A stretch of DNA of 64,000 nucleotides. Origin: Heterodontus francisci. Taxonomy: Eukaryota. Made by a program: the position numbers and the translations under genes. Positions 1 through 64,000 of this stretch are shown piece by piece. The stretch's first letter is position 1. Each line of letters begins with the position of its first letter. Location of the stretch: assembly GCF_036365525.1 (NCBI RefSeq), contig NC_090392.1, positions 72,370,345 through 72,434,344 of the forward strand. The letters run 5' to 3'. Below the pieces are notes generated by a model. It saw only the letters and a list, made by a program, of their open reading frames with translations, had not been told where the DNA came from and searched no databases.

Positions 1-444
1 TGAGTAGCTTTCAGCTAGTGTTACAGAGAAGGTTTCAAATATCTTTCAGGGTTCCTACAACTGATCACTGTTGGTGACCACGTACACTTGTCGTCGGGAT
101 GCTAGGTATAGTTTGGTTGTAATGGCTACTGAGTCAAATAGCTTACCTATGCTTATTCAGGTTCACTCATTTATAATGAGCCCGTGAGTGAGGTACCAGG
201 ATATTGCCCATACCTCTCTAGTTAGTGCCCTTAGGAGAGAGAAAGGGGGAAGAATTAAGAGAGGGAGAGGTGTAAACAAATAGAAAATCAAAACAATTGT
301 TAATTTAACTTGTCTGGGACAGTACAGTGAAATAGAAAACTTTTTAAAATGAAGAATTAAAAAGTTAAATATATTTTGATGGATTGAAGGATCTCAAGAA
401 AACAATCTGTGACTTACAAACACTTCAAATGACTCTGGATCAGT

Positions 445-577
445 TGACCTTTGCACTCTGGTGTTTGTTGTTAGCAAGTTGGGAACTCTGAACTTTGACT
501 ACCATACTTCCACATAATGAAAACTTACTTAGTTTATAGTTCCCTTATCAGGTGTGATAGCAGCTGAGTGATAAATA
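445..577 (+). promoter_or_regulatory. Putative liver/intestine-type promoter of apolipoprotein gene 1
   Basis: TGACCTTTG (445) and TGAACTTTG (489) HNF4/nuclear-receptor-like motifs, TGTTTG FOXA-like motif, paired GATA motifs (CTTATC 544, TGATAG 555) and TATA-like GATAAATA (570), just upstream of a strong donor AG|GTAAGC at 653/654. Confidence 0.55.
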
Positions 578-599
578 CAAGAAGACTTGGGATACAAGC

Positions 600-653
600 A
601 ACAGAATAAGTGAAGGATAGAAGAAGGGCAAGAAACTACTTAAACTGAAATAG
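600..653 (+). other. Putative non-coding exon 1 of apolipoprotein gene 1 (start approximate)
   Basis: Donor TAG|GTAAGC after 653, ~80 nt downstream of the TATA-like motif; ApoA-I/E/C genes have a non-coding first exon. Confidence 0.55.
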
Positions 654-2370
654 GTAAGCGATGCTTCACTGATTTTTGGGTGTCTTTCTATGTAATATTT
701 TAGCTCTCAAATGCCATGATGGTTAAAGTGACATGCTTTGGAATATTATTATTTGCATTGCAGCAATGTGTACCAGGATTCAATTTTTGGTGTATATTAT
801 ATATTCGTTTGATAGAGTACTCCAAATTGAAAAAAAATTCACTGAATTAAATTTCAGCTAGAAATATTCCTATGAGGAATTAGTACCATGAATTGTAAAC
901 ATTTTATTTTTAAAACTAGTTTTTGCCTTATTTTAGTAAAACTAACTGCTTTGAAGAGCACAAGGTGATGTTATCTTTCTTCAATACAGAATTTGCCGAT
1001 AAATCCTCAGTTACATAACCAGTGACCCCACAGACACAGTGCTGCAATACACTGTATTGCCTTAAGGAGTTACTTAATATATACCATTCCATATTTCACT
1101 GGACTTCGTTGCTGGCACTCTCAAAAAATCAAGTTGTTGGCACTCCAGTGCAATATTGAGAGAGTGCTGCAATCATTGCAGAGGTACTTTTCAATTGAGG
1201 CATTAAATCAAAGTCTCATCTCCTTGTTCTGTTGGTTGCAAAAGATTCTGTGACACTACCACAAATAGATTACCTGGGCGTTCATAGCTTTGATAGTTTA
1301 GGGATGTTGCTGCCACATTTGTCCAGGTAACAAGCTTCAAAAAATTAATTGTGCATGAAGCACTTTGAGGCATTTCTCAAAGGTTGGATAATGCTCTGTA
1401 CAAATGCAGAAAGTCAGTTTGGCTTTACAAAGGAATTTTCATTTTTGTTTGGGAGGTGGGGAGGTGAAGAGTACACGATATCTTTAAACTCAGTTCAAAT
1501 GGTGAAGGCCCTCCTGATCTACCATGTGAACCAATTAAGGATAGCACTCATTTCAAAAGTGCCAAACCAAGTATCAGATAAATAAATTCATACTACAGCA
1601 GTGATTGAAATTCAGTTTCACACAGTTAAGTTTGTTATCTAAAAGAATGATTCTAAAACTTTCCAAATTGTCCAGGTGAAGGCAAAGAAACTTGGCTTTT
1701 TGTGAAATGCATTAAATGAAAATGTACTGAGGAACTGGTCTGTTAAAATCCTGGCCATGTGTACAGTTCTTTGTCAGTGGCACATCCATGAGCTAAATAT
1801 TAGTATCAATTAAAAATCTATTGTTTCTTTTATCTTCCTCCAGTGCCCCTCCCCCTTTCTCAAGGTATTCACACTTGTAAGGTTCCATGAGAGCATACAG
1901 CTTCTAGTACCTCATTCCAAGTAGTCATTCTTTATCTGTGAACCTAGACTACTTGTGTCAGCAGGTTATTTGACTGTTTTACAGTTCAACCTGATCCTTT
2001 CCTATCCTAAGCTGATATCCACAAATACTCTCCTATTGCTCATTAATGACAAAGAGGGGGAACCTGACTGATTTCATTTTCTTCCCATGCCAAGCTGATG
2101 GTAGCAAATGGTCATGCCCTACCATGATTGCAGCTCAGATCAACCTACTCAGGATTGAAACCTGGAACTTCTTTTGGTCTGTGACACACTAGGCAGTGCA
2201 TTTACTAACAGCCATTATGGAGTTAAAGATCTTTTAGTTCTATTTCTTAGTCCTTAATAAGCCCAAAAGATTGAATATAATCATCTGAATGTATAAATGA
2301 AATAAATACACTAAATTCAGAAGTTCTGAAAGATAATATTTTATTCACAGTGTCGAAGACTGCAGCCATC

Positions 2371-2413
2371 ATGAAGGCAATTGTTGTGACTTTGGCCCTG
2401 TTTGTGATCACAG
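2371..2413 (+). CDS. Apolipoprotein gene 1 (ApoA-I/A-IV-like, 263 aa), coding exon 1: signal peptide MKAIVVTLALFVITG
   Basis: Acceptor TTCACAG ending at 2350, Kozak-like GCCATCATG, 43 coding nt then G|GTATGT (phase 1), the canonical apolipoprotein signal exon. Confidence 0.93.
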
Positions 2414-4317
2414 GTATGTGAGTACAATCCTTTACCCTCAATAGTTGAGGAAATAACACACCAGCTGTATACGAATCATGGTGTTGATTTGATCGAAGGG
2501 AAACGTTTGATGTCGCCAAGTTTAATGGGTTCATTCTTTTCCTCATTTTATTTAATTTATAATTAATGATTTACAGCTGATGTATGCTACTATGCAAACC
2601 TGTTAAGCATTATAATAATACCATGCTGGTATCTATAGAGCTCCAAAAACACATCAAAGTCATCAATCTAGCATTGTGTTGTGTTTAGGGACTCTATAAC
2701 AAAATATGAAATTAAAGCTGATCGAAGCATTATGTGTACATCAGAACCCATTAGATGTTTTGAATAGTTTAAGAGTACCTAATGCACCATTATGTGTCTC
2801 CGCACTAATTGAATAAAACACTTCGTTACAAGCTCAAATCTCATGAGCTGTTTCAGCTGCCAGTGGATGGTCAGTGCTAAAATATGATCTGGTTGGTAAT
2901 TTTACTGCTTAAATTAACTTTCTTATATATTTTTATTATTCATTCATGGGATGTGGGTGTCACTGGCAAGGCTAACATTTGTTGTTCAGCCCTAATTGTC
3001 CTTAGGAAGGTAGTGGTGAGCCGCCGCCTTGAACCACTGCAGCCCATATGTTGTAGGTACACCCACTGTGCTGTTAGGGAGAGTGTTCCAGGATTTTGAC
3101 CCAGCGTCAGCGAAGGAATGGCGATATATTTTCAAGTGTGGATGGTGTGTGACTTGGAGAGGAACTTGGTGTTCCCATTCACCTGCTGCCCTTATACTTC
3201 GAGGTCAGGGGCCTGCAACTTGCAGCTCTGGAGCCACATGCAGCTTTTGAACATATCATTTGCAGCTCCCAACCTTTTCCAGTTGGATCACATTAATATG
3301 AAAAAGCTCAAGAAAAATTAAGGCAACAGTGAGAGCCATGTTTTTATTGTGGTGATAAAAGGCTAATCATTATGCTACACTTTACAGCTTCAAATGATTA
3401 TGCTAATGAAAAATGTTATTTTAATTTTGATTTTTTTCTATTGATACATAAATTCAACGCATTTATTATATATGCAAATTATGCATTCTACAAGAGAGAC
3501 TTGGCAATTTGCCAAGTATTTGGTTTAGAAATGCCAAATATTCATCTTTTGTTTTAGGCATTTTCTTTAAAAAGGCTCTTCAGGTAGAAAAGGCTGCGGA
3601 CCCCTATTCTAGGTGGTAGAGGACCCACACTTCGTTTAAAAACATTTTACAAATATTCCACAAAAATAGGGTAAATAGTTTGAGAAAATAATTGTCAAGT
3701 CAGGTGACCTGTTTAACTGGTACTTTTGACTTATGGACCCTGATTATCCACGGATTGTTTTTATTTTTGAAAGCTATTACAACTGATTTAAAAAAAAAAC
3801 TTTGTTCCCCTTCTAAGTTTCTCCTTTGCTGTCCTGATATCTCATGATGGGATGAGATTCCATGGACACTGAGTGTCCATTAATGCCCCATGTTTTCGGC
3901 TATGTTGCATGTTTGAGTGTAGATAATGAAGGTTGGTGGGCGGTTCCTCTGAAGGGGGCATCGCCGCCAAGCACTATCATGTTCTTATCCAGTGCATGTT
4001 TTCTAAGAGGGGTCAGTGTACAATAAACAGAAACTTTCTGATTTTTTTCCCCCCCTCTTACTTGCTTAGAATTACTGATGTCAGATGTGGCACTGTAACT
4101 GCCACCCCTGGTGCGAACAACCTCACTACAATTAAGGGATCAAACCTGATACATATTTGCTTTAGCCCTGACAACATCTCATGCATTCAGATGTAAAATG
4201 TTGCATTATGTTTGCATAAACTCCATTACATTCTCATTTCAGCAGAGGAACTATTTATAAGGCAGTAACTTTAGGGAATGTATATAAATTAATAACAGTG
4301 AACTGGTGTTTTTTTTA

Positions 4318-4712
4318 TTCTTTCATGGGATGTGGGCGTTGCTGGCAAAGGCAGCATTTGTTGCCAATCCCTAATTACTCTTGATAACTGAGTGGGTTGC
4401 TAGCCTATTTCAGAGGGCAGTTAAGAATCAACCACATTACTGTGGGTCTGGAGTCACATGTAGGCCAGACCAGGTAAGGATGGCAATGAACCAAATGAGA
4501 TTTTACGACAATGAATGATAGTTTCATGACACCATTGCTGAGACTAGCTCTCATTTTCAGATTTTTTTTTAGTAATTAGTTGACTTTATTAATTAATTGA
4601 ATTTAAATTCCACCAGCTGCCATTTTAGCATTGGAATCCATGTCCCCAGGGCATTAGCCTTGGCCTCTGGATTACCAGTTCAGTGATATTACCACAACAC
4701 CATCACCTTCCT
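4318..4712 (-). mobile_element. tRNA-headed SINE with a LINE-derived 3' tail (second copy ~54020-54345)
   Basis: Body and tail match the 54020-54345 copy; tail matches the 3' end of the LINE at 40500-40568. Confidence 0.6.
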
Positions 4713-4844
4713 AAATAAGGCTAAAATATCAGTCTGTGACTTTCTACAGAGATTATAGTGTGTTTGAAAATATTAAAATATGACTCAGACCTGATTTAAT
4801 AATTGTTACCATTAAGGTCTTTCTTCCCCTATCCTTTTGAATAG

Positions 4845-4995
4845 GAACGCAAGGTGCAGTCCTGCAGCAGTTTGAGCCCCAAACGGGTCTAGATGAGCTG
4901 AAAAATACTCTTCAGAACTCCCTAAACCAAGTGAGTGACATGGCTCAAGGCACTATTGAGCAAATCAATAACTTAGAATTTGGAAAGCAGCTCAT
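4845..4995 (+). CDS. Apolipoprotein gene 1, coding exon 2 (TQGAVLQQFEPQTGLDELKNTLQNSLNQVSDMAQGTIEQINNLEFGKQL)
   Basis: Polypyrimidine tract + ATAG acceptor, open frame, AT|GTAAGT phase-2 donor; FGKQL resembles ApoA-I LGKQL at the same intron position. Confidence 0.92.
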
Positions 4996-5559
4996 GTAAG
5001 TATCTACCAACATTCTACAAACATTTGGGTATTTATACAATAGAATAACAATAGAATAACAACCATTAAGGTAAATACTGTCTGGTTTTGAAAGGGGCAA
5101 CTAAAACTGATCAGGAAGATGAATCCTCTTGGCTAGTTTGCATTAGAATAGTCTCATTGGTCTGAATTTTAACCCAACAAAGGGCGGTTTCGCTCAGATG
5201 GGGGTCAAAGTCTGAAAAATCTGTTTCACGACCCAAACCCACTTCCAGCCCACCCATTTCTGGCTTTAACTGAAGGCAGAAGCTGGGCAAGCAGCCAAAC
5301 TGATCCAAGAAGACAGGTTGGAACATTAAATATGATAATGAAGCCAGGAGCCTACATGTCAGGCAGCTTTTAAAATTTAACTGCTGTTGGCCAAGCTTCC
5401 TGAGAGTTGGGAAACCTGGCAGCTTCCTCAAGGCAAGGACTTGGTGGATTCATGAGACAACTCCCTTCACACCTCCTTCCTGCAACCGTGCCTGCCTGAG
5501 AAACCCCCACAATCGGGCACATACCCAACGACCTTCCCCTCCCCGAAGTCACCTATCCC

Positions 5560-5770
5560 ACATTGGACCCCGATATTTCCCCTCACCACCATCGGACCCC
5601 AATATTCCTCATTACCACCAGACCCCGGTATTCTCCCCCACTACCCACGGGACCCTGATATTCCTGCCACTCCCACCAGACCCCGATATTCCCCCTCATT
5701 ACCACCGGATCCCGATATTTCCCCTCACTACCACCGGACCCCGATATTCCACCCCCCCCCCGCCACCACC
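5560..5770. repeat. C-rich minisatellite, ~29-bp unit (GGACCCCGATATTTCCCCTCACCACCACC), ~7 copies
   Basis: Visible tandem GACCCCGATATT..CCCCTCA..ACCACC units in the last intron of gene 1. Confidence 0.85.
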
Positions 5771-5936
5771 ACTGGTTTACCTTCCTTCCAACACTGGTCA
5801 GGTGGTTTAAAGTTCAAAATATATTTGGGTGAGGAGGTGCAAAGTAGTGCAAATTTTTTTTAAAATGTCAAGTTTACTTATGGTACAGAAAGTGTGACAA
5901 ATGTGGAACCCTCATAATCTTTGATTTTATTTGTAG

Positions 5937-6534
5937 TCTAACAATTTCAGAGAACTTGGCACAACTCAGCGGCTATGTTACAGAGCTGCAAAAGATAGTG
6001 ACTCCTCTGTCAACTGATGCGCGTGAGAGATTACAGAAAGACAGCAAGAGGCTTGAGGAGAAGATCCGGAAGGACTTGGAAGAGCTCAAAGACAAAATCC
6101 TTAATTACACTGATGTCCTCCATAATGCAGTCATCCAGAATGTTGAGGAGTACTACCTTTTGGCAGGACCACTGACCAGCAGCCTTAAGGAGCAGGCTAT
6201 TCAGAATGCTAGGGACCTCTACCAAAGGCTGACCCCTTTAGCTGAGGAGGTCCGGGAGAAAATCAAGACCGATATTGAGAACTTTAATGTGAATATCGCA
6301 CCATATGCTGAGTCTGTTGATGCGATATTCACACAACAACTGAAGGAATTGCAAAACGATATTTATCCTCTTACCAATAAATTGGGTGAAAAATTCTACG
6401 AAAAAATGGAGGAGATGAGACTGAAATTCACTCCTCTGGCCGAGGACATCAAGGAGCACCTCACTCCATATGCCAAAGACCTTAAAAGCATGTTGACCTC
6501 TTTGTGGGACACATTCCTCCCAAATTTTAATTAA
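5937..6534 (+). CDS. Apolipoprotein gene 1, last coding exon: proline-punctuated ~22-aa amphipathic repeats (ApoA-I/A-IV/E family domain)
   Basis: TTGTAG acceptor in frame with ORF 5956-6534; repeats such as TPLAEEVREKI, APYAESV, TPLAEDIKEHL, TPYAKDLKSML; spliced CDS 792 nt. Confidence 0.95.
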
Positions 6535-7104
6535 GCACAGTAGACCAAGCCCAGAACCCAAGTTGTACGTTAGACTATGATCAGCTGTGGTCTTTCTTGC
6601 TTTGCTGTGCTAGCATGTTAACATTCCAGTGTTTATGTTAGAACATTGTCAACCTATGGGTATCATCATTTTATTTAATCACTAGCCAGGATACCAACAT
6701 GCTGTATTAACAAACATGCACCACTATCTTTAAAGGAGAATGTACAACAGTCTATTCCTATTCTTGTGAAAATTGCTGTCACAAAGCAGATTTATGTCAG
6801 CTTCTACAGACTACCTAGGCACTAGGGGTGTTATTTCTAAAATTGCACAATGACTTTACGATGGAAAAACCTGCATTAGTAGATTATCAGGATCTGTTGC
6901 TCTTGCTGAAGACTGTGAGCATAACAAATTGATCTACTGCTACATGTTTTAGTAATAACTTTTAAAGGTGTATTGTGTTGATTGTATGATCTCATGTGAA
7001 TTGTTATTTAATTAAATTAGATCTTAAATGTAAGTGTGTTCACTATTGGTATTCGGATTAATGCAGGTGTAGAAAATTAAGACAGAGGGAAACCTGCTGA
7101 AGAA

Positions 7105-10100
7105 GAACATAACATAAGAAATAGGAGCAGGAGTAGGCCATTCAGCCCCTCAAGCCTGCCCCGCCATTCAATAAGATCATGGCTGCTCTGTCCCAGGCCT
7201 CAACTCTTCTTTCGGGCCTGCTCCGCATACCCCTTGACTCTCCAAGATTTCAAAAATCTGTCTACCTCCTCCTTAAGTACATTTAGTGACCTAGCCTCCA
7301 CAACTCTCTGAGGCAGAGAATTCCATAGATTCACCACCCTCTGAGAGAAGAAATTCCTTCGCATCTCAGTTTTTAAATGTGTGCCCCCTTATTCTATAAC
7401 TATGTCCCCTAGTCTGAGATTCCCCCACCAGTGGAAACATATTCTCAACATCTACCCTGTCGAGCCCCCTTAAAATCTTATATGTTTCAATCAGATCACC
7501 TCTCATTCTTCTAAACTCCATTGAATAAAGGCTTAACCTGTTTAATCGTTCTTGATAAGACAACCCCTTCATCCCAGGAATCAGCCTAGTGAACCTTTTC
7601 TGAACTGCCTCCAATGCTAGTATATCCTTCCTTAAATATGGGGACCAAAATTGTACGCAGTACTCCAGGTGTTGCCTCACCAACACCCTGTACAGTTGTA
7701 ACAAGACTTCCCTATTTTAAAACTCAAACCCCCTAGCAATAAAGGCCAAAATTCCATTTGCTTTCCTAATTACTTGCTGAACCTGCATGCTGACTTTTTG
7801 CGTTTCATGTACAAGAACATCCAGATCCCTCTGTACTGCAGTATTTTGTAGTCTTTCTCCATCTAAATAATCTGCCTTTTTATTCTTTCTACCAAAGTGG
7901 ATGACCTCACACTTAGCCACATTGAACTCCATCTGCCAAGTTTTTGCCCACTCACTTAACCTATCTATATCCCTTTGCAGATTCTTTGTGTCCTCATCAC
8001 AACATGCCTTCCCACCTATTTTTATATCGTCAGCAAATTTGGATACACTACACTCTGTCCTTCCTCCAAGTCATTGGTAGAGATAGTAAATAGTTGAGGC
8101 CCTAGGACCGATCCTTGTGGCACCCCACTAGTTACGGCTTTACAACCTGAAAAAGACCCATTGATCCTGACTCTCTGCCTTCTGTGTGTTAGCCGATCTT
8201 CAATCCATGCCAACACATTACCCCCAATACCCTGAGCTCTTATTTAGTACAATAACCTTATGGCACCTTATCGAACGTCTTGTGAAAATCCAAATGGTTC
8301 CCCTTAATCCACTCTGCTTGTTATATCCTCAAAGAACTCTAACAAATTTGTCAAACATGATTTCCCTTTCATAAAGCCATGTTGACTCTGTTTGATTGCA
8401 TTATGTTTTTCTAAATGTCCTGCTATTTCTTCCTTAATAATGGACTCTAGCATTTTCCCAATGACAGATGTTAAGCTAACCGATCTATAGTTTCCTGCTT
8501 TCTGTCTCCCTCCTTTCTTAACTAGGGGTGTCACATTAGCGGTTTTCCAATCCGCTGGTACCCTACCGGAATCCAGTGAGTTTTGGTATATTATGACCAA
8601 TGCCTCCACTATCTCTGCAGCCACTTCTTTTAAAATCCTCGGATGCAGCCCATCAGGTCCTGGTGACTTGTCTGCCTTTAGTTCCGTCAGTTTGTCCAGC
8701 AACTTTTCCCTCGTGATAGAGATTGTTACAAGTTCCTCCCTCCCATTTATTATTATCAGGATGTTTATAGTGTCCTCCATCATGAAGACCGATGCAAAAT
8801 ATTGGTTTAAATTATCTGCTATTTCCCTGTTCCCTGTCATTAATTCCCCATTCTCATCCTCTAAGGTTCCCACACTTACTTTAGCTACTCTCTTCCTATT
8901 TATATACCCGTAGAAACTCTTACTGTTTGTTTTTATATTTCTTGCCTATTTACTCTCATAATCAGTTTTCTCCCTCTTTATTAGATTTTTAGTCATCCGC
9001 TGCTGGTTTCAAAAAAAAATTCCCAATCCTCTGGCCTACCACTAGCTTTTGCCGATTTGTATGTCTTTGTTTTTGATTTGATACTCTCCTTAACTTCCTT
9101 TGTTATCCAAGGTGGTTCATCGTTCTCATCAAGCCCTTCCTTCTGACTGGAATAAATGTTTGCTGAGTGTTATGAAATATCTGCTTAAAAGTCTGCCACT
9201 GCTCCTTTACTGACTTTCCCTGTAGTCTGTTTTCCCAGCCCACTTTAGACAACTCTTTGTTCGGCGGAGAGTTTCATCTGTTGACTTTTTAAAATTAAAA
9301 TAAAACCACCCAGTTTATATATTTAATCGCCCTTCATTTAAGTTGAAGACACTGGTTTGAGACCCGAATTGCTCACCCTCAAACTAAATTTGAAATTGTA
9401 CCATGTTATGATCGCTTCCCCCTGGAGGATCCTTAACTATGAGATCTCCTATTAATCCTACCTCATTACACGTTACCAAATCTAAAATAGCCTGTTCCTG
9501 GGTAGGTTCTGCAACATATTGTTCTATGAAACAATCCCTGATGCACTCCACAAATTCGTCTTCCATGCTACCCTTGCCAATTTGATTTGTCCAGTCTATA
9601 TGCAGATTTAAATTACCCATAATAATTGCAGTTCCCTTACACGCCTCCATTATTTCCTGATTATTTTGTCCTACAGAGAGGCAACTCCTTGGGGGCCTAT
9701 AGACTGCTCCCACACGTGATTTCTTTCCCTTGCTATTCCTTATTTCCACCCAAACTGATTCTACATCCCGATCTATTACACCTATATCATTACTCGCAAC
9801 TGCATTGATCCCTTCCTTTAATAACAAAGCTACCCCACCTCCTTTTCCTTTCTGCCTATTCTTCTGGAATGTCGTATATCCTTGAACATTGAGTTTCTAG
9901 TCCTGGTCATCCTGTAACCATGTCTCTATGATAGCTATCAAATCATATTCATTTATTTCTATCTGTGCTATCAGCTCATCTATCTTGTTACAAATGTTGC
10001 GCGCATTCAGATAAAGAGCCTTAAGCTTTGACTTTTTACCATTTTTACCTACTCTGGTTCTAATTTCTGCTGTACTCTTATGCTTGTATTCTCTGTCCCT

Positions 10101-11107
10101 TCCTATCACACCCTGATTGATGTATGTCCCTTCACTACCCTGCACCTCTACTCTCTCGTTATTTATCGACTTTTTAAACTTCCTTTCAAATGAACCTTCG
10201 CCCCCCCACTATTTAGTTTAAAGCCTTATCTACAACCCTAGTTATACGATTCGTCAGGACACTGGTCCCAGCATGGTTCAAGTGAAGCCCATCCCAACGG
10301 AACAGCTCTCTCTTTCCCCAGTACTGGTCCCATGAATCAGAACCCATCTCTCCCACACCAATCTTTGAGCCACGAATTTACCTGTCTAATTTTATTTACC
10401 CTACGCCAATTTGCACGTGGCTCAGGTAGTAATCCGGAGATTTGTGGTTCTGCTTTTTAATTTAGCCCCGGGCTGCTCATAGTCCCTCAACAGAACCTCT
10501 TTTCTAGTCCTACCTATGTCATTGGTACCTATGTACACCACAACAACTGGATCCTTTCCCTCCCACTCCAAGTTCCTCTCCAGCTCCGAAGAGATGTCCT
10601 TAACCTTGGCACCAGGTAGGCAACACAGCCTTCGGGACTCTCTTTGCTGCAGAGAACAGTATCTATTCCCCTAACTATGCTATCCCCTTTTACAACTACA
10701 TTTCTCTTTTCTCCCCACCTCCCCCCCTCCACTTGAAAGGCACTCTGAACCACAGCACTGTGGTCAGTTCGCTCATCCTCCCTGCAGCCTGTGCCCTCGT
10801 CCACACTGGGAGCAAGAACCTCGTACCTATTGGATAAGGGCGTGACTGTGGCTCCTCCAAAGCTAAATTCTGGATCCCCATACTTGCCTCACGCGCAGTC
10901 ACAGCCTCCTGTCCCTGACCACGGTCCAAATTGGATGGAATTAATCTAAGGGGTGTGACTGTCTCCTGAAACACAGTGTCCAGGTAACTCTCCCCCTCCC
11001 TGATGTGTCGCACTGTCCACAGCTCGGACTCCAGCTCATCAACTCAGAGCCGAAGTTCCTCGAGCAGCCAACACTTGCTGCAGATGTGGTCACTGTGGAT
11101 CGCACTA
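7105..11107 (-). mobile_element. Near-full-length decayed CR1-clade LINE (ORF1 with zinc-finger and GDSL/SGNH esterase motifs; ORF2 APE + RT)
   Basis: ORF fragments [55 protein letters not shown]; (TTCTTATG)-type 3' tail near 7105. Confidence 0.93.
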
Positions 11108-11365
11108 GACGTAAAAGATCCTATGGCACTATTCGAGGAAGAGCCATGGGTGTTTTACTCAATGTTGGGTCTAGTATTTATCCCTCAACCAACATCACCA
11201 AGAGATTATCTGATTATTTAAATCTGTTTGTAGGAGCTTGCGGTGTACAAATTGGTTGCCGCATTTCCTACATTAAACAGTGACTACACTTCAAAAGTAC
11301 TTTATTGACTCTAGTACATTTTGGGACATCCTGAGGTTTTGAAAGGCACTATATAAATGCAAGAT
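11108..11365 (+). mobile_element. DeuSINE/SacSINE1-like fragment (related copies ~1130-1410, 12035-12230, 23760-24140, 32980-33500)
   Basis: Shared core '...TTTCCTACATT..ACAGTGACTACACTTCAAAAGTAC...GGCACTATATAAATGCAAG' recurring across the window; family name from recall. Confidence 0.6.
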
Positions 11366-12284
11366 TTTTTTAAGACCATCCCAGAATATTTATTAACATT
11401 AATATTCATCAGATTGACTCCTAGCCTAGCTCATTTCTTCCCAGATGTCAACATTGTGAAACTCTTGTCTCCCTTACACATCCCTTTCAGTTAGATTTAT
11501 GTTTTGTATCATTTAGCTACTACTTCTTGTCACTTATAATTCAGGCATGTTTTGCACTGTGCCTCACACCTCCACCTCCCTCCCCCCACCCCTCCCCAAA
11601 CAAAAAAAAATTATTCTCGGGGCTAAAAAGGTACTTAAGGTGACATTCACAAAGTCCTCAAGGTTTGTTCATTTTGTATCCAAGATTATCTGACTCCACT
11701 TCTTTTAACTCAATTTGTACTTATCCTATTTGTTAGTTAGGATGGCACTGATATCAGAATTAGGTAAATGATTTACAGCGTGTACTCAATACCCTGTCTT
11801 TACATTTATTAATTAACTTGAGTTACAGATATTGCCAGTAAAATGTTTTTCTCTGCGAAGTCGTCTTTAATTCCTTGTATAACCCGAGGGCAGTGTTTAC
11901 TGAAGGGAGAAGTCAATATTTATTTTAACCTGAGCTATATTTTTATGCATGTTGCAAGTATTTGGAGTGGAAACTTTCTCTGTATTTTGCTGCTGTTTGC
12001 GTCATAGTGAGGTTAGCCTTGTTAGAAAGAAAAAGGCCTGCATTTGTATAGCACCTTTCATGACATCTCAAATGTTTTACAGGCAAAGGAATACCTGCTT
12101 TCAATTGTAGTCACTCTTGTGATGTAGGGAAGCATGGCAGCCAATTTGTGAACAGCAAGCTCCCACAAATGGCAATGAAATAAGTGACCCAGATCATCTG
12201 TTCTTACTGATGTTGGTTGAGGATGAAGGTTTTACCAATTAGCCAGGGCTAAAACTTTTAACAACCACTCTCAGCATCATTGTA

Positions 12285-13185
12285 TTGTCGCTAAATTTGC
12301 TGACCAAACAAAGATAGGTGAGAAAGCAAGTTGTGAGGAGGACACATAGTCTGCAAAGGGCTATCGATAGGTTAAGTGAGTGGGCAAAAATTTGGCTGAT
12401 GGAGTATAATGTGGGAAAATGTGAGGTTATCCACTTTACTAGGAAGAATAGAAAAGCAAAAAATGGAGAGACTGCAGAATGTTGCAGTGCAGAGGCATCT
12501 GGGTGTCCTCATACATGAATCAGAAAATGTTGGTATGCAGTACAGCAAGTAATTAGGAAAGTAAATGGAATGTTGGCCTTTATCATTAGGGGCATGGAAT
12601 ATAAAAGTAGAAAAGTCATGCTACAACTGTACAGGGCATTGGTGAGACCACGCCTAGAGTATAGCATACAGTTTTCGTCTTATTTAAGGAGTGATATATT
12701 TGCATTGGAGGCAGTTCAGAGATGGCTCAGTAGATTGATTCCTGGGATGAAAGGAAAGGTTGAGCAAGTTGAACCTATACTCATTGGATTTTAGAAGAAT
12801 GAGATGTGATCTTTTTGAAACATATAAGATTCTGAGGAGTCTTGACTAGATAAATGCCGAGAAGATGTTTCCCCTTGTAGGGGAATCGAGAACTAGGGTG
12901 CATAATTTCAGAGTAAGGGTTCGTCCATTTAAGATGGAGATAAAGAGGAAGTTCTTCTCTGAGGATTGTGAATCTTTGGAATTCTCTGCCCCAGAGGCCT
13001 TTAGAGGCTGAGTCATTGAATATATTCAAGACTGTGATAGACAGATTCTTGAACTATAGGAGAGTCAAGGGTTATGGAAACAGGCAGGAAAGTGGAGTTG
13101 AGGCCAAGATCGGATCAGCCATAATCCTATTGAATGATGGAGCAGCTCAAGGGGGCTTATGGCTTACTGTTGCTCTTATATTCTT
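12285..13185 (+). mobile_element. 5'-truncated CR1 LINE (RT C-terminus and 3' UTR)
   Basis: MEYNVGKCEVIHF, LYRALVRPRLEY, NLWNSLPQ fragments. Confidence 0.9.
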
Positions 13186-13739
13186 ATTAGCATCAGCCAG
13201 TATCAGTTCCTCACTCTTTACCCTCTTCTACATTTGGGAAGGATCTTCAGGTATCTCTTTGCAATCATGGACAGGATACAAGGAAACTGTCACTTGACAG
13301 ACAATCTTCTTGACTCATATCCAACTTCTCTGTCACAATTTTCCGTGTCTAACTTATCAATGCCACTGTGGCCAGTGTTCCTTGTTCTTGCTAAGTTCCA
13401 GATATATTAAATATGTAATCTTGCTTCACCCTATATCTTCACTGTTGAAATAAAGACTTGCATCACCGCTGAGCTGTTCCATGTTAAATATTTGGATCTG
13501 CCTCACCTCCTCACTCTTCACCTACAATCAATAGTTTTACAAAGCTGAAGCTTAGCATGACCTCTTTTCAACAGTGTTGGATTTCTGAACCTATGGCCTT
13601 TAGCCTTTCTGACAGGATCCTCCTTTAGAAAAAGGTTTTTGCAAATGCAAGCCAAAGATCTGTTTATTGTTCTTTACACCAGTGCGGTTAAGCATCTATT
13701 TTGAGCTAATTTGATTTATTCCACATCTCACTCAAGTCA

Positions 13740-14530
13740 TTCTCATGTGAAGCAGTGCTGGCAAGACCCCCTTAAGAACTGCTGGATTGCCAAGCTCATG
13801 GAGCATGGCAGGAGAAGAGGAGAGGGGGTGTCAGTGTTCCCCGTTCCCTGCAGCAGCCATTCCCAGTAGAGAAGATGTTCATATATTGTCCCATTCCACT
13901 TCAAGGAATTGTTGAAGTTACAGAGAGTAAGCAATTCTTGGCAACTACTATCTTGTCAGACATGTGTACAAGCTTCCAGCACAATTGACCCTCTCACTCA
14001 AAGATCACATAAACGTGGCCAGAAACCACTTGAACATTCATTGTGTGACATCCTTTCCTGTTGAGAAATGCAGTAGAGTTAATGTGTGGAGCCCTGATGG
14101 TCATATGGGTTCTATGTCTTAACTCTTGGAAGCCTGACAGCTGGTGAAAGCTCCGTGTTGTCGCCGGTTGGTGTCTCCTTACTACAGGGGAAGTGGTAAC
14201 AGTGGTTCTGGCAAACATGGTGCCAGCCACTTCCTTTATGATTGCAGATGGCTTATCTGGCTGAGTCTGTTGGGTTGGCTCAGAAGGAACGTGTTGCATT
14301 GGGGTTTAAGGCCATTGGGATCCTCACCCTCATCGAAAGAACCATCTCAGCCCTTGGAAGTATTTGCAGGTTAGCACACAGCAAGTGGCATAGCTCATTC
14401 ACTGCCCCTTCCATGAACTGGAGGTGACAAAGAAAGGGTTCCTCTGATATACCCAGGTAGAAGTGATGTGATTGCCAATGCAGGTCCTTGGGTATTGATA
14501 GGAGCACACTTCCTGCATGAGGGGACATTA
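13740..14530 (-). mobile_element. Harbinger/PIF transposase (HARBI1-like) remnant; duplicate at ~35945-36705
   Basis: THMTIRAP...FLNRKGCHTMNVQVV resembles the Harbinger DDE motif DCTHVAIRAP...NRKGxHSxNVQ. Confidence 0.8.
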
Positions 14531-14928
14531 AGTTTGAATTCTCTTGTGAAATTGCCAAACCTATCAAGTTCTGACAGCCCAATGGCAACAGTCGTAGAGA
14601 GCTCCACCCTCCCAACTCAGTTGTCAAGGTTGTATGAAATTCTTACTTAGTAAACTAAAAACTGGGCCAAAACCCAGAAAAGCGCAGGAAAAAATATCAT
14701 TTAAGATGTCGTGTGCAATAAATAAATAGATAAATGTTTATGGCAACAATAAATATAGTTCACCAACTCAAACAACAGCAACCTTGCTTTATAGATTGAG
14801 CAAAAGCAGACTAGGCCCATTGCGCTGTCATGAGCTCATTTAATTGGGTGATAGACATGCTGGGGATGGGCCAGTAGTCATGAAATCGAGTGTCAATTTC
14901 ACCTGAATAACTTGTAATTACAGTAGAA

Positions 14929-16314
14929 CAAGATTGTCCAACCTTTTCGGGCAGAGGGCCACATTGCGATTTTTGCTTGGCCCAGGGTGCTGGAGAGCAA
15001 ATTTCGAAAGATAAAGGCTTTAAAAATGTATTTTACTAATAAAAACAACAACAAATGAGCATTTTTATGAAGAAGCTTTAAATGAAAAGACTAATTTATT
15101 GACTTACTTTCTCGTCACTTTGTTGAAAATTGATTTAGTGACATTCCTGGCATTGTTTTTGCTTGCATAAGTAGTCAATCTCTGCCCGCACACTTGATGT
15201 AGCGATGCAGAGTATTCTGGATAGATTTCCATCTATCAGGAGAGACCTTTATCTCTCCCCCCTCTCCCCACGCTCACTCTCTCTGTGTCTCTATCTCTCT
15301 TTCAAAGCCTACCCCCCTTCCCTCTCCCATCTCTAGGAGTGGGGGACACAGATTGAAAGTTTTGGGCAAAAGCTGCAGGGAGAATATGTAGAAGCACAAT
15401 TTTACACAGCGGGTGGTAATGACCTGGAACTCTGCCCACAAGGGTGGTGAAAGCGGAGACAATGATGTCAAGAGGATGTTCGATAGCCACCTGAGAGAAA
15501 TAGACTTTGCAGGGCTATGGGGATCGAGCCAGGGAGTGGGACTGACTGCATAGCTCTGTGGAGAGCCGTCAGACTCGATGGGCCGAATGGCCTCCTCCTG
15601 TGCTGTAAGTAAATGACTAATGGTTAACTCGACCGCCATCTCTGTCTCTCTCCCTCCCCCCCTCTGTCTGTCTGTCTCTCTGTCCTTCTCTTCCCCCACC
15701 CTGTATCTTTCTTTCCCCCCACCCCTCACCCCATGTCTCCCATGTACCCTGCCCCATGTTCCCCACTCCTGACTCAGTGTTCCCCACTTACTGTTTCCCA
15801 CTCCTGACTCCGTGTTCCCCGCTCTCCACTCCGTGTTCCCCGCTCTCCACTCCGTGTTCCCCGCTCTCCACTCCGTGTTCCCCACCTTTCGCTCAGTGTT
15901 CCCCGCTCTCCCCTCGATGTTCCCCGCTCCCCGCAGAAGCCATTCCTACAACCAGATACTTACCATGCTTGTTTTATTTAAGTTGGGCGAGTGGAGGCGG
16001 GAACCTGCCCAGTCTGCAGGATACAGGACATTTACTGAATCAGCGCAAGCAGCAGGTGTGGCCAATCCCAGAACGCCTGTGCCACATTCTACCAATCCGA
16101 CTAACGCTGCCTGGGCAGCCCCTGTCTGTCACAGGGAGTGATCAATCACAGACAGGGGACCCCCTGCCTGTCAGACATAGGTCCCACCTACACCCTCCGC
16201 CGGACGTACATGGCAGTTATCAATCAGAGCTGAGGCACAGGCAGATTGGAGGGCTGAATGGAAACCTTCAGTGGGCTGGATTCTGGCCCGTGGGCAGTAT
16301 GTTGAACAACCCTG
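14929..16314. mobile_element. Non-autonomous hAT (Charlie-group) DNA transposon
   Basis: Imperfect TIRs CAAGATTGTCCAAC / GTTGAACAACCCTG, 8-bp TSD-like CAGTAGAA / GTCTAGAA, empty site CACTAGAA in copy B (~40985). Confidence 0.75.
15756..15935. repeat. 21-bp minisatellite (CTCCGTGTTCCCCGCTCTCCA)n inside the hAT element
   Basis: Direct tandem units; give the 7-aa GNTEWRA periodicity in the ORF track. Confidence 0.9.
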
Positions 16315-18739
16315 GTCTAGAAGGTCTGCTTCCGTTTGTCCCCCGAAATTGCAAAGTTCAGTACGTTAGGAATTGGCTTGAGGTTGTCCGCACTGGGGAG
16401 CCTCGTACAATTGGGGCTGTTGTATTAGGTCTTGTTTGTTGTACCGTTCCAATTTATAAACTGTTAACTGTGGACTGCTATTTAGTCTTTTAGAATGTTC
16501 TTACAATGTGATATATAGAATTGCAACTGCTCGTTATGTATAAAAGCTAAAGTAAATAGTGAAAAGCAATATATTCTGAAAAAACATTTGTCTTTTGGCT
16601 CATTATAACCGGTAAATATACAGCAGATGCAAGTGCAGCTCTGTTACGAGATAAAGAATTATATTGCATGCAAACTTTCAAACTGAGTCACCAGAATATT
16701 GCCTATGGTTTGTGTTGAATCTGTGATTTAAAATAAAAAAATCTATCTGGGGAGGTTCCCAATCAGCATCAGGGAATGTCGAGCATGCAATTTCTGTGAT
16801 TTCCTACACAGCTGTTCCCTCCTTCACCCATAGCTAAGGTTGGTGGATGAGCTCAGCAGTGAGAGAGACTGCCAGATTTTTTTTTGATTCATTCCTGGGA
16901 TGTGGGCGTCGCTGATTAAGCCAGCATTTATTGCCCATCCCTAATTTCCCTTGAGAAGGTGGTGGTGAGCTGCCTTCTTGAACCGCTGCAGTCCATGTGG
17001 GGTAGGTACACCCACAGTGCTGGTAGGAAGGGAGTTCCAGGATTTTGACCCAGCGACAGTGAAGGAACGGCGATATAGTTCCAAGTCAGGATGGTGTGTG
17101 ACTTGGAGGGGAACTTGCAGGTAGTGGTGTTCCCATCAATTTGCTGCCCTTGTCCTTCCAGGTGGTAGTGATTGCGGGTTTGGAAGGTGTTGTCTAAGGA
17201 GCCTTGGTGCATAAGCCATAATTGTAATTAAGGATGTTTCTTACATGAAATGAAATATTTACCTTTTTTAAAAAAAGAATTACAGTTCCCCAAAGAACCT
17301 TCATCTTAATTGCTGTTGTATCTCTTCATGTGATAACCATGCTGACTTGGTAAAACTCTTATGACAGAGTCTGGAAACAATGGAAGATTACACAATTACC
17401 ATGCTCTGCACAGTACTCTGACCATTCCTTTTCCTTTGGATATACCTAAGTGGAGAACGGAGCACATGAACATGAAGACAATTGCTACTAGTTAGCTAAT
17501 GTCAAGCATAGGTTTTAAGGATCTATATATTGTACAGGCTATGGGGAGAGTTAGGAGAGAAACTGATGGAAGACGTGGGTTCAGAGTTAGGGCTTGTGTG
17601 CGAGGGAAGAGGAAGCAACAGAGGGAGCTCAACTTATGGTATCAATCTTGGTTACAAAGAAGTCCATTACTGGAGGTGAGGGGGTGGGGCACAGAGGGTA
17701 AAGGAGTCAGGTGGGAGTGGAGGAAAGAAGGCAGAGATTATTTTTGTGTCCAGAATGATTCTGGAGTAGTGGGCAGTTTTCGTGGAGGAGGGTGAGGCCA
17801 ACTAGTGCTTGATATGGTCCAGCCACATCTGATGATGGATGGCTAAACCAGTTGTGCACCAGATACGCTCAACTCTGCTTCCCTTAGACCTGAGGAACTG
17901 AAGATAGGGGCCATACCGTAGAACGAGTGGACTGGGGGTAAGTGAAGGTTTTACTGGGGAACAAGAAATCAGACATGGAAGCAAGGGAGTGGTTCAACTC
18001 CACACAGATCAGGGATGGAACCTGGAGCTGTTTTCCAGTAAGGTTTAGTACCTACTGACCATTCGAAGTGTTCCTCCATCTTACAATCTTAAACATTCTG
18101 TGCATTTTCAAATGTGCTCCTCAATGTCAGAAATAATTTTAATTAATGTTTTATTTGTATCTGTAGAACACAATTATGAGACACAGCTTGTTGTTACTAA
18201 TGAACAGGATAACCATGATAGAGAAACCCTATATATAATTGAGGTTTAACTATATCGTCACATTTTTCAGCCATTAACCACTTAGCCAGAAACGTAAATC
18301 CTACCATATGTTATTTAAAATCAACCTGATGATGAGCTGGCTGTTTTGAGAAGAGCTAGTTTTGCATCTACTCCCTGAAAGTAAAACAAGACAGGGAGGA
18401 AAACCAGGACTGAAACAGCCTGCTGCTTGATGGAATCTTAATTTTATCTGTCTCAAAAGCACTGAATATTTGAAGGAGGGAAAAAGTTGCACGGATATGG
18501 GGCAAGAACTGGGCACTGGGACTAACAGCTTTGCTCTTTGAAAGAGCTGGCGCAGATGTGATGGGCTGAATGGCTGTACCAGTCTATGTTTCTATGCGAC
18601 CTGATGTGATGTGGTGATATAGCATAACTGCAATCAACTCCACTTATCTTGCTTAGGAAACTGTACTGGTTTACCTTTATTATTGAGAACGGGGGTTTTC
18701 AGAAACATTCACTCCAACTATGGATTTACTTCTCTCTCT

Positions 18740-19051
18740 CAAGGACAGGGCTGTTTGCAGCAACTTTACAGTCACCAGATACAATTGACCACAGTGGTAA
18801 CTAGTTTATTGTTTAATTAGATTAGAGAGGCATCGACTGGTAACTTTGTTAATGTTTGATGGACGCAAACACTGAGAGGTCAAAAACATGATCCTTGATC
18901 CTATGTTTCCACGTGAAAGAAAATGTAACTCAAATTAGTTAACTGTTGCTTCACTTATCAGATGTGCTAGATAACATCAAGCTAATAAACCTCAGAAATC
19001 TGAGGATCAGAAAGCAGCCGCACTGCGAGCAGGAGGACTAATTTGACCCAG
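18740..19051 (+). promoter_or_regulatory. Putative promoter and non-coding exon 1 of gene 2
   Basis: TGTTTGCAGCAACTTTAC module, paired GATA (CTTATC 18954, AGATAA ~18969), TAATAAA, donor CAG|GTAAGA after 19051; homologous blocks precede genes 3 and 4. Confidence 0.6.
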
Positions 19052-22000
19052 GTAAGAGATGCTTCTTCTGTTTCCCGAGATTTAAACAGCAGTGCATGAA
19101 AACCAGTAAAATTACAAGAAAATGTTCTTCAGTGACAGTTCAATGAAAAGCTTTTTGATATCCAATTTTGTTCAGGTCCCCAAATTGCTCTGTGGCTAAG
19201 TTACCAATGTGGCATTGAGCCACATAGACAGGGAAAATCCCTGGTCCATTACTTGGTCTGGGTTGAGTTAGTTAGTCCGTGAAAGTGGCACTACAATTGT
19301 TGTCAGCAGCCCTGGACAAGGGAGAGGAGAAACCATCTCGATCTCCCACTCATGGTGCCTATTCCTTTGAAATCTTATTGTGACTCTGTGGCTAATTGGT
19401 TGTTTTCTATACAGCCAAGGGAACTTCCTCGAAACCTGGAGGAAATGACTGACCACCTTTATATTTGCTATTAGATACAATAAGTGTGACAAATAAGTTA
19501 GCATCCGTGACACAATGTGATGCCTGAAGTGTATCGCAAACTGTTACAGATCTATAGACAGAAGGAATCAATGTTTTAGAGGCCATGTTGTGAACAAAAT
19601 GGTTGAATCCTTGTAGGTAATCATAGGATCAATTTGTGATAACTGACCACATCACTCCGACTGAGGTTGTTTCATCACAAATTTGAACATCTCCAACAAG
19701 AAATTAATTAGTTTAAATTTCTGCATTTCATACAATGCAAACAAGCTAATTTCGTGTGAAAGGTCTATTAAATTTTAAGGGTTTGTTCATAAGGCAATGG
19801 TAGTGTCTCTGCAAAGAAGCTCTTGTTTCACAGTGATGCTGACGTTATAGTAAAACTGCGGAGTCATGTCCGGAGAAAAGTAGTGTGGGAGTCCCTGGAG
19901 GAGGCATTCTCATGCCAAGTGCGTTTCGAGAGCTCTTGGGCTGTAATTCTAAGGTGGTATGAACTTTGATACTGAATGTCTCCAGGAGACCTCTCTGGCT
20001 TCTTACCACTTCCTCACTTGACTCATTGTTGATTGAATATTTAGAGCTTGCAGTTACACTCTAAGTAGCTCCTAACAACTGGGGGTTCGGCACCTGCCTG
20101 TGGACAAGGAGAGACCTGTCTACCTAGGTAGGATTGCTGTCAGAACCAGGCAGCCCAAACCGATAAGCATAGATGCATCTTGATACTTGTAACTGCAGTG
20201 TTTTGCATCATTTTACTTGGGATTTAAGAAAAGGAACACAGGTTATGCATTGCCTGGAATAGTTGGAACATAAAGCTATCTCTGCCAAGATCATTGCTTC
20301 ATCATCTAACTCGGGGGAAACAACATTTCAGTTTTCCGCACCGGTTCTTGTTCCAGCTTTTCTGATTGAGATTATCAAGTTAGCGCCGACTAGTTCCAAG
20401 TTGCACGCAGCTGGGTGTCCACCAGTACTGGTTTTCACAAACGACTTGGCACATCATTCTACGATGAATTTAAGCCCAGACGTAAAAGAACATAGTGCTA
20501 ATCCACTAAATCACATAAACCTAATGCTGAGCGCTTTCTTAACCAGGTACTGGAGAAATATATAAAACTAATTGTATGTGCTTTTATTGAAATTACTATC
20601 ACTAAGCATAAATAAATCTATTGGATTAGATATCAGTTTAAAAAATTATGTTTCTAAATATTAATTTTGGAAAATGAATGGTTCATTGCATTGTTTTTGA
20701 TATTTAGAAGCCTGCTGTATGTATTCTTTTTACAACATTTCTTCTGTCATTATCTATGGCTCATATAATAGATGCTGTCATTTCATTAAAAATGGCTGTG
20801 TTTGAGAGGTTCTAATGTGCAGTGACCAAAGTTCAGTAAAATGACAAGAAATAACTTCCTGACAATTTGAGAAGGTTTGAACTGATCATACCAAAACCAT
20901 TTGGGGGCAGAGTGGAAGTTTCATGAGACATGAGCATTTTTGGAAGAAGAGAAGACCAGCAGGAGTTTGAAAGATTAGCAGCTTATTCACCTCAATAGAT
21001 GATGGTAGGCAGTTCTCGGGAGTGAACACCTTTCCCCAAGTATTCTCACCCAGTGTTAGCATCAAGCATCCAGGTCAGTACAGAACCGTCAACTGCACAA
21101 AATATTCTTTTACTCTGCCCCAATCTTGGGAAAAACACACTTTCCTGCGTTAGTGTGAATATTTCCACTTCTCACGCCAGCCTTTCACACGGCCGTTCTG
21201 AAGATTGCTAATTTTTGTCTGATCTGTCTTCTTCCCAACTTGTAGCAAGAGGACTAGCTAAGCGATCTATACCCATACCAATCAGTTATCAAATAGTAAA
21301 CCTTGTAGAGTTATTACTGACGGGAACTGATGAACAGTCAGGTTAATAGGTTAAACTAATGATCGGACACAAGATAAAAATTATGACTAAGAAAGAAAGT
21401 CTGGTGAACTTTTTTTTCATCCATAGCCCAATAGAACTGTGGACCTTGAAACATACGATAAGTAGAAAATAGAGAGACGCTTTTGGTACGATGGGTTGCT
21501 ATCTAGTAGCTGGTAGGCTGAGTTACTCAAACCTGTTCCACATAGAACCCTTCCAACCAGCAGAGAGAAAGAGCAACTTTCATGTTATCAGTCTGGGCTG
21601 GATTTTGACTCGGGTTCTACAATAAGCAGTCACATTTACTCAAACGAAGGAAATAAGTGGTCTGTAAAACTCCAAGAAGATGCAAGAACTTCTTAAAAAT
21701 TAGTAATATGTTCCTGTACTTTTACCTGTTTGCATTCTCTGTAATGGTGCGATAGCAAAGGCTTAAAAGGTTAAACAGAAGAAATTTGGATTAGACGAGG
21801 CCACGCTTGGGTTTTGTGAGCCTGATCATACAAAGAAGTGAAAATTTAGAGACCGACAAATTCCACAGTTTTGATGCGCTGAGAAAGAAATATCTGAAGA
21901 ATTAACATTCTGCAGAACAGAAAGCATTAAAGATTGATTATAAGAATGAGATGGCAGGGAGAATAGAAATGGGTTTGTCAACTACCCAGGATCTGGGAAA

Positions 22001-22218
22001 ATCTTATCTTCCATCAGACTCCTATGAGTTACTCCAGTGACTTGAACAAACCAAACTATAATCTTTACTAATTATCTAATTCTATATTTACTTTGTATGT
22101 TTGGTAATGAATTGTATGGATGATAATGAGCTCTCTATTCCGTAAATTGTTGTAAATATAATGATTATATACATTTAATTCTCTAGCCTTCACAGTGGTT
22201 TGAGGACCGGACACCATC

Positions 22219-22261
22219 ATGAAGATATTTGCAGTTACTTTGGTACTCCTTGTGGTCAAAG
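22219..22261 (+). CDS. Apolipoprotein-like gene 2 (231 aa), signal-peptide exon MKIFAVTLVLLVVKG
   Basis: TTCACAG acceptor ending at 22195, CATCATG, 43 coding nt, G|GTAAAA phase-1 donor. Confidence 0.9.
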
Positions 22262-24331
22262 GTAAAAAACAAAAACTCTTCAAACTAACACAAAACACAA
22301 TGAACATTGAAAAGAAAACAATACTGTAGAAAATCACAGCAATATACAATATATAACATTGACACTTTCAGTTTGTAGCTTCCATTGCCTGTGTAGTGCA
22401 GGGAGCACATGGCACGATAGATAAGAACAGATGCAATAAAGTACATTACAACACATTTCCTACATCGCTGAGCAGCAGAATGCAAACTCAATTTGTCACA
22501 GCCACCAGATGTCCCAAAGCATTTTACAGCCAATGAAGTGCTTTTTTTGAACTGCAGTCACTGAGCTACATTTCTGTGATCAAACATTTCTCCACATTTT
22601 GCACTATATATCAGCATTCGACAATCCCACCTCAGCACAGAGTGAGCCAGATGCAAACTTAAGCTACCTACAATCTACCCCCATGCATTCATCAGGATGA
22701 AGGATATTAGTGCTGGAGAATGAACATACAAACATACAAATTAGGAGCAGGAGGAGACCCCTCGAGCCTACTCCGTCATTCAACAAGACCATGGCTGATC
22801 TGATTGTAACCTCACATAGCACATTCCTTTCAGTTATCCATTGAGTTTATGATTTAAGCTGCATTGTTAACAATTAATAATTATAGTAATTAATAATAAC
22901 ACAGACACGATGGGCCTGAAGGCTTCCTACTGTTGTAACCATTCTTTGATTCCATTCTATGGGACTACTTCAATAGGAGGAGCAGAAGGTAAACAGAGGC
23001 CTCTCCTCAGGTACTACTTGTACAGCCATCTTAAAATGGCCTTGGTAAGATTATGGGAACAAAGGTCACCTAACATGCGACCCAGTTAGACTGGAGGTGA
23101 TGTCAAATGATTGACTGCCAGAGAACACTCCGTGGGCCTAGCCTAATGCTATGACTTTGATTGACATCTCTAAGTAAAACTAACGTATTAAACTGGAAAT
23201 TATTATATATCACAGATTGTTTGTTTACCAAATTAGGATTATTTTGTGAAGCTGTCCAGATTTAAAGCAAATCTCTTTAATGTGGGTCTTCAGTTTTCCT
23301 TTATGTAAGGTTATCTTCAAAATAAACTGTAGTGAGATTAATTTTTTCTCACAGCTGTGAGGGAGGGAACGCTGCCTAGTCGTTTAGATGAGACTTGAGA
23401 CTGATACCCTGGCTGCTCTGGTAGTGCAAGATCCAGGACACTATCCGTAGAGGGGCTGCAAGTTTTCCCAGTGTCCTGGCCAACATTCCTCTCTGTACCA
23501 TGATCATCCATGCTTCGCATTTTTGGGATCTTGCTGTGCATATGATGGCTGCTTCAAAGTAATTAGTTGCATGCGAAGCACTTTGAGATGTTTCGGTGAG
23601 GCGGACACACTTGCTTATTGTGCTTTAATGTTAGAAATATGGAGCTAGCAGTTGGGTCACAACACTTGCTCTGTGTGACCACGGGCAAGGGAGAGCAAAG
23701 GCTCCTGCTCCTCATTGATATCCAGTACCGTCAGGTGTCTATGGACATCAGGCAAGATAGACTTGTATTTAAATAAATCTTGTCACAACCACCCAAGGCA
23801 TTTCACAGCCCATGAAGTGCTCTTTTGAACTGTAGTCAATGTTATAATGTGAGAAATGTGGCTGCCAATTTACACACAGCAAACTCCCACAAACTGCAAT
23901 GTGATAATGACCAGATCATCTGATTTTGTAATGATGATTAAGGGAGAAATATAAGGCACCACTGAGAAGCTACCCCTGCTGCTCTTCAAAATAGTGCTGT
24001 GGGGTCTGTTACGTTAGTTTAACATCTCATCTGAAAGGCACCACCAGAGTTGCAGCCTTGATTTAAAGGCTCAAGGCCTGGAGTGGGACTTGAACCCACA
24101 GCCTTCTGACTCATAACTAAGAGTGCTATCCACTGAGCCACCGCTAGCACTAGAACTATTATTAGGCTGCAGGCACCCTTCAACCTGTACTGCAGCAAGG
24201 ATCAGGTCTCCAGGGGAGGACACTGAGGGGAAAAAAATATCCAAATTAGTCATGGCATTAGGGAGGTCTTTACAAAAATCATCCATAAAAATAACCACTA
24301 AACAGGTTTTTTTTTCTACGTTCTTTCACAG

Positions 24332-24485
24332 GAATCCAGGGTGGTGTCATCCCCCAGGATGAATCCAAATCCAACCAATCCATGCACTGGCAGCAACCTT
24401 ACTGGGACGTATTCAATATCGGGAGTGACATAGCCAGGGCTGCTTTTGGGGTCTTGGCACAGTCTGAGAAGGTCAGATCAGCTAT
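24332..24485 (+). CDS. Gene 2, coding exon 2 (IQGGVIPQDESKSNQSMHWQQPYWDVFNIGSDIARAAFGVLAQSEKVRSA)
   Basis: TTTCACAG acceptor, 154-nt open exon, AT|GTAAGT phase-2 donor; same phases as gene 1. Confidence 0.9.
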
Positions 24486-24739
24486 GTAAGTATCTAATTA
24501 CCAGCTATTAAAACTATCAAATGAACTAACTTCAGTGTGTAGTTCTACCTGTCTCTCCACCCTTAAGGCACTCCTGACCAAGGGCTGCCTGTCCCAATAT
24601 CTCCTTATGTGGCTTGGGATATGAGTTTGTTTGATAATGCTCCTGTGAAGCAGCTTGTGACATTTTATTCTGTTAAAGGCAGTATATAAATACAAGTTGT
24701 CCTGGTTCTTGTAGTAGTAATATAAGTCAGTAATGTAAG

Positions 24740-27190
24740 TCGTCTTCTTCTTTGGCCTCCTTATCTTTAGAGACAATGGGTAAGCGCCTGGAGGTGGTCA
24801 GTGGTTTGTGAAGCAGCGCCTGGAGTGGCTATAAAGGCCAATTCCAGAGTGGCAGGCTCTTCCACAGGTGCAGCAGAGAAATTTGTTTGTCGGGGCTGTT
24901 ACACAGTTGGCTCTCCCCTTGCGCCTCTGTCTTCTTTCCTGCCAACTACTAAGTCTCTTCGACTTGCCACACTTTAGCCCCGCCTCTATGGTTGCCCGCC
25001 AGCTCTGGCGAACGCTGGCAACTGACTCCCACGACTTGTGATCAATGTCACAGGATTTCATGTCGCGTTTGCAGACGTCTTTAAAGCGAAGACATGGACG
25101 GCCGGTGGGTCTGATACCAGTGGCGAGCTCGCTGTACAATGTGTCTTTGGGGATCCTGCCATCTTCCATGCGGCTCACATGGCCAAGCCATCTCAAGCGC
25201 CGCTGACTCAGTAGTGTGTACAAGCTGGGGATGTTGGCCGCCTCGAGGACTTCTGTGTTGGAGATACGGTCCTGCCGCCTGATGCCAAGTATTCTCCGGA
25301 GGCAGCGAAGATGGAATGAATTGAGACGTCGCTCTTGGCTGACGTACGTTGTCCAGGCCTCGCTGCCATAGAGCAAGGTACTGAGGACACAGGCCTGATA
25401 CACTCGGACTTTTGTGTTCCGTGTCAGTGCGCCATTTTCTCACACTCTCTTGGCCAGTCTGGACATAGCAGTGGAAGCCTTTCCCATGTGCTTGTTGATT
25501 TCTGCATCTAGAGACAGGTTACTGGTGATAGTTGAGCCTAGGTAGGTGAACTCTTGAACCACTTCCAGAGCGTGGTCGCCAATATTGATGGATGGAGCAT
25601 TTCTGACGTCCTGCCCCATGATGTTCGTTTTCTTGAGGCTGATGTTTAGGCCAAATTCATTGCAGGCAGCCGCAAACCTGTCGATGAGACTCTGCAGGCA
25701 CTCTTCAGTGTGAGATGTTAAAGCAGCATCATCAGCAAAGAGGAGTTCCCTGATGAGGACTTTCCGTACTTTGGACTTCGCTCTTAGACGGGCAAGGTTG
25801 AACAACCTGCCCCCTGATCTTGTGTGGAGGAAAATTCCTTCTTCAGAGGACTTGAACGCATGTGAAAGCAGCAGGGAGAAGAAAATCCCAAAAGGTGTGG
25901 GTGCGAGAACACAGCCCTGTTTCACGCCACTCAGGATAGGAAAGGGCTCTGATGAGGAGTCACCATGTTGAATTGTGCCTTTCATATTGTCATGGAATGA
26001 GGTGATGATACTTAGTAGCTTTGGTGGACATCCAATCTTTTCCAGTAGTCTGAAGAGACCACGTCTGCTGACGAGGTCAAAGGCTTTGGTGAGATCAATG
26101 AAAGCAATGTAGAGGGGCATCTGTTGTTCACGGCATTTCTCCTGTATCTGACGAAGGGAGAACAGCATGTCAACGGTCGATCTCTCTGCACGAAAGCCAC
26201 ACTGTGCCTCAGGGTAGACGTGCTCGGCCAGCTTCTGGAGTCTGTTCAGCGCGACTCGAGCAAAGACTTTCCCCACTATGCAGAGCAGGGAGATTCCACG
26301 GTAGTTGTTGCAGTCACCGCGGTCACCTTTGTTTTTATAGAGGGTGATGATATTGGCATCGCGCATGTCCTGGGGTACTGCTCCCTCGTCCCAGCACAGG
26401 CATAGCAGTTCATGTAGTGCTGAGAGTATAGCAGGCTTGGCACTCTTGATTATTTCAGGGGTAATGCTGTCCTTCCCAGGGGCTTTTCCGCTGGCTAGAG
26501 AATCAATGGCATCACTGAGTTCCGATTTGGTTGGCTGTATGTCCAGCTCATCCATGACTGGTAGAGGCTGGGCTGCATTGAGGGCAGTCTCAGTGACAAC
26601 ATTCTCCCTGGAGTACAGTTCTAGGTAGTGCTCAACCCAGCGGTCCATTTGTTTGCGTTGGTCAGTGATTATGTCCCCTGATTTAGATTTGAGGGGGGCG
26701 ATCCTCTTGATGGTTGGCCCAAGAGCTCTCTTAATGCCATCATACATTCCTCTGATGTTTCCGGTGTCTGAGGCCAGCTGAATATGACTGCATAGGTGTT
26801 GCCAGTTGTCGTTTGCGCAGCGCCTGGCTGTTCTTTGTGCAGTGCTTCTGGCTGCTTTAAGTGCTGCGGATGTTAAATCGCTGGGGGCTTTCTTGTAGTT
26901 CAACAGTGCAATGCGCTTAGCGGCTATGACAGGTTCCAGCTCTTCATTATGAGATTGAAACCAGTCTGCATTTCTCTTCGCACTTTTGCTGTAGGTGGTC
27001 AAAGCTGACTCATAGATGGCGTCTCTGATGTGGGCCCACTTGGTCTCAGCATCCCCTGTGGGAGTGTTTTGAAGGGCTGTTACAAGTGTATTTAGAAATT
27101 TTTGGAACAGCTGTGGGTGAGAAATTCTGCTCGTGTTGATGCGCGGGTGGCCCTTCTGCTTGGAATGATGCAATTTCTTTGGTCTGAGTA
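24740..27190 (-). mobile_element. RTE-clade LINE, 5'-truncated, mostly intact RT
   Basis: 629-aa ORF with RT motifs (QCGFR, FIDLTKAFD, GVKQGCVLAP, LLFADD), frameshift near 25440 into a C-terminus with RLRWLGHV and CxxC..SH..C zinc finger; GAA-repeat tail. Confidence 0.93.
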
Positions 27191-27701
27191 GTATAAGTGA
27201 TATAAGGGGGGTGTACACGAGGACTGATTTCCATATCACAAGGAGCAATAGGCAGTCTCTGATTTTCCATCCATTTAAATGAATGAGATTGTGGGCCCAC
27301 AGTTTCCTGACTAGGCTCCCTAAGGACACTGGGAAACCCGATCAGAAATCAGCCCTCAAGCCTGATCACAGTGTGCTCCATTACGCAAGTTCATTCAGAG
27401 TATTTAGCAACTGAAAAACCCCATTAAGTCCAATACGTCCACCCCTTTTCCATACCCAACCTTTTTGCCTCATCTCTCCGCCACTTCTCTCCCAGAAGAA
27501 AATAACCACCTCTTGTACATTTCAATCATTTTCACTGGTAGCATAAACGCTTTTTAAGTGAAAAAGCTCCAGCTGAGTTCCCTCTTATTTCTCGTTTTAA
27601 CATTGCACCCCATAGTGTTTAGCTCCTTCATAAGGAACAAATTTGCCAGTTACAAGTTTGTCAATTTCCCCTCCTAATCATGCAAATTTTAATGTGGTCG
27701 T

Positions 27702-28866
27702 TGTTACGACCAGGTGAGAAAGGTGTCTTGGGGTCTTTTACTGTCTTCACCTGGTCTTATTGTAACAGGATTTAATTTTAAACACACTGTGTTTTGAGTT
27801 CCCCCTTTGGTGGATCCTTGTCATCACTTTCCAATTATAAGGCAAAGAAATGAGCACACCAGGTTTTCTTAGGTTTAAAGAAGAAAAGTGAAATTTATTA
27901 AACTTACTTAAACTCTAATTCGGTTAAAGCCTACAGATATACGACCTGCACACGTGATGCATACACATGCAAATAGGGACAGAAAAGAGCAGAAGAAAAA
28001 TAAAGTAGAAAAATAAAGAGCGGCGCAGTGGCACTGTGGTTAGCCCCGCAGCCTCACAGCTCCAGCGACCCGGGTTCGATTCTGGGTTCTGCCTGTGTGG
28101 AGTTTGCAAGTTCTCCCTGTGACTGCGTGGGTTTCCGTCGGGAGCTCCGGAGGCTTGCAGGTTGATAGGTAAATTGGCCATTATAAATTTCCCCTAGTGT
28201 AGGTCGGTGGTAGGAGAATTGTGGGGATGCGGTAGGAATATGGGATCAATGTAGGATTAGTATAAATGGATGGTTGATGGTCGGCACAGACTCGGTGGGC
28301 CGAAGGGCCTGTTTCAGTGCTGTATCTCTAAATAAAAAATAAATAGAGAGATGCGAGGCAGTCTCTGAAGAGGATTTCTTGTTCCTGTTTGTCTGTTTCC
28401 AGCTCGCTGTAGATTGTAGACAGCTCTTATTTTTCATTGGGGCCCAGTATTCTTCTTAAACCTTGTTCACGTAGGAGACTTTTCTCTCTTTGAGTTCACG
28501 TGTCTTCAATGGGTCTTCTGTTCGGTGAGAAAGAGATGGGAGCAGACAGGAGAGAGGTTTTCTCAGTCCAGGAGCAAACAGCTTCCTGCATTTCTTTCTC
28601 TCAGCAAGTTCAAATTCAAAAAACTTCAACAGTCAATTAGTCATGTGATTAAAACTGGTCTGACCTCCTCTTCTGTGTATTGGGGAAGCAAGGACTGGGT
28701 CCCTTGTTCCAACACTGTCTGCTAGCATGCAAATGTCTTTCCAGTCAGGGGCTTGGCAATTCCTTGTGATAGGCCCTCTTTTCTTCCCAGCCATAATTTT
28801 AAGTTTTAATGTTCATGTGGTGAAATAATGTGTGCCTCCATCTTGGCAGGTGGGGCCTGCATGACA
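27702..28866. mobile_element. Solo LTR (TG...CA) of a Gypsy-like element with an internal SINE insertion
   Basis: Begins TGTTACG, ends CATGACA; no internal ORFs; absent from copy B. Confidence 0.6.
28018..28335 (+). mobile_element. HE1-type tRNA-derived V-SINE
   Basis: tRNA-like head (TGGTTAGC...GGTTCGATTC), V-domain TGTGTGGAGTTTGCAAGTTCTCCC, tail GTGCTGTATCTCTAAA. Confidence 0.85.
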
Positions 28867-29067
28867 TTGCCTTAAAATCAAGGATAGAAGTGCAGCTAAC
28901 TCTGCTCAGAGTAACTCTCTAACAATCAGCATTATCTTTGTTGCTCACTTCACTGACCTCCAAAGAACAATAATATTCTCCCAGCCTCTCCTTATAGGTT
29001 TTCTCAGATATAAACATCAGTAGATTATTATTCTGCATTCTCTGCTATTTTGCTGGTTGTAAACTGT

Positions 29068-31008
29068 GGCTGAGAAATTTGGCTCCGTAGTGTTGGAGGT
29101 TTCCCAGCTGGCCAGATCGGAACACCAAACAGCTGATCCCACTGAACTGACACGTGAATTCTAAACTTAGACTGTGCAGGTCCACAGAACGCATTCTGTC
29201 AGTCACTAAAGACCAGCTATAAGAGGGAGCCCCACTGGCGTCATTTAAAGAGCCAACTATTCAACTTGCAAGAAAGCTGATTTAGACTGAGTTCTGTGAT
29301 TGTAAGCTTTGTGGAAGTACTTTGGAATGTTTTTGGGAGCATTGTGATGAGTTCCTGCATCCTCACAGGGAGGGCAGAGGATGTAGTGAACTGTCCACAC
29401 AAAGGCTCCGACGGATATGGGGACCGCAGTGGCAGTGCTGCTGGGTCTGCAACATGACAGGAAAATGAAGCAGAGGCTGTGGAGAGAGGAAGCTCCACGT
29501 GATGTCCTCAGCTAAGTTGGAGTCGGACTGCTCCAAGCTCCTTGGCAGTGACATAAAGTTGTCTGGCAGGCCTGCCAATGCACCCAACATCTCGTCGTGC
29601 GTCCTGATCAGTGCTCTCCTGTTTGGCACCCATTGAAATCACCAGCTGAATCCCCTGTAGCAGAACTTGTGTGTGACCTTGCCTCTGGTGAGCTGGCACA
29701 TGAACTATCCTTTCCCCCTCGTATGGTTGCAGTACACTCGTGCCCAGTGACTCACTATATGCAGGTCCTGACTAACGTTCACGCTGTGCCAATGGCTGAG
29801 CTGGTGGTTGCGAGTGTCTGATCAATGGTGGGCCTCTTCATCAGTGGTGTGGGGGTTGCTGTGGCTGGGCAGGTGGCAGTTCTTGGGTGAATGAAAGCAA
29901 GAACTCAAATGGCCTCTTTCTGTGCCTTAAACTTTCTATGATTCTAAATGGGGTGAGGGAAGTGGGGTGGGTAGAAAGCAAGAGAATCGATGGTCACACC
30001 ATCTGTGGCTTGTCATCATGCCAGATAGCGGGATGAGGGTGAGTTGAGAAGGGGTATAAGGCAGAAACATACCGTCATCCTCAATGCTCTCAGTGATTCA
30101 GTGATACCACTTACCATGGGCTGTGCAACTAATGATGCAGAGCACCCTGTCCTTCATAGGACTCGGGAGATGCAGGCGTCCTTGTCCCCGACTGGCAGTT
30201 ATGGGCCACCTTGTCCTGCAAGAGAGAGAGAAGAATATCAGTGATTGCGTTGCACTGTGTTTGGGTGATGTACCTGCCAAAGCTGAATGTATTTAGAAGC
30301 AGTGGGAGCTGGGTATGAGGCTGGCATCATTGAAATGTGTGAGGGTGAGGTGGAATATCTGAATGTTAGGCCTGTGTCCTGAGTGCTAGAGGTTGCTGAT
30401 TGGTGAGTGATGGCGGTGTGATGCATTGAGCTGCATGAGCAGTTCACAGTCTGCTGGTAGGAGGTGTCCTTTGAAGATGCATTCACTAACCTTGACCACA
30501 CACATGAGCTCAGGGGACTTATTGCAGCACTGCTGCCAGGTCTTTGGGCCTAGACCCAGCAGTGACCTCCATGGCCACCTGCTCTATTTCCTTCTGAGGG
30601 TTTTCCCTGAGGGACTGCGGCTGCCTTGCAGAAACATCACCTCTCGACCTCCGCCACTAAGACTTGAACCAAGGAGCAGTCTCTTTTTTTCTGGTGCTCC
30701 ATTTGTGTAGCTCCTGCTTGCAGCCAGTGTCAGTGCAGGCAGTCAGCAGCAGCTCACAGTTGCCCTTTAAGAGGGGCAGACTGCCCTTAAAAGGAGCAGG
30801 CTGGCTGCACCACCTGCTATTAGTGCACGCTGCTCAGCCTCCTGCTGAGCGCGTTGGCAGCCAGCCACCTGAGTCTCACTCAGACCAATCAGGTAAATGA
30901 GGAATCAGCACCAAGTTTGCGTGCTGCCTGCCTCAATGGGAATGGACTCAGGCGGGTCATGAATCGCAACCCGCTTGTCCAAAAACAGGTGGGGAACCAA
31001 TTTTAGCT
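29068..31008 (-). mobile_element. Harbinger-type element remnant with degraded Myb/SANT ORF; shorter paralogous copy ~49720-50970
   Basis: Minus-strand residues like EQVAMEI.ARS.APR..QQCRN resemble the Harbinger Myb/SANT DNA-binding protein. Confidence 0.6.
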
Positions 31009-31290
31009 CTGTGTCCTTTTATGTATTTGCATCACTCAAGGAGTGGGAAAAGCAGAGCAATGAATCGATAATAGCATTGAATAATCAGATGGTATTGCTG
31101 CATTTAAGGGGGGCTTGCTGCATATTTGAGGGAGAAGGGAATGAAGGTTATGGGGATGGGTGGGAGGCGTCTCATGTGGAGTATAAGTACTGGCAGAGAG
31201 TTCCGAATGACTTTTTTTAGTGCTGCAGATTCTATGTAAATCTATGTAAAATATGAAAACTTTGCTACATCCTTTTCTCCCCCTCCAAAG

Positions 31291-31789
31291 GGCAAACCTA
31301 TCAGGTGTGAATAAAGTTCTCAATGACGTTATCGAAAATTCAATGAATGATCTTGCCACATTGTCAAACCAACTCAAGTGGAATGGCGTCCCCATCACTA
31401 CTCATATTTTAAACAAGACCGAACTTTGGAATGAGAAGCTAAACTCTGCTGGCCAACAAATACAAGAAGCGGTTGGCAATGAAACGTCTGTCGCCATTCA
31501 CATGAAACTGATGCAGATCCAGAAAGAGATCAATCAGTACACTCAGAACCTGAGCCTCATAGCTGAACGTTTCAATCAGACATATGAAAGTGCCACTCAA
31601 CAATTGGAAGAATGGAACAAGAGAGCCTCTCCTTACACTGATGCAGTCCGTACAAAAATAACTGAACAGGTTCAAGAACTGAGGAACTATCTTACACCTG
31701 TGATTCATGAGAGCAAGGAGGCATTCAAAAAATTAGAAGACCTGGTAATGAAATCAAATGAAGCACCGGTGGACACAGATGCACCTTAA
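31291..31789 (+). CDS. Gene 2, last coding exon (amphipathic helical apolipoprotein-like domain)
   Basis: Pyrimidine tract + CCAAAG acceptor in frame with ORF 31253-31789; SPYTDAVRTKI and LTPVIHESKE apolipoprotein-type proline repeats; spliced CDS 696 nt. Confidence 0.9.
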
Positions 31790-34700
31790 GCGAATCCTTG
31801 ATGGGTTCCAACACCAATGAGGTTAATTAAGGATAGAGAATATAAATTAAACTTCAAACCAATCATAATGTAACCAGCCCCCATTCTGTATTGGTATTCA
31901 TAATTAATATAAACGTATTCCAGTTACTGTGGCATAAAATGGCATGAACTAAGTAGTTTTTAAAAAAAAATTAAAACCAAAATTTTTCAGTGAATGAATG
32001 GCCTCATTGACACTTCCTGGTGGCCCCCTGGATGTTTGTTTTACCTGTAATATCATAACACAGACAATCCATTCAGCCAATCTGATGATGTCATATTATT
32101 CCCCCAATCAAATTAAATCACAAAAACTATGAATCTGGAACCAATGACATATGAGTAGACTAATAACAAAATCTTAGTAACTAATAATATTAAAGCAGGA
32201 TCTTACCTGTCCTTGGATTTTGTCTGTAATTGGATGTTCAAGCAGCTCGGGCTTTTGAAGTGATGCAGCAGGCAGGGGAAACATAAGAACATCAGAAATA
32301 GGAGCAGGAGTAGACGATATGGCCCATCGAACCTGCTCTGCCATTCAATGCGATCATTGGCTTCAACTCCACTTTCTTGGCCACGCCCCATATCCCTTGA
32401 TTCCCTGAGAGACCAAAAATTTGTCTATCTCAGCTTTAAATAAACAATGGAGCATCCACAACCCTCTGGGGTAGAGAATCCAAAGATTCACAACCCTTTG
32501 AGTGAAGAAATTTCTCCTCATCGCAGTCCTCAATGATCGGCCTTTACCCTGAGACTGTGCCACCGTGTTGACTCATCAAACCCTTCTGTACAGAGATCAG
32601 AAAATATAGAGTACACTGGCTGCAAAGGCACAGAGGGGGAGTAGCTGAAATGCACCAGTAGTTATTGCCCCTTCTTACAGAGTGGGCAATATAAAGACAC
32701 AGTCAGACAGGCAAATGGCAGCTTACAGTAGTGTCCTCTCGAGCCTGAAAGATAAAGATAACTCACTGAATGATAAACGTTTGTCCGAAATTCCCATCAG
32801 ATGATAGAAATGAAAATATGTAACAACTTGAGATGCCGAGACTTTGGTAACTGCATTTATGTGTTAACATTAATAGGAATGTTGAATTCTTGCAATATCA
32901 TTAAATGTCACAAATTGATTTTGAATGTGCTCAATAGCTTATATACTGTATTCATTGTATTACACTAGAATAAAAAAAGAAAGGCTTATATTTGTATAGT
33001 GTCTTACATGACATCCCAAAGCTCTTGACAGCTAATTACATACTTCTTTCAAGTGTAGTTGCTGTTGTATTGTAAGAAATGCAGCAGCCAATTTGCACAC
33101 AGCAAGCTTCCACAAACAGCAATTTGATAATGAGCAGATAATCCGTTTTTGTGATGTTGATTTAGGGATAAATATTGCGCCAGGACACCAGGGATAACTA
33201 AAAACAAAATACTGCAGATGCTGGAAATCTGAAATAAAAACAGAAAGTGCTGGAAATGCACAGCAGGTCTGGCAGCATCTGTGGAGAGAGAAGCAGGTCT
33301 GTGACCTTTCATCAGAACTCTCTTCTTCGAAATAGTGCCCTTGGATCTTTAACATCCACCTGAGGGGGATGACAGGGCCTTGGTTTAATGTCTCATTGGA
33401 ACGATGGCACCTCTGACAGTGCAGCACTCCCTTAGTACTAAACTGGAGCGTCAGCCTTGATTGCAGAAGTTGAACCCAGAACCAACTGACTTAGGGGTGA
33501 GAGTGCATGGTTGACACACTTACATGCAAATCCTCCAAAATTCTGCTACCTGTATCCTAATTCACACCAATTCCCGTTCATCCCCCCCACCCCTCCCCCC
33601 CCCCCACCCCCCCCTCCACCCCACCGTGCTCACTGAGCTTCATTCGCTCCCCGTCAGGGAACATGCCAATTTTAAAATTCTCGGGCCGAATTTTACCCAT
33701 GAAGGCGGGAAAAAGTCGGGAATGTGTTCGGATGCTGAACCCACCTTTGGTGGGAAACTGATTAAAATCAACATTTTCACATGGGTGAGCCCTTAATTGG
33801 CTTGGAGATGGGTTCCCTGTCCAACTAAGGGCAGTGGGCAGGCTTCCAAAACTGGAGGGTGATTCAGAGGCCTTCCAGCTTCAGAGAAATACCCTGCTGC
33901 AGCACGAGGTAAATAACTGGGAGGGTGCTTCAACAAGGAGGTGCCTCTCAGCCACTTTCATAAAATCTTTAATAAAAAAAAAAATACAAAAAGCAGCCAG
34001 GCCACCACTGTGAAGGGGGCTTGGTGCTGGGGGTAGGAGGAGCCCCTCTACAGAGTGGGCTTTGGCTGTACACCCCTCTTAGCCAGGCAGGGAGGGCCTG
34101 TAGGTCTGCCAGGAGTGCTGGCACCCCAGCCTGCTGCTGGATGCCCACCTCGAGGCAGCTGAACTGCCCCCATCGCAGTGGGAAATTGGAGGCTGAGCGG
34201 AAAATCACAGTCGGCCTCCGTTACCGACCTTTAACAAAGCTCCTAGCAGCCCAATTCCCTGCCTGCCTTGGTGGGGCAGGTGGCCTTCCCGGACCTTGAA
34301 ACCACGTCGGCCAAAATGACCGATGTTGGGAATGGGCTTGGGAAGCCAGCACACTGACCAGCCTTGTAATTGTCAGACCCCGTCTGCCTCTATTACCAGC
34401 GTCAGATGGGCCTGAAAATTCAACCCCTCTTTGTTTTCACATCCCTCCATGGCCTCACACCTTCCTAACACTGCAACCTTCTGCCCGACAACCTTCCACG
34501 ATCCCTGCGCTTCTCCAATTTTGGCCTCTGGAGCATTGGTAATTTAAATCACTCCACCATTGGCGGCTGTGCCTTCAACTGCCTGGGCACTAAGCTCTGG
34601 AATTCCCTCCCTAAACCTCTTTGTCTCTTTCTCTCCCCTTTTTAAGATGCCACTTAAAACCAAGCTCTTTGGCCAAGCTTTTGGTCATCTGTCCACATGT

Positions 34701-35029
34701 TCTTATGTGGCTTGGTGTTCAATTCTGTCTAACAATGCTTCTAAAAGCACCTTGTGATGTTTTACTACATTGAAGGCACTATATAAATGCAAGTTGTTGT
34801 TGTGTGGATATTGAACAGAATGGTATCGGGTTTATCTGTGATGCTCTCCATGACCAGATAGACTGTGGTGTGTCTGCCCATATTGATGTTGGAAGTCATT
34901 TGGGTGATATACTGATTGCCTGTTTGTGCATGTAACTTTATCCTACTCCAACCAAATCCAATCTCAACATTCTTCTCAGGCACCACATTGAGGTCAGGAA
35001 AACTCCTATGATGGGTTTAATTCATGATT

Positions 35030-35343
35030 CCAAGCACAGTTCTGTTTACAACAACTTTACAGCCTGACATTTAAAATTAACGACAGTCATAACTGACGTT
35101 TCCATTGAATTATATTGCATTTAGTGCACAACATCAGCTGTTAACATTGTTTCCACACAGAAACACTAAAAGGTTAAAAGCGTTCATCCTTCAACCTAAT
35201 AAAAACAACAAAAAGAACAAAATCTGTAGTTTACTGTTCTTTGCCTCATCAGATGGAATAGATAAGAGCAGGTTAATAAATTTCAGAGTTTGGAGGTTGG
35301 GAAGTCAGTCACAACAAAAAGCAAGAGGATTAAACTCAGGCAG
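35030..35343 (+). promoter_or_regulatory. Orphan duplicate of the gene 4 promoter and non-coding exon 1 at the end of copy A
   Basis: Matches 54480-54810, including the CAG|GTAAGA donor; homology to gene 4 intron 1 stops at 35413. Confidence 0.7.
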
Positions 35344-36709
35344 GTAAGAAATGTATCAGGATTAATCAACAGTAAGGAAAATAGTTAAAAAGCAGCAGTT
35401 TTCTTTGGTGGTGTACCTCACCTCCTCACTCTTCTCCTATAGTCAATAGTATTAAAAAACTGAAGCTTCAACAGCACCTTCCAAACCCGCGACCTTTAAC
35501 AGCTAGAAAAAAAAGGGAAGCAGGCACCTGGGGACACCACCAGCTACAAATTCCCCTGCAAGTTGCACACCATCCTAGCTTGGAACTATATCGCCGTTCT
35601 TTCATCGTCACTGGGTCAAAATCCTGAGAGCTCGCTCCCTATAATTCCACTGTGGGAGTACCTTCACCACACGGAGAGCAAAAGTTTAAGAAGGCAGCTC
35701 ACCACCACCTTCTCAAGGACACTAATGGATGGGTGGTAAAAGCTGACCTTGCCAGTGAAGCTCAAATTCCGTAAACGAGTAATAAAAACAAACCCAATCA
35801 CTGTTTTTTAAAGGATCCTCCTTTAGAAAAATGTTTTTACACAGCCAAATGCAAGCCAAAAATCTGTTTATTTTCCTTTATACCAGTAGCGGAAAAGCAT
35901 CTGTTTGGCACTAATTTGATTTCTTTCACACTTCACTCAAGACATTCTCATGCGAAGCAGTGCTGGCAAGACCCCGTGAAGAACTGCAGGACTGCCAAGC
36001 TCACGGAGTATGACAGGAGAAGAGGAAGATGAAGTGACATCTTCTCAGGATTTTCATATATTCTCCCATTCCAACTCAAAGATTTGATGATGTGAAAGAG
36101 AGTAAGCAATTCTTGGCAACTACTATCTTGTCAGACATGTGTACAAGCTTCCAGCACAATTGACTCTCTCACTCAAAGATCACATAAACTGGCCAGAAGC
36201 CACTTGAACATTCATCGTGTGACATCCCTTCCGGTTGAGAAATGCAGTAGAATTAATGTGTGGAGCCCTGATGGTCATATGGGTTCCATGTCTTAACTCT
36301 TGGAAGCCTGACAGCTGGTGAAAGCTCCGTGTTGTCGCCGGTTGGTGTCTCCTTACCGCAGGGGAAGTGGTAACAGTGGTTCTGGCAAACATGGTGCCAG
36401 CCACTTCCTTTATGATTGCAGATGGCTTATCTGACTGATTCTGTTGGGTTGGCTGAGAAGGAAATGTGTTGCATTGGGGTTTAAGGCCATTGGGATCCTC
36501 ACCCTCATCGAAAGAACCATCTCAGCCCTTGGAAGTATTTGCAGGTTAGCACACAGCAAGTGGCATAGCTCATTCACTGCCCCTTCCATGAACTGGGGGT
36601 GACAAATAAAAGGTTCCTCTGATATACCCAGGTAGAAGTGACGTGATCTGCCAATGTAAGTCCTTGGGTATTGATAGGAGCACACTTCTTGCGTGAGGTG
36701 ACATTAAGT

Positions 36710-39700
36710 GACTTCCCGGCAATGTGGAAAATTGCCCAGGTATGTCCTGTACACAAAAGGCAGGACAAATCCAACCCGGCCATTACTGCCCCATCAGTCT
36801 ACTCTCAATCATCAGTCAAGTGAGGGAAGTTGTCATCGACAGTGCCATCAAGCGGCACTTGCTTAGCAATAACCTGCTCAGTGGCACTCAGTTTGGGTTC
36901 CGCTAGGGCCACTCAGCTCCTGATCTCATTACAGCCTTGGTTTGAACATGGACAAAAGAGCTGAACTCCAGAGGTGAGGTGAGAGCGACTGCCCTTGATA
37001 TCAAAGCAGCATTTGACCAAGTCTGGCATCAAGGAGCCCGAGCAAAACTGGAGTCAATGGGAATCAAGGGGAAACTCTCCACTGGTTAGAGTTGTACCTA
37101 ATACAAAGGAAGATGGCTGTGGTTGTTGGAGGTCAATCATCTCAGCTCCAGGACATCACTGCAGGAGTTCCTCAGGGTAATGTCCTAGGCCCAACCATCT
37201 TCAGCTGCTTCATCAATGACCTTCCTTTAATCATAAGGTCAGAAGTGGGGATGTTTGCTGATGATTGCACAATGTTCAGCACCATTCGCGACTCCTCAGA
37301 TACTGAAGCAATCCGTGTAGAAATGCAGCAAGACCTGGACAATATCCAGGCTTGGGCTGATAAGTGGCAAGTAACATTCACGCCACACAAGTGCCAGGCA
37401 GTGATCATCTCCAACAAGAGAGAATCTCACATTCACCCCTTGACATTCAATGGCATTACCATCGCTGAATCCCATACTATCAACATCTTGAGGGTTACCA
37501 TTGAGCAGAAACTGAACTGGAGTAACCATATAAATACTAATGTCCTTTGGGGAAGGAAATCTGCTGTCCTTACCTGGTCTGGCCTACATGTGACTCCAGA
37601 CCCACAGCAATGCAGTTGACTCTGAAATGCCCTCTGAAATGGCTTAGCAAAGCCACTCAGTTGTATCTAACTGCTACAAAGTCAATAATAAAGAATGAAA
37701 CCAGATGGACCACCCGGCATCGTCCTAGGCACCGGAAACGGCAACGGCAAACCGAGCCCTGTCGACCCTGCAACATCCTCCTTACTAACGTCTGGGGGCT
37801 TGTGCCAAAGTGAGGAGAGCTGTCCCACAGACTAGTCAAGCAACAGCCTGACATAATCATGCTCACGGAATCATACCTGACAGACAATGTCCCAGACACT
37901 GCTCCACCCCACCGGCAGGACAGACCCACCAGAGGTGACGGCACAGTGGTATACAGTTGTGAAAGAGTTGCCCTGGGAGTCCTCAACATCGACTCCACAT
38001 CCTATGATGTCTCATGGCATCAGGTCAAACATAGACAAAGAAACTTCCTAATGATTAGCACCTACCACCCTCCCTCAGCTGATGAATCAGTACTCCTCCA
38101 TGTTGAACAGCACTTGAAGGAAGCACTGAGGGTGGCAAGGGCACAGAATGTACTCTGGGTGGGGGACTTCAATGTCCATCACCAAGAGTGGCTCGGTAGC
38201 ACCACTACTGACCGAGCTGACTGAGTACTAAAGGACATAGCTGCTGAACTGGGTTTGCGGCAGGTGGTGATGGAACCAACAAGAGGTAAAAACATACTTG
38301 ACCTCGTCATCACCAATCTGTCTGCTGCAGATGTATTGGTAAGAGTGACCACTGCACAGTCCTTGTGGAGACAAAGTCATGCCTTCACATTAAGGATACC
38401 CTCCATCGTGTTGTGTGGTACTACCACTGTGCTAAATGGGATAGATTTCAAACAGATCTAGCAATGCAAAACTGGACAGCCATGAGGCACTGTGGGCCAT
38501 CAGCAGCAGTAGAATTGTACTCAACCACAATCTGTAACCTCATGGCCCGGCATATCCCCCACTCTACCATTACCATGAAGCCAGGAGACCAACCCTGGTT
38601 CAATGAAGAGTGTAAGAGGGCATGCCAGGAGCAGCACCAGGCATGCCTCAAAATGAGGTGTCAACCTGGTGAAACTACAACACAAGACTATCTGCGTGCC
38701 AAACTGCATAAGCAGCATGCGATAGATAGAGCTAAGTGATCCCATAACCAACGGATCAGATCTAAGCTCTGCAATCCTGCCACATCCAGCCGTGAATGGT
38801 GGTGGACAATTAAACAACTAACTGGAGGAGATGGCTCCACAAATATCCCCATCTTCAATGATGGGGGAGCCCAGCGCATGAGTGTGAAAGATAAGGCTGA
38901 AGCACTTTGCCGAGTTGATGATCCATCTTGGCCTCTTCCTGAAGTTCCCAGTATCGCAGATGCCAGACTTCGGCCAATTCGATTCACGCCGCGTGATATC
39001 AAGAAATGACTGAAGGCACTGGATACTGCAAAGGCTATGGACCCTGACAATATTCCAGCAATAGTACTGAAGACCAGTGCTCCAGAACTTGCTGCGCCCC
39101 TAGCTATCCTGTTCCAGTACAGCTACAACACTGGCATCTACCCGGCACTGTGGAAAATTGCCCAGGTATGTCCAGTACACAAAAAAGCAGGATAAGTCCA
39201 ACCTGGCCAATTACTGCCCCATTAGTCTACTCTCAATCATCAGTAAAGTGATGGAAGGTGTCATCAACAGTGCCATCAAGCGGCACTTGCTTAGCAATAA
39301 CCTGCTCAGCGATGCTCAGTTTGGGTTCTGCCAGGGCCACTCAGCTCCTGACCTCATTACAGCTTTAGTTCAAACATGGACAAAAGAGCTTAACTCCAGA
39401 GGTGAGGTGAGAGTGACTGCCCTAGACATAAAGGCAGTGTTTGACCGAGTATGGCATCAAAGAGCCCTAGCAAAACTGAAGTCAATGGGCATTGGGGGAA
39501 AACTCTTCACTGGTTGGCATCATATCTAGCACAAAGGAAGATGGTTGTGGTTGTTGGAGGTCAATCATCTCAGCTCCAGGACATCACTGCAGGAGTTCCT
39601 CAGGGTAGTGTCCGAGGCCCAACCATCTTCAGCTGCTTCATCAATGACCTTTCTTCAATCATAAGGTCAGAAGTGGGGATGTTCGCTGATGATTGCACAA

Positions 39701-40568
39701 TGTTCAGCACTATTAGCGACTCCTCAGATACTGAAGCAGTCCGTGTAGAAATGCAGCAAGACTTGGACAATATCCAGGCTTGGGCTGATAAGAGGCAAGT
39801 AACATATGCGCCACACAAGTGCCAGGCAATGACCATCTCCAACAAGAGAGAATCTAACTATCTCCCCTTGACATTCAATGGCATTACCATTGCTGAATCC
39901 CCCACTGTCAACATCCTAGGGGCTACCATTGACCAGAAACTGAACTGGAGTAGCCATATAAATACCGTGGCTACAAGAGCAGGTCAGAGGCTAGGAATCC
40001 TGAGGCGAGTAACTCACCTCCTGACTCCCCAAAGATTATCTTTAGGCACAAGTCACGAGTGTGATGGAATACTCTCCACTTGCCTGGATGGGTGCAGCTC
40101 CAACAACACTCAAAAAGCTCGACACCATCCAGGACAAAGCAGCCGACTTGACTGGCGCCCCATCTACAAACATTCACTCCCTCCACCAGCGATGCACAGT
40201 GGCAGCAGTGTGTACCATCTACAAGATGCACTGCAGCAACACACCAAGGCTCCTTAGACAGCACCTTCCGAACCCGCAACCACTACCACCTCGAAGGGCA
40301 GCAGATGCATGGGAACACCAGCACCTGCAAGTTTCCCTCCAAGCCACACACCATCCTGACCTGGAACTATATCTATCGCCGTTCCTTCACTGTCGCTGGG
40401 TCAAAATCCTGGAACTCCCTTCCTAACAGCACTGTGGGTCTACCCACCCCACATGGACTGCAGCGGTTCAAGAAGGCAGCTCACCACCACCTCCTCAAGG
40501 GCAATTAGGGATGGGCAATAAATGCTGTCCTAGCAGCAACGCCCACATACCAGGAACAAATAAAAAAA
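36710..40568 (+). mobile_element. CR1/L2-type LINE: RT fragment (36710-37540) followed by a near-complete decayed ORF2 copy (37540-40568)
   Basis: LTESYL, VGDFNVHHQEWLG, GVPQGSV.GP, MFADD motifs; 3' end with AATAAA and A-tail; absent at the equivalent copy A site (~14530). Confidence 0.9.
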
Positions 40569-41099
40569 ATGTTTGAGTTCTCTTGTGAAATTGTCAAACT
40601 GACCATATTCATACAACCCAATGTCAACAGTCACAGAGTTCCACCCTCCCAACTCTGATAGCGTCCAATTGTAACACAGAACAATTGTCAAGGTTGCATG
40701 ATATTCTTACCCCTTGTACTAAAAACTGAACCAAAACCCAGAAAGGCACAGGAAAAGTATTTTGCAAGATGTTAAGTGAAATAGGTAATAGGTAAGTGCT
40801 CACTGCCAAAGTAAAGACAGTTCACCAATTCAAACAACAGCAACTGTGCTTTATAGATTGAGCAAAATCAGATTAGTTCCATTGTGCTGTTATGAACTCA
40901 TTTAAATGGGTGACAGATATGTTGGGGATGTCCCAGTAATCATGAAATCGAGTATCAATTTCACCTGAATAACTGTTGTAGTTACACTAGAAGATCTGCT
41001 TCCTTTAGTCCCCAGAAATTGCAGAATTTGATACGTTACGAATTGGCTTGGCTTTGTCTCCAGTGGGGAGCCTTGTAAAATTGGGAACTGATGGATGTA

Positions 41100-42218
41100 T
41101 TGTACTTCGATTTCCAGAAGGCATTTGATAAGGTGTCACATCAAAGGTTTTTGCAGAAAATGAAAGCTCATGGTGTGGGGGTAACATTTTGGCATGGATA
41201 GAAGATTGGCGAGCTAACAGGAAACAGAGAGTAGGCATAAATGGGTCATTTTCTGGTTGGAAGATGTAACGAGTGGTGTGTCACAGGAATCAGTGCTGGG
41301 GCCTCGACCTTTTACAATTTATATAAATGATTTGGATGAAGATAGGTAGGAAAATAAGTTGTGAAGAGGGCATAAGGAGGGTACAAAGAGATATAGATTG
41401 GTTAAGTGGGTGGGCAAAGATCTGGCAAATGGAGTACAATGTGGGAAAATGTGAAATTGTCCATTTTGGCAGGAAGAATAAAAAAGAACCATATTATCTC
41501 AATGGTGAGAGGTTGCAGAGTTCTGAGATGCAGAGGGATCTGGGTGTCCTAGTACATGAATCGCAGAAGGCTAGTATGCGGGTACAGCACCTAATTGGGA
41601 AAGCTAATACAATGTTATCATTTATTGTGAGGGGAATTGAATACAGAAATAGGTAGGTTATGTTTCAGTTATACAGGGCATTGGTGAGATCACATCTGGA
41701 GTACTGTGTACAGTATTGATCTCCTTCTTTAAGTAAGGTTATAAATGTGTTGGAAGCAGTTCAGAGAAGACTTCCTGGATTAATACCTGGAATGGGTGGG
41801 TTGTCTTATGAGGAAAGGTTGAACAGGCTAGGCTTATAGTTGCTGGAGTTTGGAAGAGTAAGAGGCGACTTGATTGAAACATACTAGATCCTGGATGCTG
41901 AAAGCATATTTCCCCTTGTGGGAGAATCTAGAACTGGGGGTCACTGTTTAACATTTAAGACAGAGATGAGCAGAAATTTTTTCTCTCAGAGGGCCATGTG
42001 TCTTTGGAACTCTCTTCCTCAAAAGGTGATGGAAGCAGAGTCTTTGAATATTTTTAAGGCTGAGGTAGATAGATTCTTGATAAGTAATTGGGTGAAAGGT
42101 AATCAGGAGTCGGCAGAAATGTAGAGTTGAGGTTACAATCAGATCAGCCATGATCTCATTGGCGGAGCAGGCTTGAAGGGCCGAGTGGCCTACTCCTGTT
42201 ACTAGTTTGTATGTTCGT
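41100..42218 (+). mobile_element. 5'-truncated CR1 LINE
   Basis: WQMEYNVGKCEIVHFG and LWNSLPQ fragments. Confidence 0.9.
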
Positions 42219-43749
42219 AATCATGCTGACTTGGTAAAACTCTTATGACAGAGTCTGGAAACAATGGAAGATTACACAATTACCATGCTCTGCACAGTAC
42301 TCTGACCATTCCTTTTCCTTTGGATATACCTAAGTGGAGAACGGAGCACATGAACATGAAGACAATTGCTACTAGTTAGCTAATGTCAAGCATAGGTTTT
42401 AAGGATCTATATATTGTACAGGATATGGGGAGAGTTGGGAGAGAAACTGATGGAAGACGTGGGTTCAGAGTTAGGGCTTGTGTGCGAGGGAAGAGGAAGC
42501 AGCAGAGGGAGCTCGACCTATGGTATCAATCTTGGTTACAAAGAAGTCCATTATTGGAGGTGAGGGGGTGGGGCACAGAGGGTAAAGGAGTCAGGTGGGA
42601 GTGGAGGAAAGAAGGCAGAGATTATTTTGATGTCCAGAATGATTCTGGAGTAGTGGGCAGTTTTTGTGAAGGCGAGGCCAACTAGTGCTTGATATGGTCC
42701 AGCCACATCTGATGATGGATGGCTAAACCAGTTGTGCACCAGATACGCTCAACTCTGCTTCCCTTAGACCTGAGTGAGTGAAGATGGGGACCATACCGTG
42801 GAACGAGTGGACTGGGGGAAAGTGAAGGTTTTACCGGGGAACAAGAGATCAGACATGGAAGCAAGGGAATGGTTCAACTCCGCACAGATCAGGGATGGAA
42901 CCTGGAGCTGTTTTTCAGTAAGGTTTAGTACCTACTGACCATTCGAAGTGTTCCTCCATCTTACAATCTTAAACATTCTGTGTATTTTCAAGTGTGCTCC
43001 TCAATGTCAGTAATAATTTTAATATTGTATTTGTGTCTGTAAAGCACATTTATGAGACACAGCTTGTTGTTACTAATGAACACGATAACCATGACAGAGA
43101 AACCCTATGTCAATATAATTGAGGATTAACCACATCGTCACACTTTTCATCCATTAACCACTTAGCCAGAAATGTAAATCCTACCATATGTGATCTAAAA
43201 TCAACCTGCATCTACTCCCGCAGCAGATTGAATTGCACTATTGCACTTGGAGGTAATTTTAACCTAAACCCCTGCACCCCTCGCAGGAAACTGATGGATC
43301 ATTTGAACGCTGTTTTTACAAACTGCCCTGATTTTCATGTGCATGAAAGTCAGTTGAAAGCAAAATCGGACGGGGAGTAAAAACAGGATCCGACTTGAAA
43401 CAGTCAGATTCCTTCCGGACAGAATAAGTTAAAATTACCCCATAATATTCATTTTATCTGTTCCAAAGACACAGGCTACATGAAGGAGAAAACAAATTGC
43501 AGGGATATCGGGAAGGAACGGGAGAGTGGGACTTTGCTCTTTGAAACAGCTGGCACAGACGCAATGGGCTGAATGTCTGTACTATTCTATGTTTCTAGGA
43601 TGTGACCTGATGTAATGTGGTGATATAGCATGACTCCAATCAATTCCACTTGTCCTGCTTAGGGGCTGTACTGTTTTAACTTTATTATTGAGAACGGGAG
43701 TTTTCAGAAGTCTTCACTCCAACTTTACTTTGGATTTACTTCTCTCAAG

Positions 43750-43996
43750 GACAGGGCTGTTTGCAGCAAATTTACAGTCAGCCACAGATATAATTGTCCA
43801 CAGTGGTAACTAGCTTACTGTTTAATTAGATTAGAGAGACATGGAACTGGTAAATTTGTTCTGTTTGCCAGAAGCAAACACGGAGAGGTCAAAAATCTTG
43901 ATAATTGATTCTACGTTTCCATCAAGTTAATAAACCTCAGAAATTTGAGGATCAGAAAGCAGCCGCACTGTGGGCAGGAGGACTAATTTGACCCAG
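43750..43996 (+). promoter_or_regulatory. Putative promoter and non-coding exon 1 of gene 3 (lacks the paired-GATA cassette)
   Basis: Homologous to 18740-19051 with a 65-bp deletion; donor CAG|GTAAGA after 43996. Confidence 0.6.
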
Positions 43997-44423
43997 GTAA
44001 GAGATGCTTCTTCAGTTTCCCGAGATTTCAACAGCAGTGCATGAAAACCAGTAAAATTACAAGAATATGTTCTTCAGTGACAGTTCAATGAAAAACTTTT
44101 TGATATCCAATTTTGTTCAGGTCCCCAAATGGCTGTGTGGTTAAGTTCCCAATATGGCATTGAGCCACATAGGCTGGGAGTTAAATTGATTTAATTTATG
44201 CCCAAATGTAAAAGGACTGAGTGCTAATCCGCTGAATCACATAGACCTAATGCTGAGCACTTTCTCATCCAGATACTGCAGCAATATATAAATATGCTTG
44301 TATATGTTTTTGTTGGAATTATTGTCACCAAGCATTAATACATTTATTGGTGTTAGGCATGAAAAGGAGCAACCTTTAGACATCAGTTAAAAAATTATAT
44401 TTCCCTACATTTAATATTAGTAA

Positions 44424-45599
44424 CTAGCAGAGACCCGCAAAACATTTGTGGTCAAATCAGTACCTTTATTGCAATTGCACTTCTTTAAATACAGGATTTC
44501 TAGTTATTCTTTCACCAAAAACTTCAACAGAATCAAAACTTCTCACTCTGTAAAAAGCTCCATGAAGCTGTCCATGTGTAAAAACACACCTCGGAATAGA
44601 AATACAAATTTTGTCAAGCGTCCGGCCTTGTCACTTATTTATAGTCAAGGAATATGAAAATCTAATTGGGAAATATTTTCTCTTGAGTTGAAAAGGCGGG
44701 TTTACATCTGCTGGGCTCAATATTATTTGAGGAATAAACAGTTTATTTCCTCGAAATCTGCCTGTTACAATTTCAGCATCTAACATTAAAGAAAAGAGTT
44801 TCCTAACTACCAGTCTTGTTCCATTACAAAGTCCTTGTTTAGGATTCAAGTTTTGTAGCAACATTAAAACTGCTGCTTCCTTGAGACTATGTTTGTGTGG
44901 TGGTATGCCCATTGGAGTTAGACCATGCAGAAACTCTGGAGGGTACAGACTGTTATCATCTTCTTTGTCTATAGAATCAACACTGATGTATTCTGTTAAT
45001 TCATCTGACAGCTTTTCATTCAAATCTGGGGAATCTTCATTTTTAGCACAAAGAATAGCTTTCAAATAATAAGTTGTACCAAATAATTGTCCCTGCCGTT
45101 TTGCCACACTTAACCAATTCCATCATCTTATTCACCCCTCCCATGCCACCCCCATGCTATCCCCTCCCTCCAATGACATCCCCATCCCCATCCCATGCCA
45201 TTCCATCTTTCCCATGCCATCCCTCTCATGCCATCCACATCCCATTTCTTCTATCTCTTTCATGTCATCCCCATCGGGCTCTTTCCATCCCCATCCATCT
45301 CATCAATCCCATCCTATCCCTCATGGAACCAATCTCTCCAGCCCGGGTGTTTTTGCTGTTGGGTTCCTGTTACTATCCGCTGTTTTTATTCTCCACCAAA
45401 CTCCCCCACCCTGCTGCTGCCACCGCCACCAGCCATTGGCTGCCACACGTGCATCACGCACTCCAGTCCTCCACTTGCCCCTTGTGCCTCTGCATGCACC
45501 AGGCACCGTCCACCGAATAAACCCACCAACAGAGTGCTCTTTAAACTGACCAATCAAAACAGTCCAGACAGACAAAAACAAAAATATTATTATTATAGA
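44424..45599 (-). mobile_element. Non-autonomous Helitron carrying a PIF1-like helicase fragment
   Basis: Minus strand: 5' TCTATAATAATAA, 3' hairpin GACCACAAA..TTTGCGGGTC then CTAG, inserted between A and T; ORF 44631-45107 has GLCNGTRL and FPIRFSYSLTINK; empty site in copy A (~20660). Confidence 0.92.
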
Positions 45600-46510
45600 T
45601 TGCAGAAAATGAATGGGTTAATTGTAGATTTTTTTTATATTTAAAAGCCGGCTGTATGTATTCTTTTTACAATAATTCTTGTGTCATTATCTATGGCCTG
45701 TACAACAGACACAGTTTCATTAAAAATGACTGTTGTTGAGAGGGTTCTAATGTGCAGTGACGAATGTCCAATGAAAAGAGACAAAATAACTTCCTGACAA
45801 TTTGAGAAGGTTTGAAGTGATCACACTAGAACCATCCCCCTGATTTGGGGGCAGAGTGGAAGTTTCATGAGACACGAGCATTTTTGGAAGAAGAGAAGAC
45901 CAGCAGGAATTTGAAAGATTAGCAGCTTATTCACCTCAATAGATGATGGTAGGCAGTTCTAGGGAGTGAACACCTTTCCCAAAGTATTCTCACCCAGTGT
46001 CAGCTACATGCATCCAGTTCAGTACAGAACCGTAAACTGCACAAAATATCCTTTTACTCTGCTCCAGTCTTGGGAAAAACACTCTCTCCTGTTTTAGTGT
46101 GAATATTTCCACTTCTCACACCAGTCTATCCCATGGCCTGTCTGAAGAAGATTGCTAATTTTTGTCCGACCTTCAAACTCCTAGGAAGAGGAGCACTATC
46201 CAGGTAGTCTACATCCATACTGATCAGTTGCAAATAGTAGACCTTGTAGAGTTATTACTGACTAGAACTGAAGAGCAGTTAGGTTAATAGGTTAAACTAA
46301 TGATATGACACAAGGTAAAAATTGTGACGAAGAAGGGAAGCCATTTATCCGCAGCCCAATAGAACTGTGGAATAAGTTACCATGAAAAGACTTGAAAATA
46401 GGGGAGATGCTTTTGGTACATTGGGTTGTCGTCTAGTAGCTGGTAGGCTACCTCTTTCACATAAAAACCGAATAACCAACAGAGAGGAACAGAGAGCAAG
46501 ACTTTCACAT

Positions 46511-46903
46511 TAAAGCATGGCTACCCGACCTGAACCCAACCAGACCCGAAGACATTTGTTGGGTTCGGGTCAGGTCGGGTCTCTTTTCCGGGTCCGGCAT
46601 TCGGGCTCTGGTCAGCTCGGGCTGGACACGGACACGGTGCTGCCTTGCTCAGGGAGGGAAGTATTCTTCAAAATTTGAACATTCAGCCGGGACATCAAGA
46701 CGGGGATCGTGCTGCCAGAGTGGAGGATCACAACATTTGGAAAAGGTAGAGCACAATAACCTGTTTAATTTAATTAACTTTATTACAATAGTCGGGTCGG
46801 GTCAGGTCGGGCTCGGGAAAAAAATCAATGGACTCGGGCCTGGGTCGGGTCGGGTTGGATGTGGTCGGGTCGGGTTTCAATTTCACACCCGGGTGGGCCT
46901 TTA
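46511..46903. mobile_element. hAT-like MITE with CCCGA/TCGGG subterminal repeats
   Basis: TAAAG...CTTTA ends, 8-bp TSD-like TTTCACAT / TTTCATAC, empty site in copy A (~21577). Confidence 0.75.
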
Positions 46904-47594
46904 TTTCATACTATCAGTCCAGGGTAGATTTGGACTCAAATTCTACAGTAAGCAGTCAGTCGCATTTACTCAAACTCAAATGAAGGAAATAGGTAAAAAT
47001 AGGGAAAAATTCCAAAAAGATGTCAGAAACTCTAAATATTATTAATGCGTTCATGTATTTTTACCTATTTGCATTCTCTAAATTTTTTTTAAAATTGGGA
47101 GTCCAAGGAACAATGGTGGAGGCTGACAGCAAGCGTTACAAGGTTAAACAAAAGAAATTGGGGATTAGGTGAGACCACGCTTGAGTTTTATAAGCCTGAT
47201 TGCAGGAAGAGGCAAAGACTTGGGAAAGAGGAAGTTCCACAGTTTTGCTGTGCTGCGAAAGAAATATCTGGAAAAATTAAAAGGGTGAGCAGAAAAGTAA
47301 ACATTAAAATTGATTATAAGAATGAGATGGCAGGGAGAATAGAAATGGGTCTGTCAACTACCCAGGATCTGGGAAAATCTTATCTTCCATCAGACACCTA
47401 TGAGTTACTCCAGTGACTTGAACAAACCAAACTATAATCTTCACTACTTATCTAATTCTATATTTACTTTGTATGTTTGGTAATGAATTGTATGGATGAT
47501 AATGAGCTCTCTATTCCGTAAATTGTTGTAAATATAATGATTATATACATTTAATTCTCTAGCCTTCACAGTGGTTTGAGGACCGGACACCATC

Positions 47595-47637
47595 ATGAAG
47601 ATATTTGCAGTTACTTTGGTACTCCTTGTGGTCAAAG
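47595..47637 (+). CDS. Apolipoprotein-like gene 3 (213 aa), signal-peptide exon MKIFAVTLVLLVVK (identical to gene 2)
   Basis: Acceptor ending at 47571, 43 coding nt, G|GTAAAA donor. Confidence 0.9.
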
Positions 47638-49096
47638 GTAAAAAACAAAAACTCTTCAAACTAACACAAAACACAATGAACATTGAAAAGAAAACAATAC
47701 TGTAGAAAATCACAGCAATATACAATATATAACATTGACACTTTCAGTTTGTAGCTTCCATTGCCTGTGTAGTGCAGGGAGCACATGGCACTATAGATAA
47801 GAACATATGCAATGCAGTACATTACAACAACTATGTCCTAGATTGCTGAGTAGCAGAATGCAAGCTCAATTCTTCCATAGATGAGGTACATTAGTGCTGG
47901 GATCAAACATTTCTCCACATTTTGCACTATATATCAGCATTCGGCAATCCCACCTCAGCACAGAGTGAGCCAGATGCAAACTTAAGCTACCTACAATCTA
48001 CCCCCATGCATTCATCAGGATGAAGGACATTAGTGCTGGAGAATGGAGCACATTCCTTTCAATTATCCATTGAGTTTATGATTGAAGCTGTATTGCTAAA
48101 TGGGATGAATTCAATGGAAGCATCTCTCTATAGGAGGAGCAGAAAGTGAACAAAGGCCCTTCCTCAAGCACATCTTGGTGCAGCCAGCTTAAAATGGCCT
48201 TGGTAAGATTATGGAAACCAGGGTCACCTAACATGTGACCCAGTTGGACTGGAGGTGATGTCAAATGATCTACTGCTAGACCACACTCTGTGGGCCAAGA
48301 CAATGCCATGGCTTTGATTGACATCTATAGATATAAACAAACACATTAAGAGGAAAATGTTATAAATTACTGATTTTTTCCCCCCCAAATTGGTTATTTT
48401 TATGAAATGGACCAGAATTAAAGCAAATCTCTTTAACGTGGGTCTTCAATTCTTCTTCATGTAAGGGCATCTTCAAAATGAATTGCCGTGGGATTCATTT
48501 TTGATGCTGCTGTGAGGGAATGCTGCCTTGTCCTTTAGATAAGACATTAGACTGACACCCTGGCTATTTGGGTAGTGCAAGATCCCAGGACAGTATCCAA
48601 AGAAAGGCTGCAAGTTTTTCCAGTGTCCTGGCCAACAGTTCTCCCTCCAGCATGCTTCTTCAAAACATTCATTCTTCATTCGTTCTCCTCATTGCTGTTT
48701 TTGGGATCTTGCTGTGCACAGCATGGCTGCCTCAAAGTAATTAGCTGCATGTGAAGGGCTTTGTGATGTTTTGATGAGGTGAACATGCTTGTTTATTATG
48801 TTTGATGTTAGAAATGTGTGACTAGCACTTGGGTCACAACACTTGATCCGAGTAACCCTGGGCAAGGGAGAGCAAGAGCTTCTGCTCCTCATTGCTATAC
48901 AGCACCCTCGGCTGCAAGGTGTGTCTATGGACATCAACCTGTCCTACAGCAAGGATCATGTCTTCAGGAGAGGAGACTGAGGGAAAAAATACACAAATTA
49001 ATAATGGCATCAGGGAGGTAGGTACTCATACCATCTTTATAATAATCATGCATAAAAAGAAGCACTAATCAGTTTTTTTTCTATGTTCTTGCCCAG

Positions 49097-49250
49097 TAAT
49101 CCAGGGTGGTGTCATCCCTCGGGATGAATCCATATCCAACAAATCTATACACTTGCAGCTAAACTATCTGAAGTTATTAGAAAAAGGATTTGATGCAGCT
49201 GGAGTTGTTCTTAGTGCCATTGCACAGACTGAGGTGGCCAAATCAGCTTT
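49097..49250 (+). CDS. Gene 3, coding exon 2 (IQGGVIPRDESISNKSIHLQLNYLKLLEKGFDAAGVVLSAIAQTEVAKSA)
   Basis: CCCAG acceptor, 154-nt open exon of the same length as in gene 2, TT|GTAAGT donor. Confidence 0.9.
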
Positions 49251-51253
49251 GTAAGTAGTTAACTACCAGCTATTAAAACTATCAAGCTATTTTCAAGTAG
49301 TTCTACCTTTGTCTCCTTCTTTTAAAATGCTCTTTAAAACCTACATCTTTGACCAAGGGGTACCTGTCCCAATATGAACTTATATGGCTCGGTATCAATT
49401 TTTCTTTGATAATGCTCCTGTGAAGCAACTTGTGACATTTAACTAATGTAAAGGCAGGATATAAATGCAAGTTGCCCTGTTTGTTATAATTGTAATTTAA
49501 GTCAGTTGGGGGATTCTTTTTTATTCATTCTGTGGATGTGGGCGTCGCTGGCCAGGCCAGCATTTATTGCCCATCCCTAAGTGCCCTTGAGAAGGTGGTG
49601 GTGAGCTGCCTTCTTGAATCATTGCAGTCCTTGGGGTGGAGGTGCACCAACAGTGCTGTTACACAAGTGGGCTGATTCCCCACTCATGTGGAACACGAGG
49701 CAGGAGATCATGCCCTCCGTAGCTTTGGAAGCTTCCCAACTGGCCAGATCAGGACAACAAGCAGCTGATCCCACTGAATTGACACGCAAATTCTAAACTT
49801 AGACAGTGCAGGTCCACAGAACACATTCTGTCAGTCATCAAAGACCAGCTATACGAGGGACCTCCAGTAGCGTCATTTAAAGGGCCAACCATCCAACTTG
49901 CAAAAAAGTATATTTAGACTGAGTTCTGTGGTTGTAAACTTTGTGGACATACTGTGGAGTGTTTTTGGGAGTGTTGCGATGAGTTACTGGATGTGGCATG
50001 GAAGGCCAAGCCTCCGACAGGTACGGGGGCTGCAGTTGCAGTGCTACTGGGTCTGTTTCCCAAATGGCCAGATCTGGCTGATTTGATGCGCAAATTCCAA
50101 ATGTGGACTGCATTCTCTGGTCACTCATCAAAGAACATACATTTGGCTACAAGAGGGAGTATCAGACCAAGTGACGGGGCCTCTTCATCTTCCTCCTTGG
50201 GCAGCTGTGGCTGGGCAGGTGGCATTAGTTGGGTGTGTGAAAGTAGAAAGTAGAAAATCAGAAAAGAGAGGTCGGAGCTGTGTGTGAGGCTGGCATCATT
50301 GGAATGTGTGTGAGGGTGAGGTGGAATATCTGAACGTTAGGCCTGAGTCCTGAGTGCTAGGGCTGCTGATGGTTGAGTGATAGGAGTGTGATACATTGGA
50401 CAGTGGAAGATGTTGAAGGTGCGATGGGTAGGAGATGTCCTTTGAAGATGCATTCACTGACCTGGACCACACGCATGAATTCAGGGAACGTATTGCGGCA
50501 CTGCTGTGAGCTCCTCGGGGCTAGACTCCGGGCAATGATCTCCATGGCCACCTGCTCTCATTTCCTTCTGAGGGTTTACCATGAGGGACTGCGGCTCCCT
50601 CGCAGAAACATCACCTCTCGACCTTCAGCACCAAGGAGCCCTCTCTCTTCTCTGGTGCTCCATTTGTCCAGCTCCTACATGCAGCCAGTGTCAGTGCAGG
50701 CAGTCAGCAGCAGCTCACAGTTGCCCTTTAAGAGAGGCAGACTGCCTTTAAAAGGAGCAGGCTGGCTGCACCACCTGCTATTAGTGCACGCTGCTCAGCC
50801 TCCTGCTGAGTGCGTTGGCAGCCAGCCACCTGAGTCTCATTCAGACCAATCAGGTAAATGAGGAGTCAGCACCAAGTTTGCGTGCTACCTGCCTCAATGG
50901 GAACGGGCTTGGGTGGGTCATGAATCACAACCCACTTGTCCAAAACCAGGTGGGGAACCATTTTTAGCTCTGGGTCCTTTTGTGTATTTGCATCACTCAA
51001 GGAGTGGGAAAAGCAGAGCAATGAATAGATAATAGCATTGAATAATCAGATGGTTTTGCTGCATTTAAGGGAGGCTTGCTGCATATTTGAGGGAGAAGGG
51101 AATAAAGGGTATGGGGCAGGGTGGGAGGCGTCTCGTGCGGAGTATAAACACTGGCATAGAGTTCCGAAAGACTTGTTTCAGTGCTGTAGATTCTATGCAA
51201 GTTTATGTAAATTGTCCAGACTTTGTAATATCTTTTTTTTTCCCTCTACAAAG

Positions 51254-51698
51254 GACGTACCTACCAGGTATTTCTAAATTTCACGGTGTACTCATTGGCA
51301 AACCAGTGCACGAGCTATCATTATTGACACAAGAACTCAAGTGGAAGGGGATCCCCATCAGAAATTATATTTCTAACCAGACCAGGATAATCTATGTTGC
51401 TGAACAGTTACATGAAATGATGGGCAAAGAAATGTCTGCTGCACTTATTCCGAAGCTGGATCAGGTCCGCCATGGTCTCCAGCATTACAGTAGGAACCTG
51501 AGCCTCATAGCTAATCGTTTTGATCAGACATTCAAGGGTGTTGCTCACAAATTGGAGAAATGGTACAAGAGGTCCACTCCTTACACTGACAAAATATATC
51601 AACTATTTCAAAAACTGAGCAACTACCTTCAACCTGCATTTCATAAGACCAAGGAAGGATTGAAAAAATTGTTAACTAAATGGAGTGAAGCAACATGA
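51254..51698 (+). CDS. Gene 3, last coding exon (cationic amphipathic apolipoprotein-like domain)
   Basis: CAAAG acceptor in frame with ORF 51087-51698; aligns to gene 2 (LKW.G.PI, NLSLIA.RF.QT, PYTD, L.NYL.P); spliced CDS 642 nt. Confidence 0.9.
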
Positions 51699-54479
51699 GC
51701 TGTGCCTTAAAATTATGCTTGATGGGCTCTGACACCAATGACGCTAATTAGGGCCAGAGAATATAAATTAAACTTCAAACCAATCATAATGTAACCAGCC
51801 CCCATTCTATATTGGTATTCATAATTAACATAAACATTTCAGTTACTGTGGCATAAAATGGCATGAACTAAATAGTAATTTTTTTATTTTTAAAACCAAC
51901 ATCATTTTTCAGTGAATGAATGGCCTCATTGACACTTCCTGGTGGCCCCCTGGATGTATGTTTTACCTGTAATATCATAACACAGACAATCCATTCAGCC
52001 AATCTGATGATGTCATATTATTCCCCCAATCAAATTAAATCACAAAAGCTATGAATCTGGAACCAATGACATATGAGTAGACTAATAACAAAATCTTAGT
52101 AACTAATAATATTAAAGCAGGATCTTACCTGTCCTTGGATTTTGTCTGTAATTGGATGTTCAAGCAGCTCGGGCTTTTGAAGTGATGCAGCAGGCAGGGG
52201 AAACATAAGAACATCAGAAATAGGAGCAGGAGTAGACGATATGGCCCATCGAACCTGCTCTGCCATTCAATGCGATCATTGGCTTCAACTCCACTTTCTT
52301 GGCCACGCCCCATATCCCTTGATTCCCTGAGAGACCAAACATTTGTCTATCTCAGCTTTAAATAAACAATGGAGCATCCACAACCCTCTGGGGTAGAGAA
52401 TTCCAAAGATTCACAACCCTTTGAGTGAAGAAATTTCTCCTCATCGCAGTCCTCAATGATTGGCCTTTACCCTGAGACTGTGCCACCGTGTTGACTCATC
52501 AAACCCTTCTGTACAGAGATCAGAAAATATAGAGTACACTGGCTGCAAAGGCACAGAGGGGGAGTAGCTGAAATGCAACAGTAGTTATTGCCCTTTCTTA
52601 ATAATCCCATCAAATGATAGAAACAAGTCCACAGCCAACTGGAATAGGATGCATGATATATTCTACTTTTAATCCTCTCTGTCTGTGTATGATTTGGAAA
52701 AATATTTACAAAATGCTGGGGCCATAGAAATACGTTCAACAGATCCAATTATCTCACTCATTCTTGATAAATCATATCCCCAACATTGTTCTCTCTGAAA
52801 ATATGCAACAACTTGAGATGCTTATTAGTAATTGCACTTATGTGTTAACATTAATAGGAATGTTGAATTATTTTCACATCATTAAAGGTTGCAAATGGAT
52901 TTTGAATGTGCTCAATAGCTTATATAGTGTATTCATCATATTACACAGAATAAAAGTGACATACTCAGAAGCAGTGTCATTTGTCCTAAGTATCTTAGCT
53001 GTTGATTAAAAGTAAGTGTTTAATGGGCCTGGGCTGCTGCATGGATAAATACACTATACAATGTGTGGTTCAGTTTAATAAGACAGTTAGCCTCAGCACC
53101 CTTGGTCACTTCCCATGATTTTTGCTCTATGTCATCAAGACCGCCCACTTCCACCCTCTACTCTGTCGCTGCCTCAGCTTATTTGCTACTGCAACCCTCA
53201 TCCTTTGTTACCTCAATGGTACCTCCCGCCTTCCACCCCCCCATAAACAGGACAAAGCAGCCCATTTGATCAGCACCCCATCCATCACTCCCTCCAGCAC
53301 TGACACACAGTGGCAGCAGTGTGTACCATCAACTGCACTGCAGCAACTCACCAAGGCTCCTTCGACAGCACCTTCCAATCCCGCGACGACTTTCACCTAG
53401 AAGGACAAGGGCAGCAAAGGCATGGGAACACCACCACCTGCCAGTTCCCCTCCCAAGTCCCACACCATCCTGACTTGGAACTATATCGCTGTTCCTTCAC
53501 TATCGCCATATCAAATTCCAGGAACACCCTCCCTAATAGCACTGTGGGTGTACCCACACCAGATGGACTGCTACAGTTCAGGAAGGCAGCTCCCCACCAC
53601 CTTCTCAAGGGCAATTTGAGATGGGCAACAAATGTGGGCCTTCCCAGTGACAAACACATCCCACAAAACAAATAAAAAAAACCTTGAGCTCATCCAAAAC
53701 TCTGCTGCCTTAATCCTAACTCACACCAATTACTGTTCACCCATCACCCCTGTGTTTGCTGACCTACATTGGCTCCCACTCAGGCAATGCCTCAATTTTA
53801 AATTCTCATCCTTGTCCTGCTACCTTCTTATGTAGCTCAGTGTTAAATTGTGTTTGATAATGCTCCTGTGAAGTACCTTGCGACCTTTTAGTTTGTTAAA
53901 GGCACCAAATAAATGCAAGCTGTTGAGGTTGAACAAGAACACTATTGGGTTTATGTGTGAGACCCTCCATGACCAGATAGTTTGCAGTGTATAGGCCCAC
54001 ATTAATGGTGGTCATTTTCTTTTCATTTGTGGGATGGTCATCACTGGCAAGGCCACCATTTATTGCCCATCCCTAATTGGCCTTGAACTGAGTGGCTTGC
54101 TAGGCCATTTAAGAGTCAACCACATTGCTGTAGAGTCACATGTAGGCCAGACCAGGTAAGGATGGCAGATTTCCTTCCACATTAGTGAACCAAATGGGTT
54201 TTTACAACAATCGACTAATTTCAGATTTATTAATTGAATTCAAATTTCACCATCTTCTGTGGTGGGATTCAAACCCATGTCTCCAGAACATTAGCTTGGG
54301 CTCTGTATTACTAGTCCAGTGACATTACCACTACACCACCGCCTCCCATTTGGGTCACATACTGATGATCTGTTTGTAGCCTTATCCTCCTCCAACCAAA
54401 TCCAATCCCAACATTCTTCTCGGGCACCACATTGGGATCAGGAAAATTCCTGCTATGGACTTAATTCATGAGTCCAAGG

Positions 54480-54810
54480 ACTGGATTGTTTACAACAACT
54501 TTACGGTCAGACACAGATAAAATTAACTGCAGTCGTAACTGACTTTTCCATTTAATTAGATGCACTCAGTGTGCACCATCAGACCAACATCAGCTGGTAA
54601 TGTTGTTTCGACATTCAATGTTTGCTAAGCACAAATAACGTAAGGTCAAAAATTTTCATCCTCATCCTAATAAAAACAATAAAAAAACCCAAATCTGTAG
54701 TTTACTGTTCTTTCCCTTATCAGATGGACCAGATAAGAGAAGGTTAATAAATCTCACAGACCTGACCGAAATCAGTCACAACAGGAAGCAACAGGATTAA
54801 ACTCAGGCAG
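54480..54810 (+). promoter_or_regulatory. Putative promoter and non-coding exon 1 of gene 4
   Basis: TGTTTACAACAACTTTAC module, TTCCCTTATCAG...AGATAAG paired GATA (compare gene 1 TTCCCTTATCAG), GTTAATAAA, donor CAG|GTAAGA after 54810. Confidence 0.6.
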
Positions 54811-57606
54811 GTAAGAAGTGTTTCAGAATTAATCAGTGGTGTAAGGAAAATAATTAAATGCAGCACCGTTTTCTTTGGTGGTGACCAGAAAAACAACCTT
54901 GTTCATGTGAGATTTCACATGGGTGTTCTGATGGCTCAATAACTAAATGTCTGGTATTTTAGGAAGACGCACTGACCAGGAAGGTACCAGATTCGATCCC
55001 TGCACTGATGTTAGGGCATTTACAATTGCCCTCAATCTCCCTGCTCTATCGAAGGGGGACATTTCATGCTGGATTACTCTTCCTAATAATTTTCCAATGA
55101 TATGTAGTAGCCCTGCATGCGCGTGGGCGTCTGTTGAGGGCAGTATCAAGTTCGTCAGTGATGCTCCGTGTGGTCGAATAGCCGACTGATGTTCACTGTC
55201 TACTTGAACTGGGGTCACACGGAGGGTGACGAAGGGTAGCCATTGCCCAAGGGATTGTACAGGCCCTGGGGTCAGCACGCTCAGAAGAAGAGGGATAACT
55301 TGGGAAAAGGAGAAACAAAATGTGGTCACCGATTAGAAACTGGAAATTTATATTGAAGAGGTCTATGCTTGTCTTCAATAACAGAAACTAGGCATTAGAT
55401 GCAATGAAAGTAAGGTGAATATTAAACCTTTATCTGCAACAAAGTGCCATGTGATTATTGAATTTACATAAGTAAATACTGAATAAATCAACAAAGGCTT
55501 AAGGAGTCAAGTAACGATTTATCTGTATACATCTTCGTGATAACTGACCAACGAGAGCTTAAAAACTACTGATTGGGCTCTTACATTACAGATTTGAGCA
55601 CCTCCAACAATCATGAAATGAAGCAAATTACTTCAAAATTCTATGTCATAAGATGCAAACAAGCTTATTCATGTGAATCTTAAATTGTTATGTATTGATA
55701 CATACATTTGTCAAAGGTAATGCTTTCTTGTAATATTTTGTTAAGGATTTTTAAAATTATTTATTTTTGGGATGTGAGCATCACTGGCGATGCCAGCATT
55801 TGTACTCTGTCCCTAATTGTCCTTGAGAAGGTGGTGGTGAGACACCTTCTTGAACCACTGCAGTCCCATGTGTAGGAAGACTCACAATGCTGTTGGGAAG
55901 AGAGTCCTGACTTGTGTCTTGTAGATGGTGGAGAGGCTTTAGGGAGTCAGGAGGCGATTTACTCGTTGCAGCATTTCCAGCTGCTCTTGTAACCACAGTA
56001 TTTATCTGGCTGTTCCAGTTAAGTTTCTAAGTTTTTATGTGTTAAGAAAAGAAATTCAGATTTCAGGTTAGTGTAGTATCGAATGGTTGGTCTCTTTCTG
56101 CTTTGTGCATACATGTGCTTAAATCCAACCTCAAGAAGATTCTATCTTGAATTATTGAGCTGGTGCTAATTTTGAAACGCAGAGATTTATCACCCGTTAA
56201 GAACTGAATTGGACTTGCTTCGTACGCATATCGTGCAGGATTCTTCCAGCAATCACAGAGGCAAAATTTTTATACCATAAAGCTGGGTCAAATTGAAACC
56301 GAGGTCCGAGAGCTTAAAGGGCAGGTCATAACCCACTACACTGTACAATCTTGAGACATTGTTGTATTTACAGAACTGAACCACCACAGAAGACTAAATA
56401 GGGAATGTGTTTCAAGGTTCTGTTTTATAAGGGCTAGCACAGCAGTCGTGCATTTATTGTTTGTGACATTCTGAAGAAAAGCATAAAGTTGGTAGCTACT
56501 GTAAATCTATGGTTTGTATTTAATCCTGTTTAGTTACCTGCTTACATACTGCTCAAGTGAATCTGATAATCAGCTTAAATCCTAACATACGCTCTGACAA
56601 GAGTGTGTATCAATTTGCCTAATGAAAGCAGATAAATCTCAAGGCAGCACATAATAGCATGGGAGGAGGCTCATGTGGAGCATAAATTGACATGGACCAG
56701 TTGGGCCAAATGCCTGTTTTTGTGCTGTAACATAGGAAATAAGAGAAGTAGGCCATTCGGTCCCTCGAGCCTGCTCCGCCATTCAACTAGATCATGGCTG
56801 ATCTACCTCAATGCCATTTTCCTGCACTATCCCCATATCCCTTGATGTTTTTAATATGTAGCAATCTATTGATCTCTGACTGGAACATACTCAATGACTG
56901 AGCCTCCACAGCCCTCTGGGGTAGAGAATTCCAAAGATTCACCACCCTCTTCATCACTGTCCAGCAGATTCCTCTTGTATTCCTGACAGTTTGGGAAGGA
57001 TATGAATTATATGAAGATCTTGGTCATTGATAATCCTGCTGTCACTAGAATTTTGAAAAAATCAGAAGTTTTAGGGAGTGAAACACTTCTCCATGATTTT
57101 GTCACACAGTGTTAGTATGAGAAACCCTTCCAGGTTGGTATAACTTGGCCAACTGCAGAGTAAAACTTTAAACCAACCTGTGAACAGTATTCCCTTTAGC
57201 ACCACTCTAAAATTGTCATTGTGACCTCTCTGAAGGAGATTGTCTTTTTTGAACCAATAGATGCCAACTAGAGGTAGTTGTTTAACTCTAGTTTTAGCTC
57301 TCGGCTGCAGCTCGTTGGAAGCTACGAGGAAGACAGTTGAAGACAGGGTTACACAATTAAAATAAGGTCTGTCAACTACCACAGGATCTGGGACATCCTT
57401 GTTGACTTAACATTGTCTATGAAAGGTGTAGGTGGAGTTTCTCCAGGTTGTCCATCATAGGGCTTCAATAACAATTGGATTACACACGCTTCGCTTGTAT
57501 GGTGTTTGTGTTCCATAGTCACCGTTTCATATAATGATTAAGTCATTGAATTCTCAGGAGCTAAAAGCTTACATTGTCTTTGCAGGGGTTTGAGAACCTG
57601 ATCATC

Positions 57607-57649
57607 ATGAAGATATTTGTGGTTACTTTGATGCTGTTTGTGGTGAAAG
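57607..57649 (+). CDS. Apolipoprotein-like gene 4, signal-peptide exon MKIFVVTLMLFVVKG (remaining exons not in window)
   Basis: TTTGCAG acceptor ending at 57585, CATCATG, 43 coding nt, G|GTATGT donor; homologous to genes 2 and 3. Confidence 0.85.
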
Positions 57650-57853
57650 GTATGTCACAAAAACATTTTTTGATGCCAGCTTTGGGTTAGTGGTAGCACT
57701 GTTGCTTGAGTCAGAAGTTTATAGGTTCAAGTCCCACTTTAGAGACTGCAGTTTTCTAATAGTCTTCTGGATAGGGTAATGGAGATGAACACCCTGGAAT
57801 CACTCAAGAGGCAATTAGAATTGGTAATATGGGTGGAATGAGAAGCTTTTTTA

Positions 57854-58095
57854 TGTTGTCTGATGCAACATAAATGAGATTGTGGAATTCAGGTGGCTGA
57901 AGATCTCAAACAGGTTTATTAAACAGCTAACAACTATATGCAGTACCGAGCTATCTAATTGCAGGTATTGCCTCTTGGTGTTGCAGTTACAGAGAAAGAG
58001 ACTGGCACGTAGTTACATGACTACATCTTGGCACTTGGCTCATTAGCATACTAAGATCTTAAAGGTACATTACTCTTACTGGCAATCGCACAACA
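57854..58095 (-). mobile_element. 3' LTR (~242 bp) of the myc-carrying retroelement
   Basis: TGTTGT...ACAACA inverted termini, AATAAA on the minus strand, directly preceded on the minus strand by PPT GGAAAGAAGGGGGA (58096-58109). Confidence 0.85.
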
Positions 58096-58169
58096 TCCCC
58101 CTTCTTTCCAAAGATAAGTCTCGTATGCTAAAAGCAAAATACACTAAATTAGATAACATCAAAAATTAT

Positions 58170-58672
58170 TTACACATGGCTAGAGATTATCAACTTTACA
58201 AATAGAGCCTCAGAAGTCCATAGGTCGTCTTGGTGGTTTGACAACTCTTGCTCAGGGACATTGCGTCTCAACTGTTGCTGTTCCTTCTCAAGTTTCTCCC
58301 TCTCTGCATTCAGTTTCTGTTTCTCTGCCTTCTGCCTACTAACATAGTCTGTTGCTTTTCTCAAGATGATCACTTTTGGGGTCTTGTCATTCTTAGAAAG
58401 TTCCAGCACCTCACCTCAAAGAGCTAACAGACAATGCTTCAACTCATTCCTCCTCTGCCTCGTCAGGCCATTGTGTGTCCTTTGCCTCTCTTCATCCTCT
58501 ATATTGGAAGGCTTGGGGCTCAAGGTCGAGGACTTGTTGGGGAAGAGTACTTGGTCTCATGGAGATACCTGTCCATTCTGGCTCGTTGTGGTGCTGGCGG
58601 TTCTCTATAGAGCAGAAGTGAAGACGCAACATAGTTGTGCTGTTGCTTGGTTTCCAGGCTGCACCATTTGAT
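58170..58672 (-). pseudogene. Retroelement-captured MYC-family C-terminal fragment (Myc box IV, NLS-like segment, bHLH-leucine zipper), with one frameshift and one stop
   Basis: IKWCSLETKQQHNYVASS..PPAPQRARMD / [85 protein letters not shown] versus c-Myc [73 protein letters not shown]. Confidence 0.92.
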
Positions 58673-60911
58673 GCTGGTCGGAGTCTGTGTGCGGATTCCA
58701 GTCCTTGGAGATCTCCCCTTGCCAATGCTCTCATGGATTGTTATGATGTTGAGGCCCTAACATGCTGGTAGTCCTACCATTGCTGGTCTGCTCGTGTCTA
58801 CTATGTAGAATGTTTGTGGTTTCTATGCCAACTTACTATATTTGCATTGCAGTGTTAATGTGCCACTGCACGGGATGGGTGACCCATTATATGCAGATAG
58901 CTTGGCAGTCATCGGTTGTATCATTGATTTCCAACAAATCCAGTATATATCTTTGAGGTGTCAGTCTGGTACAATATTTGCACTAGTGCTGGTGTCAGTC
59001 TTGTCCTTGAGTGTGTGTTTGCCAGCTTTCTTTGGGCACGTAATGGTGATAGTTGTAAAAACTTCCAGTTGCTTGAATTCATCAACATGGTGTGTCAGGT
59101 TCACAATGTGGATTGCTTGCTCGTCTTCTGACTGAGACTTGCTCCGACCTGAGTCTTGTCTCAGGTCTGTTTTGCTGTGGACTTCGTGTATTGGCTTGCA
59201 TGTATGCAAGTCTCTGGCCCTTTCCTTGCTGCTATTGCATCGTTGATGCACCTGTCTTCTGTCGGTTCGTGTGCGACTGTTACTTCTGGCTGCCTTTGGA
59301 GCCAGAATTCCTGCACAGGTGGGCCCAGTGTCCTTTTGCACCACATGTCCTGCACAAGTCTCAAAATGTAGGGCAATTTCGTCATGAGTGGGACCAGCCA
59401 TATTTGCCACACAGCTTGTTTGCTCTTTTCAACCTGGTTATTGTGTCGATACTGTTGGCTGCACCTAGTGCTTGCTGGTGCTGTTGTCCAGCTAGGATAG
59501 CTTCGTATTTCCTGCCATCTTCCAGCAGTGCATCAATGCTGTGACCTTTCTTTTTCCCCAAGAGGTCTTTCTGGAACGCTTCAATGGGTGTTGATGCAAA
59601 ACTGGGTGGGAGGGTGAGTTATAAGGAGGATGCAGAGAGGCTTTAGGGTGATTTGGACAAGTTGAGTGAGTGGGCTAATGCATCGCAGATGCAGTATAAT
59701 GTGGATAAATGTGAGGTTATCCACTTTGGTAGCAAAAACAGGAAGGCAGATTATTATCTGAACAGCTATAAACTGAGAGAGGGGAAAATGCAGCGAGACC
59801 TGGGTGTTCTCGTACACCAGTTGCTGAAGGTAAGCATGCAGGTGCAACAGGCGGTAAAAAAAGCAAATGGTATGTTGGCCTTCATAGCGAGAGGATTTGA
59901 GTACAGGAGCAGGGATATCTTGCTGCAATTTTACAGGGCCTTGGTGGGACCACACCTGGAATATTGTGTACAGTTTTGGTCTCCTTATCAGAGGAAGGAT
60001 GTTCTTGCTATAGATGGAATGCAGCGAAGGTTTACCAGACTGATTCCTGGGATGGTGGGACTGACGTATGAGGAGAGATTGAGTCGGTTAGGATTATATT
60101 CGCTGGAGTTCAGAAGAGTGAGGGGGGATATCATAGAAACCTATAAAATTCTAACAAGACTTGACAGGGTAGATGCAGGAAGGATGTTCCCAATGGTGGG
60201 AGAGTCCAGAACCAGGGGTCATAGTCTAAGGATACGGGGTATACCTTTCAGGACTGAGCTGAGGAGAAATTTCTTCACCCAGAGAGTGGTGAGCCTGTGG
60301 AATTCGCTACCACAGAAAGCAGTTGAGGCCAAAACATTGTATGTTTTCAAGAAGGAGTTAGATATAGCTGTTGGGTCTAAAAGGATCAAAGGGTATGGGG
60401 CGAAAGTGGGAACAGGCTACTGAGTTGGATGATCAGCCATGATCATAATGAATGACAGAGCAGGCTTGAAGGACCGAATGGCCTATTCCTACTCCTATTT
60501 TCTATGTTTCTATGATACAATCATCAGCTCCATTATTCGGCCTGACAGTTCAGCTTCTGAGAAATCACATTTGTTGCCCTTACTGACGAGCTGGTCTATT
60601 GATTCCTGTGGCTGTTGCCTGTAGGACATCAATTCCAGGTGGTGAATTTGAAAATTCACTCTCAATCGGAGCTGATCTTTCAGCACTTTCCATATCTTAG
60701 AGGGGTCTTTCTGGACCTGTTCAGATATTCCAGAGGTATTGATTCTGTACAATCCCTCATTTCCTATTGCTATCACAATTTTTACAGCTTGCTTCTCTGG
60801 TTCTACCGTCACATGGTCTGTGAAGTATAACTGCATTCTTTGTTTGAACAGTTGAAACCCAGATAGGATATCCAAGGCTTTCTAGCTCATGCTGGGAAAA
60901 TTGGAGTCCAT
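58673..60911 (-). mobile_element. Decayed Gypsy-type gag (CCHC zinc knuckle) and aspartic protease of the myc-carrying LTR element, interrupted by a CR1 insertion
   Basis: MDSNFPSM..FQLFKQRMQLYF..RQQPQESIDQ gag; CRTCGAKGHWAHLC knuckle (~59310-59355); KTDTSTSANIVP protease site (DTGASAN-like); LSAYNGSPIPCSGT...VGLPAC*GLNII. Confidence 0.88.
59596..60516 (+). mobile_element. 5'-truncated CR1 LINE nested in the gag of the myc-carrying element
   Basis: 256-aa RT C-terminal ORF 59653-60423, (TTTCTATG) tail; removing it with one TGAT copy restores gag ELMIVS|TPIE. Confidence 0.93.
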
Positions 60912-61549
60912 CTTTCTGCTGTCCTTTCGCTTTAAATCTTGCTTTAAGAACTTGCTTTAAGACTCTTTAAGAAACTTTCTTGGCTGCTTTTATTGACAGC
61001 AGCAGCTTGTCTGTTTGTCTTGTTTCCAGCACTAAGCCTGTTTATTTACACAGCAGTGTCATTTTTTTGTTAGTTTGTTTATACAGCTGTTCAAGAGGCA
61101 ATTCTTTATTCTTGAGTGGTTTTATGAGTTTATTTTAACAGGCTGAGTGAATGAAAAGTCTTGACGGTTGAGTGGTTTTAATGGGTTTCTATTTATAGGT
61201 CTTGCAGGGAGCTGTGTGAGTGAAGGATTCCTGTGCTTTTCACTGTTGGGCAGCTCTAGGAATGGCACGGCCCTGCTTAGCTCAGGAAAGGGATTGGGTC
61301 TTCCCCAAATTTTTGGTTTCTCAGGGAGCCTTTGAGAGACAAAAGAAATCAATCTTTTAAGGACTTCAAGGCTTCTCTCCTTGTTTAAAACGGGAGTTCC
61401 TGTACCGATGGCAGACTGACTCATCTGATCACAGTGATTGATTTGCAGCATGTTGTTCAGGTTTTCTGGTAGGTTTTAAAAAACAGAAGATCAATTGTTT
61501 TTCAATCAAGATGCTTCATCCTCAAATTGTTGCAACAACATCCAATCAA

Positions 61550-64000
61550 GCATTCCATCGTGCATGCGATCACGCACGCGTGTGCACACACACACACACA
61601 GACAGATAGAGAGGGAAAAAAGAAAAGTGACTTTTAGTTGGGGGTGGGGGAGGCTCTTTGAAATCAAGTTGTCGATGGGTGCAGGCCTGAGATGATTGTA
61701 GATTTCTCTGTTGATTGAAGGTTCAGTTAAAGATGGTGAGACATTTCCGGTTCGCTGCTGTCTGATGTAGATGTAGGATTTTACAGCAGGACATGTGCCC
61801 TCTGCCTTACTGGAACGTGAGCTGCTGGATATTGCTTCTCTCTCTCACTCTTTGGCTTTGGACTGTCTTTTTTTAAAATTTAAAGCTTTTACTTCATGCC
61901 TCCTGGTAGGAGATGTTCTGATCTCTTCCTCATGGTGACCGCACAATGGTCCAGGATATGGCTACTTCACACTTTCGTTGTTTCAAAAGAAGACATTTAG
62001 TTCTGGAATGTTTTAGGCTGGGGTGCAATTGACACCTCTTAGCTTTGAAGAGTTGTTCTTTTTGTCAGACAGTTTGAATACACAAAGGCCAGTCCCTGTT
62101 CCTACAACATCCACTTTAGACCATTGTTCACTTTTTAAAATAAAGATTCATTTTTTAAAAGACACAAGTCAGTTTTTAACAATTCTTTAAAGTTAGTCCA
62201 TAGTTTGTATGATCGCGTTCCAGTGTGCGTGCCACCTCCCCCAAAAAGGGAATAACTGAAATTCCTTGGAGTTCATTTTTAGGTTGTTTGTTTTTTCAGT
62301 TTAGAAAGAAAGGGAAAAAGGTAAGAAAGCTTAGGTTCACATCACTGTACACATTCACTCCTCCATCTTACAACGGCTGCAGTTGACATTGTTTGTAGCA
62401 GCCATTTTCAAGTTTAAGTTTTTTCATCATCTTTTCTTTGGATGAGGTACCATTAAAAAATGCATTTCTTTTGGTTACTTGTTGTCAAATGGGTTTGTAG
62501 TTTCCCTCACACCCGTTGTTACTACTATAGGAATGTTAATCTCCAGGGATATGTGATTGTTGGTGAAGCTTGGAGTATGCAAATTTCTGTTCCTGCTTGT
62601 GGCAAGGTTCCCTGTCTGTACAAACTTTAATCCCTTCACTACTGCTTCCATAATACATGACATTAACCATTCAATTTCTGGCACACTGATTGCTCTTATT
62701 TCTGGGGTGATAGTGGGCGATGCATTGGTTTCTAGACCTTGCGAGGCATCTGGGATTTCTTTCTGCCCCTTGTTCTTGCTGAGCTCTGAATCTAATTTGT
62801 TGGGTTTGATTAGTTCTTGATTGGAACCTGATCATGTGATTCTTCAGTGGGTAGATCCACACCGACCTCACTTTTAGTTTTCTTGTGATTTTCACAAGTG
62901 CGGTTCACTTTAGGGTATGTTACCTTCCCTTTTCCTTTTACTTCAGGGATAGGTGTTTCTCTAATCTGCCACATATTCTCTGGAACACCACTACTCACAG
63001 GTGGTTGCCCAACTTCCACTGCACTCCCCTGTGGCACTTCCTCAAGGTGAGGCATCTACCTCACTCTTGGCTTTCCTGTTTGGGAAATTTCCTCATTCCT
63101 ATTTAAATCTTTGAAAAAGGTTTCAGCTAACCATATCTCTGGTGCTTTCCCTTAAACCTTTGTGGCTTTTATCTTAGCTTCTTTAAAACTTTTTGGCGTT
63201 ATCTGGGCCCTTTTAGATTCTTCTGGCTCTATCGCCTGCTGTGGGATTTTTGGGACTTTCCCAGCCCTCTGTCGCTGTACAGAGTTTTGTTTGTTCCACT
63301 CAGTTTCTTCACTCTCTCTGAACTGTTCTGAACTGGTCTACTCCCTGCATGGGCAAGCTCGTAATGATTCTGACTGTCATTACTCCAGTGACCAACTTAC
63401 TCTTCGGGTAAATTCTAAATCAGCGAACCTTCAAACATTTGCCAGTAAGCCTTTTTACTAATACCATGGTATTTGTTCTGTTTTAGATTAGATTAGAGAT
63501 ACAGCACTGAAACAGGCCCTTCGGCCCACCGAGTCTGTGCCGACCATCAACCACCCATTTATACTAATCCTACACTAATCCCATATTCCTACCAAAACAT
63601 CCCCACCTGTCCCTATATTTCCCTACCACCTACCTATACTAGTGCCAATTTATAATGGCCAATTTACCTATCAACCTGCAAGTCTTTTGGCTTGTGGGAG
63701 GAAACCGGAGCACCCGGAGAAAACCCACGCAGACACAGGGAGAACTTGCAAACTCCACACAGGCAGTACCCAGAATCGAACCCGGGTCCCTGGAGCTGTG
63801 AGGCTGCAGTGCTAACCACTGGCATTTCTGTCAGTTTGGCTACCAGTAGGGTTTGAAAACAATCAATATCCCTGAAGATGGTCATCTCCTTGTCTGGTGC
63901 CTGGGACACAAAAGGAGTCATTTTTCTTTTGTGTGAAAAGTTCTGATATGCGCTCTGCTCTTGAGTTATAATAGAACACAGGCTTACCAGTTTCAAAGCC
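61550..64000 (-). mobile_element. Second LTR retroelement: LTR-like segment (~61550-62234), PPT and decayed internal region running out of the window
   Basis: LTR-like segment ending GTGCCA next to CCTCCCCCAAAAAGGG (purine tract on the minus strand); style similar to the 27.7-kb solo LTR. Confidence 0.5.
63485..63820 (-). mobile_element. HE1-type V-SINE
   Basis: Reverse-complement match to the 28018-28335 SINE. Confidence 0.85.

Follow-up and report, generated by a model that had tools for sequence, protein, structure and literature searches.

Mature-protein exons more divergent than their introns in two apolipoprotein-like tandem paralogs of the horn shark

The window analysed here, a 64,000-nt stretch of the horn shark (Heterodontus francisci) genome, holds two genes (genes 2 and 3) that, to judge from their sequences, are intact tandem paralogs derived from an apolipoprotein, and whose mature-protein exons form a real divergence peak bounded by the exons. 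On balance, we favour a history in which tandem duplication within a shark-and-skate apolipoprotein-like family would have yielded the two genes, gene conversion likely re-homogenised their non-coding DNA and signal exon, and selection likely held the mature exons apart despite conversion and accelerated gene 3. The pair lends itself to a clean natural experiment on how paralogs diverge while gene conversion acts, and it also warns that identical signal peptides and a small distance between introns can together look like the selection signature of a toxin.

Gene structure and layout of the locus

Genes 2 and 3 encode proteins of 231 and 213 residues, the lengths given in a preliminary description of this DNA, from coding exons of 43/154/499 and 43/154/445 nt, respectively (43/151/598 nt in the adjoining apoA-I-type gene 1; Table 1). 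Their splice sites are GT-AG throughout, and their intron phases, 1 and 2, are those of gene 1. Both products are present in RefSeq, under the names 'apolipoprotein A-IV-like' (gene 2) and 'uncharacterized' (gene 3). In both genes, a TATA-like box and a donor that are conserved upstream, together with an acceptor 5' of the ATG, predict a fourth, non-coding exon. The reverse-transcriptase insertion in gene 2, which we take to be LINE-type, has no counterpart in gene 3. Run X1 contigs, which cannot show absence or level, contain the complete last exon of gene 2 and give little or no cover of the gene 3 exons.

Gene 4, a further apolipoprotein-like gene, runs past the window end, and an orphan copy of its promoter lies between genes 2 and 3, with no coding exons or coding remains found 3' of it. 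No other copies except gene 4 were found in 180 kb of flanks; a search for more copies in the genome gave two matches among the 56 candidates that were scored. The upstream neighbour gene had no naming match in Pfam or PDB.

Table 1. Coordinates of the features in the window
Feature	Position	Strand	Remarks
Gene 1 coding exons	2371-2413, 4845-4995, 5937-6534	+	apoA-I-type, 263 aa; reference for gene structure
Duplicated unit with gene 2	17334..32975	+	collinear self-BLAST blocks; counterpart ~42218-52955
Gene 2 TATA-like box with non-coding first exon, both predicted	18983..19051	+	donor GT 19052; conserved with genes 3 and 4
Near-identical tract around signal exon	21926..22430	+	7/500 differences to 47303-47806; takes in intron on both sides
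Gene 2 signal-peptide exon	22219..22261	+
Gene 2 middle coding exon	24332..24485	+
Reverse-transcriptase insertion, gene 2 intron 3	24801..27341	-	long minus-strand ORFs; gap in self-alignment
Putative older converted intron tract	30701..31150	+	26/450 differences to 50662-51111
Gene 2 last coding exon	31291..31789	+	amphipathic helices
Near-identical 3' tract	31983..32677	+	6/686 differences to 51904-52600; contains interspersed repeat
Orphan copy of gene 4 promoter and first exon	34897..35413	+	74/451 differences to 54347-54883
Gene 3 TATA-like box with non-coding first exon, both predicted	43928..43996	+	donor GT 43997
Gene 3 signal-peptide exon	47595..47637	+	same sequence as in gene 2
Gene 3 middle coding exon	49097..49250	+	one run X6 contig spans the exon and runs straight into the last exon
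Gene 3 last coding exon	51254..51698	+	in-frame deletions of 5 and 4 codons; shorter C-terminus; basic product
Gene 4 signal exon	57607..57649	+	apolipoprotein-like, 194 aa; remaining coding exons beyond window end

A shark-and-skate family of apolipoprotein-like proteins

The preliminary description called the two products apolipoprotein-like without a close named match, and the searches bear this out. Gene 2 matches Pfam PF01442 at 38.7 bits (E=1e-9), below the curated cut-off of 90 bits that gene 1 exceeds with 134.9 bits, and gene 3 gives no match to PF01442; among 15 proteins scanned, 6 match at E<0.001 and none reaches the cut-off. Homology to apolipoproteins is nevertheless supported, because a profile of the family matches apoA-IV at 3e-10. 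The top PDB match is human apoA-IV (E=4.5e-12, 396 aa), and apoA-IV and apoA-I are the best Atlas matches, all structure matches lying at TM<0.5 by query. Genes 2 and 3 show amphipathic helical periodicity, their mean hydrophobic moments of 0.37 and 0.39 both lying at z=4.9 over shuffles (z=5.1 for gene 1), and the AlphaFold model is all-helical but unreliable (pLDDT 41, pTM 0.23). Gene 1 has four successive proline spacings of 22 residues each; prolines stand at 180, 202 and 225 in gene 2, and at 175 and 193, after a 4-residue gap, in gene 3. Gene 2 is ~25% identical to the last exon of gene 1.

Neither product clearly fits a named apolipoprotein. Their lengths argue against apoA-IV proper (396 aa in PDB, 353-424 aa in the Atlas clusters), which according to a passage of PMC6854765 has lost intron 1 and has three exons. 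Identification as apoA-I was rejected on the lack of regular repeats, of a Pfam score above the cut-off and of a length of ~260 aa, all of which gene 1 has. Genes 2 and 3 do not appear to be orthologs of two distinct named apolipoproteins.

Of the 16 matches in one search, P0012, P0014 and P0015 were dropped as unrelated repeat proteins. The family is short, sequon-rich and repeatedly duplicated, adjoins an apoA-I-type gene, and was found here only in sharks and skates, with no lamprey rows among its named matches. A Trp near residue 96 is conserved, paralog pairs or trios occur in Chiloscyllium and Rhinoraja, and mature members from different species or copies are 14-58% identical; over 210 residues, the proteins of two bamboo sharks of one genus show 29 differences, one of them within the first 30. 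Genes 2 and 3 form a clade with seven other rows (support 97/97), in which gene 3 groups with those seven at only 62/60 (82/78 in a larger tree), and a clade of genes 2 and 3 is not rejected (p-AU 0.30). The test tree was built on 12 of 18 rows, omitting three of gene 4 type, two skate rows that are truncated and the near-duplicate of gene 2, and the trees contained no full-length apoA-IV rows. We give no duplication dates, since no usable shark substitution rate was found.

Beside the apoA-I-type gene, the cluster carries at least two further lineages (gene 2/3 type and gene 4 type); their relatives, spread over sharks and skates, mostly bear the label 'uncharacterized'. A literature search, with subscription journals outside its scope, found no description of the family, and six accession or locus tags gave no papers. 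No family member was matched in a catshark semen proteome supplement, and passages of PMC8923501 and PMC13701976 mention, of the apolipoproteins, apoA-I and apoB alone.

Exon divergence, probable gene conversion and likely selection

The middle exon differs between genes 2 and 3 at 46 of 154 nt (5/50 over the first 50 nt of the exon, 39/100 over the next 100), with 28 of 52 codons changed and 6 silent changes, a recount that agrees with the preliminary one. In the last exon, 61 of 147 aligned residues are identical (41%, ~40% in the earlier estimate) and indels are in-frame only. The middle and last exons (exons 3 and 4) diverge by 30% and 31% against 16.6% for non-coding DNA (binomial p=5e-5 and 2e-13), as had been claimed. 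The background is 4121 non-coding sites in 12 of 22 segments, a set fixed post hoc by leaving out the signal exon and both mature exons along with six segments of low divergence and a piece of 51 nt. These twelve segments spread over 18 kb, orphan promoter included, and have K values of 0.11-0.30 (pooled 0.19), about half the ~0.39 of the mature exons. In 50-nt windows, the mature exons reach 12-23 differences, most flanks of the last exon 0-7, and the DNA beside the middle exon 6-14. The low divergence first reported for the intron after the middle exon holds as a count (3 differences in the first 35 nt) but is a local low, with 7/40 and 14/50 differences ungapped and 44/221 (20%) aligned.

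The signal exons are identical (0/43), and identity between the two units is a mosaic of six segments at 0.9-5.8% divergence and twelve at 10-24%. The tract around the signal exon departs strongly from the 16.6% background (p=9e-30), and both it and the near-identical 3' flank, also noted beforehand, measure 500-700 nt, are ~1% divergent and extend over intron and repeat DNA. From this mosaic, gene conversion is very probably the cause of the near-identical tracts, and a recent one for that around the signal exon. The conserved signal peptide had been taken as a hallmark of secreted effectors; its identity belongs to a 500-nt stretch that is mostly intron (~450 nt), and signal peptide and 3' flank are read as conversion tracts rather than marks of protein-level constraint. 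Within the 3' tract, 4 of 650 sites separate the two paralogs, whereas gene 3 is separated from contigs of another organism by 20 differences in ~655 sites, or by 16 without the 4 paralog sites (Fisher p=0.001-0.011), these contigs having a depth of 3-4, possible errors and an inferred copy assignment. These counts suggest that conversion may postdate the species split.

Conversion also bears on the height of the peak. At 0.35-0.41, exon dS is roughly double the distance between the introns (a dS of 0.19 is rejected at p=0.0006, one of 0.23 at p=0.009), and part of the gap therefore reflects homogenised introns, not fast exons. Silent changes occur in 18 of 78 conserved codons, a number reproduced by simulation at dS 0.38 (P=0.50) but not at 0.19 (P=0.018); fourfold sites (7/32, 22%) show no excess over the intron background (p=0.47). 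CpG decay was ruled out as the source of the high dS (2/18 silent changes, 73/531 in introns). Pairwise dN is 0.39-0.45, giving dN/dS of 0.95-1.26 with no departure from 1 in any setting (p=0.28-0.95), and site model M2a finds no selected class in the pair over M1a (p=0.80, F1x4). Codons with 0, 1, 2 and 3 changes number 60, 79, 42 and 6, a distribution that looks homogeneous and is fitted by a single rate class.

The frames have nonetheless stayed open, with no stop where 10.5 are expected under neutrality. Replacements are about as many as under neutrality (109 observed, 105 neutral), and 77% of changed sites retain their hydrophobic or polar class, against 62% in the neutral case (P=0.0007). 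With radical changes thus depleted, an average dN/dS of 1 requires some class above 1; same-class replacements give 1.32-1.72, but p falls below 0.05 in no more than three of the six settings. Gene 3 accounts for most of the change: with a Heptranchias relative as outgroup, 48 changes are unique to gene 3 and 23 to gene 2 (p=0.003), and two other outgroups give 38/19 and 27/12. Branch dN/dS is 1.62-1.69 for gene 3 (p=0.028-0.040, equal silent rates assumed) and 0.83-0.85 for gene 2, the two being unequal at p ~0.001, in a test that assumes a silent clock across both branches, uses outgroups at the protein level only and is one among several tried. This suggests that positive selection, proposed earlier for the mature domain, may apply to gene 3 only. 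Intact frames, replacements that preserve the amphipathic pattern and a gene 3 that evolved twice as fast lead us to hold, with moderate confidence, that selection rather than drift lies behind the exon peak. Of the outcomes named beforehand as speaking against selection, exon dS in excess of intron divergence was found; dN/dS below 1 and orthology to distinct known apolipoproteins were not.

Much of this evidence also fits a somewhat unlikely history of relaxed constraint, in which the duplication is old (true distance ~0.38), only the helix pattern and an open frame matter, and the exons, too different to convert, drift neutrally as conversion lowers the non-coding distance. It would account for dN about equal to dS, for the single rate class, and for silent changes at the level of 0.38 that CpG does not explain. 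A 4-residue gap shared by gene 3 and other galeomorph members, and lacking in gene 2, likewise hints at an old split. Between species, the run X6 relative of gene 3 differs at 17 of 586 nt (97% identical), with 10 of 14 changed codons non-synonymous and dN/dS of 0.82-1.06, its exons evolving no faster than intron pieces (12/454, p=0.85); the gene 2 ortholog differs at 7 of 231 residues. Drift leaves unexplained the depletion of radical changes, which calls for some class above 1, and the doubled rate of gene 3, and chance escape from conversion does not predict a peak that tracks exon borders in two separate exons.

The secreted-effector arms race of the preliminary description, driven by microbes, parasites or reproduction, appears quite unlikely. 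It takes the duplication to be as young as the introns, whose twelve clustered segments pool to K 0.19, so that replacements run at ~2.3 times neutral in both copies (dN 0.43/0.19); the fourfold sites at intron level and a family this divergent and repeatedly duplicated agree with it, as do antibacterial apolipoproteins of fish and lamprey (in passages of PMC7431520 and PMC2866484) and an immunisation-responsive nurse-shark plasma apolipoprotein (in part of PMC9207270). It conflicts with the rejection of dS=0.19 and with the gene 2 branch at 0.85, the products have neither hypervariable sites nor a cysteine frame (0 Cys), and conversion accounts for the conserved signal peptide. It is highly improbable that the near-identical tracts arose in assembly or polishing and that only the exon-intron contrast is real: this is a single assembly and mis-polishing can give 99% identity between neighbours, but the differences are scattered within tracts (7/500, 6/686) that grade into others at 2%, 4% and 6%, and the peak over the 16.6% background is independent of them.

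Putative function and comparison with known systems

The gene 2 and gene 3 products are predicted to be secreted and lipid-binding, and probably behave as exchangeable apolipoproteins through amphipathic helices on lipid surfaces. The gene 3 product is basic (pI 9.8), as is a catshark member (pI 9.3), and has fewer N-glycosylation sequons than gene 2; every family member has 2-6, gene 1 has one and a bichir apoA-I-like protein none. The charge shift was rejected as proof of selection, as it lies within the neutral simulation (P=0.21; 21 vs 12 sites, p=0.16). Tentatively, the likeliest change of function is one in which gene 2 may retain the ancestral role, lipoprotein-type and that of an acidic, glycosylated protein, whereas gene 3 may have turned to lipid surfaces that are anionic, for example LPS or the membranes of microbes. 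A broader scenario seems unlikely: sharks and rays would have their own branch of short glycosylated apolipoproteins in innate defence, renewed by repeated duplication; positive selection would have taken one horn-shark copy from acidic glycoprotein to cationic membrane-active protein, and conversion would have kept its signal peptide and the DNA upstream in step with those of the adjoining gene. The apoA cluster would then have given rise, independently, to an arms race of the apoL kind. Should gene 3 turn out to be membrane-active, its product would be a new elasmobranch immune effector.

Compared with the exchangeable apolipoproteins apoA-I/A-IV/A-V/E (PF01442), genes 2 and 3 share the 43-nt coding signal exon, a middle exon of ~150 nt and amphipathic helices; they differ in being short, with only one or two 22-residue proline spacings, a sub-cut-off or absent Pfam score, more sequons and the conserved Trp. 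Precursors of the conotoxin or defensin type combine a conserved signal with a hypervariable mature part. Genes 2 and 3 resemble them in an identical signal and divergent mature region, but are long and helical without a cysteine frame, have a pairwise dN/dS of ~1, and carry the signal identity on through 450 nt of intron.

PMC3924837 reviews the red/green opsins as a case in which, on the Teshima-Innan model, gene conversion leaves a 'peak of divergence'. As there, tandem paralogs have homogenised introns and divergent exons, and in its exons gene 3 seems far closer to a putative ortholog (97%) than to its paralog; unlike the opsins, the peak here covers the whole mature region (~60% of residues changed) rather than a few sites, and conversion has ceased in most of the intron DNA. 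Zebrafish apoA-IVb, with three copies on very short branches read in a passage of PMC4348566 as partitioned in expression, is likewise a case of lineage-specific apolipoprotein duplicates, whereas identity between genes 2 and 3 drops to 40% in the mature part and is nearly complete in DNA further upstream. Lamprey LAL2 and teleost apoA-I/A-II, as described in passages of PMC7431520 and PMC2866484, are also amphipathic secreted apolipoproteins of ~190-260 aa in fishes, and by analogy could serve as a model for what the cationic gene 3 product does.

Gene order and neighbours of the paralogs

The window (G000:C22:72370345-72434344, from a genome of 6.0 Gb) carries, all on the plus strand, gene 1, gene 2, an orphan promoter, gene 3 and gene 4. 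Gene 1 is of the apoA-I type (Pfam score of 134.9 bits), the gene 2 product is XP_067910118.1 ("apolipoprotein A-IV-like [Heterodontus francisci]"), and XP_067910121.1 ("uncharacterized protein") is a 100% match to the gene 3 last exon. The gene 2/3 family is better not assigned to apoA-IV, the proteins being too short and their Pfam score under the cut-off. The mature part of gene 4 shares 46-52% identity with Heptranchias and Pristiophorus proteins versus 12-16% with genes 2 and 3; judged by sequence, gene 4 is a separate lineage. The orphan promoter suggests that the duplicated unit formerly carried a gene-4-type copy whose coding exons have since been lost. The exons upstream we take to be SIK3, a neighbour of APOA1 in mammals.

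Features of the locus and its flanks (L006, upstream stretch; L018, downstream stretch; L007, stretch past the window end)
Feature	Position	Strand	Remarks
SIK3-like exons	L006 4732-8698		~30 kb upstream
Duplicated unit, two copies	~17.3-33.0 kb and 42.2-53.0 kb		
Orphan copy of gene 4 promoter and first exon	window 34897-35413		between genes 2 and 3
Gene 4 (fourth apolipoprotein-like)	window 57607-57649 (signal exon); L007 3336-3429, 5858-6306	+	194 aa, 4 sequons
POU2AF2	L018 2194-9122		~70 kb downstream; Pfam
Repeat pair	window 13606-14533 / 35804-36709		89-90% identical; frames presumably transposase-like
Repeat pair	window 36712-37537 / 39138-39965		89-90% identical; frames presumably reverse-transcriptase-like
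163-codon frame	window 44634-45122	-	inserted in predicted first intron of gene 3; resembles what we take to be a Helitron-type helicase fragment

Exon divergence within a mosaic of identity

The divergence feature of genes 2 and 3 is real. Recounting reproduced the preliminary description of proteins of 231 and 213 aa with an invariant signal exon (0/43 differences), a middle coding exon (exon 3) differing at 46/154 nt, with 28 of 52 codons changed in amino acid and 6 silent changes, and a last exon (exon 4) of ~40% protein identity (61/147 residues). Exons 3 and 4 diverge by 30% (K2P 0.39) and 31% (K2P 0.40), in excess (p=5e-5 and 2e-13) of a background of 16.6% (K2P 0.19) pooled over 4121 sites in twelve of the 22 segments compared. 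In 50-nt windows the rise tracks the mature region: exon 3 windows hold 5, 23 and 16 differences, with 6-8 before and 8-14 after, and those of exon 4 hold 12-21, with 0-7 in most flanking windows. The low divergence reported for the intron after exon 3 (3/35 first bases) is correct as a local low; over the aligned intron, 44/221 bases differ.

Six other non-coding segments are nearly identical (0.9, 1.4, 2.0, 4.2, 5.8 and 5.8% divergent), the division from background having been chosen after the data were seen and covering alignable DNA only. Of these, the 1.4% tract contains the signal exon and the 0.9% tract corresponds to the 3' flank. Their conservation had been noted correctly; protein-level constraint cannot account for it, because both tracts extend across intron or repeat DNA. 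Gene conversion is the standard cause of near-identical tracts between paralogs, and we infer that it made these. Genes 2 and 3 differ at 4/650 sites of the 3' tract, versus 20/~655 between gene 3 and another organism (run X10; two contigs, depth 3-4), or 16 without paralog sites (p=0.001-0.011), which hints that conversion followed the split from the run X10 species. Two C-terminally truncated family members of the skate Rhinoraja longicauda (P0013 and P0022; 160 and 165 aa, 75% identical) have identical signals and tails and divergent middles, possibly the same mosaic as in the horn shark.

Silent sites bear on the earlier claim that exons outran introns. The mature exons have dS of 0.35-0.41 and dN of 0.39-0.45; dS fixed at 0.19 is rejected (p=0.0006), and 18/78 conserved codons carry a silent change versus 14% simulated at that value (P=0.018). 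CpG as the source is ruled out. Fourfold sites alone (7/32 changed) are compatible with the intron level, and the excess sits at two- and threefold sites (11/44). Since silent divergence is raised beyond the intron level, the mature exons look older than the introns; the exon peak stands, and faster exons are likely, in large part, introns made younger.

Constraint and probable selection on the mature exons

Pairwise dN/dS was 0.95 by counting (bootstrap 0.66-1.37) and 1.12-1.26 by likelihood, in no setting different from 1. Counting against selection, no positively selected site class was supported for the pair (p=0.80), differences per codon are homogeneously spread and, between species, gene 3 exons (17/586) are not ahead of intron pieces (12/454). 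In favour of selection, stop codons are absent from the mature exons (10.5 expected), 77% of replacements versus 62% under neutrality preserve hydrophobic or polar class (P=0.0007), and the helical moment is preserved (P=0.03), yet the number of replacements is about neutral (109 vs 105). Same-class dN/dS is 1.32-1.72, above 1 at p<0.05 in 3/6 settings, and class-changing dN/dS 0.59-0.86. Gene 3 has 48 unique changes vs 23 in gene 2 (p=0.003; branch lengths 0.88 vs 0.35), with branch dN/dS of 1.62-1.69 (p=0.028-0.040) and 0.83-0.85, respectively, with two protein-only outgroups and on the assumption of equal silent rates. A gene 3 relative in run X6, putatively RNA, is represented by a spliced contig (record 15) that joins both mature exons; 10/14 of its changed codons are non-synonymous (dN/dS 0.82-1.06). 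Overall, these data suggest, without proving, very loose constraint, directional selection that probably acted on gene 3, and selection that kept the mature exons from being converted.

A shark and skate family and its predicted function

A search among 1.84 billion representatives returned 16 hits, 13 apolipoprotein-like and three spurious; together with a second search this gives named members in Heptranchias, Pristiophorus, Cetorhinus, two Scyliorhinus, two Chiloscyllium and Rhinoraja, most labelled "uncharacterized", and the sole bony-fish hit in either was a weak one to a bichir apoA-I-like protein. There are two copies in Chiloscyllium punctatum, 29% identical to each other, and three in Rhinoraja. 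Members carry 2-6 N-glycosylation sequons at recurring positions and at most one cysteine, and are mostly acidic. The Heptranchias member is 58% identical to gene 2 and thereby closer to it than gene 3 is (45%). Gene 2 looks like the ancestral form, acidic and glycosylated. Gene 3 has three sequons vs six in gene 2 and a net charge of +12 (pI 9.8), a charge change within drift by simulation (P=0.21). A 4-residue gap is common to gene 3 and other galeomorph rows and absent from gene 2, Heptranchias, Pristiophorus and Rhinoraja P0008; trees neither support nor reject grouping gene 3 with galeomorphs or with gene 2. In Pristiophorus japonicus, the database model P0004 (420 aa) combines a protein of the gene 2 type with one of the gene 4 type and has an internal second signal peptide; it probably arose when the annotation merged neighbouring genes, and as such supports a gene order like that of the horn shark.

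On the strength of homology, gene structure and amphipathic periodicity, we predict that genes 2 and 3 encode secreted exchangeable apolipoproteins coating lipid surfaces. Both would be routed similarly, since they share promoter-type and signal sequences, and the basic face of the gene 3 product might favour anionic surfaces; a functional shift of this kind is a guess, and a rather doubtful one. Antibacterial apolipoproteins are on record in lamprey and teleosts (PMC7431520, PMC2866484), and an apolipoprotein shift after immunisation in nurse-shark plasma, the protein being named A-I in the legend and A-IV in the discussion of the same article (PMC9207270).

In the available portion of a vertebrate survey, apoA-I and A-IV alone are listed for cartilaginous fishes (PMC6854765). 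No description of the gene 2/3 family was found in the literature searched, with most subscription journals outside the search, and the family seems undescribed. It is predicted to work like other exchangeable apolipoproteins. The same kind of divergence peak under gene conversion is already known from the red/green opsin system (PMC3924837); the process is a known one and the family apparently new.

What the first reader, a model, noticed from the sequence alone, without database searches (positions are those of the whole stretch)
57854..60911. LTR retrotransposon that captured a MYC oncogene C-terminus as a gag-protease-myc fusion
Seen in sequence, minus strand, in order: gag ATG at 60911, CCHC knuckle, aspartic protease (DTSTSAN...VGLPAC*GLNII), then in the same frame as the protease IKWCSLETKQQHNYVASS (Myc box IV, compare c-Myc [16 protein letters not shown]), PPAPQRARMD (compare the c-Myc NLS [9 protein letters not shown]), and, after a probable 1-bp loss in the GGGG run at ~58539-58542, a full Myc bHLH-leucine zipper. 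A PPT and a TG...CA 3' LTR follow within ~100 bp of the stop. RT, RNase H and integrase are missing. Established knowledge: this is the layout of defective acutely transforming retroviruses such as avian MC29 (gag-myc). Inference: a non-autonomous Gypsy family transduced a host myc mRNA segment and may have spread with it. I am not aware of such an element being described in sharks. This copy is decayed, with several stops and frameshifts and a CR1 insertion, and its 5' LTR is not visible.
Basis: partly seen in the sequence, partly recalled or inferred. Interest (0 to 1): 0.95.

Follow-up and report, generated by a model that had tools for sequence, protein, structure and literature searches.

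The report
Retrotransposon carrying a captured Myc fragment
An old shark retrotransposon swapped its replication enzymes for the back half of a host Myc-family mRNA and then spread to at least several hundred places in the genome, but the captured piece lacks the gene-activating half and a key DNA-reading residue, so it resembles a cancer-virus capture in layout rather than in function.

Summary
Confirmed and extended. The window holds a decayed copy of a Gypsy-type LTR family in which RT, RNase H and the integrase core are replaced by Myc sequence. The donor is the host's mych paralog (88% DNA identity; 69% to the MYC-like gene), not c-Myc. Longer family members carry the end of exon 2 joined to exon 3 at the exact splice site, so the capture came from spliced mRNA. 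Both capture junctions sit at 7- and 6-nt microhomologies with the pol of a parent family that keeps RT-RH-IN, in frame. At least 630 copies exist (exact 24-mer), probably 1,500-3,000, from an old star-like burst. Other copies have paired LTRs, a tRNA-Leu primer site and 5-bp target duplications. The MC29 analogy holds for layout only: the N-terminal transactivation half is single-copy and was not captured, and 591 of 630 copies carry Lys at the invariant E-box-reading Glu. No purifying selection on the Myc part was detected, whereas the protease shows it; 0 of 28 sampled copies is intact. Best reading: template-switch capture, amplified as a non-autonomous element with a disarmed Myc passenger. 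A selected dominant-negative role is not excluded.

The parts
60912..61460 (-). 5' leader of the element; its 5' end (PBS, 5' LTR) is missing in this copy
   Evidence: 72-79% identity to the leader of other copies up to about 61460; no second LTR in the window or 9,956 bp beyond
60513..60911 (-). gag, 5' part (ATG at 60911; one stop)
   Evidence: 43-50% identity to the N-terminus of Gypsy gag-pol relatives
59596..60512 (+). CR1-type LINE fragment inserted into gag, private to this copy, with a 4-bp duplication
   Evidence: skipped by all other copies that span it; ends read; the CR1 label rests on the look of the 258-aa frame and recall
59284..59595 (-). gag, 3' part with CCHC knuckle at 59354-59313
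58731..59128 (-). aspartic protease, decayed (three stops; active-site motif reads DTS where relatives have DTG/DSG)
   Evidence: 80% DNA identity to the protease of a pol-bearing parent copy
58261..58730 (-). captured mych exon-3 segment: Myc box IV, NLS-like stretch, bHLH-Zip; one frame break and one stop in this copy
   Evidence: 88% DNA identity over 471 nt to host gene L059
58170..58260 (-). remnant of the integrase 3' tail of the parent pol
   Evidence: RVVKPPRRPMDF-stop at 58248-58210 matches the pol tail of parent and long-form copies
58096..58115 (-). polypurine tract
   Evidence: same place in 19 of 19 extended copies
57834..58095 (-). 3' LTR, 262 bp, TG...CA
   Evidence: paired 5' LTR placeable in 13 of 19 extended copies

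Best explanation
A single-ORF Gypsy (Mag/SURL-like) LTR retrotransposon co-packaged the host's spliced mych mRNA (inferred). Reverse transcriptase switched onto it at a 7-nt microhomology just inside RT and back at a 6-nt microhomology in the integrase tail (junctions shown; switching inferred). This replaced RT-RH-IN core, in frame, with the last 191 nt of exon 2 plus most of exon 3 (shown). The chimera kept LTRs, PBS, PPT, gag and protease and was copied by pol-bearing relatives in trans (relatives shown; trans-mobilisation inferred). Nested deletions then gave the short gag-pro-myc form seen in the window (shown). The family burst to hundreds or thousands of copies long ago and has decayed since (shown for sampled copies). 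The Myc piece lacks the transactivation half and lost the E-box-reading Glu early. It most likely rode along as a disarmed in-frame passenger while selection acted on gag-protease (inferred).
For: Donor: 88% vs 69% and 76% over short stretches for the other two host myc genes; 12 element rows plus host mych form one clade, support 95/97. mRNA origin: the exact exon2/exon3 join without the 1.7-kb intron in 6 of 7 long-form copies. Microhomologies of 7 and 6 nt; chance per random switch point 0.0006 and 0.002; Tan et al. report a median of 6 bp for this mechanism (PMC5131818, passages). Amplification: 591 + 39 non-host exact 24-mer matches, 0 in the reversed control; 2,846 first-look candidates, the 40 scored on 22 contigs. 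True insertions: 5-bp TSD at 4/5 or better in 8 of 13 two-LTR copies. Parent with RVT_1, RT_RNaseH and Integrase_H2C2, 2,160 candidates. Protease-myc junction in phase in 27 of 28 short copies. Near-fixed changes: protease N17:S15 differs from the neutral rare class (p 0.012), myc N9:S6 does not (p 0.38); net between-form dN/dS 0.23 vs 0.50. Near-invariant Myc columns were lost at 5 of 38 vs 7 of 118 variable ones.
Against: No family-wide stop or frameshift was seen in 156 Myc codons and three junctions keep the frame, which could mean the fusion protein mattered. The selection tests rest on few internal changes (15 near-fixed in myc), mix in host-lineage changes and have low power. Two of three base-contact residues changed in the short form (hypergeometric p 0.016, post hoc), which looks targeted rather than neutral. 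The one parent copy read in full shares only 72-75% LTR identity with the short form, so the actual helper is not identified. Samples are the best-scoring 30 and 7 copies, not random.
Confidence: 0.62

Rival explanations
1. Same capture and spread, but the Myc piece was useful to the element: released from the polyprotein by the element's protease, it bound Max without reading E-boxes and acted as a dominant-negative Myc in germ cells or embryos, favouring transposition or transmission.
For: Frame kept at three junctions. Glu-to-Lys in 591 of 630 copies, in both long and short forms and in 7 of 7 annotated element proteins. In the bHLH factor E47 the same basic-region Glu-to-Lys change was the strongest dominant negative of all substitutions tested (PMC11286708, passages; equivalence of the position is established bHLH knowledge, recalled). 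Box IV, NLS-like stretch and zipper are kept through both deletions.
Against: No purifying selection on near-invariant HLH/zipper columns; one near-invariant zipper column is lost in the short form. One early transition in a founder copy explains the Lys without selection. No expression or protein data.
Confidence: 0.25
2. Selection acted against Myc activity: the first chimera bound E-boxes and harmed the germ line, and only a disarmed variant could amplify. This differs from the best explanation only in that the Glu loss was required rather than incidental.
For: Only 39 of 630 copies carry the host Glu codon, about what back-mutation at 6-8% per site would give; a second base-contact residue changed in the short form.
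Against: Cannot be separated from a founder effect with one capture event; one long-form copy with the full integrase tail (L058) has Glu.
Confidence: 0.1
3. An endogenised acutely transforming element, functionally like MC29 gag-myc, that drove proliferation of host cells.
For: Same layout: replication-defective, helper-dependent, in-frame gag fusion to an intronless myc segment.
Against: The 5' 351 nt of exon 2 is single-copy (1 of 1 candidate), so the transactivation half is absent; the TAD with MB0-MBII is N-terminal (PMC7780693, passages). DNA-contact Glu lost. No env seen between the tail and the PPT. It is a Gypsy retrotransposon, not a retrovirus.
Confidence: 0.02
4. A LINE-made processed pseudogene of myc inserted into a dead LTR element at this one locus.
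For: The genome is rich in CR1 LINEs, and one sits inside this copy.
Against: Hundreds of dispersed copies share the junctions; pol is replaced, not interrupted; no TSD or poly(A) around the myc segment.
Confidence: 0.01

Closest known systems
LTR-mediated retroposition in animals (Tan et al. 2016, PMC5131818; abstract and passages read)
   Same: Part of the element's ORF replaced by a partial spliced mRNA, microhomology at both switch points, both LTRs kept, further spread as a non-autonomous element, often in frame.
   Different: The passages read report 18 insertion sites for nine Drosophila retrocopies; here one capture reached at least 630 copies. The cargo is a Myc-family transcription factor; the word oncogene does not occur in that paper's main text.
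Acutely transforming retroviruses with gag-myc, such as avian MC29 (recalled, no call)
   Same: Defective, helper-dependent, intronless myc fused in frame to gag-derived sequence in place of pol.
   Different: Gypsy retrotransposon in the germ line, no env; donor is mych; transactivation half absent; E-box Glu lost; amplified vertically and decayed.
Maize Bs1 and HERV-K/FAM8A1 chimeras (as cited in PMC5131818 passages)
   Same: Host mRNA fragments captured between LTRs.
   Different: Different cargo; FAM8A1 is described there as a single case giving an untranscribed pseudogene.
Mag-lineage Gypsy elements (PMC3286476, table and passages read)
   Same: tRNA-Leu primer site, 5-bp TSD, short LTRs, single gag-pol ORF; the parent RT's best named relatives are echinoderm polyproteins of about 1,350 aa at 55-60% identity.
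   Different: No RT tree with named Mag references was built; only one CCHC knuckle seen.
Dominant-negative bHLH proteins: Omomyc (PMC7780693 passages) and E47 E555K (PMC11286708 passages)
   Same: TAD-less Myc bHLH-Zip; Glu-to-Lys at the base-reading position.
   Different: Omomyc keeps DNA binding and has a changed zipper; no binding or expression was shown here.
Rodent myc retrogenes such as marmot N-myc2 (name listed; biology recalled)
   Same: Intronless copy of a Myc-family gene.
   Different: Few copies, not carried inside an LTR element.

Membership tests
Ty3/Gypsy LTR retrotransposon | Paired LTRs with TG...CA ends, PBS, PPT and target-site duplication | tested here: met
   13 of 19 extended copies with two LTRs, 11 of those 13 with the TGG-initial PBS, 8 of 13 with 5-bp TSD at 4/5 or better; the window copy itself has only the 3' LTR
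Ty3/Gypsy LTR retrotransposon | pol order protease-RT-RNase H-integrase, no env | tested here: met
   one parent copy read (L066-L068): RVT_1, RT_RNaseH, Integrase_H2C2 in that order, then tail and LTR
Mag lineage of Gypsy | PBS for tRNA-Leu or tRNA-Ser and 5-bp TSD | tested here: met
   PBS complements a 3' end found 95 times in the genome; the one hit checked is tRNA-Leu(TAG); criteria from PMC3286476
Mag lineage of Gypsy | RT groups with Mag/SURL references in a tree | not tested
   no named Mag reference sequences were returned; only similarity ranking
LTR-mediated retrocopy (template-switch capture) | Cargo is spliced mRNA | tested here: met
   exon 2/exon 3 join without the intron in 6 of 7 long-form copies, the seventh damaged at the join
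LTR-mediated retrocopy (template-switch capture) | Element ORF replaced, microhomology at both switch points, no TSD or poly(A) around cargo | tested here: met
   7 and 6 nt
Myc family (mych) | bHLH-Zip closer to Myc than to Max and grouping with mych | tested here: met
Acutely transforming gag-myc retrovirus | Carries the Myc transactivation domain (boxes I-II) | tested here: not met
   5' half of exon 2 is single-copy; capture starts in the last 191 nt of exon 2
Acutely transforming gag-myc retrovirus | Intact E-box-binding basic region | tested here: not met
   Lys in 591, Glu in 39 non-host exact matches
Acutely transforming gag-myc retrovirus | Retroviral helper with env; transforms cells | not testable with these tools
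   parent is Gypsy-type with no env seen; transformation cannot be tested here

The most novel reading that the evidence does not exclude
A vertebrate retrotransposon captured a Myc paralog and kept it as a protease-released, Max-binding, DNA-blind dominant negative that tuned host Myc signalling in the germ line and helped the family reach thousands of copies; one or more copies may still be expressed or domesticated in living species.
Probability: 0.2. Interest if true: 0.9.

Novelty: new variant of a known kind. Interest (0 to 1): 0.72.

Why it matters
Oncogene capture is textbook for retroviruses in tumours. Here the same chemistry happened in a germ-line retrotransposon, with donor gene, parent element, both switch points and nested derivatives all preserved, and the product became a major repeat family. 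It gives a natural test of what happens to captured Myc when it must pass through the germ line: it ends up without its activating half and DNA-blind. With hundreds of copies, selection on cargo versus gag-protease is directly testable. It also warns that annotated extra 'myc-like' genes in this shark are element copies, which bears on claims about oncogene copy number in sharks.

Tried and rejected
Pfam found no protease or gag family in the window frames (two of the three window frames given were off-frame and say nothing). A pattern count of the short junction gave no answer; a 101-nt junction query gave 1,329 first-look candidates, the 40 scored spanning it, but candidates are not junction-specific. 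One search was aimed wrongly (mostly upstream of exon 2); one search is the valid test. Motif-based frame linking across 19 copies was noisy and is not used beyond two natural stop-free frames. Pairwise dN/dS within copies (0.43-0.57) looks like selection but is a transition/CpG artefact: rare changes are neutral once these are separated. Sequencing runs: no RNA holder listed; runs guessed to be RNA cover the element but contigs cannot show transcription. Organism C (run X8) covers 30 of 30 bins, yet none of its 8 listed pieces bridges the junction by 31 letters. Absolute dating failed: half the LTR divergence (0.06) over the pedigree rate 7e-10 per generation (PMC10587355, passages) gives about 9e7 generations, hard to square with a capture after the split from other sharks, so only relative dating is given. 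Literature: searches listed no paper describing this element (listings only; two returned none); the library lacks most subscription papers, and repeat databases and supplements were not seen. The scan's own notes held nothing. No fold or complex job was sent, as a Myc-Max pair would pass by likeness. A fourth host gene of MYCL type was not among the 119 scored of 1,624 Myc_N candidates.

Full report
OBSERVATION. The minus strand of 60911-57834 reads gag, a CR1-type insertion, the rest of gag with a CCHC knuckle, a protease, then Myc box IV-like and NLS-like peptides in the protease frame, a frame break at 58539-58542, a bHLH-Zip, a short pol tail, a PPT and a 262-bp LTR. The bHLH-Zip, read with X at its stop, matches Pfam HLH (E 2.8e-8) and solved Myc chains at E 3e-18 against Max at 3e-4. 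Gag and protease frames align to Gypsy gag-pol relatives at 30-50% identity. The LTR ends at 57834, not 57854. The 5' LTR and PBS of this copy are gone.

A FAMILY, NOT ONE LOCUS. The 531-nt myc segment gave 2,846 first-look candidates in the 6.0-Gb genome; the 40 scored lie on 22 contigs at 86-89% identity apart from the window itself. In the 30 fetched, the host match starts and ends at the same place within a few bases and runs on into the same tail; 28 of 30 have a mappable protease upstream and the junction is in phase in 27 of these 28. Two exact 24-nt patterns in the basic region match 591 and 40 places, one of the 40 being the host gene, with 0 in the reversed controls: at least 630 copies. 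15 of my 37 mapped copies match these patterns exactly, which scales to about 1,550; the sample favours well-kept copies, so this is probably low. Of 19 copies extended upstream, 13 have a placeable 5' LTR; 11 of the 13 are followed by a TGG-initial PBS and 8 of 13 have a 5-bp target duplication at 4/5 or better, while 4- and 6-bp registers fit poorly. The PBS complements a tRNA 3' end found 95 times; the one checked is tRNA-Leu(TAG). LTR pairs differ by a median K2P of 0.12 (range 0.09-0.20; the highest values include misplaced ends). The DNA tree of 37 copies is star-like with median end branches of 0.077 (bootstrap not fully settled): an old burst.

DONOR. A Myc_N search found three intron-containing host genes among 119 scored candidates. 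The window segment is 88% identical over 471 nt to exon 3 of the gene on C16, and only 69% over 134 nt and 76% over 62 nt to the other two. That exon's product is identical to a protein that NCBI names 'myelocytomatosis oncogene homolog' of Heterodontus francisci, i.e. mych, listed as a fish-specific gene in PMC11457510 (passages). In a 31-row protein tree, 12 element rows and host mych form one clade (95/97) apart from mych of four other sharks and three rays, and the other host genes fall with MYC and MYCN. So the capture postdates the split from those sharks. The seven element-derived proteins among the 240 listed hits of two protein searches all bear that one species name and are annotated as myc-like or N-myc-like genes; absence from other sharks' annotations is weak evidence, since decayed copies are seldom annotated. 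Contigs bridging the short junction by at least 31 letters occur in runs of organism A (X5) and of a second organism B (X6, X11), so the family is not confined to one species label.

HOW IT WAS CAPTURED. Seven longer copies came from the Myc_N search. They carry up to the last 191 nt of exon 2 joined to exon 3; 6 of 7 show the exact splice join without the 1.7-kb intron. A query from the integrase tail led to relatives with integrase core upstream (3 of 3 fetched); one read further has protease, RT, RNase H and integrase, and its RT gave 2,160 candidates. Its best named relatives are echinoderm single-ORF polyproteins; natural stop-free frames in single copies span gag-knuckle-protease (L035) and protease-myc (L036). 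Parent pol and host exon 2 share GGATGCA at the 5' switch, and pol tail and exon 3 share CAAATT at the 3' switch, both in frame (P0124-P0126 read across the 5' join). Random switch points give such runs with probability 0.0006 and 0.002. This is the double template switch of Tan et al. (PMC5131818). Copies form a nested series: full capture with integrase tail (L058, L061, L062), 3' tail deletion (L056, L060), and an added 5' deletion that joins the protease end to exon 3 (the window's form). The shared 3' join and a shared substitution point to one capture; the DNA tree puts the two main lineages on either side of the host branch and cannot itself prove that. The parent copy read shares only 72-75% LTR identity with the short form, so the exact helper is open.

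WHAT THE MYC PIECE COULD DO. The 5' 351 nt of exon 2 is single-copy: the N-terminal transactivation half (PMC7780693) was not taken. The basic-region Glu, invariant in 24 of 24 cellular Myc-family proteins, is kept in 1 of 30 short and 1 of 7 long copies, 0 of 7 annotated element proteins and 39 of 630 genome-wide matches; nearly all others have Lys. The neighbouring His is also mostly changed in the short form (kept in 6 of 30). That this Glu reads the E-box is established bHLH knowledge (recalled); in E47 the Glu-to-Lys change abolishes DNA binding and is the strongest dominant negative at that site (PMC11286708). An oncogenic gag-myc role is therefore very unlikely.

SELECTION. All sampled copies are decayed: 1 of 30 has a myc segment free of stops and frameshifts, and 0 of 28 is clean in both protease and myc. 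Rare changes are neutral in both regions. Near-fixed changes are depleted of amino-acid changes in the protease (N17:S15, p 0.012) but not significantly in myc (N9:S6, p 0.38); net between-form dN/dS is 0.23 and 0.50. Near-invariant Myc columns were not spared (5 of 38 lost vs 7 of 118, p 0.17). Against a pure passenger: frame is kept at three junctions, and 2 of 3 base-contact residues changed in the short form (p 0.016, post hoc). The tests are weak, with few internal changes and a biased sample.

VERDICT. Capture of spliced mych mRNA by a Gypsy element and large-scale amplification are shown (about 0.95). The function of the cargo is inferred: disarmed passenger 0.62, selected dominant negative 0.25, required disarming 0.10, transforming 0.02. 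The mechanism is known; the cargo and the scale were not found in print in searches (listings only; subscription papers, supplements and repeat databases not seen). New variant of a known kind; interest 0.72.

Noticed in passing
run X11 laid on window:58101-59249: One contig of depth about 2,000 covers the myc segment, with similar summed depth over the protease, while other listed pieces of that run are under 14. It may be one very abundant copy in organism B; the run type is unknown and contig depth is a poor measure.
   Followed up: no
P0008, P0123-P0128: Seven element copies are annotated as myc-like or N-myc-like protein-coding genes, inflating the apparent Myc gene count.
   Followed up: partly
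G000:C34:18727276-19004144: Tandem array of about 84 tRNA-Leu 3'-end matches with a 3,050-bp period; one unit checked is tRNA-Leu(TAG).
   Followed up: partly
L067:820-1860: The parent RT, though decayed, is 55-64% identical to marine invertebrate or unnamed polyproteins and only about 50% to the two teleost hits; horizontal transfer is possible but untested.
   Followed up: no
window 17334-24520 vs 42218-49285; 30302-32677 vs 50271-52600; 13874-14533 vs 36049-36709: Blocks repeated at offsets of about 20-25 kb at 82-99% identity, suggesting a local segmental duplication or repeated mobile elements.
   Followed up: no
L002 / L031 (G000:C22, about 190 kb from the window): The nearest-scoring copy lies on the same contig in opposite orientation, also lacks its 5' LTR and pairs with the window copy in the tree (91/91); possibly a local duplication.
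   Followed up: partly
window 27341-25443, minus strand: A 633-codon stop-free frame, not examined.
   Followed up: no
L024, L026, L003, L017: Individual copies show an internal inversion, a duplication, a protease deletion and a displaced LTR piece.
   Followed up: no
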